A model generated the notes under the pieces. The model searched no databases, had not been told where the DNA came from, and saw nothing but the letters and a program-made list of their open reading frames with translations. Positions 1 to 55,213 of a stretch of 55,213 nucleotides of DNA are shown here, in pieces (position 1 is the first letter of the stretch; the number at the start of each line of letters is the position of its first letter). Origin of the DNA: a virus (Duplodnaviria > Caudoviricetes). Made by a program: the position numbers and the translations under genes. The stretch lies in IMG/VR virus record IMGVR_UViG_3300029171_000008, positions 1-55,213 of that record, one strand, 5' to 3'.

Positions 1-17
1 GTTTCCCAGTCACGATC
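1..17 (+). other. Random-amplification (Round A/B, SISPA-type) primer tag; library artefact
   Basis: GTTTCCCAGTCACGATC, the known M13-derived primer tag; exact reverse complement at 55197-55213. Confidence 0.93.
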
Positions 18-769
18 AGGAGGAGCAAAGCGACGCCCGTACGACCCAAGAATCACAAGAATCAACTAAACCCCTGAAATTCTATGAGCGTTTAGCACAG
101 GTGCAAAGTGAGCTGGCCAGTGTAAGCAAAACAGGTAACAACACCCATCAAAATTACCGATATGCGAAGGAGGGGGATTTCATTGAAGCAATCCGCCCTA
201 TTCTAAATAAATGGGGTTTATTTTTAACGGCTGAGTGTGTTTCCCACAGCCTTGAGCGATTTGAAATCTGTGACAATAAGGGGCAGCTTAAAACAGTTCG
301 CGCGGCCACGGTGGAAATCCAATGTGAAGTGATTGATGTGATGAGCGGGGAGAAGTTAACACGGCGGATGCCGGGGTACGCCGAGGATGCATCGGACAAG
401 GCGCTGTATAAAGCCATTACAGGGGCGACGAAGTATGCAATTTGGAAAACCTTTGGCTTATCTACCGCTGACGATCCAGAGGCAGATAGTGCTCATTCAT
501 CCTATGGCAACTTCTCAGCACCGCGCAACACCAAAGGAAGTGTGCCGAGGGAACCTTCCTCCGGCCACCTTCCGTTCCGCGAAGATCACCCGCTCATCCA
601 GAAATCCACTGCCCTCCTGCGCGACCTTAACTGGTCAGACGATGACGGGCGCACTTATCTCCACGCTCAATATCGCAAGAATCGGCGCGTTGAGTTGACC
701 TACTCACAATTAACCGAGTTTGTCCAATACCTTGAATCGTTAAAAACCATTGAGACGACAACAGCATGA
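18..769 (+). CDS. ERF-family single-strand annealing protein, 5'-truncated
   Basis: Frame is open upstream of 101 (KFYERLAQVQSEL..VSKTGNN..NYRYA); ERF motif DKALYKAITGATKY..FGL...DDPE; C-terminal helical domain LNWSDDDGRTYL...ELTYSQL. Confidence 0.85.
536..573 (+). repeat. 38-nt hairpin dispersed repeat, copy 1 (inside ERF gene)
   Basis: GGAAG-TGTGCCGAGGGAACCTTCCTCCGGCCAC-CTTCC. Confidence 0.85.
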
Positions 770-987
770 TCCAAACATCCCCACCCTTTGAAGAGACCGC
801 GCTTTATCACCAGTCCCTAGCGACTGTGGTGGCAGCGCTGAGGGCTGACTTTTATCAGCCTGACGGCCCCGTCCTGCTGAATGCCCTCACCGCCCTCAGC
901 TTGAAACTAAACCATCAGCAACTGGGCATTGTCTGCGCCCATGCAGCTTTCGAGGCAAGCAAGCCCAGCAAGCAGGATCTTAACTAG
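766..987 (+). CDS. Hypothetical protein
   Basis: 73-aa ORF with ATGA overlap to the ERF stop. Confidence 0.6.
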   Translation: MIQTSPPFEETALYHQSLATVVAALRADFYQPDGPVLLNALTALSLKLNHQQLGIVCAHAAFEASKPSKQDLN

Positions 988-993
988 GGTGGG

Positions 994-1356
994 TCAAACC
1001 TTGTGCTCTGGGTTGGGTTCAAACCCAAACTCATTTAACATGCGCATGATTTCCCCTTGATAGTACGCCCCTGCCCTTGGGTCAACTTGAGTCAGCGCAA
1101 TTTCAAGCGCCTCAATGCCCATGGCAGTCAAATCGTTGTGCCCATGCAAAAATTTATTTAATTGGTGCGGATCGACGTAATTTCCTTGTCCCGCTTGCTG
1201 TAACGCCTTTGTCCGCCTACTGATCTCGCGCTGGCTAATCTCATAGCGTTTGATCGACCTCAACATAATATCTCGCCGCCGATGAATAATGGGCGTTGAG
1301 CTTGTGTTAGAATCCCCCTCTTTTTCTCGCTTGGTTCTTGCCATGATTCCATTCAT
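994..1356 (-). CDS. Cro/CI-like HTH transcriptional regulator (candidate phage repressor)
   Basis: ISQREISRRT...DPHQLNKFLHGHNDLT resembles an XRE HTH; divergent from the replication genes; start may be 1344. Confidence 0.65.
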   Translation of the reverse strand: MNGIMARTKREKEGDSNTSSTPIIHRRRDIMLRSIKRYEISQREISRRTKALQQAGQGNYVDPHQLNKFLHGHNDLTAMGIEALEIALTQVDPRAGAYYQGEIMRMLNEFGFEPNPEHKV

Positions 1357-1390
1357 TCCCTACGTAATATTTTAATCGTATCCCCCATGT

Positions 1391-1408
1391 GTTGTATTTA
1401 AGTACAAT
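1391..1408. promoter_or_regulatory. Palindromic box RTTGTA-N6-TACAAY, copy 1
   Basis: GTTGTAtttaagTACAAT upstream of the HTH gene. Confidence 0.8.
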
Positions 1409-1607
1409 GCAGACATAGTATACCTTTCCCTATAGTACACGATTGCCCTAAATTTGATTGTATGATTCACCCACTTTTATTGAATCACACCTGCTTTCCT
1501 TGGTAGACCAATTGTTTTTTGCTTAAGCAAGCCGTGAAATTTAACTATTAATAGATGTCTGCTTTGCTGCGTTGAGTAAGGGGAGCGGTGGCCATTTTGG
1601 GTTAATA

Positions 1608-1625
1608 GTTGTATTTTTATACAAT
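1608..1625. promoter_or_regulatory. Palindromic box, copy 2
   Basis: GTTGTAtttttaTACAAT upstream of the rep leader. Confidence 0.8.
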
Positions 1626-1637
1626 AGCTATAGGCAC

Positions 1638-1674
1638 AAAAAAGCAATCAGTGAAGTGGATCTCGCTGATTGCT
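1638..1674 (-). terminator. Rho-independent terminator-like hairpin, minus strand
   Basis: Arms AGCAATCAGTGA / TCGCTGATTGCT (one mismatch) preceded by an A6 run, i.e. a U-tract on the minus strand. Confidence 0.55.
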
Positions 1675-1811
1675 CTGCATTGATTGATTAGGTTTGTTTT
1701 AATCCTCTCGTGGCTTTTAGGCCATGAGCTACGGGAAAGCCGTAGTGGATGGAACAGCCTTGTTTATTTTAGGGGGTGTTAGAGCGAGATGCAACATAAC
1801 AACACAAGAGC

Positions 1812-3200
1812 ATGGCAACCTTAACGTCGATTATGGGTTTACTGGATCGTCCCATTGCGTTTCATCGCGTGTTTGCCCAAATTGGGGGCAGCCTTGAGGC
1901 AGGTATTTTTCTTAGTCAAGCAGTTTATTGGAGTCTGCGCACAAAAGACAACGACGGTTGGTTCTGGAAGACTCAAGAACAGTGGTTTGATGAGACGTTT
2001 CTGGGTCGCTCCTCTCAAGAACGGGCACGACGGCAACTGAAACGTGTCGGTGTCCTTCAAGAACAGAAACGCGGGGTTCCTGCACGCTTGTATTTTCGGA
2101 TTGATTCAGAGGCACTTGAGCAAATATTACTCGTTAAGCTTAATCATGAGGCTGAAAGCCTTGCTAGGACTGAAATACACCAGTATGCTGAAAACCAGCA
2201 AACTAGTCTGTCGAAAACCAGCAAACTAGTCTGTCGAAAACCAGCAGACAAGCCTGCTGAAAACCAGCAAACTAGTCTGTCGAAAACCAGCAGGCTATAT
2301 CTTACAGAGACTACTTCAGAGACTACTTCAGAGACTACTTCAAATCAATCTCTCTCTTTCTTTACTGGATCCCACGCGCGTGCACGCGAGGACAAAGAGC
2401 AAGAACCAGAGAAAGACAAAGAAAGAGAGACAGAGAAAGAGATAATTAAAGAAAATCAGGAAAAACCGATAGCTATCCTTGATCGGGTTCCGCTGGCTTT
2501 ACCACCATTACCGGACAAATCCCACCCCTCGTTTGGGGACGAAAGTTCCGCCGCGTCGCCCGTGGATCCCAGCGAATCTCGGGGGATGGAAGATTCTATC
2601 CCCGAAGTTTGCCTTGAACACAAAGCTGAAGGATTGCGACGGGTCAGCGATTGTGAGCGTGTTGAGGCAGCATTTCGCCAGGGCGGCTTACGAAACTACC
2701 CTTGGCGAAACAGTGGGGGGCGCAATGACTTCGTGCCGTGGATTGTGGCGCACTATTGCAAAAAGCTCACGGCTTCGCAGTACTATCGAGACTTGGGGAG
2801 AGAGGCTACCCTTGGTGAAGCAAAGGCCCGTATATCAAGGCTTGAGAACACTGAGGTGGGCGTCGATGAGCTGTTTGCTGTGGTCGAGGATCACGACAGC
2901 CAGCAAAATTTGCATCCCCAGTGTGTTGTATTAACGCACAATAGCCCAACGATTTTGCCCCTAGAAGCGATGGAATCCCCCCCTTCGGTACCTTGGCTTG
3001 ATCAGAGAACGGGACATGGCTTTAAGCACGATTTTCTAGAGTATCTGGGAGCCGAATGTGTCCCAGAGCCGCGCGAGGGGGATACGAAATACCGTATACC
3101 GTTGTCGGTGTATGGCTTGCAGGCTTTCAAGGCGCTCTCTGATCCAGAGCGCTGGGGCAAGTGGGAGGCGTACCAGGCTCAGATGGACGCTGAATTTTGA
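1812..3200 (+). CDS. Phage replication initiator (lambda O-like wHTH N-terminus)
   Basis: RPIAFHRVFA...FLSQAVYW...GWFWKTQEQWFDET...ARRQLKRVG; internal iterons; followed by DnaB. Confidence 0.8.
   Translation: MATLTSIMGLLDRPIAFHRVFAQIGGSLEAGIFLSQAVYWSLRTKDNDGWFWKTQEQWFDETFLGRSSQERARRQLKRVGVLQEQKRGVPARLYFRIDSEALEQILLVKLNHEAESLARTEIHQYAENQQTSLSKTSKLVCRKPADKPAENQQTSLSKTSRLYLTETTSETTSETTSNQSLSFFTGSHARAREDKEQEPEKDKERETEKEIIKENQEKPIAILDRVPLALPPLPDKSHPSFGDESSAASPVDPSESRGMEDSIPEVCLEHKAEGLRRVSDCERVEAAFRQGGLRNYPWRNSGGRNDFVPWIVAHYCKKLTASQYYRDLGREATLGEAKARISRLENTEVGVDELFAVVEDHDSQQNLHPQCVVLTHNSPTILPLEAMESPPSVPWLDQRTGHGFKHDFLEYLGAECVPEPREGDTKYRIPLSVYGLQAFKALSDPERWGKWEAYQAQMDAEF
2190..2342 (+). repeat. Iteron array / probable replication origin
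   Basis: GAAAACCAGCA core at 2190, 2213, 2236, 2259, 2282 (23-bp period), then 3 x 12-bp CAGAGACTACTT at 2305-2340. Confidence 0.85.
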
Positions 3201-3247
3201 CCGTACTTTTCGTTACTTTTCGTTAGTCGTTACTGAATTTTTTAGCC

Positions 3248-4612
3248 ATGGGTTTACCACAGTCATTTTCATCGGCATCTTCACCGGATTATCGCAAAGT
3301 TACACCCCTTACCCCCCAGCAGAGTACGCCAGAATGTATTGAGGCGGAGGCGCGGTTGCTGGGCATCTTATTATCGTTTCCTGATATTGCACCTACTGTT
3401 TTAGAAATTCTGCCCGATTCCAGTGCTTTTTATATACTCAAACATCAATTAATTTACCAAGCCATCCATCAAGTAATGCATCTAAAAATGACACCTGATG
3501 TGTTAGTAGTGATGGCCACCTTACGAAACACAAAAAAACTTGATAAGGTGGGAGAGAATTATCTTTTAGATTTGTGCAATCAGGCTGTGTCCAACGTGCA
3601 GGCCATTGACTACGCCAATCTAATATCAGAAAAGTGGCTCCGCCGCAGATTAATGGTGGTGGGAGAAGAGATTGTGCAGCTTGCGGGGGAACCTAAATCG
3701 ATTGATGAAATTTTAGAGCAAGCAGAGGCGTTGATTTACGCCCTCTCTCAGCCTGGAATCCAGAATACTCACAGCCGTCCTGAGTCACTGGCTGAAATTA
3801 TGCCGCGCAACTGGGCCATTTTTGAAGGGAATTCAACCCCAGCGATACCCACAGGTCTACTGGACATTGACGCCTTAATTGGGGGCTATTTTGCTGGCGA
3901 TTTGATGGTGGTTGCAGGGCGACCGGGGATGGCCAAAACCCACCTCGCCATCTTTTTAGCAGTGGAGTTAGCCAAGCGACAGGTTCCGGTTCACTTGTTT
4001 AGCCTAGAAATGGGCAAGGAGCAGGTGGTCAATCGGGCGGTGGCCGCATTGACGGGCATCAATAGTGCCTCACTGCGCCAAGGCCGCTTAGGTGACGGGG
4101 ATTGGCAAAAAATTATCAGCGCCACTGCCCAGATTGAGGCGCTGCCCTTTACGATTTCAGATGACCGGAAACTAACACCCGTCAAAATGCGTTCTATTTT
4201 GCGCAGTCTCCCGGTGAAACCTACAGTGGTTTTCCTGGATTACCTGCAACTGATGGGAGAGGGGGGAGAAAATCGTGTCAGTGAACTGGATACCATTACC
4301 CGTGAGCTGCGCAACATGGCCCAAGAATTTGGTATCTGCATGGTGACGCTGGCCCAAATCTCACGCGCAGTAGAACAACGCCAAAACAAACGCCCCCTCA
4401 TGTCTGATATTCGTGAATCAGGGGGCATCGAAACCCACGCCGATGTCATCGCCACCCTCTACCGCGATGCCTACTACAACCCCGATACATTGGATCTCAA
4501 TATTGTAGAGATTTCTATTGCCAAATCCCGTAATGGCATCACAGGCACCGCTAAAGTTTTGGCTAACCTCGCCACCTCACAGTTCTTTAACCTGGTTAAA
4601 CCCAATTGCTAA
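3248..4612 (+). CDS. dnaB: Replicative DNA helicase
   Basis: AGRPGMAKT, FSLEM, DYLQLM, KRPLMSDIRESGGIE, AKSRNG motifs. Confidence 0.95.
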   Translation: MGLPQSFSSASSPDYRKVTPLTPQQSTPECIEAEARLLGILLSFPDIAPTVLEILPDSSAFYILKHQLIYQAIHQVMHLKMTPDVLVVMATLRNTKKLDKVGENYLLDLCNQAVSNVQAIDYANLISEKWLRRRLMVVGEEIVQLAGEPKSIDEILEQAEALIYALSQPGIQNTHSRPESLAEIMPRNWAIFEGNSTPAIPTGLLDIDALIGGYFAGDLMVVAGRPGMAKTHLAIFLAVELAKRQVPVHLFSLEMGKEQVVNRAVAALTGINSASLRQGRLGDGDWQKIISATAQIEALPFTISDDRKLTPVKMRSILRSLPVKPTVVFLDYLQLMGEGGENRVSELDTITRELRNMAQEFGICMVTLAQISRAVEQRQNKRPLMSDIRESGGIETHADVIATLYRDAYYNPDTLDLNIVEISIAKSRNGITGTAKVLANLATSQFFNLVKPNC

Positions 4613-4634
4613 GGTTGTTCTTTTCGTCTAAGGT

Positions 4635-4652
4635 GTTGTATCTTAGTACAAT
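4635..4652. promoter_or_regulatory. Palindromic box, copy 3
   Basis: GTTGTAtcttagTACAAT overlapping the ATG at 4651. Confidence 0.8.
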
Positions 4653-5193
4653 GATTTACTTTGCAAGCTACTTTAAGCCTGAGCATTGGCATGGGTTGAT
4701 CTATCAAATCTCGCGTTCCAAGCCCCCTGATATTTGGGTGGATGGGGAGCTTGAGCTATTCAAGCCTACCGACGCCCTATTGAGCTGGTGGAAAAAGAGC
4801 GCCCAGGATGGAAAGGCTGAGCGTGAGTATGCTCAGCGTTACTACCACGACCTTGATCAAGGTTTGGTTTTGCAATGGCTGGATCAGTTTAAGCGCCACC
4901 TGCACCAGGAGCATGACCTAACGTTTTTGTGTTGGGAGCCACCGGGGCAATTTTGTCATCGCAATTTGATGGCGAGGGTGATTAAAAAACATATCCCTTG
5001 GCTATTGGGTGGCCAGGATGCTCGTCAAATTGAAGTGGGTGACACTGTGCAGTGGCCCTACCAAGAAGGAGGCAATCTTGAATGGCTTAGCCCTTATCAG
5101 GTTAAGGCAATTGATCATAATCAAGCTCGCCTTGCTTGGATTGATGAGCCTGTTAATTTAGCAGAACTGAGGATCGTTAATGTCCCCCAGTAA
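4651..5193 (+). CDS. DUF488-like protein
   Basis: MIYFASYF start; FLCWEPPGQFCHR motif. Confidence 0.7.
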   Translation: MIYFASYFKPEHWHGLIYQISRSKPPDIWVDGELELFKPTDALLSWWKKSAQDGKAEREYAQRYYHDLDQGLVLQWLDQFKRHLHQEHDLTFLCWEPPGQFCHRNLMARVIKKHIPWLLGGQDARQIEVGDTVQWPYQEGGNLEWLSPYQVKAIDHNQARLAWIDEPVNLAELRIVNVPQ

Positions 5194-5584
5194 GGAGCCG
5201 TTGACGCTTAGGAGAATTGAGCAGTTTTATAACAATCCTCCTAAAAAAAATTGTAGACAGGTACCGATAAAAGTCGAGGAGGTTCCTGGCTATATTGCCT
5301 ATGTGCTTTTGTATGGCGACAGTAAATCAAATCCCATTTATAATTATGCTTCTGCAATGGAATTATTGTTTAAGTATGACTATCCAAACTATAGTCTTAC
5401 TCATCCCAAAATGCAGAGCGCTGTTAATTTTATGATTGCCCATAATCTGTTGCGCTATAGCAAGGCGCGTACAGACCAATCTAAAAAAATTAAACCACTT
5501 GTTATTAATAATCGAAAAATTGAAGACCTAAAAAAATTGGCACAATACTGGATAGATAATCATGATAAAAACAGAGTTAACTGA
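5180..5584 (+). CDS. Hypothetical protein
   Basis: 134-aa ORF overlapping both neighbours. Confidence 0.65.
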   Translation: MSPSKEPLTLRRIEQFYNNPPKKNCRQVPIKVEEVPGYIAYVLLYGDSKSNPIYNYASAMELLFKYDYPNYSLTHPKMQSAVNFMIAHNLLRYSKARTDQSKKIKPLVINNRKIEDLKKLAQYWIDNHDKNRVN

Positions 5585-5873
5585 GGAACAATTGAGAGCT
5601 TTAATCCGCTCAGTATTACAGGAGATGCTAGCGCCAGTAGTCGGCCAACCCTCTCCTCAAGTTAATGTTCTACCCCTACGCCGCGCTTTTAAGACGCTGG
5701 GCTATCACAGCTACGATCAAATTTATGAGGATGTTAATTCAGGTCTATTGCGGATTGGTCATGAAATAGAGGACAGACGTCGCCCTGGCGTTGAGAAACG
5801 ACGGCTGTATGTGAATGTTGAAGCTGCAAAAAAACGTCTGGCTGCATTACCTGATAAACGCAGGCATGGTTAA
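5562..5873 (+). CDS. Putative excisionase / DNA-binding protein
   Basis: Small basic protein (GLLRIGHEIEDRRRPG...YVNV) near and convergent with the integrase. Confidence 0.5.
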   Translation: MIKTELTEEQLRALIRSVLQEMLAPVVGQPSPQVNVLPLRRAFKTLGYHSYDQIYEDVNSGLLRIGHEIEDRRRPGVEKRRLYVNVEAAKKRLAALPDKRRHG

Positions 5874-5878
5874 CAAAC

Positions 5879-6289
5879 ATGATTGATACGCTTAATCTCT
5901 GCCTAATTCTTACTGGTTCTCAATTAATTATTGGAATTGAGCGCTATATTATACCTTATTTAACGCGCCCTCAATATCACAGTATCCTGCGCTATATTGA
6001 AGGTTTTATGTGTTTGATAGCACTCCATTTGGCCATAAGATCACCCTTCATTGACTGGTTAGTGACGCTACTCACGGGCCTTTTAACACTGAGTTATATT
6101 GTTAGGGCATATCAACTAGAAAATCATAATCGCTATTATCAGAGACTTGAGGAAAAAATGGTTGAACATTTTGGAGTGCCTGAAATAAAGGACATTGAAA
6201 CCTGTCCGATGGGTTTAGACTGCAAGCAAATGGGCAGACTTGACAAGGGGTGTGAGAATTTTATGACCTGTTTTCGTAACAGCTACTAA
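5879..6289 (+). CDS. Hypothetical membrane protein
   Basis: About three hydrophobic segments and a Cys-rich C-terminus. Confidence 0.6.
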   Translation: MIDTLNLCLILTGSQLIIGIERYIIPYLTRPQYHSILRYIEGFMCLIALHLAIRSPFIDWLVTLLTGLLTLSYIVRAYQLENHNRYYQRLEEKMVEHFGVPEIKDIETCPMGLDCKQMGRLDKGCENFMTCFRNSY

Positions 6290-6467
6290 AAACCTGTATG
6301 TATCGTCTTTATTTTTACCCTTTAGCTTTATCCTGGTGTAGCGCGTTTCTTACGACTGAAATGCCTTGGTTTGTGGCAGGGTTTTTAGGCTTAGTATTTT
6401 GTACGTTAATTTTAGTGATAATAGAGTCGGTTGATAAGAAGCTTAGAAAGAAGCCCTATCTAGAACC

Positions 6468-6620
6468 CTAAAAGTCTTTTTCACCCTCAACGATAAACCC
6501 AACTCCTACCTCGAAGTGAATCGGCTTGCCTAGCGTGTCAGGATCAATCTCTCCCCAGTCGTAAGGCTCTAGAGGTGGTGATAGGTCAGCAGTGAGCCAA
6601 TCGCTGTCTTCTGGGTTCAT
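6468..6620 (-). CDS. Small acidic protein (50 aa), absent from the ORF track
   Basis: MNPEDSDWLTADLSPPLEPYDWGEIDPDTLGKPIHFEVGVGFIVEGEKDF; ATGA overlap with the integrase stop. Confidence 0.6.
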   Translation of the reverse strand: MNPEDSDWLTADLSPPLEPYDWGEIDPDTLGKPIHFEVGVGFIVEGEKDF

Positions 6621-7729
6621 GGTTCTGGGGGTAAATTTGGATCGTTAATCACGCGCTCATATTCCCAAAGCTTCTGCCCCTTGGTTAGCCAACGTTTATA
6701 GATTCTGGCATGGACGATTGGGTCATGGCCCATAAAAGCAGCAGCAGTGTCTGAGCTAAGCCGGAAAACGATTGCAGCCCTTACTGCATAACAATGGCGC
6801 AGTGTTTTGGGAGGGACGGGTACCCCCCAACGACGAAAGGCTACGCACGCACGATGGCTATACAATCGCGGTACTTTTACGTTGACATTAGGTCGCTTAA
6901 TCTCTGTTAAATTCCAGCGCTTTACCCACCCTGGATACAATGGTTTCACAAACCTTGGCTCTGTGGTCTTTTTGGCGGTCTTTTTGCCCACCGTGACAAA
7001 TAATAAGTCACTACCTTCTTCAAACTCACAAAACCATGGCTCATAGGGCCGTAACCCATAAGCGGCCATCATCCCGTAAAACCATTGCCAGCCCTCATGG
7101 GTGATCTTTTCCCGCCACTCTACAATCTCTTCATCACTCGGCAACTCTCGCATTTGAGTCGCATTGAGCCCATAACTGCCTTTATACGGCCCTAGATTGA
7201 TTTCAAGCTTTGCCCAATCTGCAAATCGCTGTAGTTTCTCGGCAGCGCGTTTGCGACTCCAACTGTTTGGCTTATACCGATCGTTTAGCAAAACATCCAA
7301 AATTACCCGCTCACTTAATTTTTTCTCGGCAGGTAAATGCTTCAATACTTGCCACCAGTGGTTATCCCAAGTATCAATACTGATATCGTTGGTCGCTAAA
7401 TAGTATTCCTTAAAACTCTCAAGTTTTGCCCCAATTCGTTCATCTTCTTCCTCTTTTGCCCCATATCCCCACTCCTCCCACTTAAATTTACCCAGCGCTA
7501 TCTCACTGCCTAACCGCAATGCCATCCCTTCTGCATACTTCAGTCCATCCTGACTCACACTTCGACCCAATGCTATCTCGCTCTGCACGTTCCCACTTCG
7601 CTTAACGCCACCTGGCTTACTCGGTAAACTTGCCCTTAAATACAATGCACTCCCTCGCTGCCGCACCCTTACCTGAATCGCCATCTCTTTTAATTTGCGA
7701 TTCACACTCTCGACACTCCGTATCCCCAT
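6617..7729 (-). CDS. int: Tyrosine site-specific integrase (cyanobacterial XisA/XisC-like)
   Basis: YGLRPYE, LRHCYAVR, MGH...IY catalytic motifs; N-terminal LYLRASLPSKPG arm domain. Confidence 0.92.
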   Translation of the reverse strand: MGIRSVESVNRKLKEMAIQVRVRQRGSALYLRASLPSKPGGVKRSGNVQSEIALGRSVSQDGLKYAEGMALRLGSEIALGKFKWEEWGYGAKEEEDERIGAKLESFKEYYLATNDISIDTWDNHWWQVLKHLPAEKKLSERVILDVLLNDRYKPNSWSRKRAAEKLQRFADWAKLEINLGPYKGSYGLNATQMRELPSDEEIVEWREKITHEGWQWFYGMMAAYGLRPYEPWFCEFEEGSDLLFVTVGKKTAKKTTEPRFVKPLYPGWVKRWNLTEIKRPNVNVKVPRLYSHRACVAFRRWGVPVPPKTLRHCYAVRAAIVFRLSSDTAAAFMGHDPIVHARIYKRWLTKGQKLWEYERVINDPNLPPEP

Positions 7730-7774
7730 CCCAACCCCTTACCTATTCTTTACCTACTTATACACCAACATAAC

Positions 7775-7811
7775 CCCACATAAACCAATATATTTTGTTG
7801 GTTTATGTGGG
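7775..7811. repeat. 14-bp inverted repeat between int and attP
   Basis: CCCACATAAACCAA-N9-TTGGTTTATGTGGG. Confidence 0.8.
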
Positions 7812-7853
7812 AAACAATAGGCTACAAGCGGGATGCGGTACGGAAATCCCTAA

Positions 7854-7898
7854 CGCGCTTGGATGGACTCGAACCATCGGCCAACCGCTTAGAAGGCG
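7854..7898 (-). other. attP core: 3' half of tRNA-Arg(UCU)
   Basis: Minus strand CGCCTTCTAAGCGGTTGGCCGATGGTTCGAGTCCATCCAAGCGCG = anticodon loop (TCT), T-arm and 3' acceptor strand; no 5' half; 125 bp from the int start. Confidence 0.88.
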
Positions 7899-7962
7899 CT
7901 ACATCTAACGCCGCAAAGTATTGTGTGGTGGTGATTCCAAGTCTGGTCAAATTGACCATTAC

Positions 7963-8166
7963 CTAAATATTACCTACCGAGTGTTGGGCTATGAGTCGTT
8001 GCAGTTCAGAAGCGATGTCATAGCCGCCTGTGTAGCGGATGACATCTGGATCGGTCTTTAGCCTATCCATGTAGAGGCGTAGCGCCTCTTGGTCGTCCCT
8101 GTGGGCCAAGACATAGGAGCGCAGCGCTTGGCGTGTCAATTGCTGTAAGTCAGGTCTTGGATGCAT
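7963..8166 (-). CDS. DUF6887-like small cyanobacterial protein
   Basis: LTRQALRSYVLAHRDDQEAL motif. Confidence 0.65.
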   Translation of the reverse strand: MHPRPDLQQLTRQALRSYVLAHRDDQEALRLYMDRLKTDPDVIRYTGGYDIASELQRLIAQHSVGNI

Positions 8167-8172
8167 AGCAGG

Positions 8173-8343
8173 CTATCTCGTGTTTTGATTCATTTGATTC
8201 ACGAGTTCGTTATTAAGGCGGTTTAGGTTGTCGTAGCTAGGTTGGGGAGTAGGAGGAAAAATCTGAGCATAGACCCACCCTCCCACAAACACAGCAAAAA
8301 TGCCTGCAACGGCGTACTTTACTACGTTCTCGAATTCATTCAT
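8173..8343 (-). CDS. Small single-TM protein (56 aa), absent from the ORF track
   Basis: MNEFENVVKYAVAGIFAVFVGGWVYAQIFPPTPQPSYDNLNRLNNELVNQMNQNTR; fills the intergenic gap and lies downstream of box copy 4. Confidence 0.55.
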   Translation of the reverse strand: MNEFENVVKYAVAGIFAVFVGGWVYAQIFPPTPQPSYDNLNRLNNELVNQMNQNTR

Positions 8344-8373
8344 GTTCAGCACCTAATCAATATTGATAGTGCT

Positions 8374-8391
8374 ATTGTACCCAAGTACAAT
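8374..8391. promoter_or_regulatory. Palindromic box, copy 4
   Basis: ATTGTAcccaagTACAAT. Confidence 0.8.
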
Positions 8392-8400
8392 ATATATGGA

Positions 8401-11400
8401 TCAATCCTTGCCTAGGCGTTGAGCAGCACGACGAGCGGCGGCGGCACGTTCACGGTCTACTTGAGCCTTGGTTGCCCTAAAGCTATTAGCATCTGGTGTA
8501 TTGATGGTGGTGTTTTGATGAATCACAATCGTGCGTGGTGGTGCAGTACGGGATGAGGGATTAGAGTTGAGCACCATTAGGCCCGGATCGCTGCCAGGGG
8601 TACCGCCGTTTGAATAGTTATGAGCCTTGGCGCGACGAAGATCACTGGTGATGCCTTTACGACCCATCCACCGCCACAGCTTTGTATCGTGCTCGTTCAA
8701 TACATACTCGCGGGTATTGGCCACGATGGGCACCGCCCCTACCCCCTCGCGTTTCATAGCAATATCAATTGATTTACCCAGTGCCCAAGCGTCAAAGTCA
8801 TCAATGGGGCCACCGGAGGCATAGTTTTTGATGGGGCCACCTGCTGCATAGTTCATGACGGGGCCACCACCACTGAGGCCAGGGAGACCACTGAAAATAG
8901 AGGCGATGAATTTGCTGGCCATTGCTGCGAGTTGTTTGGCGGCGATATCAGCAAAGATCTGGGCCAGCATTTGCAGCGTTTTAGCGCCAAATTCTTGCAG
9001 GGTGGTCATGGCGTCTTTCGTGCCTAAGATCACATCCCCAATGGACATGAACAAGTCACCAAAGGCATTATTGAGACCGCTCTCAATTTGTTGCTGAAGA
9101 TAGTTGGTCTCGTTGGCGAGGTTAGCGAGGGAAATTTCACGGGTTTTGATCAGGGTTTCTCTTAACCGCTCTGCTTCATCTGCACTCAGTCCTAAATTCT
9201 GGGCTAACTGACCAATTTGCTCAATCTGAGCACCTGATAAATCTGACGTATCTGCTAAGCCCTTAATAAAGTCCTGATCACCACTACCAAGACCCAATGA
9301 GGTCGCCATTGTATTAAATTGCTCCAGCACCTCTGGGTCAACTTTGGCATTTTTAGCAAGGTCAAATAACTGTTTTAATTCATCAGCACTAACCCCGATA
9401 ACATCAGTGAGACGGGCGATTGATTCAACCTGATTGGGTGAAATTAGATTTTCTTTGGCAATGGTCTGTACATCTTTTTGATAGTCACTAATGCGTTTAT
9501 CTAAGTCACGCATTTGTTCATCAAATTGTTGGTCAATCTGTATTTTACGGGCTTGATATTGATAGCGACCTGCCGTGACAGGATTTTTCTCACCCTGCGC
9601 CAACGCTTCGTAATAGCTACTTTGGACTTGGCGGGTGTATGAGATTTTCTCAAAGATTTTGTCGAGGTTAAATTCGGTCTGGATTTTATTAACCAGTTGC
9701 TTTTCAGCCTCACTACTGAGGTTGATATCTGATTGCTGGGTCAGCAATCCAATTTGAATCGAAATGCCTTTGGCGTAGGCATCTAGGGCATTGGCTTGTG
9801 GCAAGTTGCCCTGTTGCCGTGCGGTGTTGGCTTTGGAAGCGGCACTTTTGAGTTCAGCATTGAGTTGCTTGAGGTAGTCGGTTGTTTTGAGACGGGCATC
9901 TTCAAATTGGCGTGAGACGTTCTCCAGATCATTAATCAGTGGCGTGAGGGGGCCATCCATACGCGAGAGGCTGATGAGTTCGCGACGAAATTGCCGCTGC
10001 TCTTGGGTGGTGGCGTCGAGGGCTTCGCGCAGTTTACGGTTGAGGATGGTGGCTGTTAATCCACCTGCCTCTTTAATGTCACCTAGGGCGCGTTTATATT
10101 GCTCAAGTTTGGCTTGGTCACTGGTGAGCGTCTCACTCAGTTCTTTGATGGTGGCTTTAATTTGGGGGCGGTTGGCCTCAGGGACGACGGTGAGTTGTTG
10201 GGTGAGTGACTCAATGAGGGCGCGGTAGGTATCAACATTGCGCTGGAGACTGGCGATGTCATCGGTGAACTGGCGAATTTCACCGACACGGCTTTGCTCG
10301 GTTTGGACGACGGAGCTAAGGATACTATTGACGGTGGTTTCGGGGGCGTAACTATCAAAGACCCCTGTGACCCGGTTGCCTAAATCTTCAAGGTTGTAGC
10401 GGTTTTGTTTCTGTATGTCGTTAAGCTGGTGAATAATGTTGCGAAATTGTTGCTCAGTCTGAATTTTTTTGGTGGCTTGTTGTACTTGGGAGAGTTGATT
10501 AGTTAATGCATATTGCTGTTGCAGGCCACCCACTTGCTGGGCGTAGGGGATGGTGGATAATTGGCCTGTGGCATTGGGAACGGCAGGCATGGGTAAACCC
10601 TGACCTGTTGCTGTAGTGCTGCCAATGGCACCGCGCACTTTGGTGAGTGCGCCTTGGTATTTTTGCATATATTGCGGATCGGTTGCATAGATGCCATAGC
10701 GCCCCTTAAAGCCACGTTCCATAAAACTCTCAGGGGTAGTCACGTAAAAATCTTCTTTCAGCGCCTTGGCTGCGTGAATTAACCCCTCACGGAAACTTTT
10801 GAAGTATTTGTCATTACCAGCATCGTCGTTGCCATAATTGAGGGGATTTTTGGTATAGGCAGCACGGCCTGTGGTGCCAAAGTGCGACTCGATTAAGGCT
10901 TGGGTGACTAAGGCATCAATGGAGACGCCAGATTGTTGGGAAGCGGCAGCAAAATCAGTGCCTGTGAGTACTGATTTAGGGGCATATTTTTTAATAAAAG
11001 TATCAATTGCACCCAGAGAACTGGCAGGCATTGAAAAAGGTTTAATGTTGTTCGCTGCAAAATTAGCGGGGGTGAAACCTTTCTCAATAAAGGGAAACCA
11101 AACCTCTTTTAAGAATTTGATTCTGAGGCTATCGGGAATGCCGACATTAGAACCGGGCTGATAAAAATCAGCGCTGACATGGGTACCCAGGTCGCCGCCT
11201 GGATTTCTAGCACCATTAACACCAGCGGAGGTATGGCCACTACGACCTTGTTCACCAATCACCGTACCAGCGGGCAAAGTCTGGCCAGGAACAATGGCCG
11301 CGTTAATTTTTTGGAAATGGCCTAGCAGAACATCAATTTCTTTGCCTAAATATTTGAAGCGCAGCTCGACTGCATTTCCATAGCCGCTGCCGTCATTGAA

Positions 11401-14400
11401 CTTTTTAAGCACTCTAGATTCAACGGGAAATCCAACGGGGACGCCCAGCACCTGATCTTTTTTGTTGTGGATGGTGAAGTCACTACCCGGTTCGCCGCTG
11501 GCATCAGTCCAGCTCCCCACATTCACCCGTGCCCCTGGAATGGGTGTGTAGGCACTTGCACCCGGTATGCCCTGGAACTGCGCCATCTGGAGCGCCATCT
11601 GCCGCTGTTGGTCGGTCAGATTATGGAACAGGTCAGTTTTGCCTAGCGTAATATCGCGGATCGCTTGGGTGAGTTTCTGGTTATTGCCCAGTTGGTCTAA
11701 TTCACTAGAGAGGGTATCAAAAACACTCTCTAGGTAGCTGGAAATGCTTTCCACCACTTGGGTGGAGGTATCGTTGGCAAACCCTTTGACGGTACTGCGA
11801 ATGGCATTGGTGGAACGGGTGGATTTAATTTGCAACAGCAATCGCTTGATTTCAAGTTGAGATTCAGTGATGGCATCTTTGGCTTGGTTACGCGCATCCT
11901 CAACCGTGCGCCCCATCTGCCGCGTTTGTTGCTCAATCTGGTAGACCAGGTCGTTGTATTGGTCGGCGAATTCTTTGGTGGATTGGGAGATGCGGTTATT
12001 GGATTCCTCAATGGATTGATTGAGGCTGGCCATGTCTTGTTTGGCTTGGTTCAGGTCGCCCAATTTATCCACGTAGGGTTTGAGGGCACTGAAGCGGTTG
12101 GGATCTGTCTCAACCTGTTGCTGCGCTTTAACAATTTGCTCTTGGGTGGCGCTGGCGATGGGGCCACCCAATAACCCTTCTAAGCCTGTTTTGATACCGG
12201 GGGGCAGTTCTGATAGGAGACGGTTGCGGGCTTCAACAAAGCGCTCTAGTTCACCCAAGCGCTGGCGGAGTGCGTTGCGCTCGATCTGCGCTTCACGGAT
12301 AGAAGCTTCACCAGGGGGGATGGCAAATTGGGATTGCAGACGCGCCAAGGCACCGCGTTGGGTGGCTTCATTAATGGCGGCGTTGATATTTCCTTGGTCT
12401 AGGCGTCCTTGGGCGGCGGCGAGGTCAAATAGCGGTTTATTGAGCGCCATCACGTTGGAGAAGTTGTCATACAGCTTCTGCAAGGAGGTGATGCGCTTGT
12501 CAATACTATTGAGCAGTTCTGGATGTTGGCTAGAGACATTGGTGGCCTCCATCTCTGCCCTAGCTTGCTTCCATTTGTCAATTGCAGACTGTATTCCACT
12601 GAGAGAACCAAACCCCGCCATCGTCTCGGCATTGAGGGTATCGAGTTGGGTTTGGAGCGCTTTGCGCTCAGCCAGTAGCTTGCTTTTATCAGCACTGGAG
12701 AGCGGGTTAATGCCTGCCCCTGATAGGTTTAACTTTGCCCCAATCGCTTCAATTTGGCCCTGTAAATCTTTGGCCTTTGTGGCGTAGTCTTGCAGCGAGT
12801 CACTGTTAAGTCCGGTTTGGTTCACCTTTGCAATCCGTTTATCCACTTCAGCAAGTGCTTGCTCTGTTTGCTGTGCTGCCTTTTGTGCATCCATCATGCC
12901 GTGGGTGACAAATTCAAATTTGTCTTTGCCCTGGAATAATTTGGCGTAGAGGTTGGTGAACGGGCTGCGCTCCGCTAAATAGCCAAGGGGCGCGCCTAAG
13001 GTATCCAGCAGTTGACCGCCTGTGCTGGTGGCTTGCGGTTTGGGGGTGGGTAGGGTGCTGGCTTGGGTGTTGCGACCCTTTAGAGCGCGTTCGTTGTCTT
13101 GCAGCGATTTTGTGAGCTGGTCGGTAAGGGCGATGACGGAACTGGTACCGCGCGAGCTGAGTGCATCAAAGATGGCCCAGGCTGCGGTTAAGCCAATTAC
13201 GGCGACGGTGACGGGGTTGAGGGTGGCCAGTAATGCTTTTATTCCTTGGGTGACGCCCGCTACCCCTTTAGCAAAAATACCGCGCACTCCCAGCGCACTC
13301 AACGCTTCCCACGCTTGGGCCAGTTTGAGCACTTTAATCACAGTGGTAGCAATGTGGCTGGTGGCGGCAATCATACCTACGGTGAGTGCCAAATTGACCA
13401 GCTCTGCATTATCGGCTAAAAACCCAAGTGCCCTCGCTGCAACTGCGGCGGCGGCGGTCACAACATCCAATGGGGTTGCCCCGGCACTGCGCTGCAAACG
13501 ATCAAAGGCGTTGGCGATGCGCGCCATCTGGGCATCTAGATTCTGACTGGTGGACTCCAGGGTGGCACTGGTCATCTGGGACAGCGAATCTAGGAATTTA
13601 GGCAGAAATTCGTAGCTTGAGGTGGTGCCCTGGCCAATAATATTAGTGAGCTGCGAAACTTCGGTGTTGAGCGCTGCTGCTGCTGCAACAGTGGACTGGG
13701 GCACTGCTTCTGAGGCTTGACCGCGTAGCTCTTCCATACTCACCACTCCCTTCGCTCCCATCTGCTGCACCGCAATTGCAAATTGGTTGGAGCGCTCTTG
13801 GGATAGGTTCAGGGCTTTGGTGATGCCCAGTATCTTTTGCTCAAGCTCTAGGGCATCTTCAGCCAATGGGGTACCCATGAGGGAGCCAGCAAAGTCGGCA
13901 TAGCTCCCCGCCGCCTCTTTGAAGTTGGTCCCAATCCGGTCTGCATAATGCTCTAAATCACTCAGCGAGCGTGTGGTTTGCCCGGTCCCTTGGATTAAAT
14001 AGGTGAGGTTACGATATTCGTTGGCGGCTTGAATGGAGCTGGCATAAAATTGGTTGAGCGGCGCTAGGACAAATAAGAGGGCAGCACCTGCCCCTACCAC
14101 CGCGACGGCAATTTCTTTGAAATTATTGGTGATTCGTCCTAAGGTGGGTGACTTTGCGCCCAGTGCATCCAGACGCTCCCCAAACCCTTCCACGAACCCA
14201 CCTAACCCCGGTGAGACGGTATTGAGCAGCGCAGCTAGGTTTTCCCATGCCCCCTTTGCCCCCTCAGCGGCAACGTTGGCAATCTCCGCCACCCCTGCCC
14301 CCACTTCATACCCGATGCCTTCAAAAACAGGCTGCACTTGGGGCGCTGCATGGTCTATCGCTTGCTTGGAGGTTTGAGCAGCGTCAGCAATAATCCGCCC

Positions 14401-17400
14401 TGCATTAAAACCAGCCCGTTGATTTACCTGAATATCCGGTAAGTTAACCTCAATGTTCGCGACTCCGCTCTCAACTAAGGTGCGAATTTGCGCCACATAC
14501 TGATCCACGTTGGCAAGTTCTGGGGTTCCCAAATTGCCCAGCAATCGCTTCAAGGTGTCCTCTAGGTCGGGTAGCTCCTCTAGTCCAACTTCAAACCCTG
14601 CTGCTACCTGTTGCCCCATCCAAATCATCACCTTGGAGGGAGAAGCGATGCCCAGAACACGCTTGAACTCTAAAATAAATGACTTGCCAAGCGCGTTAGC
14701 TGTCGCTTGTAAAGGTTTGATGCTTGCCTCTAGAGATAGCAACAGCCCCCTAGCTGATTCATCCCCTGCTTCCGCGAGCTTTTTGATCTGTTCTACATCC
14801 ACGACTAGCGAACGCCTCAAGCCTTGTGAGGCTTTGCCAAGCTGTGAAGCAGCACGATTGTATTGAGTCAGATCAACACCTGGTTTGCCAAAGTCGCCCT
14901 TAACCTCAGTGTTGGCTGCCACCAATAGCCGCTGAATCCGGTCGATTCCATATAACTTCTCGTTAATGCGCTTGGATAGGTCAATAGTGGAATCAGTTTG
15001 CGGGTTTTTCTTGATCAGTTGCTCAGTAATGCGTTTTCTGTCTGCGTCTAAAATGCTAGCGACAGAAGAGATGCGCTCTTTTGAACTGAGTAAAGATAAT
15101 GGGTTTTCAGTGGAGAGTCTAGGGTTTTGCCGCAGTAACTGTGCAGACTCAGTGCGTGTGGAAAGATTAATGTCACGCCGCAATTGCCTTGTCTCTGCCC
15201 TAAACTCTGCTAAGCCATAATTTTGGACAGGATCCGGCTTGGTAAAAACTTTCTCTACCGCTCCTACGGTCTTCTGTACTGCGGCGGTTTCGGGCGTGAG
15301 TGAGGTATTGATCACCTCCACCATGTCCTTCACACCGCGCTCAATGACCTGCTTACCGCCTGCAATGGCAATATCAATGGCGGCATTATCAGCTACCGCT
15401 CTGGTACCTGCCTTGGCTGTCATCTCAGCGGTGTCTGCTGCAAAGGTCGATAAAGCCTGAGTTGCGGTGTGCTCAAGGTTCTGGATTGCACCTGCGGCCA
15501 TGTGCTCTAGGTGCTGCAAAATTCCTGCCTCTGGAGCAGCCCCTGACTCAGCCGCTTGAATAATCATGCGCGCCGCCGCGTCATCAATCCCCCCGGCAAC
15601 CACTACCTCAGTTAAACTATCCACGACTCGATTGAGTTGCGAGAGCACCACGTCAGCACCCCCCGCCACGGCACCCGCTGGCCCTGGCAAGAACGCCGCA
15701 CCTGCTTTGAGTGCAGCCTGTGGGACAACGAAGTTACTCAGGATAAATTTGAGGGCTGTGGTGATACGGGTGGGGTCTCTGGCAAAGAGCGCGTCTTCAG
15801 TTCGCTGTGCCGTTTGCCCAGCAGAGACCACCGCTTTACCCACTGGGTTGTTGACTACTGCGACCAGTGCCTTTGAGGCAACACTTTGCGCTGTTGCTGT
15901 GGCCCGCGAAAGAGGATCAGCGGTCTGCTGGGCAATAATGCGCTTTTCTTGGGCTTTGAGCGCCTGAATAATGCCGTTAAAGGCTTTTCCTACTTCTTGA
16001 TTGTATTTTTGGTCTCCTTGCCCTGATACTGTTGGCACATCAGGGCGCTGAACGGACTTAACGCCTTTGTTAAGAGCTCCTAAGGTTTTTAGTAGTACGC
16101 TTTTGATTTCTTCTGGCAGAATTAACGTTTCATTTAATAGGTTTTGTAGCTCAGTATCTGAATAGTTTTTCTTGAGCGTGCCGTAATTCTTGCTAAGATT
16201 TTTAAGCTCTCCTGCGCTGAACACTAGTGATAGCGCTCTAGCTGAGGCTTCATCTACGCCTTGCTTTTGCAGATAGCCAAGGGCACTCTTGCGCGTGTTT
16301 GCCTCTCGCTGAGTCCGCGCATAAATAACAACATCCTTGGCCCCCTGTGCAATTGCCGCAACATCTTTGGCGGCTGTTGCAATGTAATCGGTTGCAACGG
16401 CCGAAGTTCCTACCTTCTCCGCAATTCGTTCCTTAGCCAAATCTTTAACTGCATCAGCAACCCGCTGCACAACACTGGCCTGAGGTTCTGTTTTGGGTGG
16501 GACAACTACGGGTATCCCCTGTTTAGGTAGATTTAATTCTAGTTGCCGATCAAATTTGGTCGTGCTGCCACGGGTGACAATATTCCCCGCGACAATAATA
16601 TCTTTTAGAACTGATATCGATAAAATTTTGCTCAGGTCAAATTTTGGCGGATTGGGGAGATCTACAGATTGAGCGGTAGGGGATTGGTTTGCAATATCTA
16701 GACTGAGTTCAAGCTGCGATTCAATTGCAGCTAATTTTGGTGTGACAGTCGCTGCTGTGGTGCCGAGGGCTGCTATATACCGATTGAGCGCATCTAAATC
16801 CGCTTTAACGCTCTCAGCACCCCCTAATACCGCTCCCCCTTCCAATTCAGCTTGAGTTGCAGCCTGTAACTTTTGCGTTAGCCGATTTTGGATTTCTTTG
16901 AGCTGGGCATTTGTGTACTCTTCAATCGGTTTAGCAAGGCTGACTGTGGTGAGTTGAGGAGCCTTAGACTTTACAAACGTTTGCTTCTTGGTTCCTAAAT
17001 CACTGTGAATGATAAAGGCATTAGCGCGAAATATTTCAGTCGCACTCTCAGTTGATATCAATCCTTCTTGTAATTTATCTAGCCCTAGTTGGATATTTTT
17101 ATAAATCTCATGGATGACTACATTTAAGTCATTGACGGGCTTACTGCCCATTAAATCTTTGTCGATGGATTGATAGGTAGTGGCTAGATTCTTGAGTAAC
17201 TTTGTTGCAGACTCAATAACATTTTGGCCCTCTGCAATCTCACGCTGGAATTGGGCAATTTGCTGAGTGGGCGAATTATCTTTCTTGGCAAAGGTACCTC
17301 TCAGCATTTCCTTAGGCGTTAGGGTTGGATTAACGCCTAAAAACTGCGCTGCATTGGGTTGAGTAAGATAGTTGACAATGCCGTGATAAGCTTGACCAAC

Positions 17401-19131
17401 CTCGGCGTCTTGATTAATAGACTGAAACCGCGCCCCGAATAAGGTGCCAAAAGCATGAACTGGGTCTGCGGTGCTAATTGCAGAGCTAAAACGTGGACTA
17501 CTGGGGCGAACAATATCGGGTGTACCAAAAGCAAATCCTTTGGCGGTGACGCTGGATTGGGGGAACCCTTTTTCAATGATTTCAGCAGCCCCTTTAGCAA
17601 CCAAATTGCCGCCGCAATAGGCCACAATGTCTGATTTAGTACTCAACTCCTCTGCATACAATGCATTAGCCGCTAGGTTGATTTCATCCTCTGTTACCCC
17701 CGTTAGTGAGGTTTTGGCAAGGTGCTCTAAAACTGAAACCATGCCCAAAATGCCCTTTTCTTGGACATTGAGCCGGGTGAGAATGCTGTTGAGGGTGGTG
17801 TACAGTATCCCCTGATCGCCAGGGCCATCGGTGACCAAATTGCGCACCCCCACCACGTTTGAACCCATCGTTCCCGCGCGATAGGTGGAGGCGTGATAAT
17901 CCCCATGTTTGCCAAAGTCACCAAACCCACCACTAAACACCACGGAGGGGCGGTGGGGGTCAAGTTGATAATTGAGCTGACTCTTGCGCTGCTGGGTACG
18001 TTGAATTGCGCCAAATAAGGTAAACTCGCGGATTAAATCGGGGATAATCCCTACTGTAGAAAGCATGACTCGATTGAGGCTGACAAAATCTTTATCAATT
18101 GAGCCAATATATTGAGCGGTCTTACTTAAATCTCGCTCCAGAATGACGTTCTTAATAAAGGGGTTAGTGGTGACCGCCTCTCCAAAATTACGGCCTACAA
18201 TATTGGGAATTTCACCTCTATTACCTCTCGTTTGATATTCAACCGCTCCCACATAGCCAACGCCCGTTTTAAGGGCATTATAGATATTACGCGCATCAAA
18301 AATATGGTCAATCTTTTGGCCAACTTTATCGAGCGCTCCCAAGGCTTGCTCTGGCGTTATGCCCGATTTGGCCTGCACAAATTTTGAGGTATTGTCAAAA
18401 ACATTACCAACGCGCTGGCCCACAAATTGCGTAATGGGGGCGAGCTGGGCAGCAAGTTTCGCTTCAATGGGTTTAATCGCAGCTTCCCCGACTGAGAAGG
18501 CAGCGCCCTTAAACACTTGACCCACTGAGGCTGTAATGGCCCGGAAGGGGGCAGTGATGACGCTGCCCACCCGATCTAATAAACTTTGTTTATTGGCATC
18601 TTTGAGGATGCGCTCTAAGTTGCGCGAAAAGATACCTGTTTGTTGGACACCTGCGACCCGCTCACGGGCCAGCTTAGATTGAAAATTTTCTGCAACCCTA
18701 TCCCCCGCTTTCTCAAAATTCGAGATAAAGCGACTGGATTCAATCTGGTGGGTGACATGGGTTTGGACTGTAGCAGTGGCTGACCCTATCGACTGGACAG
18801 ACCTGACCGTCGCTGCTGCTGTTTTTTGTAAAGTTTCTAACTTTTTAACACTGCGATCTATTTCGGTGTCGTTCACCTTTACAGTGAGGGGATTGCGGTT
18901 CCATTTACTCTGTAAGCGATCGACGTGCGCTTCTTTTTGGTCGAGGTGCTTATTCAGTGCCGTGACCTGACGGTCATCAACCGTGACCGTCAGGTCTAGG
19001 GATTTGGCAAAGGCACGTCCTAGGCGCTGGGCGTCCGTCGTCGCTTTGCGTACCGCCGCGTCTAGATTTCGATTAAACTTCTCAAAGTTTGAATCGTATT
19101 CTAGGATTAATTCTTCAACGGTGACTGCCAT
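8401..19131 (-). CDS. Tape measure protein (~3576 aa) with hydrolase-like, M23-like and glucosaminidase-like domains
   Basis: ATG 19131 with AGGAG RBS; tape-measure motif QQMGAKGVVSMEELRGQ; GYGN...GHF...GTVIGEQGRSG; IESHFG...YATDPQY; follows the chaperone gene. Confidence 0.92.
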   Translation of the reverse strand: MAVTVEELILEYDSNFEKFNRNLDAAVRKATTDAQRLGRAFAKSLDLTVTVDDRQVTALNKHLDQKEAHVDRLQSKWNRNPLTVKVNDTEIDRSVKKLETLQKTAAATVRSVQSIGSATATVQTHVTHQIESSRFISNFEKAGDRVAENFQSKLARERVAGVQQTGIFSRNLERILKDANKQSLLDRVGSVITAPFRAITASVGQVFKGAAFSVGEAAIKPIEAKLAAQLAPITQFVGQRVGNVFDNTSKFVQAKSGITPEQALGALDKVGQKIDHIFDARNIYNALKTGVGYVGAVEYQTRGNRGEIPNIVGRNFGEAVTTNPFIKNVILERDLSKTAQYIGSIDKDFVSLNRVMLSTVGIIPDLIREFTLFGAIQRTQQRKSQLNYQLDPHRPSVVFSGGFGDFGKHGDYHASTYRAGTMGSNVVGVRNLVTDGPGDQGILYTTLNSILTRLNVQEKGILGMVSVLEHLAKTSLTGVTEDEINLAANALYAEELSTKSDIVAYCGGNLVAKGAAEIIEKGFPQSSVTAKGFAFGTPDIVRPSSPRFSSAISTADPVHAFGTLFGARFQSINQDAEVGQAYHGIVNYLTQPNAAQFLGVNPTLTPKEMLRGTFAKKDNSPTQQIAQFQREIAEGQNVIESATKLLKNLATTYQSIDKDLMGSKPVNDLNVVIHEIYKNIQLGLDKLQEGLISTESATEIFRANAFIIHSDLGTKKQTFVKSKAPQLTTVSLAKPIEEYTNAQLKEIQNRLTQKLQAATQAELEGGAVLGGAESVKADLDALNRYIAALGTTAATVTPKLAAIESQLELSLDIANQSPTAQSVDLPNPPKFDLSKILSISVLKDIIVAGNIVTRGSTTKFDRQLELNLPKQGIPVVVPPKTEPQASVVQRVADAVKDLAKERIAEKVGTSAVATDYIATAAKDVAAIAQGAKDVVIYARTQREANTRKSALGYLQKQGVDEASARALSLVFSAGELKNLSKNYGTLKKNYSDTELQNLLNETLILPEEIKSVLLKTLGALNKGVKSVQRPDVPTVSGQGDQKYNQEVGKAFNGIIQALKAQEKRIIAQQTADPLSRATATAQSVASKALVAVVNNPVGKAVVSAGQTAQRTEDALFARDPTRITTALKFILSNFVVPQAALKAGAAFLPGPAGAVAGGADVVLSQLNRVVDSLTEVVVAGGIDDAAARMIIQAAESGAAPEAGILQHLEHMAAGAIQNLEHTATQALSTFAADTAEMTAKAGTRAVADNAAIDIAIAGGKQVIERGVKDMVEVINTSLTPETAAVQKTVGAVEKVFTKPDPVQNYGLAEFRAETRQLRRDINLSTRTESAQLLRQNPRLSTENPLSLLSSKERISSVASILDADRKRITEQLIKKNPQTDSTIDLSKRINEKLYGIDRIQRLLVAANTEVKGDFGKPGVDLTQYNRAASQLGKASQGLRRSLVVDVEQIKKLAEAGDESARGLLLSLEASIKPLQATANALGKSFILEFKRVLGIASPSKVMIWMGQQVAAGFEVGLEELPDLEDTLKRLLGNLGTPELANVDQYVAQIRTLVESGVANIEVNLPDIQVNQRAGFNAGRIIADAAQTSKQAIDHAAPQVQPVFEGIGYEVGAGVAEIANVAAEGAKGAWENLAALLNTVSPGLGGFVEGFGERLDALGAKSPTLGRITNNFKEIAVAVVGAGAALLFVLAPLNQFYASSIQAANEYRNLTYLIQGTGQTTRSLSDLEHYADRIGTNFKEAAGSYADFAGSLMGTPLAEDALELEQKILGITKALNLSQERSNQFAIAVQQMGAKGVVSMEELRGQASEAVPQSTVAAAAALNTEVSQLTNIIGQGTTSSYEFLPKFLDSLSQMTSATLESTSQNLDAQMARIANAFDRLQRSAGATPLDVVTAAAAVAARALGFLADNAELVNLALTVGMIAATSHIATTVIKVLKLAQAWEALSALGVRGIFAKGVAGVTQGIKALLATLNPVTVAVIGLTAAWAIFDALSSRGTSSVIALTDQLTKSLQDNERALKGRNTQASTLPTPKPQATSTGGQLLDTLGAPLGYLAERSPFTNLYAKLFQGKDKFEFVTHGMMDAQKAAQQTEQALAEVDKRIAKVNQTGLNSDSLQDYATKAKDLQGQIEAIGAKLNLSGAGINPLSSADKSKLLAERKALQTQLDTLNAETMAGFGSLSGIQSAIDKWKQARAEMEATNVSSQHPELLNSIDKRITSLQKLYDNFSNVMALNKPLFDLAAAQGRLDQGNINAAINEATQRGALARLQSQFAIPPGEASIREAQIERNALRQRLGELERFVEARNRLLSELPPGIKTGLEGLLGGPIASATQEQIVKAQQQVETDPNRFSALKPYVDKLGDLNQAKQDMASLNQSIEESNNRISQSTKEFADQYNDLVYQIEQQTRQMGRTVEDARNQAKDAITESQLEIKRLLLQIKSTRSTNAIRSTVKGFANDTSTQVVESISSYLESVFDTLSSELDQLGNNQKLTQAIRDITLGKTDLFHNLTDQQRQMALQMAQFQGIPGASAYTPIPGARVNVGSWTDASGEPGSDFTIHNKKDQVLGVPVGFPVESRVLKKFNDGSGYGNAVELRFKYLGKEIDVLLGHFQKINAAIVPGQTLPAGTVIGEQGRSGHTSAGVNGARNPGGDLGTHVSADFYQPGSNVGIPDSLRIKFLKEVWFPFIEKGFTPANFAANNIKPFSMPASSLGAIDTFIKKYAPKSVLTGTDFAAASQQSGVSIDALVTQALIESHFGTTGRAAYTKNPLNYGNDDAGNDKYFKSFREGLIHAAKALKEDFYVTTPESFMERGFKGRYGIYATDPQYMQKYQGALTKVRGAIGSTTATGQGLPMPAVPNATGQLSTIPYAQQVGGLQQQYALTNQLSQVQQATKKIQTEQQFRNIIHQLNDIQKQNRYNLEDLGNRVTGVFDSYAPETTVNSILSSVVQTEQSRVGEIRQFTDDIASLQRNVDTYRALIESLTQQLTVVPEANRPQIKATIKELSETLTSDQAKLEQYKRALGDIKEAGGLTATILNRKLREALDATTQEQRQFRRELISLSRMDGPLTPLINDLENVSRQFEDARLKTTDYLKQLNAELKSAASKANTARQQGNLPQANALDAYAKGISIQIGLLTQQSDINLSSEAEKQLVNKIQTEFNLDKIFEKISYTRQVQSSYYEALAQGEKNPVTAGRYQYQARKIQIDQQFDEQMRDLDKRISDYQKDVQTIAKENLISPNQVESIARLTDVIGVSADELKQLFDLAKNAKVDPEVLEQFNTMATSLGLGSGDQDFIKGLADTSDLSGAQIEQIGQLAQNLGLSADEAERLRETLIKTREISLANLANETNYLQQQIESGLNNAFGDLFMSIGDVILGTKDAMTTLQEFGAKTLQMLAQIFADIAAKQLAAMASKFIASIFSGLPGLSGGGPVMNYAAGGPIKNYASGGPIDDFDAWALGKSIDIAMKREGVGAVPIVANTREYVLNEHDTKLWRWMGRKGITSDLRRAKAHNYSNGGTPGSDPGLMVLNSNPSSRTAPPRTIVIHQNTTINTPDANSFRATKAQVDRERAAAARRAAQRLGKD

Positions 19132-19138
19132 AACGCTC

Positions 19139-19570
19139 CTAATCCCCCCGCACAATCATTTCAAGTTCAAGCAGCAAGGGCGTCACAATTGCTTTGGGCA
19201 CACTTTTGAGGGTGGGATAGAGATTGAGCAGGGTGTGAGCCGCTTGCTGCGATATACTCAACTGCCGTTCGGTGGATTGCGCAATCCATTCCACTGGGTG
19301 GGGAAGATATGCTTCAATCTTGGTCGCACTCACCCCTTCTTTGAGGTTGGAGTTGACATAGGTCTGGGCTACACGGGCAGCGCTGTAGCTATCGAGGTTT
19401 CGGACTCGTCTAATCGCGGTGAGGGTTCGCTGGATTGAGTTAACGGACTGCCAAGCAAAGTTTCGCTCGTTATATCGGGGGTCGTGGAGGGAGCTGGTAT
19501 TGATTTCGTACCAGACATTTCCCCAGTCGCTGCGTTGGGTGTGGAGGCGACGGGAGATGGAGTCAAAGGG
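19139..19570 (-). CDS. Tail assembly chaperone GT, -1 frameshifted C-terminal part
   Basis: -1 frame is open from the CCCTTTG heptamer through the 19139-19333 ORF. Confidence 0.75.
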   Translation of the reverse strand, partial: PFDSISRRLHTQRSDWGNVWYEINTSSLHDPRYNERNFAWQSVNSIQRTLTAIRRVRNLDSYSAARVAQTYVNSNLKEGVSATKIEAYLPHPVEWIAQSTERQLSISQQAAHTLLNLYPTLKSVPKAIVTPLLLELEMIVRGD

Positions 19571-20298
19571 CCATCCTCTTCATCCTCCTCCTCTGCTGCC
19601 TCTAGTTGAGCATTAGGTGTATCGGGTGTTTCAGTATCTCCCCCCCGTCGTTTGAATTTACCTCCTGATTCCGCCTCAATTGCTCTAAGAATGGCGTCCT
19701 TGTCCTGGGCACCAAACCAGACCAGTTGCGGTAAATCAAAGGTCATATCTGCTCTGATTTTTAAGAAAATACCTGCGATAAACCAATCTCCCATCCCCCG
19801 GTTGAGGTTGCGTGATTCTTCTAGGATGGCCTTAAAATCACCATCATTCTCATCACGGAAATCGGCATAGTCATGGGGGGATTCTCCATCCTGCATGATG
19901 GTTTGAATGAGATCCCGTGCTTCTTTGAGCGATTTTAAGCTAAACAATCGCCGTGCCTTTTTCGCTAACGCGCTAAACATCATCCGCAGGTCTAGGGCGC
20001 GGTACATGAAATAGGCGTCCACTTCATCAATAATCCATTCCTCAAACCAATTGAGCTGACCACGCAACGGGATTTCATATCCCGCTACGGCGATTATTTT
20101 GCTGGTGCCTGCGTGGGGGGGGATATTATCCAGATCAACTGAGAAGGGCAAACTTGAAAGAGAAATGCGCCACTCCATAAAATCACGCAGGCTTGAAATA
20201 CGTGACTTTTGCTCCTTGACGGTCGATGAGGTTGGCCCTTGGGCGTTATTGGTGGATTCAGTTTCTAAGGTGAGGGTAGACTCAATGGGTTGGGGCAT
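19369..20298 (-). CDS. Tail assembly chaperone G
   Basis: Lies between tail tube and tape measure genes; contains slippery site C CCT TTG. Confidence 0.75.
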   Translation of the reverse strand: MPQPIESTLTLETESTNNAQGPTSSTVKEQKSRISSLRDFMEWRISLSSLPFSVDLDNIPPHAGTSKIIAVAGYEIPLRGQLNWFEEWIIDEVDAYFMYRALDLRMMFSALAKKARRLFSLKSLKEARDLIQTIMQDGESPHDYADFRDENDGDFKAILEESRNLNRGMGDWFIAGIFLKIRADMTFDLPQLVWFGAQDKDAILRAIEAESGGKFKRRGGDTETPDTPNAQLEAAEEEDEEDGPLTPSPVASTPNAATGEMSGTKSIPAPSTTPDITSETLLGSPLTQSSEPSPRLDESETSIATALPV

Positions 20299-20554
20299 GG
20301 GCTAAACTCCCTAAAATATCAAAAAATACATGCTCTTGATACCCTTCCTTTTTGTCTTGAAATTCAGGAGGGATGGCTAATTTCAAACTGTGCAATTGCT
20401 GATGCTCATCCTTTCCCTCTACTACGATAAATTGCGATAGATTGCGCCCAAATAGAGCAAATTCAACCCGCAACATGGCGGCAATCTGTTCACAACCCAC
20501 CAGCACAAGGCGCTGGCGGGAGTGGAGGAGGGATGGAAAATAGAGCCGCTGCAC
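20282..20554 (-). CDS. Hypothetical protein in the tail operon
   Basis: 90-aa ORF filling the gap, overlapping the next gene. Confidence 0.55.
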   Translation of the reverse strand: MQRLYFPSLLHSRQRLVLVGCEQIAAMLRVEFALFGRNLSQFIVVEGKDEHQQLHSLKLAIPPEFQDKKEGYQEHVFFDILGSLAHAPTH

Positions 20555-20561
20555 CAGATTC

Positions 20562-21383
20562 CTACAGACCTGCGAGGCGAATGGCGCGCTCTAGGGCGGC
20601 AACTTGGTCCGCTTCCTCTAAGTATTCTTTGAGGGTGGGGGCGGCGTAAGGGGGTTGCCAGTTGTGTTGATACTGCCCCCGGTGCCCTTCTTTGATTTGC
20701 CCCGGTAGGTTGTGGTTGCTCACTTGGCACGGCCCCCAAACGTGCATTCCAATGGGTCGGAAAATGTAAGCAAATAGGCGACGGTTGTCTTGGGTGCCAG
20801 GATACACATGCTTCCAGAACGCAATGTCATCAGGGCGCAGGTCAACGGCAATTTGTGACGCTTTTTCGAGGCCCACTTTATATTGCGTGAATTGCATGCC
20901 ATCGCGCAAGTTGGTGCCTTCGACCATTGCAGTGGTGTCAGCGAGCGGGATATCTGTGGGTTGAATGAGACTCAACATGGCCCAGGTGTCAGCGGTGGCA
21001 GCAGCAGCAATACCACTGGCTAGGGGCGAGACGGGCAGGTTGATGGCATTACCTGTCCCCATGCCACTCACCATCATTGTTTCTTCTACCACTGCCTCGA
21101 AATAAGGCGCGGTATTGGGGGCAGCGCTGAAGTAAAGCTTTAATCCCTCTTCCAAATAAATTATCGGGTCAGCTTCCACCGGATCTGCGGCGCTGATATA
21201 GACCGAAATTTCATCGTCATCTGGGTTAGCGGCGGCGGTAAGTCCTAGGGTATAGATGCGCCCCTGTTTGCGGTGGCAGGGGAGGGGGGCATATTTGACC
21301 AGGGAGCCACCGTTGCGAATAAAGGGATCACAGGCGTCAATGTCGGGGGTGAAATTAAGGGCAAGGATAGATTTGGGGGCCAT
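20562..21383 (-). CDS. Probable major tail tube protein
   Basis: Position upstream of chaperone and tape measure, size, AGGAG RBS. Confidence 0.6.
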   Translation of the reverse strand: MAPKSILALNFTPDIDACDPFIRNGGSLVKYAPLPCHRKQGRIYTLGLTAAANPDDDEISVYISAADPVEADPIIYLEEGLKLYFSAAPNTAPYFEAVVEETMMVSGMGTGNAINLPVSPLASGIAAAATADTWAMLSLIQPTDIPLADTTAMVEGTNLRDGMQFTQYKVGLEKASQIAVDLRPDDIAFWKHVYPGTQDNRRLFAYIFRPIGMHVWGPCQVSNHNLPGQIKEGHRGQYQHNWQPPYAAPTLKEYLEEADQVAALERAIRLAGL

Positions 21384-21393
21384 TTTAGATCTC

Positions 21394-21861
21394 CTACGGT
21401 GTATAAACGTGGTTCAAAACCTTAACGGTTTCAAAGGTTTCAAAGGTGACACGGGCTTGGGGGAGGTTATCAAATTCACCCAAGGGGGGGAGAGGAACTG
21501 TATGACAACAGGGGAAAAATTGCTCCAAGCGAGCAACGGCGCTCGCTAGGTGTGGCTCACCGTCGTCGGTCTCATGAGGAAGGTGGCCGGGGGAAGTTTC
21601 TCCCGGCACACTTCCGTGTTGCACTAACACTAAATCCCAAGTCTGGGTTTTTTTTACCCGCCGACTGGTCCACAGGTTGTCACTCTCGCTCACCCACGGC
21701 ACGGTGATTTCTAACCCCTGAGTTACCCAATCATCGGGGGTGATTGCACCGATACCCACCGCAGGCAGTACGGTACCGCCCGGTAGGGTATAGGTACCGA
21801 GCAACGGCGGGTCGTGGTTGAGTACCTGAGTTACCATGTCCATCACCTCCTCTGCTGTCAT
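21394..21861 (-). CDS. Tail completion / terminator-like protein
   Basis: Synteny; ATGA overlap with the upstream gene; contains repeat copy 2. Confidence 0.5.
   Translation of the reverse strand: MTAEEVMDMVTQVLNHDPPLLGTYTLPGGTVLPAVGIGAITPDDWVTQGLEITVPWVSESDNLWTSRRVKKTQTWDLVLVQHGSVPGETSPGHLPHETDDGEPHLASAVARLEQFFPCCHTVPLPPLGEFDNLPQARVTFETFETVKVLNHVYTP
21578..21615 (-). repeat. 38-nt hairpin dispersed repeat, copy 2
   Basis: GGAAG-TGTGCCGGGAGAAACTTCCCCCGGCCAC-CTTCC; 34/38 identical to copy 1. Confidence 0.85.
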
Positions 21862-22268
21862 GCCTTGAAACCCTGCACAAATGCGTTGCCCCACTGCGCT
21901 TCACGACGGGCAACGCGGGTAAAGCGACGGGCGGGGATACGGGTGCCATTGCGTAAGGTTGCCCCTTCATGAACCACCACGGGCGGGGTTTTTCCACTGC
22001 CCCCCCACACAAATTGCACCCGGAATTGACCCACTGGGCGGACTTGTTGGTCACGGGCGAGGTTGCCTAGATCTTTGATATTGCGATAGGCACCCACCAC
22101 CACCTCGCCACTTTTACGGCGGGTGACGCGCCCTTCAAAACCGCGCCAATAACGGGGGGTGAGTAGTACCAACTGACAAACTTGGTAATACTCAGCAATG
22201 ACGGACTGATGAGCGTTGGTAAACCGTCGTTGCAGGTCGGCGCGATGACTGATGGTACGGATGCTCAT
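21858..22268 (-). CDS. Neck / tail-completion protein (HK97 gp10-like)
   Basis: RNIKDLGNL, VVHEGAT, IPARRF motifs; synteny. Confidence 0.6.
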   Translation of the reverse strand: MSIRTISHRADLQRRFTNAHQSVIAEYYQVCQLVLLTPRYWRGFEGRVTRRKSGEVVVGAYRNIKDLGNLARDQQVRPVGQFRVQFVWGGSGKTPPVVVHEGATLRNGTRIPARRFTRVARREAQWGNAFVQGFKA

Positions 22269-22837
22269 GGCTTTACCTCCTGTAGCCAACCCTGCAATGG
22301 ATCTCCAAAAAACTGATCCAGTCCCAACCGTGAGCCTGTGGTGGGGATTTGATAAAATAAGCCGCTCATTTGAGAAAACTGTCCCCGTTGGTAGCGAATA
22401 GGAACAATGGTTTGGTTGGGCTGGAACGGTTGTAGGGTGGCGGGGTTGACTAGGCGTCCGGTGAGAAACAGCGCACTGCGATCTACTCCTGGTAAATTTT
22501 CCGGGGCAGGCCGATTGGATTCTTCTAGCGATGCTGCCACCACCTGCTCGATGGACTGTTCTTTGGCCATCCCACTCACTTTGAGCAAATTGGTCAATCC
22601 TGCTCTTAGTTCACCTGTCAAGGGTTGACAAGGCACAGCGATTGACACATTGGGGACCAGTGCCACTTCAGCGGTGGTCTGCACCGTAATTGCCCCAAAT
22701 TTCAATCCGTACCCGGTGGGAATTGTTACCGCTTTGCTGCTGCTCACTAGTACCTGCTCAGCTCCCACCGCTGTTATTTCAGCAACGGTGAGCACAAAGG
22801 ATTGACGATAGGTGAGCCAAGCGTTAGTTAAAAACAT
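22265..22837 (-). CDS. Probable head-closure / structural protein
   Basis: Synteny after DUF4054; ATG immediately after the upstream stop. Confidence 0.5.
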   Translation of the reverse strand: MFLTNAWLTYRQSFVLTVAEITAVGAEQVLVSSSKAVTIPTGYGLKFGAITVQTTAEVALVPNVSIAVPCQPLTGELRAGLTNLLKVSGMAKEQSIEQVVAASLEESNRPAPENLPGVDRSALFLTGRLVNPATLQPFQPNQTIVPIRYQRGQFSQMSGLFYQIPTTGSRLGLDQFFGDPLQGWLQEVKP

Positions 22838-22838
22838 A

Positions 22839-23237
22839 TCAATAGGGCAGATACGAACCGTAGGCAACGGGTAGGGGACAACGACATTGCAGGAGGTTAT
22901 AAAGACGCCGACCATAGTCATTGGCCATAAATTGCGCCTCGCGACCACTCCCCCCACTGGCTAGCTTGATGGCGTCATTGCGGGAGCGAATTTCGGTGAT
23001 CGGCAACCCAAATTGATTGGCAACCCCTGGCGTTAAAACAGGATTTCGCACAATATTAAAGGCCACATGCAACGCTACTGCTAATTCCTGCCGCTCTGGA
23101 TCATCGGCTAGACAGTAATATTCGTCACACTCAATTAAGGTGTCCTCCATTAATTGACGAACTGAGGACTCAGGGAGGGTGGCAAATTCAGGAAAGCGCC
23201 CAATGAAATCAGGGTAGGTGAGGGTCATGGGGTACAC
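22839..23237 (-). CDS. DUF4054 head-tail adaptor
   Basis: FIGRFPEF...ALHVA...YGRRLYNL. Confidence 0.75.
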   Translation of the reverse strand: MYPMTLTYPDFIGRFPEFATLPESSVRQLMEDTLIECDEYYCLADDPERQELAVALHVAFNIVRNPVLTPGVANQFGLPITEIRSRNDAIKLASGGSGREAQFMANDYGRRLYNLLQCRCPLPVAYGSYLPY

Positions 23238-23240
23238 CTG

Positions 23241-23807
23241 CTATTGTGCTGAGCGTCGCTCTAACTCCGCCTCTAATTTCTGACGGTGTTCGGTGGCTAG
23301 CTTTAACACTACAGGCCGATTTTCTCCCTGCAACCAATCCTCCATCAATGACGGTGCGTAGCTATAACTCACCAGCGTTAGCGCATCGGGTTCACTAAAG
23401 GCGCGATAGCCAACTCCCATCTCTGCTGATTCAGGGGTAAAACAACGAATCACCCCGTTGTCCTCTAGCTCCCGCAAACGGGGGCTGTTTTCATGGGCGG
23501 TGGTGTAGTCCACCGCTTTAACCCCCATCGTCACGCCCGGCGAAAACCCAATGGAGCGCGACAATCGACTGGCACGATTGGGATCTTTTTTGTCCTTGGG
23601 TCTGAGGTTTCCCACCTCCTCAATGGGCAAGCCAATTAGGATCGGGTGGCAGGGGATGGGTTGGTCGTTACCTCCCACAATCAACCGCAGCGGATCGGTG
23701 GCAGCAGGGAGACGGGTGGGGTCATAAATGACCGCTACCCAATCTGCCCCTTGAGAGGGAACGATGGGAGCTGAAGGGGCGCTGCGCTCTGTGGTGGTGG
23801 TGGCCAT
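23241..23807 (-). CDS. Hypothetical protein downstream of the capsid gene
   Basis: TAATG overlap with the capsid stop. Confidence 0.6.
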   Translation of the reverse strand: MATTTTERSAPSAPIVPSQGADWVAVIYDPTRLPAATDPLRLIVGGNDQPIPCHPILIGLPIEEVGNLRPKDKKDPNRASRLSRSIGFSPGVTMGVKAVDYTTAHENSPRLRELEDNGVIRCFTPESAEMGVGYRAFSEPDALTLVSYSYAPSLMEDWLQGENRPVVLKLATEHRQKLEAELERRSAQ

Positions 23808-24754
23808 TAGTTCAGACCCTCCACAATCAAACACTCCATTGGTCGTGCCACTTGCACCAAACTGGTGCGCATGACGGCATGGGTCACTAGTTCTAGGTTT
23901 TGTTGCTGTTCGGGCAGCATCATGAACGGCAATTGAATACCCAGACACGCTTTCTCGCGGTCGTTGGGCAATACTAGGGCAGCACTGCGGCCATTCTCGC
24001 CTTTGTTGTTGAGGTTGACATCAAAGATGACTTCCTCAATCCGGTTCAAACGCCGCTGGGTTTCGAGGAATGCGTCAATGACCAACAAATCGCTATTGGT
24101 GCGGTAGGTCTGGCAGACATACTGCTCTAAATCTGTCCCCAAAACCAATCGTTTGGGCATCGCTCGGTAGTTGCTCATTTCCATCAAGGCATTGATGGGG
24201 GCATGGAGCAGTGCCAGAATGTCGTCCGGATCTGGCGCATCAGCAAGGCGGGTGGGACTATACCACCGTGGAATCGGTGACCGATAAAATAACCCCGGTA
24301 AATTGTAGGCAGGATCACCGCTATATCCCCCCATGTCGATATAACTGTCTGCCGCTTCCCGTGCTGCTCGCAAACGTTGCTCTTTGAGCGGCTTGTTATG
24401 GGCCTGGGCTTTGTTTAACTCCTCCCAACTCACCCCCACATGATCACCGACGGTCTTGATGGCAAACCGAGTGCGCCGGGCGCGGTTGCCGACTCTCGGG
24501 CCACCTTTGGAGTAGTCGGCAATGACCGCAGCCACGCCCACCACGTCGTATTCTTCGATTTCGATATAGTCATCCCACGCCGCCTCAGTCTGAATATCCA
24601 ACGGCAATATTTCACCGTTGGCCATCTTTTTGTTGGGATATTCATACTGGTAAACCTTGGCACGAACTTTGGTGAGTTCGCGCTGGGCAAAAAGCAATAA
24701 ATCGTCGTCAAAGTGCCCGACAGCACTTGGAAATAAATCGGCAGCAGTAGGCAT
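23807..24754 (-). CDS. Major capsid protein (DUF2184 family)
   Basis: ELTKVRAKVYQYEYP, YDVVGVA, SWEELNKA, GDPAYNLPGL motifs. Confidence 0.85.
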   Translation of the reverse strand: MPTAADLFPSAVGHFDDDLLLFAQRELTKVRAKVYQYEYPNKKMANGEILPLDIQTEAAWDDYIEIEEYDVVGVAAVIADYSKGGPRVGNRARRTRFAIKTVGDHVGVSWEELNKAQAHNKPLKEQRLRAAREAADSYIDMGGYSGDPAYNLPGLFYRSPIPRWYSPTRLADAPDPDDILALLHAPINALMEMSNYRAMPKRLVLGTDLEQYVCQTYRTNSDLLVIDAFLETQRRLNRIEEVIFDVNLNNKGENGRSAALVLPNDREKACLGIQLPFMMLPEQQQNLELVTHAVMRTSLVQVARPMECLIVEGLN

Positions 24755-25611
24755 TATAGGTTCACCTCAAATCGGCCTATGGTGTTGGCTTTGATGGAAT
24801 TGAACGGTTTTAGATTCAGGGAACTGATGTCTGTGGTATTTGCTCCGTCAGCCGTGGCACGTACCCGTCCCTGATGATCTCCTGTGATATAGGCATGGAC
24901 TGAGTTGTAGGGTTCCATATCAGTCAATGCATACATCCAGATCTGGGCCATCTTGGCGCAGTTGACAGGGTAGTTGGGCGGGTACCCAGGCATGTAGCCA
25001 TAACTCCCTACGTTGTCGCCATAGCTGCCATAGGCTTCCGTTAAAACTGAAACCCCGCGCACAATGCCGGACGCCAACGGGCCATCAATGACGCTGCACT
25101 CATCCCCTTCTTTGGCGGTGTTGCGCGTCCACAATAGCCGCCCCCAAGGAATAATCGGAGCATCTGCTCCTTGGGTGGTGGTTGCTCCAGCAAAGCCACT
25201 CCCACCCCCTGATGCAGTGATGGTAAAAGCCCCTGCCTTACCATCCACACGGCTAATTGCATCAATGGCTGTGGTGCTCACTTTTGTGAATTTGAGCCGT
25301 GAGGTAAGCATTAGGTTGCCGCGCAGCGCATCCATGAGCAAATTCTGCACGTCGGCGGCGGTGGGGGTGCCTGTGGGGGTAACGGTGACGGTGGTCAGCG
25401 GTAGTCCTAGGGTCAAGGACTCAAAGGTCAGGCTATAGAGGTTGGTGCTGGCGGTGCCAATCGTAATCCGCGCTTTGGCGGTGGCAGATTTGGCACTGTT
25501 TTTTAGGGTTAGAACGTTGTGGGGGAAGCTATCGACCAGCATCCCCTCTAAACCCTGGTCTGGATAAAGCTTGAAATTATCAGTAAAACCGATTCCCGGT
25601 GCATAGGTCAT
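24754..25611 (-). CDS. Capsid decoration / cement protein
   Basis: Between DUF2213 and the capsid gene; IPWGR...GVSV motif. Confidence 0.6.
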   Translation of the reverse strand: MTYAPGIGFTDNFKLYPDQGLEGMLVDSFPHNVLTLKNSAKSATAKARITIGTASTNLYSLTFESLTLGLPLTTVTVTPTGTPTAADVQNLLMDALRGNLMLTSRLKFTKVSTTAIDAISRVDGKAGAFTITASGGGSGFAGATTTQGADAPIIPWGRLLWTRNTAKEGDECSVIDGPLASGIVRGVSVLTEAYGSYGDNVGSYGYMPGYPPNYPVNCAKMAQIWMYALTDMEPYNSVHAYITGDHQGRVRATADGANTTDISSLNLKPFNSIKANTIGRFEVNL

Positions 25612-25670
25612 AGGTCGAGTCCTCTGTTATGAGCAGATAAAGGAGCGTACGTACGGCTGTACAGCCCCAA

Positions 25671-26978
25671 TTAAGCCATGGTTTTCTCTTTCTTTTTGCC
25701 CCCGTTTTTGAGCCGCTCCACATACTCGTTCCACGCCAAATCCGCTGCATCTAGATTGGGGGGCAGGTTGGGAGGGGTGTTGGGCGCATTCCCATTCGGT
25801 GGCTTTGGGGGAACGGTAGAAATGGGCTTGCTATCAAGAATCACCTGGTACGCTACCCCTAACGCTTCATCACCCATGTCGCTATAGGTTTTGGCTTTGG
25901 GGGAGTCTGCTTTAAGTCCCAGCAATTGCAAAATGCATGCCTCTTTGATTTGCCGATCGCTGAGGAGGCTGTCCACTTTGACCGTCGCTGGTAAAATCCT
26001 CTGCGCTTCTTGCTCTAATGCATGCCGCGCTTGACCACTCTTATACCCCTCATCAAAACTTTTCTTTAAACCATCGGCATCGGGTTCACTCCCCTTGGCC
26101 TCTGCCACATCCGCCCGCGCTTTGGCAGTGGCCAACTCACTCTCTAACGTTTTAACTTTGGCCTCAACAGTGGCTAAACTGTCGACCTTGCCCTGCAAGG
26201 TGTTGCGTTCTTTTACAACCTCAGACAGCACACTACCCAGCGCTTGAGCATCGGGGGAATCCCCCACCTCAATGGTTCTACTCTCGTCAATCTTGATGGT
26301 TTTTAAGATTTTGGTGGTCATTTTTTTTCCTTTAGCCTTAGTACTACTATCTAAACTATCTAACGAGACAATGCTGTTGGGTGTCCAGATTAGAGGCTTG
26401 TTAAACAGCTCATGCTCATCAGCCCTTGAAAGACATTGATAGGCACAATCGGTGAGGGATTTCACGGCATCATTTGAAATCCCTAAAAACCCGACATCTG
26501 GCCCCGCTCGTCCTCGATTGGTGGCAGCAAAATGGTTGTATTCAACTTCAGTTTGAATGTAGCGCTGTAGGCTATCAAGAAGGGTTTTGGCCCAGTACCC
26601 TGAACTAATCTGGTCAAGCTCTTTGGCTAAAATAGCGTCCTGTAATTCTTCATCAGTTACTGCTCCCACAATCACAGCGTAGGGATCATCGCGAATGATG
26701 GTATTGCCACTTAAACCGCGCTGATATTGACGAGCATTTTTGCGCGTCACCATCCCCTCGTCTGGATGGTGACGCGTGATGGGTCGCATGGCCGCAGTTC
26801 GTAGACTCGCCGCAGAAAATAAATGCTCGTCCAAAACATGCTCAATGTGCTCACTGCCATCTGCATGCCGATAGGTTAATGGCCCCACTTTTCGGAAGCG
26901 AAAATAACAGCGCAACGTCTCCCCGTCCCGCTCTGCTTTGGCAATACTTCCCAAGTCAAACCGCGCTACTCTGCTCAC
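25671..26978 (-). CDS. DUF2213 prohead protease/scaffold
   Basis: PITRHHP, QISSGY, YNHFA...RGRAGPD; coiled-coil C-terminus; GTG start. Confidence 0.85.
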   Translation of the reverse strand: MSRVARFDLGSIAKAERDGETLRCYFRFRKVGPLTYRHADGSEHIEHVLDEHLFSAASLRTAAMRPITRHHPDEGMVTRKNARQYQRGLSGNTIIRDDPYAVIVGAVTDEELQDAILAKELDQISSGYWAKTLLDSLQRYIQTEVEYNHFAATNRGRAGPDVGFLGISNDAVKSLTDCAYQCLSRADEHELFNKPLIWTPNSIVSLDSLDSSTKAKGKKMTTKILKTIKIDESRTIEVGDSPDAQALGSVLSEVVKERNTLQGKVDSLATVEAKVKTLESELATAKARADVAEAKGSEPDADGLKKSFDEGYKSGQARHALEQEAQRILPATVKVDSLLSDRQIKEACILQLLGLKADSPKAKTYSDMGDEALGVAYQVILDSKPISTVPPKPPNGNAPNTPPNLPPNLDAADLAWNEYVERLKNGGKKKEKTMA

Positions 26979-26986
26979 GCCGCTTT

Positions 26987-27004
26987 GTTGTCTATTAATA
27001 CAAC
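26987..27004. promoter_or_regulatory. Palindromic box, copy 5
   Basis: GTTGTCtattaaTACAAC, 8 nt upstream of the head operon start. Confidence 0.7.
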
Positions 27005-27072
27005 AATACAAAGCCTACCACACGCGGCTATTTTGGCTCATTGATTGCCTTTATGTTTATTTTTTCTATTTA

Positions 27073-27092
27073 TGGGTACAATACGAATATAG
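27073..27092 (+). promoter_or_regulatory. 20-bp promoter-like repeat, copy A
   Basis: TGGGTACAATACGAATATAG, identical to 27663-27682; contains a TACAAT -10 element. Confidence 0.7.
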
Positions 27093-27108
27093 ATTGATAA
27101 ATCAGGTG

Positions 27109-27648
27109 ATGCCGTACAACCCCAAAAGCCTAAAGAATTTAGGCAAACCCAAGGTAAAAGCGGGAGAGCGCAAGTTCCGCTTGACGCAGGCAGCGCTTGA
27201 CTATCTAGAGAAACAGAAAAACGCCACTCAAAAAATAGAGGAATTAATTATGCAAGCCATTGAATCTGAGCAGATTTTAGTCACTGAGTGTAGCGGAACA
27301 CTATCTCAGGCGATTGAGAAAGCCTGGGAATTGATTGGTTACAGTTTCGATGCTGATATGGATCTTAAGGTGGAAGTTATTGCAGCTATGGCTCCCAGTT
27401 TCTACGAACTAGGCCAACGGCTCAGAGAGGCCGTAGGAGATGAAAACGCCCCTGTCTACCAACTGATGGGCATTTATTTCTGCGTTGGGAAACCTGAAAC
27501 CGATGAAGCTTACAAAATCGCATTCTTGTCGTTTTGCAACATTAACGGCGCTTACCAAACCACGGACGGCACTCTGAAACCGTTCTCAGCACTACCCCTG
27601 TGGAACAACCTTAAACAAAAACTACAATCTGCTGCCGATGCCTGTTAG
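27109..27648 (+). CDS. Hypothetical protein with possible N-terminal RHH DNA-binding domain
   Basis: MPYNPKSLKNL...KFRLTQAALDYL. Confidence 0.55.
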   Translation: MPYNPKSLKNLGKPKVKAGERKFRLTQAALDYLEKQKNATQKIEELIMQAIESEQILVTECSGTLSQAIEKAWELIGYSFDADMDLKVEVIAAMAPSFYELGQRLREAVGDENAPVYQLMGIYFCVGKPETDEAYKIAFLSFCNINGAYQTTDGTLKPFSALPLWNNLKQKLQSAADAC

Positions 27649-27662
27649 TTATTGTCAGATTG

Positions 27663-27682
27663 TGGGTACAATACGAATATAG
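27663..27682 (+). promoter_or_regulatory. 20-bp promoter-like repeat, copy B
   Basis: Exact repeat of 27073-27092, followed by a 9-bp hairpin at 27696-27729. Confidence 0.7.
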
Positions 27683-27759
27683 TTCACAAAGCAAAGCGGT
27701 CGCTAGACTCTCTCAAAGGCAGCGACCGCAGCGCGTCAACCAACAAGAGAAAACGCACC

Positions 27760-27918
27760 ATGAACACTTTAGACGAAATTGACTGGCAACTGATTGCTGA
27801 GCTAGCGCAGCAAGCGCCCTTTATCTCCGGGTCTTGCGAAGAACTCTGTGATAATCCAGATTCTGGCGATAGTAGAGACGAGATGCCTCTTGATGGTTGG
27901 ACAGATTGGAGGGCGTAA
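27760..27918 (+). CDS. Small acidic hypothetical protein
   Basis: ATG 27760; TAATG coupling to the next ORF. Confidence 0.5.
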   Translation: MNTLDEIDWQLIAELAQQAPFISGSCEELCDNPDSGDSRDEMPLDGWTDWRA

Positions 27919-28124
27919 TGAACAGCAATGTATCTAAGGCGCTTCGCGAAGATATGTCTCAAGAGGATGCGGTACGGTTGCTTGAGTTGCAACTAACCAA
28001 CGCTAATCAGCGTATTACTCGGCTAAGAGATGAACTCCAGAAATTACGCACTAAACCTAAAAATTTCAGCGAATTGCGAACGAACACAGGCCATCAATAT
28101 AGGGAACAAAACCATGACTTTTGA
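27918..28124 (+). CDS. Coiled-coil hypothetical protein
   Basis: Coupled to the upstream stop. Confidence 0.55.
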   Translation: MNSNVSKALREDMSQEDAVRLLELQLTNANQRITRLRDELQKLRTKPKNFSELRTNTGHQYREQNHDF

Positions 28125-28446
28125 AGAGATTATGCGAGCAATTGAGGGGCTGTTATCCGTGCAGCGAGACCTGCAAGAAGGGCAGCTCAGAATGCAGGAG
28201 CGGCAACAGGAAATGCAGGCACGGCAACAGGCCACTGATGCAAGACTGGATCGGCTCACTGATATTACAGAGCGCTACATCAATGCCTCGACAGGGGTGA
28301 TTGAGCGTCTTGACCGCAATGTTGAGGAATTGAGAGCCTCTAACCAACGCTTAGATCAGAGCATTGAGGAGTTGAGAGCTTCAAACCGTCATCAAGAGCG
28401 CATTAATGACTTCCTGTTGCAGCGTGAAAATGGGGGTGAGGCTTAA
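28114..28446 (+). CDS. Coiled-coil protein
   Basis: MTFEEIMRAIEGLL; repeated LD..(V/I)EELRASN. Confidence 0.65.
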   Translation: MTFEEIMRAIEGLLSVQRDLQEGQLRMQERQQEMQARQQATDARLDRLTDITERYINASTGVIERLDRNVEELRASNQRLDQSIEELRASNRHQERINDFLLQRENGGEA

Positions 28447-28478
28447 GGTAGCAAAAAGACTTAGCTCAGCAGCGGTAA

Positions 28479-29342
28479 CTACTGAGCTAAGTACAGCATC
28501 AGCCAATCAGTTGCGCCCCTAATTTCATCAGGGCTCATGGGCTGAATAGAACCATCAAAGGCTACCTGACGCAGAGTAATATTGCGTTGCTCTAGATCAC
28601 TCAAAAATTGATTAAGGTCAGATTCGCTGTGGCAGCACGGAGTAAGTTCCATAAAAATCTTAAGGTGGGGGTTTGCATCAAGGGTGCGCTGCATCCCTTT
28701 CCACACCTCCAGCTCGTAGCCCTCTACGTCAATTTTAACTAGGTCTAAAGAGCGCTCCTTAATTAAATCCAAATCATCCACACAGACTTGATCACAGTAA
28801 GTATGCAGCACATCGTCGTTTTGATATGCATCGCTTGTCGGTTGCACCGAAGCAAGCAAGGTGTCCGGGGGAAGTTTCCCCCGGCACACTTGCGCACCGC
28901 CCCACAAATAAGCAGGCACTGCTAACGGCACAAATTGAAGGGTGCTTTCTCCCGCCAAAACAGGCAAAACCTGCACAGCACCATAGCCATTCGCTGCCAA
29001 GGAGCGCAAAAGCAGTGTTACTAGCGTGTGGTTGGGTTCAATTGCAATCACATTTTCAGCCCCCGCCCTCATTGCCATCAGCAGGGTGTAATACCCACAA
29101 TTGGCCCCAATATCCAGACAACGCATCCCGCGCTTCAGGTGCTTGGCAATGGCGAGGGTGATCCACGATTCCCAGTAGCCCATGGTGATCAGACAGGGTG
29201 TCAGCGATACATCCTGCGCCGCTACATACAAAAACTGATTCCCCAATACCCGACACAAGATGGCACCCTCTCCCACATACTGCGACCAAGCGGCAGCCTG
29301 ACAGTGATCCTCAAATTGCTCTCGGGTCGTGAAATTTGCCAT
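28479..29342 (-). CDS. FkbM-family SAM methyltransferase
   Basis: DIGANCGYYT, AIEPN, KIDVEGYE. Confidence 0.9.
   Translation of the reverse strand: MANFTTREQFEDHCQAAAWSQYVGEGAILCRVLGNQFLYVAAQDVSLTPCLITMGYWESWITLAIAKHLKRGMRCLDIGANCGYYTLLMAMRAGAENVIAIEPNHTLVTLLLRSLAANGYGAVQVLPVLAGESTLQFVPLAVPAYLWGGAQVCRGKLPPDTLLASVQPTSDAYQNDDVLHTYCDQVCVDDLDLIKERSLDLVKIDVEGYELEVWKGMQRTLDANPHLKIFMELTPCCHSESDLNQFLSDLEQRNITLRQVAFDGSIQPMSPDEIRGATDWLMLYLAQ
28856..28893 (-). repeat. 38-nt hairpin dispersed repeat, copy 3
   Basis: GCAAG-TGTGCCGGGGGAAACTTCCCCCGGACAC-CTTGC inside the FkbM gene. Confidence 0.85.
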
Positions 29343-29502
29343 GATACTAACCGCCTGGGTGCAACCACTTGATCATCTGCCCTTCATTCTTAATTAAGAA
29401 ATGGCTTCTTAGGGGGTCATAGAAGCCATGGAAAAAATCGAAGGAAAGGGACTGGTGTGGTGGAATCAAACAGTCCCTTGTCGTCTCTCGCTTACGCAGT
29501 AA

Positions 29503-29540
29503 GGAAGCTCTGCGGGGGAACCTTCCTCCGCAAGACTTCC
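29503..29540 (+). repeat. 38-nt hairpin dispersed repeat, copy 4 (intergenic variant)
   Basis: GGAAG-CTCTGCGGGGGAACCTTCCTCCGCAAGA-CTTCC. Confidence 0.75.
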
Positions 29541-29560
29541 GTAGAAGAGGGTACTTCCGT

Positions 29561-29578
29561 GTTGTAGCTTAGTACAAT
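29561..29578. promoter_or_regulatory. Palindromic box, copy 6
   Basis: GTTGTAgcttagTACAAT at the glycosyltransferase stop. Confidence 0.75.
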
Positions 29579-30729
29579 GCTTTACCCCAGAGCAAGCCCA
29601 TCTGTTCTGCCAGCTCGTCCCAGCTAAAGCGGGGGTCATTGACGACGCGCATTTTGGCAATTTCCCCGAGGCGTTGGCGATGACTTGGATTTTTATAGGC
29701 TGTGATAAGTTTTGTGATTGCTTTTTCAACATCTATTAACCCTCGCTCTATCCCAAAATGCAGGTCAGTGATATACCCCTGCACAGGTGCAAGGTAAGCG
29801 GCACTCTCAAAAAATTCTAAGTTCGCTGAGTATTTGGTGAGCAATGAAGGGACACCGACTGCGGCCATTTCCAACGCCACTAATCCCGCCCCCTCCCCCA
29901 TTGAGGTATTAATCCCTAAATCAGCCGTGTTGTAAATATCGTTCAGTTCACAAGGGTCAATATCAGGGTGACTCATCCCAACCGTGGTGGTAGTGACGTG
30001 CTGGGTATAATTTGGCCCAATCTCACGTTCACACAGCGCCAAAATGGGCCACCCAGCATCTTTACGCCCACAGTGAAAATGTAGCTTTATTTGCGGGTTG
30101 AATTTCTGTGACCTGAGAAACCCAGCAAAAATCTTAATCGTTAAATCCAGCCGCTTGCGCTCTTGATTACGGTTGGCTTGCAGAATAATAAAACTATCGG
30201 GATCTATCCCAAATTTCTCGCGGCACTTTAGTTTCTGAGCCGCTGACTTTTGATAAAAGATATTGGTATCAACCCCATGACCAAGGACATAGATATCACC
30301 CTGATACCCTGATTTTTTAATAACCTGTGTGCCAAACTGAGTATAAGTTGCAGCAAAACTGACCTCACTTAAGAAATCAAACGTCTGTTTATAAAACCCT
30401 AGTCCATCAATCGGGAAATAGACCCCGATGGGAATGTTAAGGTCTTGCACTTTTTGCCACCAGTCAAACACAATCCAGATATCTGAGAACAATACAATTA
30501 AATCAACCTGCTCCTTGAGTGCTATCTCTTGGATCCGATTGCGCCCGACTTGATCACCCTTACTCCCCGCTGGGTAGATTTTATAGGGGTAGTCATGGGG
30601 ATTGCCTGTGTAATTGACCCCCAGTATGACCACCTCATACTGGGCTTTGAGACGATCTAGCAACGCATGGGTGACGCGGGCAAACCCTGTAGGACACGCC
30701 GCATCTCCACACCATAAAATTTTTGGCAT
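29569..30729 (-). CDS. GT4-family glycosyltransferase
   Basis: TGFARVT, HGVDT, NRNQERKR, GEGAGLVALE. Confidence 0.88.
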   Translation of the reverse strand: MPKILWCGDAACPTGFARVTHALLDRLKAQYEVVILGVNYTGNPHDYPYKIYPAGSKGDQVGRNRIQEIALKEQVDLIVLFSDIWIVFDWWQKVQDLNIPIGVYFPIDGLGFYKQTFDFLSEVSFAATYTQFGTQVIKKSGYQGDIYVLGHGVDTNIFYQKSAAQKLKCREKFGIDPDSFIILQANRNQERKRLDLTIKIFAGFLRSQKFNPQIKLHFHCGRKDAGWPILALCEREIGPNYTQHVTTTTVGMSHPDIDPCELNDIYNTADLGINTSMGEGAGLVALEMAAVGVPSLLTKYSANLEFFESAAYLAPVQGYITDLHFGIERGLIDVEKAITKLITAYKNPSHRQRLGEIAKMRVVNDPRFSWDELAEQMGLLWGKALY

Positions 30730-30751
30730 ACATGCCCCTCTGGTGATAAGT

Positions 30752-30769
30752 ATTGTATTATAGTACAAT
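30752..30769. promoter_or_regulatory. Palindromic box, copy 7 (divergent junction)
   Basis: ATTGTAttatagTACAAT. Confidence 0.8.
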
Positions 30770-30791
30770 AGCCTGTCTTAGGAATCACGTC

Positions 30792-31331
30792 ATGGGTCAA
30801 TCAAATCCCTCCGCTACAGTAATGGATAGCTTACCGATGCTGGTCACTGCACCACCGTTAGAAGAAACAGCATTGCTGATTAATGCGCCGCTGGCGGTTT
30901 ATCAATTAGCGCAGGAGTTGTACAAGAAGCATCCGGCGTTTAACTTTTTAGGTAATTATCGGATCAAATATTTATTACGTAAGAAGCCGAAAACCAGGTT
31001 AGGGCAATTGGTTTTAGGGAGTGCGAAAGTTGTTAGTGAATCAGATCAATTACTCCATTCGTGGCAAGGGGTAGTGACCTTAGATCAGCAATTTTGGGAC
31101 ACTCACCCTGACCAGCAAGAAGCGCTACTGGCTCATGAACTTTGCCATTTTGAGCGAGATGAAGAAAGTGGGGCGCTGACGGTTAGAGGGCATGACATTG
31201 AGGAATTTAATTTTGTGATTCGGCACTATGGCGATTGGTTGGGGCAAGTAAGGGCGGTACGACTGGCGCAAAGACAAGCCCAACTTGAATTCAATTTCAA
31301 CCAGGAGGGGGGAGAGGAGGTTGAGTTCTAG
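30792..31331 (+). CDS. Putative phage metallopeptidase
   Basis: HELCH zinc motif followed by HDIEEF. Confidence 0.8.
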   Translation: MGQSNPSATVMDSLPMLVTAPPLEETALLINAPLAVYQLAQELYKKHPAFNFLGNYRIKYLLRKKPKTRLGQLVLGSAKVVSESDQLLHSWQGVVTLDQQFWDTHPDQQEALLAHELCHFERDEESGALTVRGHDIEEFNFVIRHYGDWLGQVRAVRLAQRQAQLEFNFNQEGGEEVEF

Positions 31332-31719
31332 TCCACGGGTACCCTATGGCACCGATTTCATTGATCCCCGGATTTACCAACAAAAAATCACTGAACCAGA
31401 GCTACAGTTTGCCGCTCTATGGGCGCAACTATACCCGGAGGTGGATTTGTATTTCCAGTACCCCTTGGAGGGCTACCCGCGCTCAAGGTGGGATTTTGCC
31501 CATCTTGAAAGCAAGACCGGGATTGAAATCCAGGGGGGGCTTTACCAAGCCAATTCGGGGCATCGCAGTCACGGTGGTGTGAGCGCCGATATTACTAAAC
31601 AACAACGAGCAGCAAGTGCAGGGTGGGCCTATCTCCCCATTGCCAGTGCTGATGTTATAGATCCGCTTAAGTTAGCTGAAATTAAACAATTAATCGATCT
31701 CAGGACAAGAGAGAAATAA
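31321..31719 (+). CDS. PD-(D/E)XK-like endonuclease (DUF559/Vsr-like)
   Basis: RWDFA...IEIQGG...H...GW. Confidence 0.7.
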   Translation: MSSSPRVPYGTDFIDPRIYQQKITEPELQFAALWAQLYPEVDLYFQYPLEGYPRSRWDFAHLESKTGIEIQGGLYQANSGHRSHGGVSADITKQQRAASAGWAYLPIASADVIDPLKLAEIKQLIDLRTREK

Positions 31720-31723
31720 ATTA

Positions 31724-32098
31724 ATGGAATTACAATACACAGCACCGACGATTAACTATCCTATAGTACGACTCATTTCGCCGAACGAAGTGTGGGAAAT
31801 GGGTATCTATTTGGTGCTTTATGGCTACCGTGTCGGCTTTGGTAGAGTAGGCAGTCAGATTTATCTTAAAGGTGGCTATTGTGCAGGGTCACAGTTAAAT
31901 AATGCGATCATTATTCTGGCGTTATTGGTGGATATTTTTAAGCCACTCGATGAGCAAGTAACGCATGAATTTGCAGAGAAACTGCTACCTGACTGGAAGG
32001 CTCGCCCCATTCCTCAATCAGATCCAGAATGCATGAGCGCTTTAGTTTCACTAGCGGCAGATTCAGCAACTTTTGTAGGAGAAAAAGAATATGTTTAG
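31724..32098 (+). CDS. Hypothetical protein
   Basis: ORF within the operon. Confidence 0.6.
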   Translation: MELQYTAPTINYPIVRLISPNEVWEMGIYLVLYGYRVGFGRVGSQIYLKGGYCAGSQLNNAIIILALLVDIFKPLDEQVTHEFAEKLLPDWKARPIPQSDPECMSALVSLAADSATFVGEKEYV

Positions 32099-32294
32099 CA
32101 TTAAACAAAAACGTGAAATTGCAACAGCGATTCAGAAGATACTTAGAGAAACCAATCACCCTGAGCTACCGGATGGTGAGATTACTTTTCACCTGCACGT
32201 TGAAGGGGCGGAAAGTTGGTCATGGGCCGATATTAAAAACAATGGCGCTGTGACTGATACCAGCAATGCGAATCCCTGGAACGAGTCTTACTAA
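32091..32294 (+). CDS. Hypothetical phage protein
   Basis: 67 aa, GGAG RBS, overlaps the upstream gene. Confidence 0.6.
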   Translation: MFSIKQKREIATAIQKILRETNHPELPDGEITFHLHVEGAESWSWADIKNNGAVTDTSNANPWNESY

Positions 32295-32298
32295 ATTT

Positions 32299-34560
32299 AT
32301 GAACTATCAACAATTTTTAGATTCAAAATTATTAGCAATAGAGTCTAAAGGTATTACGGTTTTACCTGCTGACCTAAATGCAAACCTATTTGAGTTTCAG
32401 CGTGACATCGTAGTCTGGGCACTCCGGTTAGGTAAAGCAGCGGTATTTGCCCAATGTGGCCTGGGTAAATCATTGATAGAACTCACTTGGGCTGAACAAA
32501 TAAACGGACAGGTGTTGATCCTAGCACCGTTGGCGGTGGCCGCTCAGACGGTGCGTGAGGGGATTAAGTTTGGCATCACGGTCAAACAGGTGGGGGAGCA
32601 ATCAGATATTGAGCCAACGGATCATATTCTGGTCACAAACTATGAACGTCTACACAAATTCGATTGTGCGCAGTTTGAAGGGGTTGTACTGGACGAATCA
32701 AGCATCCTCAAAAGTTTTAGCAGCGCCACTCGTAATCAGCTCATCCAAACCTTTGCCCGAACTCCCTACAAACTAGCCTGCACCGCAACCCCTGCCCCCA
32801 ATGACTATGTTGAACTGGGGAACCACGCTGAATTTTTAGGGGTGATGGACCGCACTCAAATGCTGGCTGAGTTTTTTACCCATGATGGCGGTGATACCAG
32901 CAAGTGGCGACTGAAGGGGCATGCAGAAGAGGTGTTCTGGCGCTGGGTGAGTCAGTGGGGCGTCATGGTGCGCACCCCTGCTGATTTTGGTTATAGCTGC
33001 GATGGTTACGATTTGCCCCCCATTCACTGGGTTTCCCACAATGTGGAAAATGATCTTATCCCAGACGACGGACAGCTATTTAAGCTTGAGGCGTCTACGC
33101 TCAACGAACGCCGTCAAGCACGGCGGCAGTCTTTAAGTGAACGAGTGAAGGCAGCAGCAGCATTGGTGAACGCAAGCTCTGAACAATGGCTGGTCTGGTG
33201 TGACCTCAATGATGAGGGGATGGCTTTAGCTCAGGCAATTGATGGGGCGGTGGAGGTTGCAGGTCGTCATGATAATGACACCAAAGAATCTGCCTTGCTG
33301 CGTTTTGCCCGTGGTGAGATTCGTGTGCTGGTCTCTAAGCCCTCAATCTGCGGCTTTGGTATGAATTTCCAGAACTGCCACAACATCGCCTTTGTAGGTT
33401 TGTCTGACAGCTATGAGGCACTGCATCAGGCCATTAGCCGCTGCCATCGGTTTGGCCAACAGCATCAAGTCACTGTTCACCTGATTACCGCTAGGTCAGA
33501 AGGAGCTGTTTTGAAAAATATTAAGCGCAAGGAAAAGGACGCTCTTAAAATGAGCGACGCGATGGCTGAACATATTTCGGTGCATCAAAACTTAGGCCAG
33601 ACCCAACGCCAAAGCAATGCGTACCAGAGTGACCGGGTGACGGGTTTGGGGTGGGAATTGCACCTAGGAGACTGTGTGCAAGTGGTTAAGGCACTGGATG
33701 CTAATAGCATTCACTATTCAATTTTTTCACCTCCGTTTGCTAGCCTTTACGTTTATTCCAATAGCAATCGCGATATGGGCAACTGTCGCACAATGAATGA
33801 ATTTATGCAGCATTTTCAGTTTCTGGTTACTGAACTTTATCGGGTATTGATGCCAGGGCGTTTGCTATCTTTTCACTGCATGAACCTACCATCAAGTAAA
33901 CAAAATGATGGTTATATAGGCATCAAAGACTTTCGCGGTGATTTAATCCGGTTATTTCAAGAGGCGGGTTTTATTTTCCACAGTGAGGTTTGTATCTGGA
34001 AAGACCCCGTGATGGCAATGCAGCGCACCAAGGCCATTGGGTTATTGCACAAGCAACTTAAAAAAGATTCTGCTCTGTCACGCCAAGGTATTCCTGATTA
34101 CTTGGTGACTATGCGCAAACCAGGAGATAACCTACAGCCCATTACAGGCAAGCTAACCCACTATACAGGCGAAAATCTTTATAACCTACCCACAGAAAAG
34201 AGTGAAGCGATAGAAGAAAGGGCGGCGATTGAAATTTGGCAGCGCTATGCTAGTCCCGTTTGGATGGACGTTAACCCTAGCCGCACGTTGCAGCGTAATT
34301 CAGCAAGGGATGAGAAAGATGAACGCCACATCTGTCCCTTGCAACTGGATGTAATAGAACGGGCTTTGCAGTTGTGGTCGAACCCTGGTGATTTGGTGCT
34401 CAGCCCCTTTACCGGGATTGGGTCTGAAGGATATGTTGCCCTCAAAATGAATCGGCGCTTTATGGGCATTGAACTGAAGCAATCCTATTTTGAGCAGGCA
34501 CAAAAAAATCTAGATTCAGTGAGTAGTTTTCATCAGCAAGAATTACTAACCTTAGCCTAA
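32299..34560 (+). CDS. SNF2-type helicase fused to an N4C/N6A DNA methyltransferase
   Basis: GLGKS, DESS, QAISRCHRFGQ; then SPPF and PFTGIGS (beta-class order). Confidence 0.9.
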   Translation: MNYQQFLDSKLLAIESKGITVLPADLNANLFEFQRDIVVWALRLGKAAVFAQCGLGKSLIELTWAEQINGQVLILAPLAVAAQTVREGIKFGITVKQVGEQSDIEPTDHILVTNYERLHKFDCAQFEGVVLDESSILKSFSSATRNQLIQTFARTPYKLACTATPAPNDYVELGNHAEFLGVMDRTQMLAEFFTHDGGDTSKWRLKGHAEEVFWRWVSQWGVMVRTPADFGYSCDGYDLPPIHWVSHNVENDLIPDDGQLFKLEASTLNERRQARRQSLSERVKAAAALVNASSEQWLVWCDLNDEGMALAQAIDGAVEVAGRHDNDTKESALLRFARGEIRVLVSKPSICGFGMNFQNCHNIAFVGLSDSYEALHQAISRCHRFGQQHQVTVHLITARSEGAVLKNIKRKEKDALKMSDAMAEHISVHQNLGQTQRQSNAYQSDRVTGLGWELHLGDCVQVVKALDANSIHYSIFSPPFASLYVYSNSNRDMGNCRTMNEFMQHFQFLVTELYRVLMPGRLLSFHCMNLPSSKQNDGYIGIKDFRGDLIRLFQEAGFIFHSEVCIWKDPVMAMQRTKAIGLLHKQLKKDSALSRQGIPDYLVTMRKPGDNLQPITGKLTHYTGENLYNLPTEKSEAIEERAAIEIWQRYASPVWMDVNPSRTLQRNSARDEKDERHICPLQLDVIERALQLWSNPGDLVLSPFTGIGSEGYVALKMNRRFMGIELKQSYFEQAQKNLDSVSSFHQQELLTLA

Positions 34561-34571
34561 AAAATATACCA

Positions 34572-35036
34572 ATGCCAGGAACGAAATATCCAGCGGAGAC
34601 CAGAAAAAAAGCAATTGACATGTATGCATACTACACGGTTAAAGAAATTTCTGAACAACTTGAAGTCTCTATTCCAACCATTCAACGATGGTTTAAGAAT
34701 GAAAATGTAAGAAAGCATCGGTCTATGACTGATCCAGACTTTATTCAAGAAGTGGCTAGAGTTTATGAACGAACGGGTTCAGCTCGTGTTACGGCACAAC
34801 GTTTAGGTATGTGTGGCAAAGAAAACATATATCGAATATTGCGAAAAAATGGATACAATGTTAACAGCAAAACAGGTAGTAAACCTCGTGATATTTATCC
34901 AGTTTGTTATAAACAGCAGGTTATTAGTTATTTGATAAATAGCAAAAATTTAGCTAAGACAGCGACAAAATTTGATTTGCCTGTTTATTTGATACTGAAG
35001 TGGTACAAGAAATATATGGAACAGAAAGATGACTGA
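34572..35036 (+). CDS. Multi-HTH DNA-binding protein
   Basis: VKEISEQLEVSIPTIQRW plus two further HTH-like segments. Confidence 0.7.
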   Translation: MPGTKYPAETRKKAIDMYAYYTVKEISEQLEVSIPTIQRWFKNENVRKHRSMTDPDFIQEVARVYERTGSARVTAQRLGMCGKENIYRILRKNGYNVNSKTGSKPRDIYPVCYKQQVISYLINSKNLAKTATKFDLPVYLILKWYKKYMEQKDD

Positions 35037-35541
35037 AAACATTTCAAAGACTGCTCAAGAAGAAATAATGCTTGCAAACCTGTTTGAAACTTATAAAAAG
35101 TTAGGAATGAAGGAAGGAATTTTCCCGGATGAGAGTCCTAGATCTAATTTTGTTTACGTTAATGGATATGCCTGTTGCCGACTAATTGAGCCAGGTAAAT
35201 GGAAATGGCAGCACTTTAAGGGAGATTACTTTGAAGTGATAGGAGTTGCGTCATTCCCAGATTTAGAAGAGTCAGAAAGGCCCTCAGAATTCCTATCAGA
35301 ATTCCTAGGAGTATATGTGGCGGAAGAGACAAAGCAAAGGCCAGAGAGATTGATGTTATTAAAACTGAAAGAATCAGGAAGACTTATCTATACGGCAAAT
35401 CGAGATTATGGTCAGCGCGTTTTCTACAAAGGTAGTCATGGCCAATGGGCTAGAGAAATTATGAACTTTTTAGGATTAGTCGGGCCAGAGCACCCAGAAC
35501 ATTATGGCAAGTTACGGTTTGAGAAAAGCGGAAATGCATAA
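35029..35541 (+). CDS. DUF1653-like protein
   Basis: WQHFKGDYFEVIGVA ... WARE..NF ... RFE. Confidence 0.6.
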   Translation: MTENISKTAQEEIMLANLFETYKKLGMKEGIFPDESPRSNFVYVNGYACCRLIEPGKWKWQHFKGDYFEVIGVASFPDLEESERPSEFLSEFLGVYVAEETKQRPERLMLLKLKESGRLIYTANRDYGQRVFYKGSHGQWAREIMNFLGLVGPEHPEHYGKLRFEKSGNA

Positions 35542-36205
35542 AACTTACTCTACTGAATTAGACAAGAGCATGCCCGCTAGAATTGCAGCACTGCCTGTAC
35601 AGAACGGGTACCCAGTGCCCTATTTTGTGGCAGAAGTTGAGGGGAAGTATGACTTTAGAATTGCTGACTACCGCAAATTTAAGCCTGCAATCAAGAAGAA
35701 ACTCTGCTGGATATGTGGGCAGAAGTTAGGCGCATATCTAGCATTTACCATTGGGCCCATGTGTGCCATTAACCGGGTCATCAGTGAGCCGCCATCTCAT
35801 CGTGATTGTGCCGAGTGGGCTATCAAAGTGTGTCCATTTCTTTCCCAACGTCAGGAGGTGAGAAATTTTGAAGGATTACCTGAAAACCTTAGGCAACCCG
35901 CTGGGATTGCACTAAAACATCAGCCACAGGTAACTTGTCTCTGGGTAACAAAATCCTACAAAGTTATTCAGGTGCAGGCGGATCCTAGTCAAGACATCGG
36001 ACAAGGGCTATTATTTGAGCTGGGTGAGGCAACGGAGGTATGTTGGTATAAGGAAGGACGAAAGGCCACAAGAGAGGAGGTGATAGCGGCAGTAGAGCGG
36101 GGATTACCCATCCTGTTTGAGTCGGCAAAACAGGATGGATTGAAAGGGATTAGACATTTAGAGCAGTTGGTTGATCGTGCAAAACATTTATATCCTGAGA
36201 AATAA
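35534..36205 (+). CDS. Conserved phage protein with Cys/His motifs
   Basis: GYPVPYFV, CWICG, GPMC, EPPSHRDC, CPFL. Confidence 0.7.
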   Translation: MHKTYSTELDKSMPARIAALPVQNGYPVPYFVAEVEGKYDFRIADYRKFKPAIKKKLCWICGQKLGAYLAFTIGPMCAINRVISEPPSHRDCAEWAIKVCPFLSQRQEVRNFEGLPENLRQPAGIALKHQPQVTCLWVTKSYKVIQVQADPSQDIGQGLLFELGEATEVCWYKEGRKATREEVIAAVERGLPILFESAKQDGLKGIRHLEQLVDRAKHLYPEK

Positions 36206-36207
36206 TA

Positions 36208-37182
36208 ATGACCACTAAAATTATTTACCATCAGATTAAAAAAGGCATCGACTGCTCGGATGGTATTGCAGCCGCTTGGGTCTGTAAGCGTAAGTTTCCT
36301 GACGCTGAAGTGATTGGCTGTTGGTATCAGTGTGCTGAAGAAGATTTGCCACAAGTTGATGCGGATGATCGAGTATTTATTGTCGATTTTTCCTTTAGCG
36401 CTGACATTATTAAGCGCTGGGAAGATTTAGGGGCAATGATTACCCTTATTGACCATCACAAAACGGCACAAGAGCAGTTGATGGGGGCAATTGATACGCT
36501 GAGCAGTCGCATCATTTTTGATATGGCGCAGTGTGGTGCAGTACTCACATGGCAGCATCTTTTCCCCAGTGAGCCTATTCCTCGCTTCTTGCTGCACATT
36601 GAAGACCGTGATCTTTGGAACTTTAGGCTAATGTATACGGCAGAAATTCATGAGGCGATGGGCAAAATAGGCCGCACGTTTGAGATGTTTGATCTGTACG
36701 CGCAATGTACCGCTGATGAGTTTTCAAGTGCAATAGTGCCCTTGGGAATGCTATTGCTGAAGCCAAAGCGTCAAAAGGTGAGCGAGATTGCGGATCGGTG
36801 TTCAACACAACGAGTAATTTTTGGGACTCGTGATTGGGACAGTACAGACATTCCTACGGTATTTCTATCTCCTGATGGTAGCGAAGATCGGTACACCTCA
36901 GACGTGTGTGAAGAGCTGTATAAATATCGCTATCCTGCTGCGCTCTTTGTGCAGTGCATTACTAGCGATGGCACCTATTCTCTGCGCTCTAACAAGAACA
37001 ATCCTGATGGTGGTTTTGACGTGGGCGAATATGCGAGACAATTCGGGGGCGGAGGCCATCGTAATGCAGCAGGATACAAACCCGCTGAATCGATAGGTGA
37101 GCGATTAAATCAGCGGCAGCGTACTTTTCTAAATGGCCCTAGTGATCTGTCAGAGCGCAGTGTGCGTAAATCAAATGAATGA
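36208..37182 (+). CDS. DHH-family phosphoesterase (NrnB-like)
   Basis: DCSDG, VDFS, DHHK, DRDLW, SLRS, GGGH..AAG. Confidence 0.9.
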   Translation: MTTKIIYHQIKKGIDCSDGIAAAWVCKRKFPDAEVIGCWYQCAEEDLPQVDADDRVFIVDFSFSADIIKRWEDLGAMITLIDHHKTAQEQLMGAIDTLSSRIIFDMAQCGAVLTWQHLFPSEPIPRFLLHIEDRDLWNFRLMYTAEIHEAMGKIGRTFEMFDLYAQCTADEFSSAIVPLGMLLLKPKRQKVSEIADRCSTQRVIFGTRDWDSTDIPTVFLSPDGSEDRYTSDVCEELYKYRYPAALFVQCITSDGTYSLRSNKNNPDGGFDVGEYARQFGGGGHRNAAGYKPAESIGERLNQRQRTFLNGPSDLSERSVRKSNE

Positions 37183-37360
37183 AAGATATATTGCGACTGC
37201 TATGTACGTTCCAGATTTACGGTTAACAGAGCATCTGGAAGAACAGCTTTTGTCTACCGAAAACCCGCCTAAGCGCAATATATTTGAAATTATTGCAGCG
37301 CATGAGGAAAAGCTCAGGCTCTTAAAGCAATTGCCTGCTCCAGCGTCTGAGCAAACCTAA
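37175..37360 (+). CDS. Hypothetical protein
   Basis: Short ORF coupled to the DHH gene. Confidence 0.4.
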   Translation: MNERYIATAMYVPDLRLTEHLEEQLLSTENPPKRNIFEIIAAHEEKLRLLKQLPAPASEQT

Positions 37361-38021
37361 TCGCGCACTTGCACTCACCCCCACATTCACAGGCTTCAGT
37401 GGGCCGAGGGAGCGTGCCGATGGGTTGAATACTGAGCGCTGCGTAGCGCAGACATGAGGGGCAATGCTGGGCTTCTGGGGATAAGAGACGCCATTCGTAG
37501 CCCATCCCTTGCTCAAGGTGATTGGCAAGCATCCCTTGTTCATAGCTTAGGCGTGCTTTTTGGGCATAGAGGCGAATGCGATTCTTAAATCGCGCCACTG
37601 TGAGCGGGATGTTTTGGCCATTAGTACCCACAGAATAGCCACGATTAATATCCGTGGCTAACCCCTGTAAATACTGGTATTCCTGGCGTAAAGTACGACC
37701 CACCGCTAGATAATCAGTGGCTGTGGTGGATTGAGTGCCCCCGCGTGCAAGCACCATCTGCTGCAAGTGCAGTTGTTTTAAGGTTTGGGCAAAGCTTTCT
37801 TGAAAGCCTTTGAGGGAAAGCTTGTTATCGATTAATAATTGACCAATTGTCTGTAAATCACCCTCAATTAAGGTGATATTTTGCCGTTGCAGTCGTTGTA
37901 AGGCAGCAGGTTTGAGAAACTGGCCCGTTGCACGATCTCGATAGCGTTTGGCTCGCCCATCCCATGCCCATAAAATGGGCGTCACTTTATCCAGACGGGG
38001 TAGTTTAACGGTTGTCAGCAT
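37314..38021 (-). CDS. Minor head morphogenesis protein (Mu gpF / SPP1 gp7-like)
   Basis: RYRDRATGQF N-terminus; HCPSC...P....CECGGECKC C-terminus. Confidence 0.7.
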   Translation of the reverse strand: MLTTVKLPRLDKVTPILWAWDGRAKRYRDRATGQFLKPAALQRLQRQNITLIEGDLQTIGQLLIDNKLSLKGFQESFAQTLKQLHLQQMVLARGGTQSTTATDYLAVGRTLRQEYQYLQGLATDINRGYSVGTNGQNIPLTVARFKNRIRLYAQKARLSYEQGMLANHLEQGMGYEWRLLSPEAQHCPSCLRYAALSIQPIGTLPRPTEACECGGECKCAIRFAQTLEQAIALRA

Positions 38022-38190
38022 CCGGCTCAACCTTTGACGCATCAATTAAGGTTTCATAGCGCCCCTGGTGCTGCCGCTGCCAAGTGGCACTGATTGCATT
38101 AATGTCTGACTGCTCAATCACAGCAATATCACTGAGATCTGCAATAGATAAAACTGTGCCAGGAATATGGACGGGGGGCTGAGGTGCCAT
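38005..38190 (-). CDS. Hypothetical protein
   Basis: ATG 7 nt from box copy 8; overlaps the next gene. Confidence 0.5.
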   Translation of the reverse strand: MAPQPPVHIPGTVLSIADLSDIAVIEQSDINAISATWQRQHQGRYETLIDASKVEPDADNR

Positions 38191-38197
38191 TTGCTGT

Positions 38198-38215
38198 ATT
38201 GTATTCTTATACAAT
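38198..38215. promoter_or_regulatory. Palindromic box, copy 8 (divergent junction)
   Basis: ATTGTAttcttaTACAAT. Confidence 0.8.
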
Positions 38216-38228
38216 GTCCTAAAAAATT

Positions 38229-39158
38229 GTGATGCTAGAGGTTGCGCCAGAGCTTGAGCAACATTTACAGGGGGCGGTGTTAACCGTCGCCTATTTAATC
38301 GTACTAGAGCGGCGCGATGGGGTGACGCTACGCTACACCAATCACAACCATGATTTGATTATTGGCGGGGAGACCTACCGGGCTGAGGCGGGGTTTAATC
38401 CATCGGCGGTAGAAGGGGACGCCACAGGAAGCCCTCAGAATTTAGAGTTAGAGAGTTATTTAAGTTCCATTAATTCAGGGTTAATTAGTGCCCGTGATAT
38501 TTTGGCGGGCAAATATAAAGGGTGTCAGGTGACGCTGATGCTCATTAACTACAGCGATTTACCCGGAATGATCCCGTCCCTCAAAGCACCTGTGCTCATA
38601 AAAGCGTGGTTAGGGGAAGTGACGCTGGAGGGGGAGGATGCGTTTAAGTTTGAGATGTTGGGGTTATCTAACCTGCTTCAGCAAAACGTCGGATACAACA
38701 TTGAGCAATATTGTCAGGCCAATTTAGGGGATAGTGATTGCAAGAAAAATTTAGCCCATTTTACCTACCAGACAGAAGTGACCGATGTGGGTGAGCTAAA
38801 TCAATCTTGTCGCATTAATTTAGCAACCATCACCTCACCTCATACCCCCACCCCTGTCCCGCAACAATGGTTACGTTCAGGGACTATTTTTTGGCGGTGG
38901 GGGCAAAATCGCGGGGCTAGAATGGAGGTTATTTCTCAGGTTGGGAATAACCTAAAACTAGCCTTGCCGTTGCCTGCCCCCATTGAAGTGGGGGATCAGG
39001 TGACGGTGATAGCAGGGTGTACCAAACGAATTAAAGATTGCCATGAAAAATTTAATAACATTGAGAATTATTTTGCGGGGTTCCCTCACCTGCCAGGGCG
39101 CAATCGGGTGAGCCAGGGATTGAATGATGAGGAAGAAGGAGGAGGGAAAAAAGGATGA
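38229..39158 (+). CDS. Baseplate hub, DUF2163/BR0599 (GTA g13-like)
   Basis: RRDG...YTNHNHDL, CQANLGDSDC, AGCTKRIKDCHEKFNN...GFPHLPG. Confidence 0.9.
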   Translation: MMLEVAPELEQHLQGAVLTVAYLIVLERRDGVTLRYTNHNHDLIIGGETYRAEAGFNPSAVEGDATGSPQNLELESYLSSINSGLISARDILAGKYKGCQVTLMLINYSDLPGMIPSLKAPVLIKAWLGEVTLEGEDAFKFEMLGLSNLLQQNVGYNIEQYCQANLGDSDCKKNLAHFTYQTEVTDVGELNQSCRINLATITSPHTPTPVPQQWLRSGTIFWRWGQNRGARMEVISQVGNNLKLALPLPAPIEVGDQVTVIAGCTKRIKDCHEKFNNIENYFAGFPHLPGRNRVSQGLNDEEEGGGKKG

Positions 39159-39517
39159 TTAATATCACGCCTAGATTTAATGTAGCGATTCAGTATGGCG
39201 AAGGGTTTGTGCATATCTCCTTTGCCCGTCCCCCCGATGGTGAAATGGTAGAGGCTCTGAACGGGTTAAACCAACAACCCAGTTTTAGGATTATGCAAGC
39301 GCAACTCTACGAGTTTATGCCTGACGGTCGCGCCGTCGCATCCCCCATGAATGAAAATCGCCTAGAGTGGCACATTGGGTTTTCACTGGCCTATGACTGT
39401 AAAGAGGTGGCGTTGGCCATTGTGCAATGTTTTGAGCGCGAGCATGGCCTGAGCTGTCGCTTAATTGAACCCGATAGTGAAGTGTTTGACCCAGAGGCAA
39501 TGGTGGGAGTGACGTAA
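39155..39517 (+). CDS. Hypothetical protein
   Basis: ATGA-coupled to the hub gene. Confidence 0.6.
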   Translation: MINITPRFNVAIQYGEGFVHISFARPPDGEMVEALNGLNQQPSFRIMQAQLYEFMPDGRAVASPMNENRLEWHIGFSLAYDCKEVALAIVQCFEREHGLSCRLIEPDSEVFDPEAMVGVT

Positions 39518-39521
39518 GCAC

Positions 39522-39845
39522 ATGGATGACTTAGAAACCAAAGTAGAGCGTGAACTGGTCATCGGTGGTGTTTACCGAAACGTGAAAGGGTTTACTTATA
39601 TTGCTTTGGGGTTGTATTCAGTCCAAAAAGCGGCTCAGGAGCACCAAATCGTTAAAACACCCTTTGGCGTAGCCATTGCTTCAAGTGCGCTTTCTATTGG
39701 GGAGGCGGTGGTCTATTGTTCTACGCTCAATAGAGAAGCTCGCTATGTGCGCGGTCTTGACAATTTTCTGGCCATCATCGGTGATTTTGATGAGGGCACC
39801 ATGTATTACCGTTTTGAGCTATTGAGCGATGGTCAGCAAAATTGA
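39522..39845 (+). CDS. DUF1653-like protein
   Basis: GVYRNVKG..Y...VVY...YVR.LDNFL...YRFE. Confidence 0.6.
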   Translation: MDDLETKVERELVIGGVYRNVKGFTYIALGLYSVQKAAQEHQIVKTPFGVAIASSALSIGEAVVYCSTLNREARYVRGLDNFLAIIGDFDEGTMYYRFELLSDGQQN

Positions 39846-40233
39846 ATTTGTCGAACAGGCGTTGACTTGGCAGGGCGTGCCTTACCACCATCAACAATAT
39901 TCGCGTCATGGGGCGGACTGCATTGGCTGGATTGTGGGGGTGGGGTTGGATCTGGGGTATGACTGGCGCAGTTATGATTTACCTGAACGTACCCCCCAAG
40001 CCCAAGGGTGGAAATTGGTGGAATATATCGAGCGGTTGTGTCCCCGTACCGCACTGGCTGAACCAGGTGATTTGCTGGTATTTCGGGTGCGGGTTGACCC
40101 TCAACATTGTGGGCTAGTGTTAAACGATCATCAGATTATCCATTCGTCTAGTGCTGCCGGGAAGGTAACAGTGGTTGATTTAGACCAGCGCTGGCGCGAA
40201 CATATTGTTGCAAGTTTTATATTGCCCCTGTGA
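39829..40233 (+). CDS. NlpC/P60 peptidase (GTA g14-like)
   Basis: WQGVPYHHQ, GADCIG, PGDLLVF, HCGL, IIHS. Confidence 0.92.
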   Translation: MVSKIEFVEQALTWQGVPYHHQQYSRHGADCIGWIVGVGLDLGYDWRSYDLPERTPQAQGWKLVEYIERLCPRTALAEPGDLLVFRVRVDPQHCGLVLNDHQIIHSSSAAGKVTVVDLDQRWREHIVASFILPL

Positions 40234-40247
40234 GCAGTTGAGGTTAT

Positions 40248-42608
40248 ATGGCTCAAATCATGGTGCCTTTGGCCATCAGTGCAGCGCTACAGGTGTTGTC
40301 GCTGTTGCTGATGCCCAAGCCCAAGGTCGATAAACCACGGCTACCGGATCAAAGCTATGGCACTCCCATACCCCGTGGCTGGGGGCGCTTTGTGGTCAAT
40401 GGGAATTACATTTGGGGCTATACCACGCAATCAGGGGGCGGGAAGGGGCAACTGGGGCCACAACCGCCAGAACTGAGCGGCACGTTTGCATTACTGCTGT
40501 GTGAGGGGCAGATTGCTGATATTCGTCGTGTCTGGTGGGATGGCAAGCTGGTCTATGACAAATCTCCAGACCATGACCCAGATCCAGCCATTATTGAGTT
40601 ACCGGAGTTAAATGGGGATTGGGACAACTGGCAACCCATTGTTGAAGAAAGCGAACAGGCCAGTGAACGCCATGCTAAATACATGCGTCTCTATAGAGGT
40701 ATCCCCGGTCAAGATCCGAATCCTCACTACCAAGACCGTGTGGGTACCGACCGCGCCCCTGCCTATCGCGGGTTTGCAACCCTGTGGTATTTGGGGGTAC
40801 CCCTTGAAAATAGACATATTCCGTACTCCATTAAGGTGGAGGTGATTGAGCGCACCGAGACACTTTATCTGAGTGATATTTTGCGCGACATTTGCCTGAG
40901 CGCCATGTACGAACCGCGCAATATTGACGTGGAGGATGTAGACGATATTGTGGTGCGCGGCTTTTACCGTAACCCCGAACCCCCCATTGAAACCATTAAA
41001 CGGTTGCAGGTAGCCTATCAATTTGATGTGGTGGATGTGAACGGCAAGGTGTCATTCAAAAAGCAAGCTCGCACTGGGGCCTATGGGTTAGCGCGGACTG
41101 ACCTAGGGTGCTATGAATACGGCAATGACCAGATGCCTTTATTGTTCACCCATACCCTGATTAATGAGAACGAAAAAATACATGAAGTGCGCCTTAAATA
41201 TGTCAATTACCGCAGAGAATATGAAGATGATGAAGTCTATGAACGGCGCTTAGCGGTCAACCCACAGAATGTTAACAAACAGGACTTTGAGACTAATTTA
41301 ACCCTCACCCCCGACGAGGCGCGTTCTATTGTAGTGCGGTTGTTGTATTTGGCTCAACTGAGGGCGGATCAGTTTAAGTTTAGTTTACCGCTACATTATT
41401 TTAAGTATTTCCCCAATGATATTTTGTATGGGGAATTTTATGAGGGAGAATATAACGCCATCCAGCTCACCAAAAAACGAATGGGCTTTAATGGGTTGGT
41501 TGAATTTGAAGGGATATTGTATGGCGCAATTCCCTATTACAACTGTCATGACCGCCCAGCCTACGTGCCAGATTTTAAGTTACCGTTGCCCCCCAGTGAC
41601 ACCCAAAATCCCACCTTTGAACATGAGATGCCAGGGCAAAGTATTAATCCCCCGCGCCCTGGTGTGCCTCATCGGGGAGAGAGTTTGTGCAAGCTATTGG
41701 ATATTCCGCTGCTGCGCGACAGTGACCCGGAGGTAGGGTTATATGCCGTGAGTGCAGGCACATACTCGTGGCGCGGGGGAACGGTGTATGGGGTGCATGG
41801 GGGGGGTGAGTATCGCAAGTTAGCGCAACTCATCCGCTCCTCTACCTGGGGTAACTGTGTGAATACGTTGGGGGATGCGTCGTTTCATGTATTGGATCGG
41901 CGCAATAGTTTGACGGTGCAATTAAAGGCAGGGGCGTTGACCAACATCGGCCTTGACCAGATGGTGGCAGGGGACAATACAGCCCTGATTTATCGCGATG
42001 CAGATCACTATGAGTTGATTCGCTTTCAATATGCAGTATTGGTTAACCCTAAAACCTACCGCTTGTCTATTTTGCAGCGCGGGGTACGCGGGACGGAGTG
42101 GGGGATTGGGGAGCACCAGGGGGGTGAGTTGTTTTATCTATTGCGCAGTAAAGGGTATTACGAACGTATTGAGGGGCAGGTGCGTGAAATTGGACAGCCG
42201 CTCACCTATCGCGTCCCTGCCCCAAACCAAACCTTAGATGAAGCGACTGCAATAACCATTACCCCCAAAAGCCATGATTTGTACCCCTATGCACCCTGTA
42301 CAATCAGAGGGGATCGCGATGGGATGGGGGGATTATTGATTCGGTGGGTGAGACGAGATCGCAAAGCAGATGACTTACCTTGGTTTAACCCAATCCCCCT
42401 GAGTGAAACCCTAGAGCGCTATGTGGTGCAGATTTTAGAGAACAATACTGTGAAGCGTGAGGTTGAAATTAATGACTTGCAGGAATATTGGTATAGCACG
42501 GCGGATCAGGTGAGTGATTTTGGCACAGTGCAGCCCTCAGTTAAGGTGCGGTTATATCAGGTGAGTGCGGTTGTGGGGAAAGGATTTGCTGGGGTAAAAA
42601 CATTATGA
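40248..42608 (+). CDS. Tail tip / host-specificity protein (GTA g15-like)
   Basis: YGTPIPRGWG, LLCEG, PAYRG, RGVRGTE, WVRRDR, PLSETLERY. Confidence 0.88.
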   Translation: MAQIMVPLAISAALQVLSLLLMPKPKVDKPRLPDQSYGTPIPRGWGRFVVNGNYIWGYTTQSGGGKGQLGPQPPELSGTFALLLCEGQIADIRRVWWDGKLVYDKSPDHDPDPAIIELPELNGDWDNWQPIVEESEQASERHAKYMRLYRGIPGQDPNPHYQDRVGTDRAPAYRGFATLWYLGVPLENRHIPYSIKVEVIERTETLYLSDILRDICLSAMYEPRNIDVEDVDDIVVRGFYRNPEPPIETIKRLQVAYQFDVVDVNGKVSFKKQARTGAYGLARTDLGCYEYGNDQMPLLFTHTLINENEKIHEVRLKYVNYRREYEDDEVYERRLAVNPQNVNKQDFETNLTLTPDEARSIVVRLLYLAQLRADQFKFSLPLHYFKYFPNDILYGEFYEGEYNAIQLTKKRMGFNGLVEFEGILYGAIPYYNCHDRPAYVPDFKLPLPPSDTQNPTFEHEMPGQSINPPRPGVPHRGESLCKLLDIPLLRDSDPEVGLYAVSAGTYSWRGGTVYGVHGGGEYRKLAQLIRSSTWGNCVNTLGDASFHVLDRRNSLTVQLKAGALTNIGLDQMVAGDNTALIYRDADHYELIRFQYAVLVNPKTYRLSILQRGVRGTEWGIGEHQGGELFYLLRSKGYYERIEGQVREIGQPLTYRVPAPNQTLDEATAITITPKSHDLYPYAPCTIRGDRDGMGGLLIRWVRRDRKADDLPWFNPIPLSETLERYVVQILENNTVKREVEINDLQEYWYSTADQVSDFGTVQPSVKVRLYQVSAVVGKGFAGVKTL

Positions 42609-43321
42609 GTGAAACTACACCAAAATTAGGGTTATACCAGCTCATTGCGCTGCAAGGGGATGCCTATGTCCTCTATAACGAGAGTTTATTTCGCACTGAA
42701 TTATTTGCCGCTGGTGTAGTTAAGTCACGAACCGTGGGTACTCCACCGGATCCAATTGTGGATGGGGATGCGTACATTGTGCCATCAGGCGCGACAGGGG
42801 GGTGGGCGAATCGAGCCAATCATCTTCAGCTAGGACTGAACAATGCTTGGCTAGATATTGTGCCCTTTAACCGCTGTGGGTTTTGGGTGGAGGATGAAGA
42901 TATTTCGCTGCGTTACCTATCCCCAGATTGGAGCGAGGAATCAACGGGGGGTAATGGCGGATTGCCTTCAGATGTTCCGCGTCTTAACACTGTTAATGTT
43001 TTTAACAGGGCACAGGGGAGTAGTCCCGTTGCTCTAACGCCAGGGGCTAGTGTTGCGGTAGATGCAGCGCTCAGTAATACTTTTACGCTGGCACTCGACA
43101 GCAATTCCACTGTTGAAAATCCCATAAATTTGCAATCGGGGTTTGTCTACAATTTCCACGTTAGCCAAGCTGCTAGCGGTGGTCCCTATACCTTGGATTG
43201 GGGCAGCGCCTTTAAGGGCAGTATTGATGCACTAACAACCACCGCTAATCAAACAGATTGGTATGCATTTCAATGTATTGGCGGCGATTTACGGTTTGCA
43301 GGAAAGGTGGGGCCATTCTAG
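42605..43321 (+). CDS. DUF2793 tail protein
   Basis: TPKLGL...YNESL...PP....GDAYIVPSGATGGW. Confidence 0.85.
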   Translation: MSETTPKLGLYQLIALQGDAYVLYNESLFRTELFAAGVVKSRTVGTPPDPIVDGDAYIVPSGATGGWANRANHLQLGLNNAWLDIVPFNRCGFWVEDEDISLRYLSPDWSEESTGGNGGLPSDVPRLNTVNVFNRAQGSSPVALTPGASVAVDAALSNTFTLALDSNSTVENPINLQSGFVYNFHVSQAASGGPYTLDWGSAFKGSIDALTTTANQTDWYAFQCIGGDLRFAGKVGPF

Positions 43322-43825
43322 ATGTTTGCATTGGCACCCACAATTATGGGAAGTACCGACTCAGGCGGTGGTAGCAGACCCGCTACCTATGACCCTTTGA
43401 CCTTTACTGCTAGTGACAAAGCAGACGGCAACACTTATTTTTCAGGGTCTCCAGCCGCTTTACATGATGGGATAAAGACGGTTCCCCATTCAGGAGGTGA
43501 AGGGGCCATTGCCATTAACACAGGTGAGGTTGCCTGGGTTCTCACCCTACCCAGCGCCGCTTACCTAAACCGCATAATTTTGTACTTAGGACAATTCAAC
43601 GGCCCGTATAATCAACCCGGTTCTTTGGATGTCTATGGTGGTAACAGCATCTCAGGGCCGCTGCTATCGCAACATGCTTGGGCTGAGCCGTATATGGAAA
43701 CGATTGAGCTATTAACTGATTCAGATTACGATACCGCCAGAAATCAGTATTATTTCCAGTTCAATGGCCCTCATGGCTACATATCGGTAGCGGAAATTGA
43801 GTTATTTGGCGGTATTGTTAATTAA
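43322..43825 (+). CDS. Putative receptor/carbohydrate-binding tail protein
   Basis: Follows DUF2793; beta-sandwich-like ending ISVAEIELFG. Confidence 0.5.
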   Translation: MFALAPTIMGSTDSGGGSRPATYDPLTFTASDKADGNTYFSGSPAALHDGIKTVPHSGGEGAIAINTGEVAWVLTLPSAAYLNRIILYLGQFNGPYNQPGSLDVYGGNSISGPLLSQHAWAEPYMETIELLTDSDYDTARNQYYFQFNGPHGYISVAEIELFGGIVN

Positions 43826-45678
43826 ATATCTTGTGGGCAACCTTGATAAGTAGACCAATTTAACTGCACAAAAGGCTCTGCTGGGCCATTGAACTCTCGG
43901 TAACGGATGTACAAAGATCTAATATCCCTAAACGCAGCCATTTCACTGGTCTGCACCGAACTAGGGTAAGTTGTCATTTCAAGCACATAGTCCGGTGCTC
44001 CCTGCATTTGAGCGTTTAGTCCCTTAGATGTCCAAATATCAGCGAATCGTGGAAGCCAATATCCATCTGCGCCACTTCCCACGAATGAAAGGCTGGGATA
44101 GAGAATAACTAAGTTAATAGTTTTAGTTTGATAAAACGTCACCCGCATTTGCAAATCATTACCTGTGGAGATGATTTGTTGCTGATACGCGAGGTTAAAG
44201 TATTCCTGACAGCGCGGTAGTGCATCACGACCACAAACCTGACCTGAACCCACCCCCTCATAACTTTCTCCACTCTCTGTATAGGTAACAGGAAAGGTCG
44301 GCAATACCTCCACTACCGCCATGTTTTGAAACTGATAGCTGACAGAAGGGGCGGTTTCTACGGTGTTATCAGGATCAAGCAATGCACTTTTAAGGGTCGC
44401 TTGATCACTATCAAAACGCATCTCAATATCATGCTCCCCTGACCAAGCAAGGGCAGCACCTGAGGGGGGTGGGATATTAAATGTCACTAATCCTTTTTTG
44501 GCGTTAATGGTGAGCGCACTTTGGGCAACCCCATTGCGGTAGACCACCACCGTACCGCGTACCACATTGAGAATCCCTCTGGTGACCGCGCGGCCAAATT
44601 GGATGTACTTTTTTTGAAACTTGAAGGTTTTTACCACCCCATCAGGGGCAGGGGTAAACACACCTTGAATACTGGTGAATTCATCTAAATTTGTGCGCGT
44701 AGCGGTGGCTTTATAATCCGCCCAATATTTCCACCGAAACGTCTGGGCACGACCGCGACGGCAATGGAAAAAACAGAGCGCATATTCAAGCGCTGTATCT
44801 TCAAGCAACGACTGATTAATTTCACCCTTAAGTAAGGGTTCACTTTGGTAGGCAGTACGGCGCTCAAAACCACTGTCGAGGCGCTTGGTGAAAATATTAT
44901 GGCTGGGGCCAATGGCATCAGTGGGGCCAATGAGGGGGCCAAGCTCAAGGCGGTACTCGCAGCTCTCCTTAAGCTCAGTTGAGGGCATATTGGTACCCTC
45001 AATGAGCGGCATCTCAATTTCAATGAGGGGTAATGAATCGACTTGGAAGAGCGCTAATTCTTGTTCGTAGAACACATTTTGGTCAGGATCTTGGACAAAT
45101 TGCTGAATTGCGGGGATGGTATCGGTATCAAAGCGGACGGGCAAATCAAACGTGCCGCTCCAGGTGATGCGTTGGTTGGGTTCAGGGGGGACACGCAGAA
45201 ACAAGCGACCTGTACTGCGGCTATAGGTGGCTAGGGTGAGTTCACCGCCCACAAACACTTGCACAGTATCGGGTTTGTGGATGGGTTTATAGGTGACGTG
45301 CTCCCCTTGCTGATATTTTTTGAGCAGGTGGAACATCTGCCGCTCCCCATCCCCGCGCAAGGGTGTTGTCACCCCCTGGGTACTGCAATCCCCGCCTAAA
45401 TCCTTGGGCGCAGCGGTGACCTGGCAATCAGCCCAGAAGCGAAACCGAAACCCCTGTCGTTTCCCCTGACGCGCATTGAGAAACGCAATTAGATAACGCA
45501 CCTGGTCTTGGTCTAATAAAATCTCAGAAAGATTTCCTTCGTACAGCCACACACTCTGCTGACTCCAGCGTTTCTCAAACTCATACCCAGTACGGATTAT
45601 TTTGGTGCGGTATTTGGGGCCACCTGCTTGAACAGGCATCCCAATATCTAGAAGGGTCTCGACAAAATCATCAGCCAT
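43822..45678 (-). CDS. Distal tail protein with two DUF2460 domains (GTA g12-like)
   Basis: FLNARQGKRQGFRFRFWAD...PVRFDTD and FFHCRRGRAQTFRWKYWAD...MRFDSD. Confidence 0.85.
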   Translation of the reverse strand: MADDFVETLLDIGMPVQAGGPKYRTKIIRTGYEFEKRWSQQSVWLYEGNLSEILLDQDQVRYLIAFLNARQGKRQGFRFRFWADCQVTAAPKDLGGDCSTQGVTTPLRGDGERQMFHLLKKYQQGEHVTYKPIHKPDTVQVFVGGELTLATYSRSTGRLFLRVPPEPNQRITWSGTFDLPVRFDTDTIPAIQQFVQDPDQNVFYEQELALFQVDSLPLIEIEMPLIEGTNMPSTELKESCEYRLELGPLIGPTDAIGPSHNIFTKRLDSGFERRTAYQSEPLLKGEINQSLLEDTALEYALCFFHCRRGRAQTFRWKYWADYKATATRTNLDEFTSIQGVFTPAPDGVVKTFKFQKKYIQFGRAVTRGILNVVRGTVVVYRNGVAQSALTINAKKGLVTFNIPPPSGAALAWSGEHDIEMRFDSDQATLKSALLDPDNTVETAPSVSYQFQNMAVVEVLPTFPVTYTESGESYEGVGSGQVCGRDALPRCQEYFNLAYQQQIISTGNDLQMRVTFYQTKTINLVILYPSLSFVGSGADGYWLPRFADIWTSKGLNAQMQGAPDYVLEMTTYPSSVQTSEMAAFRDIRSLYIRYREFNGPAEPFVQLNWSTYQGCPQDI

Positions 45679-45682
45679 GGAA

Positions 45683-46534
45683 CTAGCTCAGTACACCTCG
45701 ACTGACTGGAAATTCACAGCCCAAGACATCGAAGTTGATCAGATTAGTTGCGGCTGACCCTGTGTGCCAGAAGGCTGCACCAAACCCTAGCGCTCGGTTA
45801 ATGGCTGGGATATTAGTCGTGAGTGTTGTGGTCCAAACCACTATTCCTGCATCGTTGCGCAATTCAAATGATGCGGTGGCTCGGTTGGCACTGAGGTTTA
45901 TGAGTAGTGTGTACCAAGTACTGGCGCTGAGGACTGGCGAATTAGCGCTGGAGCTAAGGGTGCCACTATTTACTGTGTAGGCAGTCAGCGTGTTGCTCGC
46001 GCCGTTTAGGCCCACCATAACGCCGTCAGTGGGTGCGGTGACCGTTGCTGAATTGATAAAGCCAATTCGTCCAACAATGGCATTATTTGCGGTGTTGAGG
46101 GCAAAGCAAGCGAGACCACTCTCGCCACCACTCATTACTAGGTTGTTGGTGTTGGTGCAGACAGAGAAGCCAGAATTTGCATTGGCACCAGATAGAAGTC
46201 GAGAGTTGCCGGGGTGGCCTGATATAGGTGGCCCTGCTGCTACGTTAATAGTGCCACCTGTGCCAATGGATTGGCCGACAAAATCACCCAGCGCATTCCC
46301 ATTACTATTGCCAAATTCTGTCCAAAACCGGGCTGGTTTCAAAAACTGCTCATAGAGCGTTGGTCTTGCAGCGAGTCGTAGCTCATTAATCGCTGCGACT
46401 AGGTTGGCTTTATTGGTGGTTGATAGGCTATTTAGGCTTGATATGTTGCCGTTGAGCAGTGTGCGGAGAGCTTTATTCTCCGCACTTAAGCGATCGACGA
46501 TTGCTGATAGCTGTTGCTCAGTGGCGTAGGGCAT
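45683..46534 (-). CDS. Fibre-like protein with lectin-like C-terminus
   Basis: TTNKANLVAAINEL motif; beta-rich G/N/T C-terminus. Confidence 0.6.
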   Translation of the reverse strand: MPYATEQQLSAIVDRLSAENKALRTLLNGNISSLNSLSTTNKANLVAAINELRLAARPTLYEQFLKPARFWTEFGNSNGNALGDFVGQSIGTGGTINVAAGPPISGHPGNSRLLSGANANSGFSVCTNTNNLVMSGGESGLACFALNTANNAIVGRIGFINSATVTAPTDGVMVGLNGASNTLTAYTVNSGTLSSSANSPVLSASTWYTLLINLSANRATASFELRNDAGIVVWTTTLTTNIPAINRALGFGAAFWHTGSAATNLINFDVLGCEFPVSRGVLS

Positions 46535-47019
46535 TAGACCAATCCAGCATTAAACTGAGCGACGAAGTCAGTGGTAGAGTCTACTACCCCAATATTGCTG
46601 CGGGCCTGCGCTTGTTGTGGCGCAGTGAGAGTCTGAGTTTCAAACGAAATTTTATTGGCAACCGCTGTATTGAGGGCACTGATGGCATTGGGGTTGTTCT
46701 GAAACGCATTGGCAATTTCGGTAATCGTATCCAACGTGGCAGGCGCTGACCCAATTAAGGCGGAGAGGGCTGCGGCAATCTCGGTTGTGGTTTTGGATGA
46801 TGACCATACCGTGGTCGTTCCTGCCGCACCATCGTTAATCTGTACTCCACTCAATGCGTGCAATTCGTTGATTGCTGCGACCAAGCTGCTTTTAGCTGTG
46901 GTGTTTAATCCAGACAGGTCTGTTGCATTGTTATTGAGCAACGTGCGGATAGACCTGGTGATTGTTGAAAGTTCATTTGTTAGCGCACTGAGTTGGGCTT
47001 CAGTAATATAAGTGGACAT
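46534..47019 (-). CDS. Fibre-like protein
   Basis: TTAKSSLVAAINEL, WSSSK, APATLDTITEIANA, QQAQARSNIG. Confidence 0.7.
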   Translation of the reverse strand: MSTYITEAQLSALTNELSTITRSIRTLLNNNATDLSGLNTTAKSSLVAAINELHALSGVQINDGAAGTTTVWSSSKTTTEIAAALSALIGSAPATLDTITEIANAFQNNPNAISALNTAVANKISFETQTLTAPQQAQARSNIGVVDSTTDFVAQFNAGLV

Positions 47020-47388
47020 CTAAAGTAAACCTCCCAAAAATTGTTGAGCAAAGTTTGTCGTTGAAGGGGTTAGGTTAGGCGATGAGCCATCTGCTGGCCC
47101 ATTATTCACATTGAGTAAATCACGATGGATTTTGATTTGGGTACAGGTTTCAAGCAATTTAGCCCGTGATTCCTGGGTCAGTGCCATCCCCTCTAGCTGA
47201 TAAATAAAATGCTGCAACCGTGTTTCAAGGTCTGGATTAACAGGCAAGGGTTGTCCTAGCACATTTCGCAATAGCCTGATTTGCTGTGCTAGGCGGGTCG
47301 CCTGGGCGAGGGTGGTGGAGGGGGAGAGAATCTGATTGCGTAATTGATTGATCTCCTCTAAAAGCCGTGTTTGGAATTGAGCAGACAT
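47020..47388 (-). CDS. Hypothetical protein in the fibre cassette
   Basis: Abuts the next gene; C-terminus resembles that of 46534-47019. Confidence 0.6.
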   Translation of the reverse strand: MSAQFQTRLLEEINQLRNQILSPSTTLAQATRLAQQIRLLRNVLGQPLPVNPDLETRLQHFIYQLEGMALTQESRAKLLETCTQIKIHRDLLNVNNGPADGSSPNLTPSTTNFAQQFLGGLL

Positions 47389-47416
47389 GGTGTTTTAGGC
47401 CCGTTTTTCCTCGCAC

Positions 47417-47434
47417 ATTGTCTAAGAATACAAC
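47417..47434. promoter_or_regulatory. Palindromic box, copy 9
   Basis: ATTGTCtaagaaTACAAC upstream of the fibre operon. Confidence 0.7.
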
Positions 47435-47515
47435 ACAGCAGTGTTTTTACAGAGACCGCTCAAGCACTCCGTGCTTTTAGTTGCGTGGAATCACGATTGG
47501 ATAGCGTTACTAAAC

Positions 47516-47533
47516 GTTGCAATAATCTACAAC
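47516..47533. promoter_or_regulatory. Palindromic box, copy 10
   Basis: GTTGCAataatcTACAAC upstream of ATG 47567. Confidence 0.6.
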
Positions 47534-47566
47534 ACGGGTATAAATAAAGGCGAGGGGTGGTACACC

Positions 47567-47917
47567 ATGCAAATGTTGATGGCAGAAAAAAGCGAACGCG
47601 AGGAAAGCAAGGGCAGTGCGGGGCAATACGACTTTATCCCTGACACCATTGATGCCATTGGCCGCACCAGTAAGGTTCTTAATGAACAAGGGTCGGGGTG
47701 GTGGAAGTTTAGTGTTTTGGCGGTGATTTGTGGAATGGTGGTGGGGGGTGTAGCCATCGCGCTCAAAGTGGATCCACAGCAATGGCATCAACAACACAGG
47801 ACACCCACACCCACATTCACACCAAGCACCGCTGCACCAGCACCTCCAACCCTTGATCCTGACGGGTCAGGACTCAGCCCCTGTAAGCCTGTGGGCAGTT
47901 CATGGCTGTGCAGCTAG
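47567..47917 (+). CDS. Single-TM membrane protein with Pro/Thr-rich tail
   Basis: WWKFSVLAVICGMVVGGVAIAL; TPTPTFTPSTAAPAPP. Confidence 0.6.
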   Translation: MQMLMAEKSEREESKGSAGQYDFIPDTIDAIGRTSKVLNEQGSGWWKFSVLAVICGMVVGGVAIALKVDPQQWHQQHRTPTPTFTPSTAAPAPPTLDPDGSGLSPCKPVGSSWLCS

Positions 47918-48987
47918 TTGTCAGACGTCAACAACTTAGCGCGAACCTTTTGCAGAAACCGCTGCGAACGGAGTTGCCAGATGGTAAACGGGGTGAGGGG
48001 AGAAATTGTACGGGCACGACGCATCGTGCCCGTACCTATTTGCTCCTCAGTTTGGGCATCAAAAAAGGCATTGATGTCTGTCAAAATAGTGGCCAGCCGT
48101 TGCACAATGTTGTCCCGGCGATATTCAGCCAGCAAGGTTGCTGTATCTAGAGCGGGTGGGAGATCGTGCGCTGCATTCAAGATCCGCTTCAGGTCATAGT
48201 CCAGCGAGTAGCCCGCGATTTTTTGGCAGTTAAACCCGGGATCCAGATAATCCGATAAACCATGATTCACGCTAGAAAACACCTGACAACCACAGGCGAT
48301 GGCCTCTAGGGGTTGCAGCCCAAAGCCCTCACTCACACCCTGAAGCGCCCAATATTCAGCGGAATCGTAAAGGTAAACCTTAGCTCGGTTTAAGAGCGCC
48401 GCAAAGTCTTCGACAAAATTGCGCACGACTAACACATTACACTGCGCGAATGTGCCGGGGGAACCTTCCTCCGGCCACTTCGCTTGCTCTAGGGCCGGAA
48501 TGAGCGACTGGAGTAAGTAGCGGGATGACTTCCGCGCATGCACCAAAACATCAATGTCTCGGGACTGACCTTCGTTCTGAAACGCTGGCGAAATCTCATT
48601 GGGCAGGTAGTAGAGCAACGAGTGCGGCGCGAGCTGCCCCCAGTAGCCTAATGTGTTGCGACTCACGGTAATGATGGGGATACGCGCATCTAGACGAAAG
48701 CCATAGCCTGCACTATGGGCGTGGTAGATCAGCGGGTATGCTTTCAGCCGTGGGGCTAACTTGGCGACATCAAACCCCCAACTCATCACGAAAATGCAGT
48801 CCTGTAAGCGGCGCGGGTCTTGCAGTAAATCTGCTAAAAACAGGTTTTGGGGTTCCCGTTGGCGATAGGTCACCACCGTTGCGGGGCAAACCTGGCGGGC
48901 CAATTCAACGGTTTTGAGTTCTGCCCAGAGGCCACCACAAGCAAACGCAGAGGTGGTGCCTGGCAATAGAAAATAAAGCTGCCGCAT
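47914..48987 (-). CDS. Glycosyltransferase (cyanobacterial type)
   Basis: CGGLWAELKT, YHAHS, EGFGLQPLEA. Confidence 0.85.
   Translation of the reverse strand: MRQLYFLLPGTTSAFACGGLWAELKTVELARQVCPATVVTYRQREPQNLFLADLLQDPRRLQDCIFVMSWGFDVAKLAPRLKAYPLIYHAHSAGYGFRLDARIPIITVSRNTLGYWGQLAPHSLLYYLPNEISPAFQNEGQSRDIDVLVHARKSSRYLLQSLIPALEQAKWPEEGSPGTFAQCNVLVVRNFVEDFAALLNRAKVYLYDSAEYWALQGVSEGFGLQPLEAIACGCQVFSSVNHGLSDYLDPGFNCQKIAGYSLDYDLKRILNAAHDLPPALDTATLLAEYRRDNIVQRLATILTDINAFFDAQTEEQIGTGTMRRARTISPLTPFTIWQLRSQRFLQKVRAKLLTSDN
48008..48035. repeat. REP-like perfect hairpin within the glycosyltransferase gene
   Basis: GTACGGGCACGA-cgca-TCGTGCCCGTAC. Confidence 0.7.
48446..48483 (+). repeat. 38-nt hairpin dispersed repeat, copy 5 (antisense to the host gene)
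   Basis: GCGAA-TGTGCCGGGGGAACCTTCCTCCGGCCAC-TTCGC. Confidence 0.85.
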
Positions 48988-49065
48988 GATCAACAATCCT
49001 TGTGCAATCCCCACATACCCTACTTGAAATCGGGCAGGAGCGGGTTAGCTGCTGCCACAATCCGG

Positions 49066-49872
49066 CTAGAATTTGCGCATCACTGGGGGGCGGGTATAGG
49101 TTCGCACTTGACCTAGCGCATTACTCACCTCAATTAAGATTTGATTTCCGGGTGTGGGTAAGTTGAGGGTGTGGGTAAACGCACCATTGGGGGCTGCAAT
49201 GGTTTGTCCCCCAATGGTGATGGTGTTGAGCGGATTAATGGTGCCGCTCAAGGTTGCCCCCCAAGGGTGCCGCGTGATGGTGAGATTTTTGAGGGTGAGT
49301 TGGGTATCTATTGGTATGGGCTGACCTGGGGGTTTTCCTGACTCAATTAAGTTGCCATAATTTGCACCGACTGTGACGGATTGCCCTTCGCTCAAAGTTT
49401 GCACTGAACCGGATGTGACCAATAAGCGCGAGGTTTTGTCTTCACCATCAGTGATGGTGGCATTAGTGCCTGAGAAGGTGTAGCTACCGCCTGAATTAAA
49501 ACTAACCACCTGCAACAGGGTACGGCGGCAGGTGGGAGGGCGCGGGGTGAGGCGTAGGGTACCCACATAGCTAATTAGATTGCGGCTACAACCACTCTCA
49601 CGGCGCAGGAGGGTAAATTCAACGACTCCCTTTACTTGGGCCACGAATAATCCAAAATCGCCAATAAACTGCACCCATTCGGTTGCCGTGAGCCGATCCG
49701 ACTCATATAACCGTGCCCCTTTACCCACCGTATAGGTCGAATTACCACGGCGGAGAACGGCTGAACCACTCAACAATTGATAATTTTGGGCATGAGCCTG
49801 GAAGCTATATAGAAAAGGAAGCTGAAGCAACAAGGCTGCAATTGAGATAGGAATAATGGTTTTGCGTAGCAA
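49066..49872 (-). CDS. Secreted FecR-domain-like protein
   Basis: Signal peptide ending AHA; GARLYESDRL, SGTNA, VTSGSV, YGNLIESGKPP. Confidence 0.6.
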   Translation of the reverse strand: MLRKTIIPISIAALLLQLPFLYSFQAHAQNYQLLSGSAVLRRGNSTYTVGKGARLYESDRLTATEWVQFIGDFGLFVAQVKGVVEFTLLRRESGCSRNLISYVGTLRLTPRPPTCRRTLLQVVSFNSGGSYTFSGTNATITDGEDKTSRLLVTSGSVQTLSEGQSVTVGANYGNLIESGKPPGQPIPIDTQLTLKNLTITRHPWGATLSGTINPLNTITIGGQTIAAPNGAFTHTLNLPTPGNQILIEVSNALGQVRTYTRPPVMRKF

Positions 49873-49882
49873 CTTGGAACTC

Positions 49883-51226
49883 CTAAGGTGTAAGGGGGGG
49901 GATAATTCCTTCAGGGGTTTGCTCTAGGTCGCTTTCGCGCTGCACCCAATCAATCACGCTCTGGTAATCGGGGAATTGAGCAAGATATTGTGCCGCCTCC
50001 TCTGGTGTGAGAATTGAGCCACTCGCTGCCCCCACCAATGCGCGTAACCCTGTGGCTTGTTTATTGGCTACATCTGCTTTTTGCTGGTCATCGAGTTCGT
50101 AGAGTGAGGGGAACGATAGCTCCCCATCTTCTGGATTACTGCCATCCCTCAAGTGGCAATAGCGCAGGTATTTAAGGAGTGGTCGCCTTAACTCAGATTC
50201 CTGGGCTGCATGGACAAACCCTGACTTCCATTTGTCTTGATAACTGCCTGAAGTTTGGCCGCTAGGGCTTTCACCAAACATATCGGTGTGCATCATATTG
50301 GCAGCACCGCCAAATAAGAGCTTGAAATGTTTGAGTAGATCAGGTACACCGTTGTAGTTATGTTCCACTACGCTATAGTCTGCGTCGTCGGCATCAATGG
50401 CCATTATGCCAAGACAATTCAAAGCAAAAGCCATGCCGTTGATATAGGCATCTAGGTCATTCTTATTGGTACAGAGCTGGCGAAACCCTTTAATTTTGAG
50501 AATGCGCTGGCTGGATTTGTGCAAGTTTTGGGCAATCATTCCCCCCCCTTTGACAAAATCTTTCCACGTCCCATAGCAGCGATCGATTAAGGAGGTACCT
50601 AACTGTTGGGAGTTGTTGAGATTTGAATAGGGGGTGAGGGACTTAACGCCATAAAACAACAACAGCCGCGAATGGTGTACCGATTTACCTGCCACAGTAA
50701 ACAACAACGGCTGACCGTAGTTTGGAGCAAACGGATTATCTTGCCACTGGCTGACCGATATTTCACCCCCCTCTCCCCCGCGAAAGACTGAGAATCCATC
50801 CAGCGACCTAATAGAGCGCTCATTGACGGGTTGTGAGGGGTCTTGAGCGTCATCAACACAGAGCATCAGTGCTGACCATCCATGAATCCGTCCAACCTTG
50901 AGTGCATCGCGCAACGGCTCTTGAATTAAGTCAAGCTCTAGGCCATAGGGACACAATTCATCGCCGTCCTCTTGCTCACTTTTGACCACATATTTAACCC
51001 ACTTCTGACACATGGCATCGGGAAGCCAGTCAATAAGCTGGCCCATCCATGGATCTGTTTCATAGAGCTCTTGGCGACGCTGAGCGGTAAGCGCTTGATG
51101 CCGATTTGATAGCGCTGATAACTGAGGATCGCTCTGATTGAGCCGCGATAACGCCTTGCCTATGTGCAATAGGGTGGCGTTATCTAAATAAGCATTTAAT
51201 TCGGGGACTGACCCATTTACAGGCAT
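49883..51226 (-). CDS. Portal protein (DUF1073 family)
   Basis: LYETDP...IDWLPD, RIHGWSAL, P..PNYGQP, HHSRLL, MFGESPSG. Confidence 0.85.
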   Translation of the reverse strand: MPVNGSVPELNAYLDNATLLHIGKALSRLNQSDPQLSALSNRHQALTAQRRQELYETDPWMGQLIDWLPDAMCQKWVKYVVKSEQEDGDELCPYGLELDLIQEPLRDALKVGRIHGWSALMLCVDDAQDPSQPVNERSIRSLDGFSVFRGGEGGEISVSQWQDNPFAPNYGQPLLFTVAGKSVHHSRLLLFYGVKSLTPYSNLNNSQQLGTSLIDRCYGTWKDFVKGGGMIAQNLHKSSQRILKIKGFRQLCTNKNDLDAYINGMAFALNCLGIMAIDADDADYSVVEHNYNGVPDLLKHFKLLFGGAANMMHTDMFGESPSGQTSGSYQDKWKSGFVHAAQESELRRPLLKYLRYCHLRDGSNPEDGELSFPSLYELDDQQKADVANKQATGLRALVGAASGSILTPEEAAQYLAQFPDYQSVIDWVQRESDLEQTPEGIIPPLTP

Positions 51227-51242
51227 TGTTTTTTAATACAAT
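51225..51242. promoter_or_regulatory. Palindromic box, copy 11
   Basis: ATTGTTttttaaTACAAT overlapping the portal ATG. Confidence 0.7.
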
Positions 51243-51270
51243 GTAGAATTTTGACAGACAGCCTTTTCTG

Positions 51271-51302
51271 GACACTTCCTCTTTTAAAAATGAGGAAGTG
51301 TC
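51271..51302 (-). terminator. Hairpin after the 51301-52134 stop codon
   Basis: GACACTTCCTC-N10-GAGGAAGTGTC; no clear U-tract. Confidence 0.45.
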
Positions 51303-52134
51303 ATTCCCCTAAGTACAAATTGCGTTGTCCTTCTCCCCACATTCGCGCCAGTAAAGGCAAGTATTCAGCTTTCACTTCGGTGTATTCCTGCACTACAGCG
51401 CTCAGTCGGACAGCATCTGAAGGCAACTGAGCCAGCAAGGTATCCAGCATTTTGCAATCAGCTTGCTTCCCGCGTGTGATACCGAGGCGTTTGCACACTT
51501 CGGTACGCGAGAGCGTTGAACCATCACGAATAACTTTGTCCCCTTGAATGATCCGATCTCGATACTCGATCGTTTTCACCTCGGTGTAACCCAATATTTT
51601 TTGCTGGATAGCTTCTGGCAGCGCTGTGACAATATAGTGGCGCGTATCTAGTAGCTTTTGGTCAGCCTGTGAACGCTCCAGCTTTGCACGCTCCAGTTCT
51701 GTCTCAAGCACAATTGACTGAAGATGTTGATCAACCTGCGCTTTAAGCTGTTGTGGCGCAAGCTCAAGCATGACAGCTAGCTTGAATCCAGCCGCCGCCA
51801 GCCTCTTCAATACCTGCATTGCCATTCTTCGAGTATCTGATTTTGTTTTTGACAGGCTGATCACTTCAAGCAGTTCCGCTAGAGCCGCTTCTGCAACTAA
51901 CTGAACGGTTCTTATGCCTTGCTCTGTAACAATTTCAGCCTCCAATGTGGCAATAGCCTGAACGCCTTGCAAAGCATTGTGGACTGTCGAGGGATTGCAC
52001 TCTAGCAGCCTTGCAATCCCTCTAACGTGCAGTCCCGCAATTCCCAATTCCTCAACCCAGAACATTACAATGCCATCTTTTTCTTTCGCAATTGCTCTGG
52101 GCCTGTTGCTATTCGGTGCAATATTGTTGGCCAT
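51301..52134 (-). CDS. Antirepressor-like DNA-binding protein
   Basis: VRGIARLLECNPSTV HTH; EAEIVTEQGIRTVQLV; coiled coil. Confidence 0.55.
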   Translation of the reverse strand: MANNIAPNSNRPRAIAKEKDGIVMFWVEELGIAGLHVRGIARLLECNPSTVHNALQGVQAIATLEAEIVTEQGIRTVQLVAEAALAELLEVISLSKTKSDTRRMAMQVLKRLAAAGFKLAVMLELAPQQLKAQVDQHLQSIVLETELERAKLERSQADQKLLDTRHYIVTALPEAIQQKILGYTEVKTIEYRDRIIQGDKVIRDGSTLSRTEVCKRLGITRGKQADCKMLDTLLAQLPSDAVRLSAVVQEYTEVKAEYLPLLARMWGEGQRNLYLGE

Positions 52135-52169
52135 GGAAAACCTCTACGGGGATTTTGGGGCGGCAAACC

Positions 52170-52187
52170 ATTGTATTGTAATACAAC
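52170..52187. promoter_or_regulatory. Palindromic box, copy 12 (divergent junction)
   Basis: ATTGTAttgtaaTACAAC. Confidence 0.8.
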
Positions 52188-52211
52188 AGGCAATGACGGG
52201 GAGAGCGGGTT

Positions 52212-52595
52212 GTGATAGACGAGCAATTCAGTGAGTGGATTCTGAACATCTTCGAGGCGCAGCGCGAACCGTTTACCCTGCTGGCAATTTATAAGTACGT
52301 CTACCAATTGGAGAACGACATCATGGCTCAAGTTGAAGAATTACAGGCTCAAATTGAGACGCTGCGTAGCGCCATTGAGCAAGAGAAGGGAGAGGTTGGG
52401 GCGAAGGTTGATGCATTAAGTGCAAAGGTCGCTGAACTTGAAGCGGCAGCGGGACAAGGAATTGACCTAAGTGCTGCTATTGCTGGCGTAGTGGCAGCGA
52501 CCAACGATGTCAAAAATATTGTCAGTGAGCCTGTTGTCGCTGAGGAGCCGCTGCCCTCAGACATGACAGATACGCTTAGCGCTCCCCCAATCTGA
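52212..52595 (+). CDS. Coiled-coil hypothetical protein
   Basis: MAQVEELQAQIETLRSAIE heptads; start is 52212 or 52323. Confidence 0.6.
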   Translation: MIDEQFSEWILNIFEAQREPFTLLAIYKYVYQLENDIMAQVEELQAQIETLRSAIEQEKGEVGAKVDALSAKVAELEAAAGQGIDLSAAIAGVVAATNDVKNIVSEPVVAEEPLPSDMTDTLSAPPI

Positions 52596-52605
52596 TTCCT
52601 TACAC

Positions 52606-52858
52606 CTAAAAAGTTCGGGAGCTTGGTAGCCCCGTGACTTCAGTCCGGGGCGGAGGGTGAAGCGCGGTTTGTACCGTACTGCTCAAAATTGGTATATCAA
52701 TGCAGACGCTAATGGCGCTGCAAATTGTATTGCAAAAGTAGCGGCAACATTGGGGATTGACCTCAGTGGAGTCAGTAGGGGCAGTTTGCTCATGCCTTTG
52801 AGAGTCCGATTTTGGGCTGCTCAAGAATCCCCGCGTCTTTAGACGCGGGGAGTGTCAA
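52606..52858 (+). mobile_element. Non-autonomous IS200/IS605 mini-element (left end + tnpB 3' end + right end)
   Basis: Left hairpin CCCCGTGACTTCAGTCCGGGG; tnpB remnant RGLYRT...INADANGAAN; right end GAAT-CCCCGCGTCTTTAGACGCGGGG-AGTG-TCAA. Confidence 0.88.
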
Positions 52859-52862
52859 ATAG

Positions 52863-53693
52863 CTAACATTCAACGCGTAAAGTGTCAATTCGCTGCCTCC
52901 ATGGGTGCGCCAAAATCACAGAATAAATATCCTCAACATATTCTTTGCTCCCTGATAGCATATTTTTTATATACTTTTCCTGGTAATTTTTAGAATTCAC
53001 CGTACAAATTTCTGTAATTAAAACGATTATTAAATCACAAAAAAGTGTTAGACTACAGTTTTCCAAGAAAAACATTGCCTCATCACAAATTTTAACTTGA
53101 AAATGCAAATCTATGTTTGCAAGTTCTTTTTGAAGCTTTGTGCTTTTTGCTATTTTTGTCGCCTCTTTATTTATTTTGGATAATACATTAAATTTATCAA
53201 AAGTTTTGTACTCCTTACATAATAATCTAAAATAATTTAGTCCGCTTTTTGCCAATGATCTATAGCTTTTTAGGTCTGACTCAGAAAGCTTCTTTTTAAT
53301 TGTTTTAATGTTTAGAATATTGCCGTTTTCATCTAACCATCCTACCGTAAGTAAATCAACAAAGTGTCTATAAAAAAGCAAAAGCCTTTGTTGCCTATTT
53401 GCTGAATCAATTCTTTCAATTTCCTGACGACCAGCTTTTGTTATAGATCTTGCTTCGCATAGCCTTCCTTGCTCAGAATGAATTTTGAAATGAGAAAAGT
53501 GTGCATTTCTAATAATTTCTTTTTGTTTTGAGTTGATGTATTGCGACCCAGTGCAAAAAAACACAGGCAAGCGACAAAAAGGACATACAAGTCCCAATTC
53601 TTTATAAGAATCATGGTCACAAAGATCAGGGGTAACAATTTCACCAGCTAAATACATAGAAATACATTGTTTCATTTTTTGTTTATTACACAA
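52863..53693 (-). CDS. AT-rich hypothetical protein with CoiA-like Zn-finger N-terminus
   Basis: LVCPFCRLPVF...HFSH...C; visibly more AT-rich than its flanks. Confidence 0.6.
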   Translation of the reverse strand: MCNKQKMKQCISMYLAGEIVTPDLCDHDSYKELGLVCPFCRLPVFFCTGSQYINSKQKEIIRNAHFSHFKIHSEQGRLCEARSITKAGRQEIERIDSANRQQRLLLFYRHFVDLLTVGWLDENGNILNIKTIKKKLSESDLKSYRSLAKSGLNYFRLLCKEYKTFDKFNVLSKINKEATKIAKSTKLQKELANIDLHFQVKICDEAMFFLENCSLTLFCDLIIVLITEICTVNSKNYQEKYIKNMLSGSKEYVEDIYSVILAHPWRQRIDTLRVEC

Positions 53694-53903
53694 TCAAGGA
53701 ATTGAGATTCAAGATTTTCAAGGAATAGATTAAAGCCTATGCCAACGGTGATTATTAGCGGCTTCCAGTGTCTTCCCCCTTGCCGATTAGAAAAGTAAAA
53801 AGTTATTTCGGCTGGAGAAGACTGATCTTTAGGAATATGAAGTGAATGTCTATCGTTACAAAAACATGATCATTATAAAGTTTTAGCCTGTGCTTAACTT
53901 CAA

Positions 53904-53936
53904 GTTCAAGATTGTTCAAGATTGTTCATTATTGTT
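53904..53936 (+). repeat. Three tandem 10-bp repeats GTTCAAGATT
   Basis: Two perfect copies and one degenerate copy just after the terL stop. Confidence 0.6.
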
Positions 53937-55196
53937 TACTCTTGCATCCTATACACTTCAAGCCATGAGCTAACCACATTCTCACGAAACCATTTGAGCG
54001 CTTGGCTCATCATATCGACCTGGTCTTTGGTCTTGCTATTGGGAAACTGCTTCACCTCTACCTCAAAATCAAATAGCCAGGGAGCAGATTCGGGTAACCA
54101 CACCTGTCGCCCCATGATAGCTGAGCTTTCAATACTCATCCGCGTCACTTTATCTAAATTGCCTGGATCAATTGCAATCACCGGAAACGGGAAATCGGCA
54201 TCCATTTGTAACTCTGGAATAAGGGCTTGGCCCGTGGATTTATCTTCAATAAGTACTGCATTGAGGGGCCGATTTTGCCGCGCCGCGAAGCTTTTTAGCG
54301 CCCTGCGTCCTTCTGGGTAGTTCATGTGCTCAAGTAGCACATCGACTAAGTAATAATTTTGCTGATATTGATACCAACAACCGAAACACCAGGGGCAGGC
54401 GAGGTCTGATTTGCTGGCGGCGGTATCACACGAAATTATTACCCGATCTGGAGTTTGAGGGGGAATAATAAAGCGGTTGAACCACTCTAGGGGCATCATG
54501 CCCCCTGCGAGAGCCACTGGGTTTTGCTGATGACGCGCACTGTATTGGTAAGGCGTCATCGTCTTTTTGATTTCAGCTAGCTCACGTTGCCCAATCCGGG
54601 CGGGGAACAATAGCTCTCCCTTGGCGCGGGTGACGAGGGTATTGCTGAGGGGAAACCGATGGCTCTCGTCAGTCTCCGCTACGGTAGGTAATACAAAAAC
54701 CCGGTAATATTCAAACAGCTCTTTGATGATGTACCCACTGGTATCTTCTGGATGGGTGCGCTGCTGAACCACCACAACCTTAGTCAGGCGTGAATCATCG
54801 CGCCGCCCCACCGAGTAGCTTTTGAATTTATTGAGCGTGGATTCACGCACCGTGTCAGACTCATCTTTTTCCGGATTATTTGGATCATCGCAGTTATGTA
54901 CTAAGACCCCTCCGGCAAAATAGTTGTGGTTTGCAGTTGCAATGTTGTATACCCTGCTGCACCAATCCCACTCAATTCTACGAATTTCTTTGAGCCTTAT
55001 TGCATCTATTATCAACAATCCATCCCACGAATCTATTGGGTTTGATTCCCTTTTTCTCGGGGATATATCCAAAAGAGTCTGGTCAGTTTTGATGATACCA
55101 TTCTCAATAAGCAAGGTATCATCAAGGGTCAGATTTCGGGCTTTTACGTAGCCGCGCTGAGTATAGACGGGGTGATCTGCGGTCAGGTGAAGGAAA
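53936..55196 (-). CDS. terL: Large terminase, 5'-truncated, containing an intein
   Basis: CDDP Walker B, VQQRTHPED, SCDTA, IEDKSTG, DQVDMMSQAL; frame open to the primer tag. Confidence 0.9.
54893..55196 (-). mobile_element. Intein (HINT), C-terminal part
   Basis: Block B LTADHPVY; block F/G VYNIATANHNYFAGGVLVHN|C. Confidence 0.9.
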
Positions 55197-55213
55197 GATC
55201 GTGACTGGGAAAC
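55197..55213 (-). other. Random-amplification primer tag; library artefact
   Basis: Reverse complement of positions 1-17. Confidence 0.93.

Follow-up and report, generated by a model that had tools for sequence, protein, structure and literature searches.

Five 38-nt hairpins in a Caudoviricetes genome: probable copies of a very small mobile element of the kind found in filamentous cyanobacteria

Background

Very small mobile repeats such as REPs and SDRs are known from cellular chromosomes and, to our knowledge, hardly from viruses. The palindromic elements of Rickettsia (RPE), reportedly described by Ogata et al. in 2000, are said to be selfish palindromes lying in frame in protein genes, where their translation adds loops to the protein. 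They measure about 100-150 bp and reside in an intracellular bacterium. For the question of how very small repeats move without a RAYT, the phage analysed here is a compact system: its 55 kb hold five copies but no recognisable transposase. The stretch of DNA under study (hereafter the window) covers positions 1 to 55,213 of the virus record IMGVR_UViG_3300029171_000008 (Duplodnaviria; Caudoviricetes), that is, 55,213 nt.

Among the closest described systems, REP and REPIN sequences (REPIN/RAYT model: PMC3116915) are 20-40-nt imperfect palindromes with many dispersed copies, like the present family (38 nt, five copies in the phage, about 130 frame matches in one cyanobacterial genome and about 80 in another). 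In both, stems are kept by compensatory change, mismatches orient the hairpin and, in cellular genomes, copies are mostly extragenic and occasionally translated within genes; REPs inside genes are mentioned in PMC3733652. Unlike REPs, the 26 aligned copies of the present family bear no GTAG or CGTC terminal tag (their ends are RAAG / CGYRAAG), and four of the five window copies lie within genes of a virus. The Nostocaceae repeats SDR1-8 (Elhai et al. 2008, Genome Res 18:1484) are likewise tiny mobile sequences of filamentous cyanobacteria. According to secondary accounts (PMC4390886, PMC5861425, PMC13756078), they have no known mobiliser and insert as discrete units, at times nested in other repeats, and SDR5 inserts into HIP1. 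The window contains no HIP1. The present family resembles them by discrete insertion with filled and empty sites and by nesting in repeats (glycosyltransferase alleles; four filled and four empty copies of a ~130-nt repeat). It is set apart from SDR1-8, as those accounts describe them (21-27 nt, confined to Nostocaceae; PMC5861425, PMC13756078), by its length of 38-40 nt and its occurrence in Scytonema, Rhizonema, Brasilonema, Calothrix and a phage.

Three further systems share some of these traits. MITEs, which according to PMC3733652 are 70-300 bp long and end in inverted repeats of 15-30 bp, are, like the element proposed here, non-autonomous and dispersed, with an enzyme supplied in trans (e.g. 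cyanobacterial Nezha); unlike them, the whole element is one 38-nt hairpin, with a possible duplication of at most 2 nt. The Ssn single-strand nucleases work with NTS/SRM hairpin repeats (Chenal et al. 2025, PMC11893778), and the abstract of that article does not describe NTS repeats as in-frame gene insertions. Finally, RPEs are mentioned, with a CGTC end, in the excerpts of PMC3733652; the phage element would likewise be a selfish palindrome and is translated in frame (13-aa glycosyltransferase insert, 13 insert-state residues in FkbM, four ORF frames intact), but it is only 38-39 nt long, lacks that end and is carried by a phage.

Results and Discussion

Anatomy and location of the five copies

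Every copy is a 38-nt imperfect palindrome in which two complementary arms of 5 nt enclose a 28-nt core. The arms form the 5-bp outer stem, and inward of it follow a 3+3-nt internal loop unpaired in register, 9-10 bp of G+C-rich inner stem and the 4-nt loop. Run over the window with no filters, a covariance model found only these five sites (49-57 bits; next best 13 bits, E 0.44), matches that arise by construction because the five copies are within its training alignment. The copies, with their scores from this model, and the genes that host them are listed below.

536..573, + strand: c1, arms GGAAG/CTTCC; its sense reading gives GSVPREPSSGHLP, residues 179-191, within the linker that follows the ERF domain; 56.2 bits on +, 31.2 on -.
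21578..21615, - strand: c2, arms GGAAG/CTTCC; read in sense as GSVPGETSPGHLP, residues 94-106 of ORF 21394-21894; 56.7 bits on -, 38.3 on +.
28856..28893, - strand: c3, arms GCAAG/CTTGC; read in sense, second frame, as (A)QVCRGKLPPDTLL, residues 150-163 of the FkbM methyltransferase; 56.6 bits on -, 32.6 on +.
29503..29540, orientation ambiguous: c4, arms GGAAG/CTTCC; the most diverged copy (73% to the reference copy); it lies outside genes, with FkbM (start 29342) on one side and a second glycosyltransferase, 29569-30768, on the other; 49.2 versus 47.3 bits.
48446..48483, + strand: c5, arms GCGAA/TTCGC; antisense to the glycosyltransferase 47914-49014, in whose product it gives AKWPEEGSPGTFA at residues 178-190; 52.1 bits on +, 24.5 on -.
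2..769, + strand: gene of an ERF-family single-strand annealing protein (Pfam PF04404, E 2e-17; PHROG 155), 5' end off the window; hosts c1.
21394..21894, - strand: unassigned ORF of 166 aa packed tightly in the minus-strand structural module; hosts c2.
28479..29342, - strand: gene of an FkbM-family methyltransferase (Pfam PF05050); hosts c3.
47914..49014, - strand: gene of a GT4-type glycosyltransferase (GT; also by Pfam), of cyanobacterial type; hosts c5.

Four copies are therefore genic, three of them in sense and one (c5) antisense, and one is intergenic. They stand singly, at least 647 nt apart, and no doublet (REPIN) arrangement was seen in the phage. With 63-68% G+C they exceed the window as a whole (48.7%), and none of the 38-mers contains a stop codon in any of its six frames. 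The first-pass annotation had given the five sites with their arm, core and arm, and was correct on all positions and arm pairs; the peptides that it quoted are the actual translations, the four reading frames are unbroken as it stated, and the element is indeed read in different frames and strands (c3 in the second frame, c5 antisense). Its gene labels agree with Pfam for ERF, FkbM and GT, whereas the label "tail-completion" given to ORF 21394-21894 found no backing, this ORF having no Pfam match, no PHROG match and no homologue. In the ERF protein, whose domain ends at about residue 171 (Pfam), homologues are only 25-37% identical and c1 falls in a hypervariable linker. The GT gene 47914-49014 also contains a second hairpin at 48007-48036, which is unrelated to c5.

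The core pattern with at most 3 mismatches matches nine times in the window, corresponding to the five sites, four of them on both strands; in 100 dinucleotide shuffles the mean was 0.14 and the largest count 2, none reaching 9. Folded as single-stranded DNA, the copies range from -9 to -16.2 kcal/mol (z = -2.4 to -7.1). That the repeats resemble one another by chance or were created during assembly is hardly credible; nothing speaks for it beyond the record being a metagenomic assembly, and it is refuted by these shuffles, by the counts in cyanobacterial genomes given below, with related copies in independent genomes and plasmids, and by contigs of two runs (probably the source samples) that reproduce the c3-c5 region with no difference.

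Insertions in the glycosyltransferase and FkbM proteins

Protein comparison showed that the 13 aa encoded by c5 in the GT are a clean insertion: all 16 homologues compared (65-91% identity, four of them at 90-91%) lack them, while the flanks align flawlessly. At its junction there is no duplication, provided that the codons are unchanged. In the AlphaFold model (mean pLDDT 63), the insert forms an excursion between the helix 165-177 and the strand 194-197. One allele that is 90% identical to the window GT (P0002, with a second member, P0392, on a 36.8-kb contig) has no insert at the c5 site, yet it contains two other inserts of the same element: 13 of 14 residues of the first match the third-frame translation of the c5 + strand and 11 of 14 residues of the second match that of the c3 + strand. 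Both differ from the window copy in site, frame and orientation. Judged by sequence, GT alleles of 90% identity record three separate insertions of one hairpin family. Such a gene, with natural alleles recording three insertions, makes the insertion process directly testable as to junctions, target choice, strand and enzyme. In FkbM, alignment to a profile of 17 homologues assigns exactly 13 residues of the window protein, 158-170, to insert states; this stretch begins within the element-coded segment 150-163 and extends 7 residues past its end. The proposal that the element adds a loop of about 13 aa thus holds for GT and FkbM. Phage proteins can therefore gain 13-residue loops in a single step, and G+C-rich oddities of 13 aa in phage proteins can be selfish DNA, a point to be kept in mind in annotation.

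The elements might instead have arrived passively, inside host gene fragments picked up by the phage, with no insertion in the phage itself. Indeed, chromosomal cyanobacterial glycosyltransferases are among the homologues to which the GT is 72-77% identical, homologues occur on several-megabase contigs (e.g. Altericista at 75%, Leptolyngbya/Pseudanabaena at 61-67%) and some FkbM homologues are cyanobacterial. We nevertheless regard this as very improbable, since all 16 GT homologues, including the four at 90-91% identity, are empty at the c5 site, ERF and the ORF of the structural module are phage-type genes, the spacer type of the four oriented phage copies is unseen in the retrieved cyanobacterial copies, and no cyanobacterial genome was found with GT and FkbM orthologues above 90% identity bearing the element at the same positions.

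A hairpin superfamily of filamentous cyanobacteria

The same plan of outer stem, conserved mismatched internal loop and inner stem defines a superfamily with many copies in Rhizonema and Scytonema genomes; elsewhere among the genomes searched it was rare or did not turn up. With at most 2 mismatches, the core occurs 61+55 times in a Rhizonema genome and 21+19 times in a Scytonema MAG. Two Brasilonema genomes and one Synechococcales MAG have 4-11 matches on each strand. The reversed-pattern control gives 0-1. A conserved frame, AAGTCTG...CGAGCTT, surrounds many differing palindromes of 20-22 nt (71+67, 44+34, 5+4, 7+3 and 1+2 matches, genome by genome; control 0). More widely, the exact core was present in 4 of 401 sampled genomes of the phylum and family-like frames in 2 of 121 genomes of the order, and an element search across 185,579 species genomes returned 10 loci. 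This patchy distribution is typical of mobile repeats. Records of the family come from Scytonema, Rhizonema, Brasilonema, Calothrix and the phage. Host genomes also hold chimeric cores, in which the left half of one palindrome is joined to the right half of another.

The spacer variant TGTG...CCAC of the phage was absent from the 10 loci and was not found in IMG/VR or GenBank phages; this spacer type is common to the four clearly oriented phage copies and was seen in none of the cyanobacterial copies retrieved. The superfamily has expanded in a few filamentous cyanobacteria, and the five repeats of the window represent its phage-borne branch. In the literature searched, we found no description of this cyanobacterial superfamily with its conserved internal loop, freely covarying stems and chimeric or flipped cores.

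Conservation of structure, filled and empty sites

When 26 copies from the phage and from cyanobacteria are aligned, pairing is kept in 94.5% of cells and 8 of 16 pairs change on both sides; none of 500 shuffles reaches the observed covariation score, and slid controls are 40-60% paired. Both stems show compensatory changes, in agreement with the earlier statement that conservation acts at the level of nucleic-acid structure. At the nucleotide level, a ~130-nt cyanobacterial repeat contains the hairpin at one exact site in four of eight copies and lacks it in the other four. The four filled copies have identical arms and an inner 28-mer that differs or is exactly inverted, a pattern that repeated insertion explains no better than spread with the carrier repeat plus flipping. 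The footprint differs in length, with 39 nt in the phage GT and 40 nt in the host filled/empty series; the latter is compatible with a 2-nt CG duplication or none. Empty sites could accordingly be defined in the GT alleles and in the ~130-nt repeat; neither a target rule nor a target-site duplication emerged from these two comparisons. The first-pass annotation had proposed a structure-selected micro mobile element that adds loops of ~13 aa, with no mobiliser in the window, a reading that would have failed had there been neither other copies nor empty alleles; cyanobacterial copies, empty GT alleles and empty host sites were all found, and the reading is supported where testable.

The same compensatory changes would be expected if the hairpins were functional cis-elements, kept or recruited by selection and acting in the transcript or in single-stranded DNA, their spread being secondary; possible roles include RNA processing or stability, pausing, or mimicry of host hairpin repeats to escape or engage a hairpin-binding protein. 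Three of the four genic copies are in sense, c4 lies between two genes transcribed in one direction, one copy of the Synechococcales MAG is at a gene 3' end and faces a convergent gene, the classic position of a REP-type RNA element, and many REPs are probably transcribed, according to the excerpts of PMC3733652. We consider this explanation unlikely. The host genes are unrelated, the positions have no common logic and one copy is antisense; the closest GT alleles lack the element or have it elsewhere; an Rfam scan of the window at the gathering score gave no match to known RNA families (solitary CRISPR repeats included), and none of the five hairpins is directly followed by the T-run of an intrinsic terminator. 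Moreover, function would leave the clean presence and absence unexplained, and an insertion route would still be needed.

Proposed mode of spread and search for an enzyme

The repeats are likely to be copies of a very small non-autonomous mobile element, similar to REPs and SDRs, moved in trans as a discrete unit of about 39 nt. The mobiliser might be an enzyme encoded by the cyanobacterial host, or by a portion of the phage genome that the sampling missed. It would recognise the folded single strand, with the conserved mismatched internal loop as the recognition feature that sets orientation, and the phage insertions would happen during infection. An insertion would survive only where the frame is kept (39 nt being 13 codons), no stop codon is introduced and the site is a linker or loop; this would account for the four copies out of five whose reading yields a loop of 13 aa. 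Its length of 39 nt and the lack of stops in all six frames would thus let the element persist in phage genes. A stronger form of this idea is an active gene-less micro-transposon adapted to phage coding sequence (13 codons, open in six frames), still hopping within a cyanophage lineage and making loop-length variation in phage enzymes and virion proteins, its internal loop being the handle for an undescribed hairpin-specific single-strand DNA enzyme of filamentous cyanobacteria; we hold it to be conceivable though doubtful. In a bolder version, the phage may keep host-type hairpins as a "self" mark on its DNA for a hairpin-specific enzyme.

Movement may also require no dedicated enzyme, if copies spread by template switching, by breakage and repair at the palindrome centre, or by annealing recombination (e.g. 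by the phage ERF) between copies and microhomologous sites. The chimeric cores and the exact inversions of the inner 28-mer between identical arms in host genomes point in this direction, as do the ERF recombinase encoded by the phage and the common flanks of c3 and c5 (TG before, TTGCT after), which in the GT are native gene sequence. However, the c3 and c5 flanks have nothing in common with the sequences bordering c1, c2 and c4, the complete 39-nt unit is found at three positions of one gene with no flanking homology, unlike the products of annealing recombination, and the conserved, orientation-defining internal loop points to recognition by a protein. We therefore judge this route decidedly improbable and retain a mobile element moved in trans, for which the cyanobacterial superfamily could lead to a new hairpin-recognising enzyme.

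Consistent with the earlier remark that no mobilising enzyme is obvious in the window, Y1/HUH, GIY-YIG and DDE catalytic domains, and transposase-type domains in general, were absent from the 53 ORFs scanned with Pfam and the 66 ORFs scanned with PHROGs. Among the host Y1 and GIY-YIG genes examined, no mobilising enzyme was associated with the hairpins either. Three hairpin-bearing genomes, all MAGs or draft assemblies, were compared for GIY-YIG genes: one (G002) has two small PF01541 frames, and the two others (G001, G005) have only PF01541 frames of 627-656 aa, the size of UvrC; a small GIY-YIG gene was thus not found in two of these three assemblies, nor in the window, unlike in the Ssn/SRM system. 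Unlike in the REP-RAYT arrangement, none of 30 PF01797 (Y1) loci from five cyanobacterial genomes has the core with at most 3 mismatches in its 1.5-kb flanks. At 4 mismatches the core is present in the flanks of two of these 30 loci, and the number of Y1 genes is inverse to the number of hairpins across the cyanobacterial genomes.

Hairpin copies in the phage record

The five 38-nt hairpins reported in the first-pass annotation (starting at 536, 21578, 28856, 29503 and 48446) are all present with the anatomy described there. The core pattern has nine matches in the window against 0.14 expected, a number reached by none of 100 shuffles. Four copies share one orientation-specific layout, consisting of a 5-nt arm, TGTG, a 20-nt near-palindrome of the type CCGGGGGAA..TTCC.CCGG, CCAC or ACAC, and the complementary arm; the 29503 copy has diverged further. 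Folded as single-stranded DNA, the five copies reach -9 to -16.2 kcal/mol (z -2.4 to -7.1). A covariance model trained on 26 phage and cyanobacterial copies, these five included, and run unfiltered returned just the five sites in the window, at 49-57 bits (all five being training members), with a runner-up at 13 bits. It orients 536 and 48446 as plus and 21578 and 28856 as minus, 29503 being ambiguous; within their genes, three copies run in the sense direction and the copy in the glycosyltransferase (GT) gene (47914-49014) is antisense. No Rfam family matched.

The copy at 29503 sits between the FkbM gene and a second glycosyltransferase gene. For ORF 21394-21894, which hosts the copy at 21578, the label "tail-completion" finds no support from Pfam or PHROGs. 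The copies in the FkbM and GT genes have flanks in common (TG before, TTGCT after), which in the GT gene are native coding sequence, and the copies at 536, 21578 and 29503 are without them. Contigs covering 28700-48600 (three runs of one study, a sample insensitive to rare empty alleles) showed no indel or joint at the three copies from 28856 to 48446, and those of two probable source runs had the same sequence as the window there.

Insertions in phage genes

The earlier suggestion that the element adds loops of about 13 residues to phage proteins holds cleanly for the GT: exactly AKWPEEGSPGTFA (residues 178-190) is missing in 16 of 16 homologues of 65-91% identity, and the flanks around it align perfectly across all of them. 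Three features bear on why the copies are tolerated. In an AlphaFold model of the GT, which is just moderate because its mean pLDDT is 63, the insert bulges out slightly in the stretch that joins helix 165-177 to strand 194-197. All six frames of every 38-mer are stop-free (two stops seen in the translations derive from the flanks), and 39 nt make 13 codons.

A second allele of the gene extends this picture. The protein P0002, 90% identical to the window GT, is without the insert at 178-190 and carries a 13-aa insert elsewhere and a longer one near the C-terminus; another protein of its cluster is on a 36.8-kb contig. When the plus strand of the 48446 copy is translated in its third frame, it agrees with the first insert at 13 of 14 residues, and the 28856 copy, translated likewise, agrees with the second at 11 of 14. 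The two alleles thus record three separate family insertions in differing frames and orientations. We consider it very improbable that the hairpins arrived passively together with host genes.

For FkbM (28479-29342), the claimed insertion shows as a 13-residue excess whose exact placement is ambiguous. A profile built from 17 homologues alone, 35-41% identical, gives insert states at window residues 158-170, exactly 13, which overlap the end of the element-coded segment 150-163 and extend seven residues beyond it; MAFFT alone put the gap elsewhere. In the ERF gene, the copy at 536 lies within a hypervariable linker behind the ERF domain, where homologues are just 25-37% identical, and no homologues of ORF 21394-21894 were found.

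The same GT gene contains a second, unrelated hairpin at 48007-48036 (arms 47994-48019 / 48024-48049), which outranks all other local inverted repeats in the window and has a perfect 12-bp stem and a 4-nt loop (-15.8 kcal/mol, z -6.7). It codes for 10 additional residues (GTGTMRRART) absent from 15 of the 16 homologues, and P0002 has a 38-nt family copy at that very spot. No further copies of it were found in the window or in IMG/VR.

Filled and empty sites

Empty sites, as expected of a mobile element, do exist at the nucleotide level. A MITE-like repeat of about 130 nt with inverted ends, common to Scytonema, Rhizonema and Brasilonema (loci L028 and L079-L085), occurs in four copies with the hairpin and four without it, at a single exact position, the filled copies being 40-41 nt longer. 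Two readings suit the filled site: the 38-nt hairpin accompanied by a CG duplication, or a unit of 40 nt inserted into C^G. The arms are identical in all four filled copies and the inner 28-mers differ, one pair being exact reverse complements. This pattern, like the chimeric cores described below, may stem from several insertions into one hot spot, or else from a filled carrier that spread and later underwent flipping and half-exchange at the loop.

Between genes, the surroundings of the hairpins are a patchwork of several other dispersed repeats. At a Scytonema MAG locus (L026, 1041-1809), two overlapping ORFs in different frames meet at a hairpin; they may be a single gene that a frame-shifting insertion of 40 nt disrupted. 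A weak match to a DDE transposase (E 0.0097, under the cut-off) falls in the downstream ORF.

A wider family in cyanobacteria

The specific pattern, with its centre set to A or C and thus blind to the commonest host centre AAGCTT, was run against 185,579 species, one genome each, and returned 10 loci. Seven are cyanobacterial by title (two each in a Scytonema MAG, Rhizonema and Brasilonema, one in a Synechococcales MAG), and the remaining three are without family flanks. With up to two mismatches, the core has 61+55, 21+19, 9+11, 6+4 and 6+5 matches in the five genomes concerned, the reversed control giving 0-1. Cellular copies are laid out as a 7-nt arm (CGYRAAG), TCTG, the core, CGAG and the complementary arm. 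The frame AAGTCTG...CGAGCTT surrounds many different 20-22-nt palindromes with covarying halves (71+67, 44+34, 5+4, 7+3 and 1+2 matches in the five genomes, control 0). What is conserved is the architecture, together with a short internal loop unpaired in register (cellular type T·G, C·A, T·G; phage type T·C, G·A, T·C), and the stems are variable.

That conservation acts on structure, as first proposed, is borne out by the 26 aligned copies: 94.5% of cells are paired (slid controls 40-60%), 8 of 16 pairs are altered on both sides, and the covariation score was equalled by none of 500 shuffles. A hairpin conserved in this way could be functional rather than selfish, a reading that we find unlikely.

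The distribution is patchy: of 401 genomes sampled from the phylum, 4 have the exact core. The frame matches in 19 of 121 genomes of the order, the reversed control likewise matching in 19; palindromic interiors occur only in Rhizonema (67+65) and one other genome (two matches), and each of the remaining genomes has one or two matches without a palindrome. Calothrix sp. NIES-4105 and Brasilonema octagenarum carry copies on plasmids too. The majority of sampled cellular copies are located in short open frames and are for this reason probably intergenic. One copy supplies the final 13-14 codons of a thymidylate-synthase-like gene that has a convergent gene opposite, and the encoded peptide, GSLPGESSPGRLP, closely resembles those of the phage. 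Within the searchable part of IMG/VR the specific pattern found no loci and a looser core found 12, none of them with family spacers or arms; GenBank phages gave no family match, and a metagenome scan with the specific pattern gave two loci, one of which duplicates a Brasilonema scaffold.

We rejected the idea that a 20-nt palindrome entered an outer hairpin that was already there: the two parts move as one, given that a near-empty outer frame (0 to about 1-2 nt inside) appears just twice among the matches listed. Among those listed for two genomes (G001 and G002), chimeric cores join at the loop the left half of one palindrome and the right half of another, as in the CCGGGGGAAGCTT half followed by ACAAGAGCGCG, a combination present in both genomes. 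Enzyme-free spread by template switching or annealing, a process by which halves of this kind might be exchanged, is in our view quite improbable.

Candidate mobilising enzymes

As the first-pass annotation had noted, the window shows no obvious mobiliser: no Y1/HUH, GIY-YIG or DDE catalytic domain was found. Two of its proteins bear the PHROG label "transposase"; one label coincides with a Pfam phage metallopeptidase and the other is a weak partial match of a small protein for which Pfam matches HTH domains only. A RAYT/IS200 partner was rejected, the core (up to three mismatches) being present at none of 30 Y1-transposase loci of five cyanobacterial genomes with 1.5-kb flanks; Y1 gene numbers are inverse to hairpin numbers across the five. 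A GIY-YIG partner of the Ssn type, as presented in the accessible part of PMC11893778, was not supported, two of three searched genomes having frames of UvrC size only.

The best-supported mechanism, which we infer in part because no mobiliser was found in the window or beside the hairpins, would be a host enzyme acting in trans. Such an enzyme would recognise the folded single strand via its conserved internal loop, the element would enter phage DNA in the course of infection, and selection would retain only in-frame, stop-free copies located in loops.

Comparison with known elements

In its way of working the element resembles REP/REPIN sequences and the small dispersed repeats (SDRs) of Nostocaceae. 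It is longer than SDRs as the accessible parts of secondary sources describe them, and its sequence may yet prove identical to one of these. In-frame residence inside genes is a likeness to Rickettsia palindromic elements and to intragenic REPs, which are listed in the accessible part of Di Nocera et al. (PMC3733652). It does not pass the tests that define a REP, having neither a GTAG or CGTC tag nor a RAYT association. The literature searched describes neither the sequence nor such elements in phage genes, and the core string does not occur in it. Four points are new: the element resides in coding sequence of a phage, it is built as 13 codons open in all six frames, natural alleles form a series, and behind the phage copies stands a cyanobacterial superfamily, which we did not find described in the literature searched.

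The phage and its host

The window is the entire IMG/VR record (55,213 bases, linear; 72% complete by CheckV estimate). Pfam and PHROGs identify a replication module (ERF, O-like initiator, DnaB helicase), a structural module (terminase, portal, protease, major capsid, a 3,584-aa ORF, tail and baseplate proteins) and a number of sugar-modifying genes. Against GenBank phages the identity of the portal protein does not exceed 25%, and close relatives of the GT, ERF or ORF 21394-21894 were not found in IMG/VR. One GT is 72-77% identical to homologues including an Altericista chromosomal gene and 65-68% identical to Leptolyngbya and Pseudanabaena genes. Because of these identities and the occurrence of the hairpin family in cyanobacteria, the evidence points to a cyanobacterial host. 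The Synechococcales MAG, which has phage-like arms, was rejected as a candidate host, its GT being just 62% identical.

Several features of the window lie outside the hairpin family:

8401-19155, minus strand: single ORF of 3,584 aa, structural module
32266-34560, plus strand: SNF2-type helicase fused to an N6/N4 DNA methyltransferase in one ORF (Pfam/PHROG)
1389, 1609, 2923, 4633, 29559, 30750, 38196 and 52168, and inverted at 47406: copies of a dispersed TTGTA/TACAA motif of about 20 nt

The large terminase ORF (53936-55213, minus strand) extends past the window end and has at residues 8-45 a weak PT-HINT match (20.5 bits, under the cut-off), a possible intein remnant. About five 23-nt tandem units at 2179-2297, within the O-like replication initiator ORF (1812-3200, PHROG 9773), look like an iteron-type origin inside the initiator gene in the style of lambdoid phages. 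HIP1 (GCGATCGC) has zero occurrences in the whole window. Several 6-nt palindromes are strongly avoided, namely CTGCAG (0 observed vs 23 expected), GGCGCC (0 vs 13.4), CAGCTG (0 vs 10.2), CCGCGG (0 vs 10.1) and ACCGGT, CTCGAG and CACGTG (0 each), which fits host restriction pressure; the idea that the phage shuns AAGCTT, the host hairpin centre, through restriction was rejected, given its 15 occurrences in the window. Finally, the dispersed motif of about 20 nt, GTGTTGTAT..AGTACAAT, is a TTGTA/TACAA inverted repeat found mainly between genes and is probably a phage promoter or operator family.
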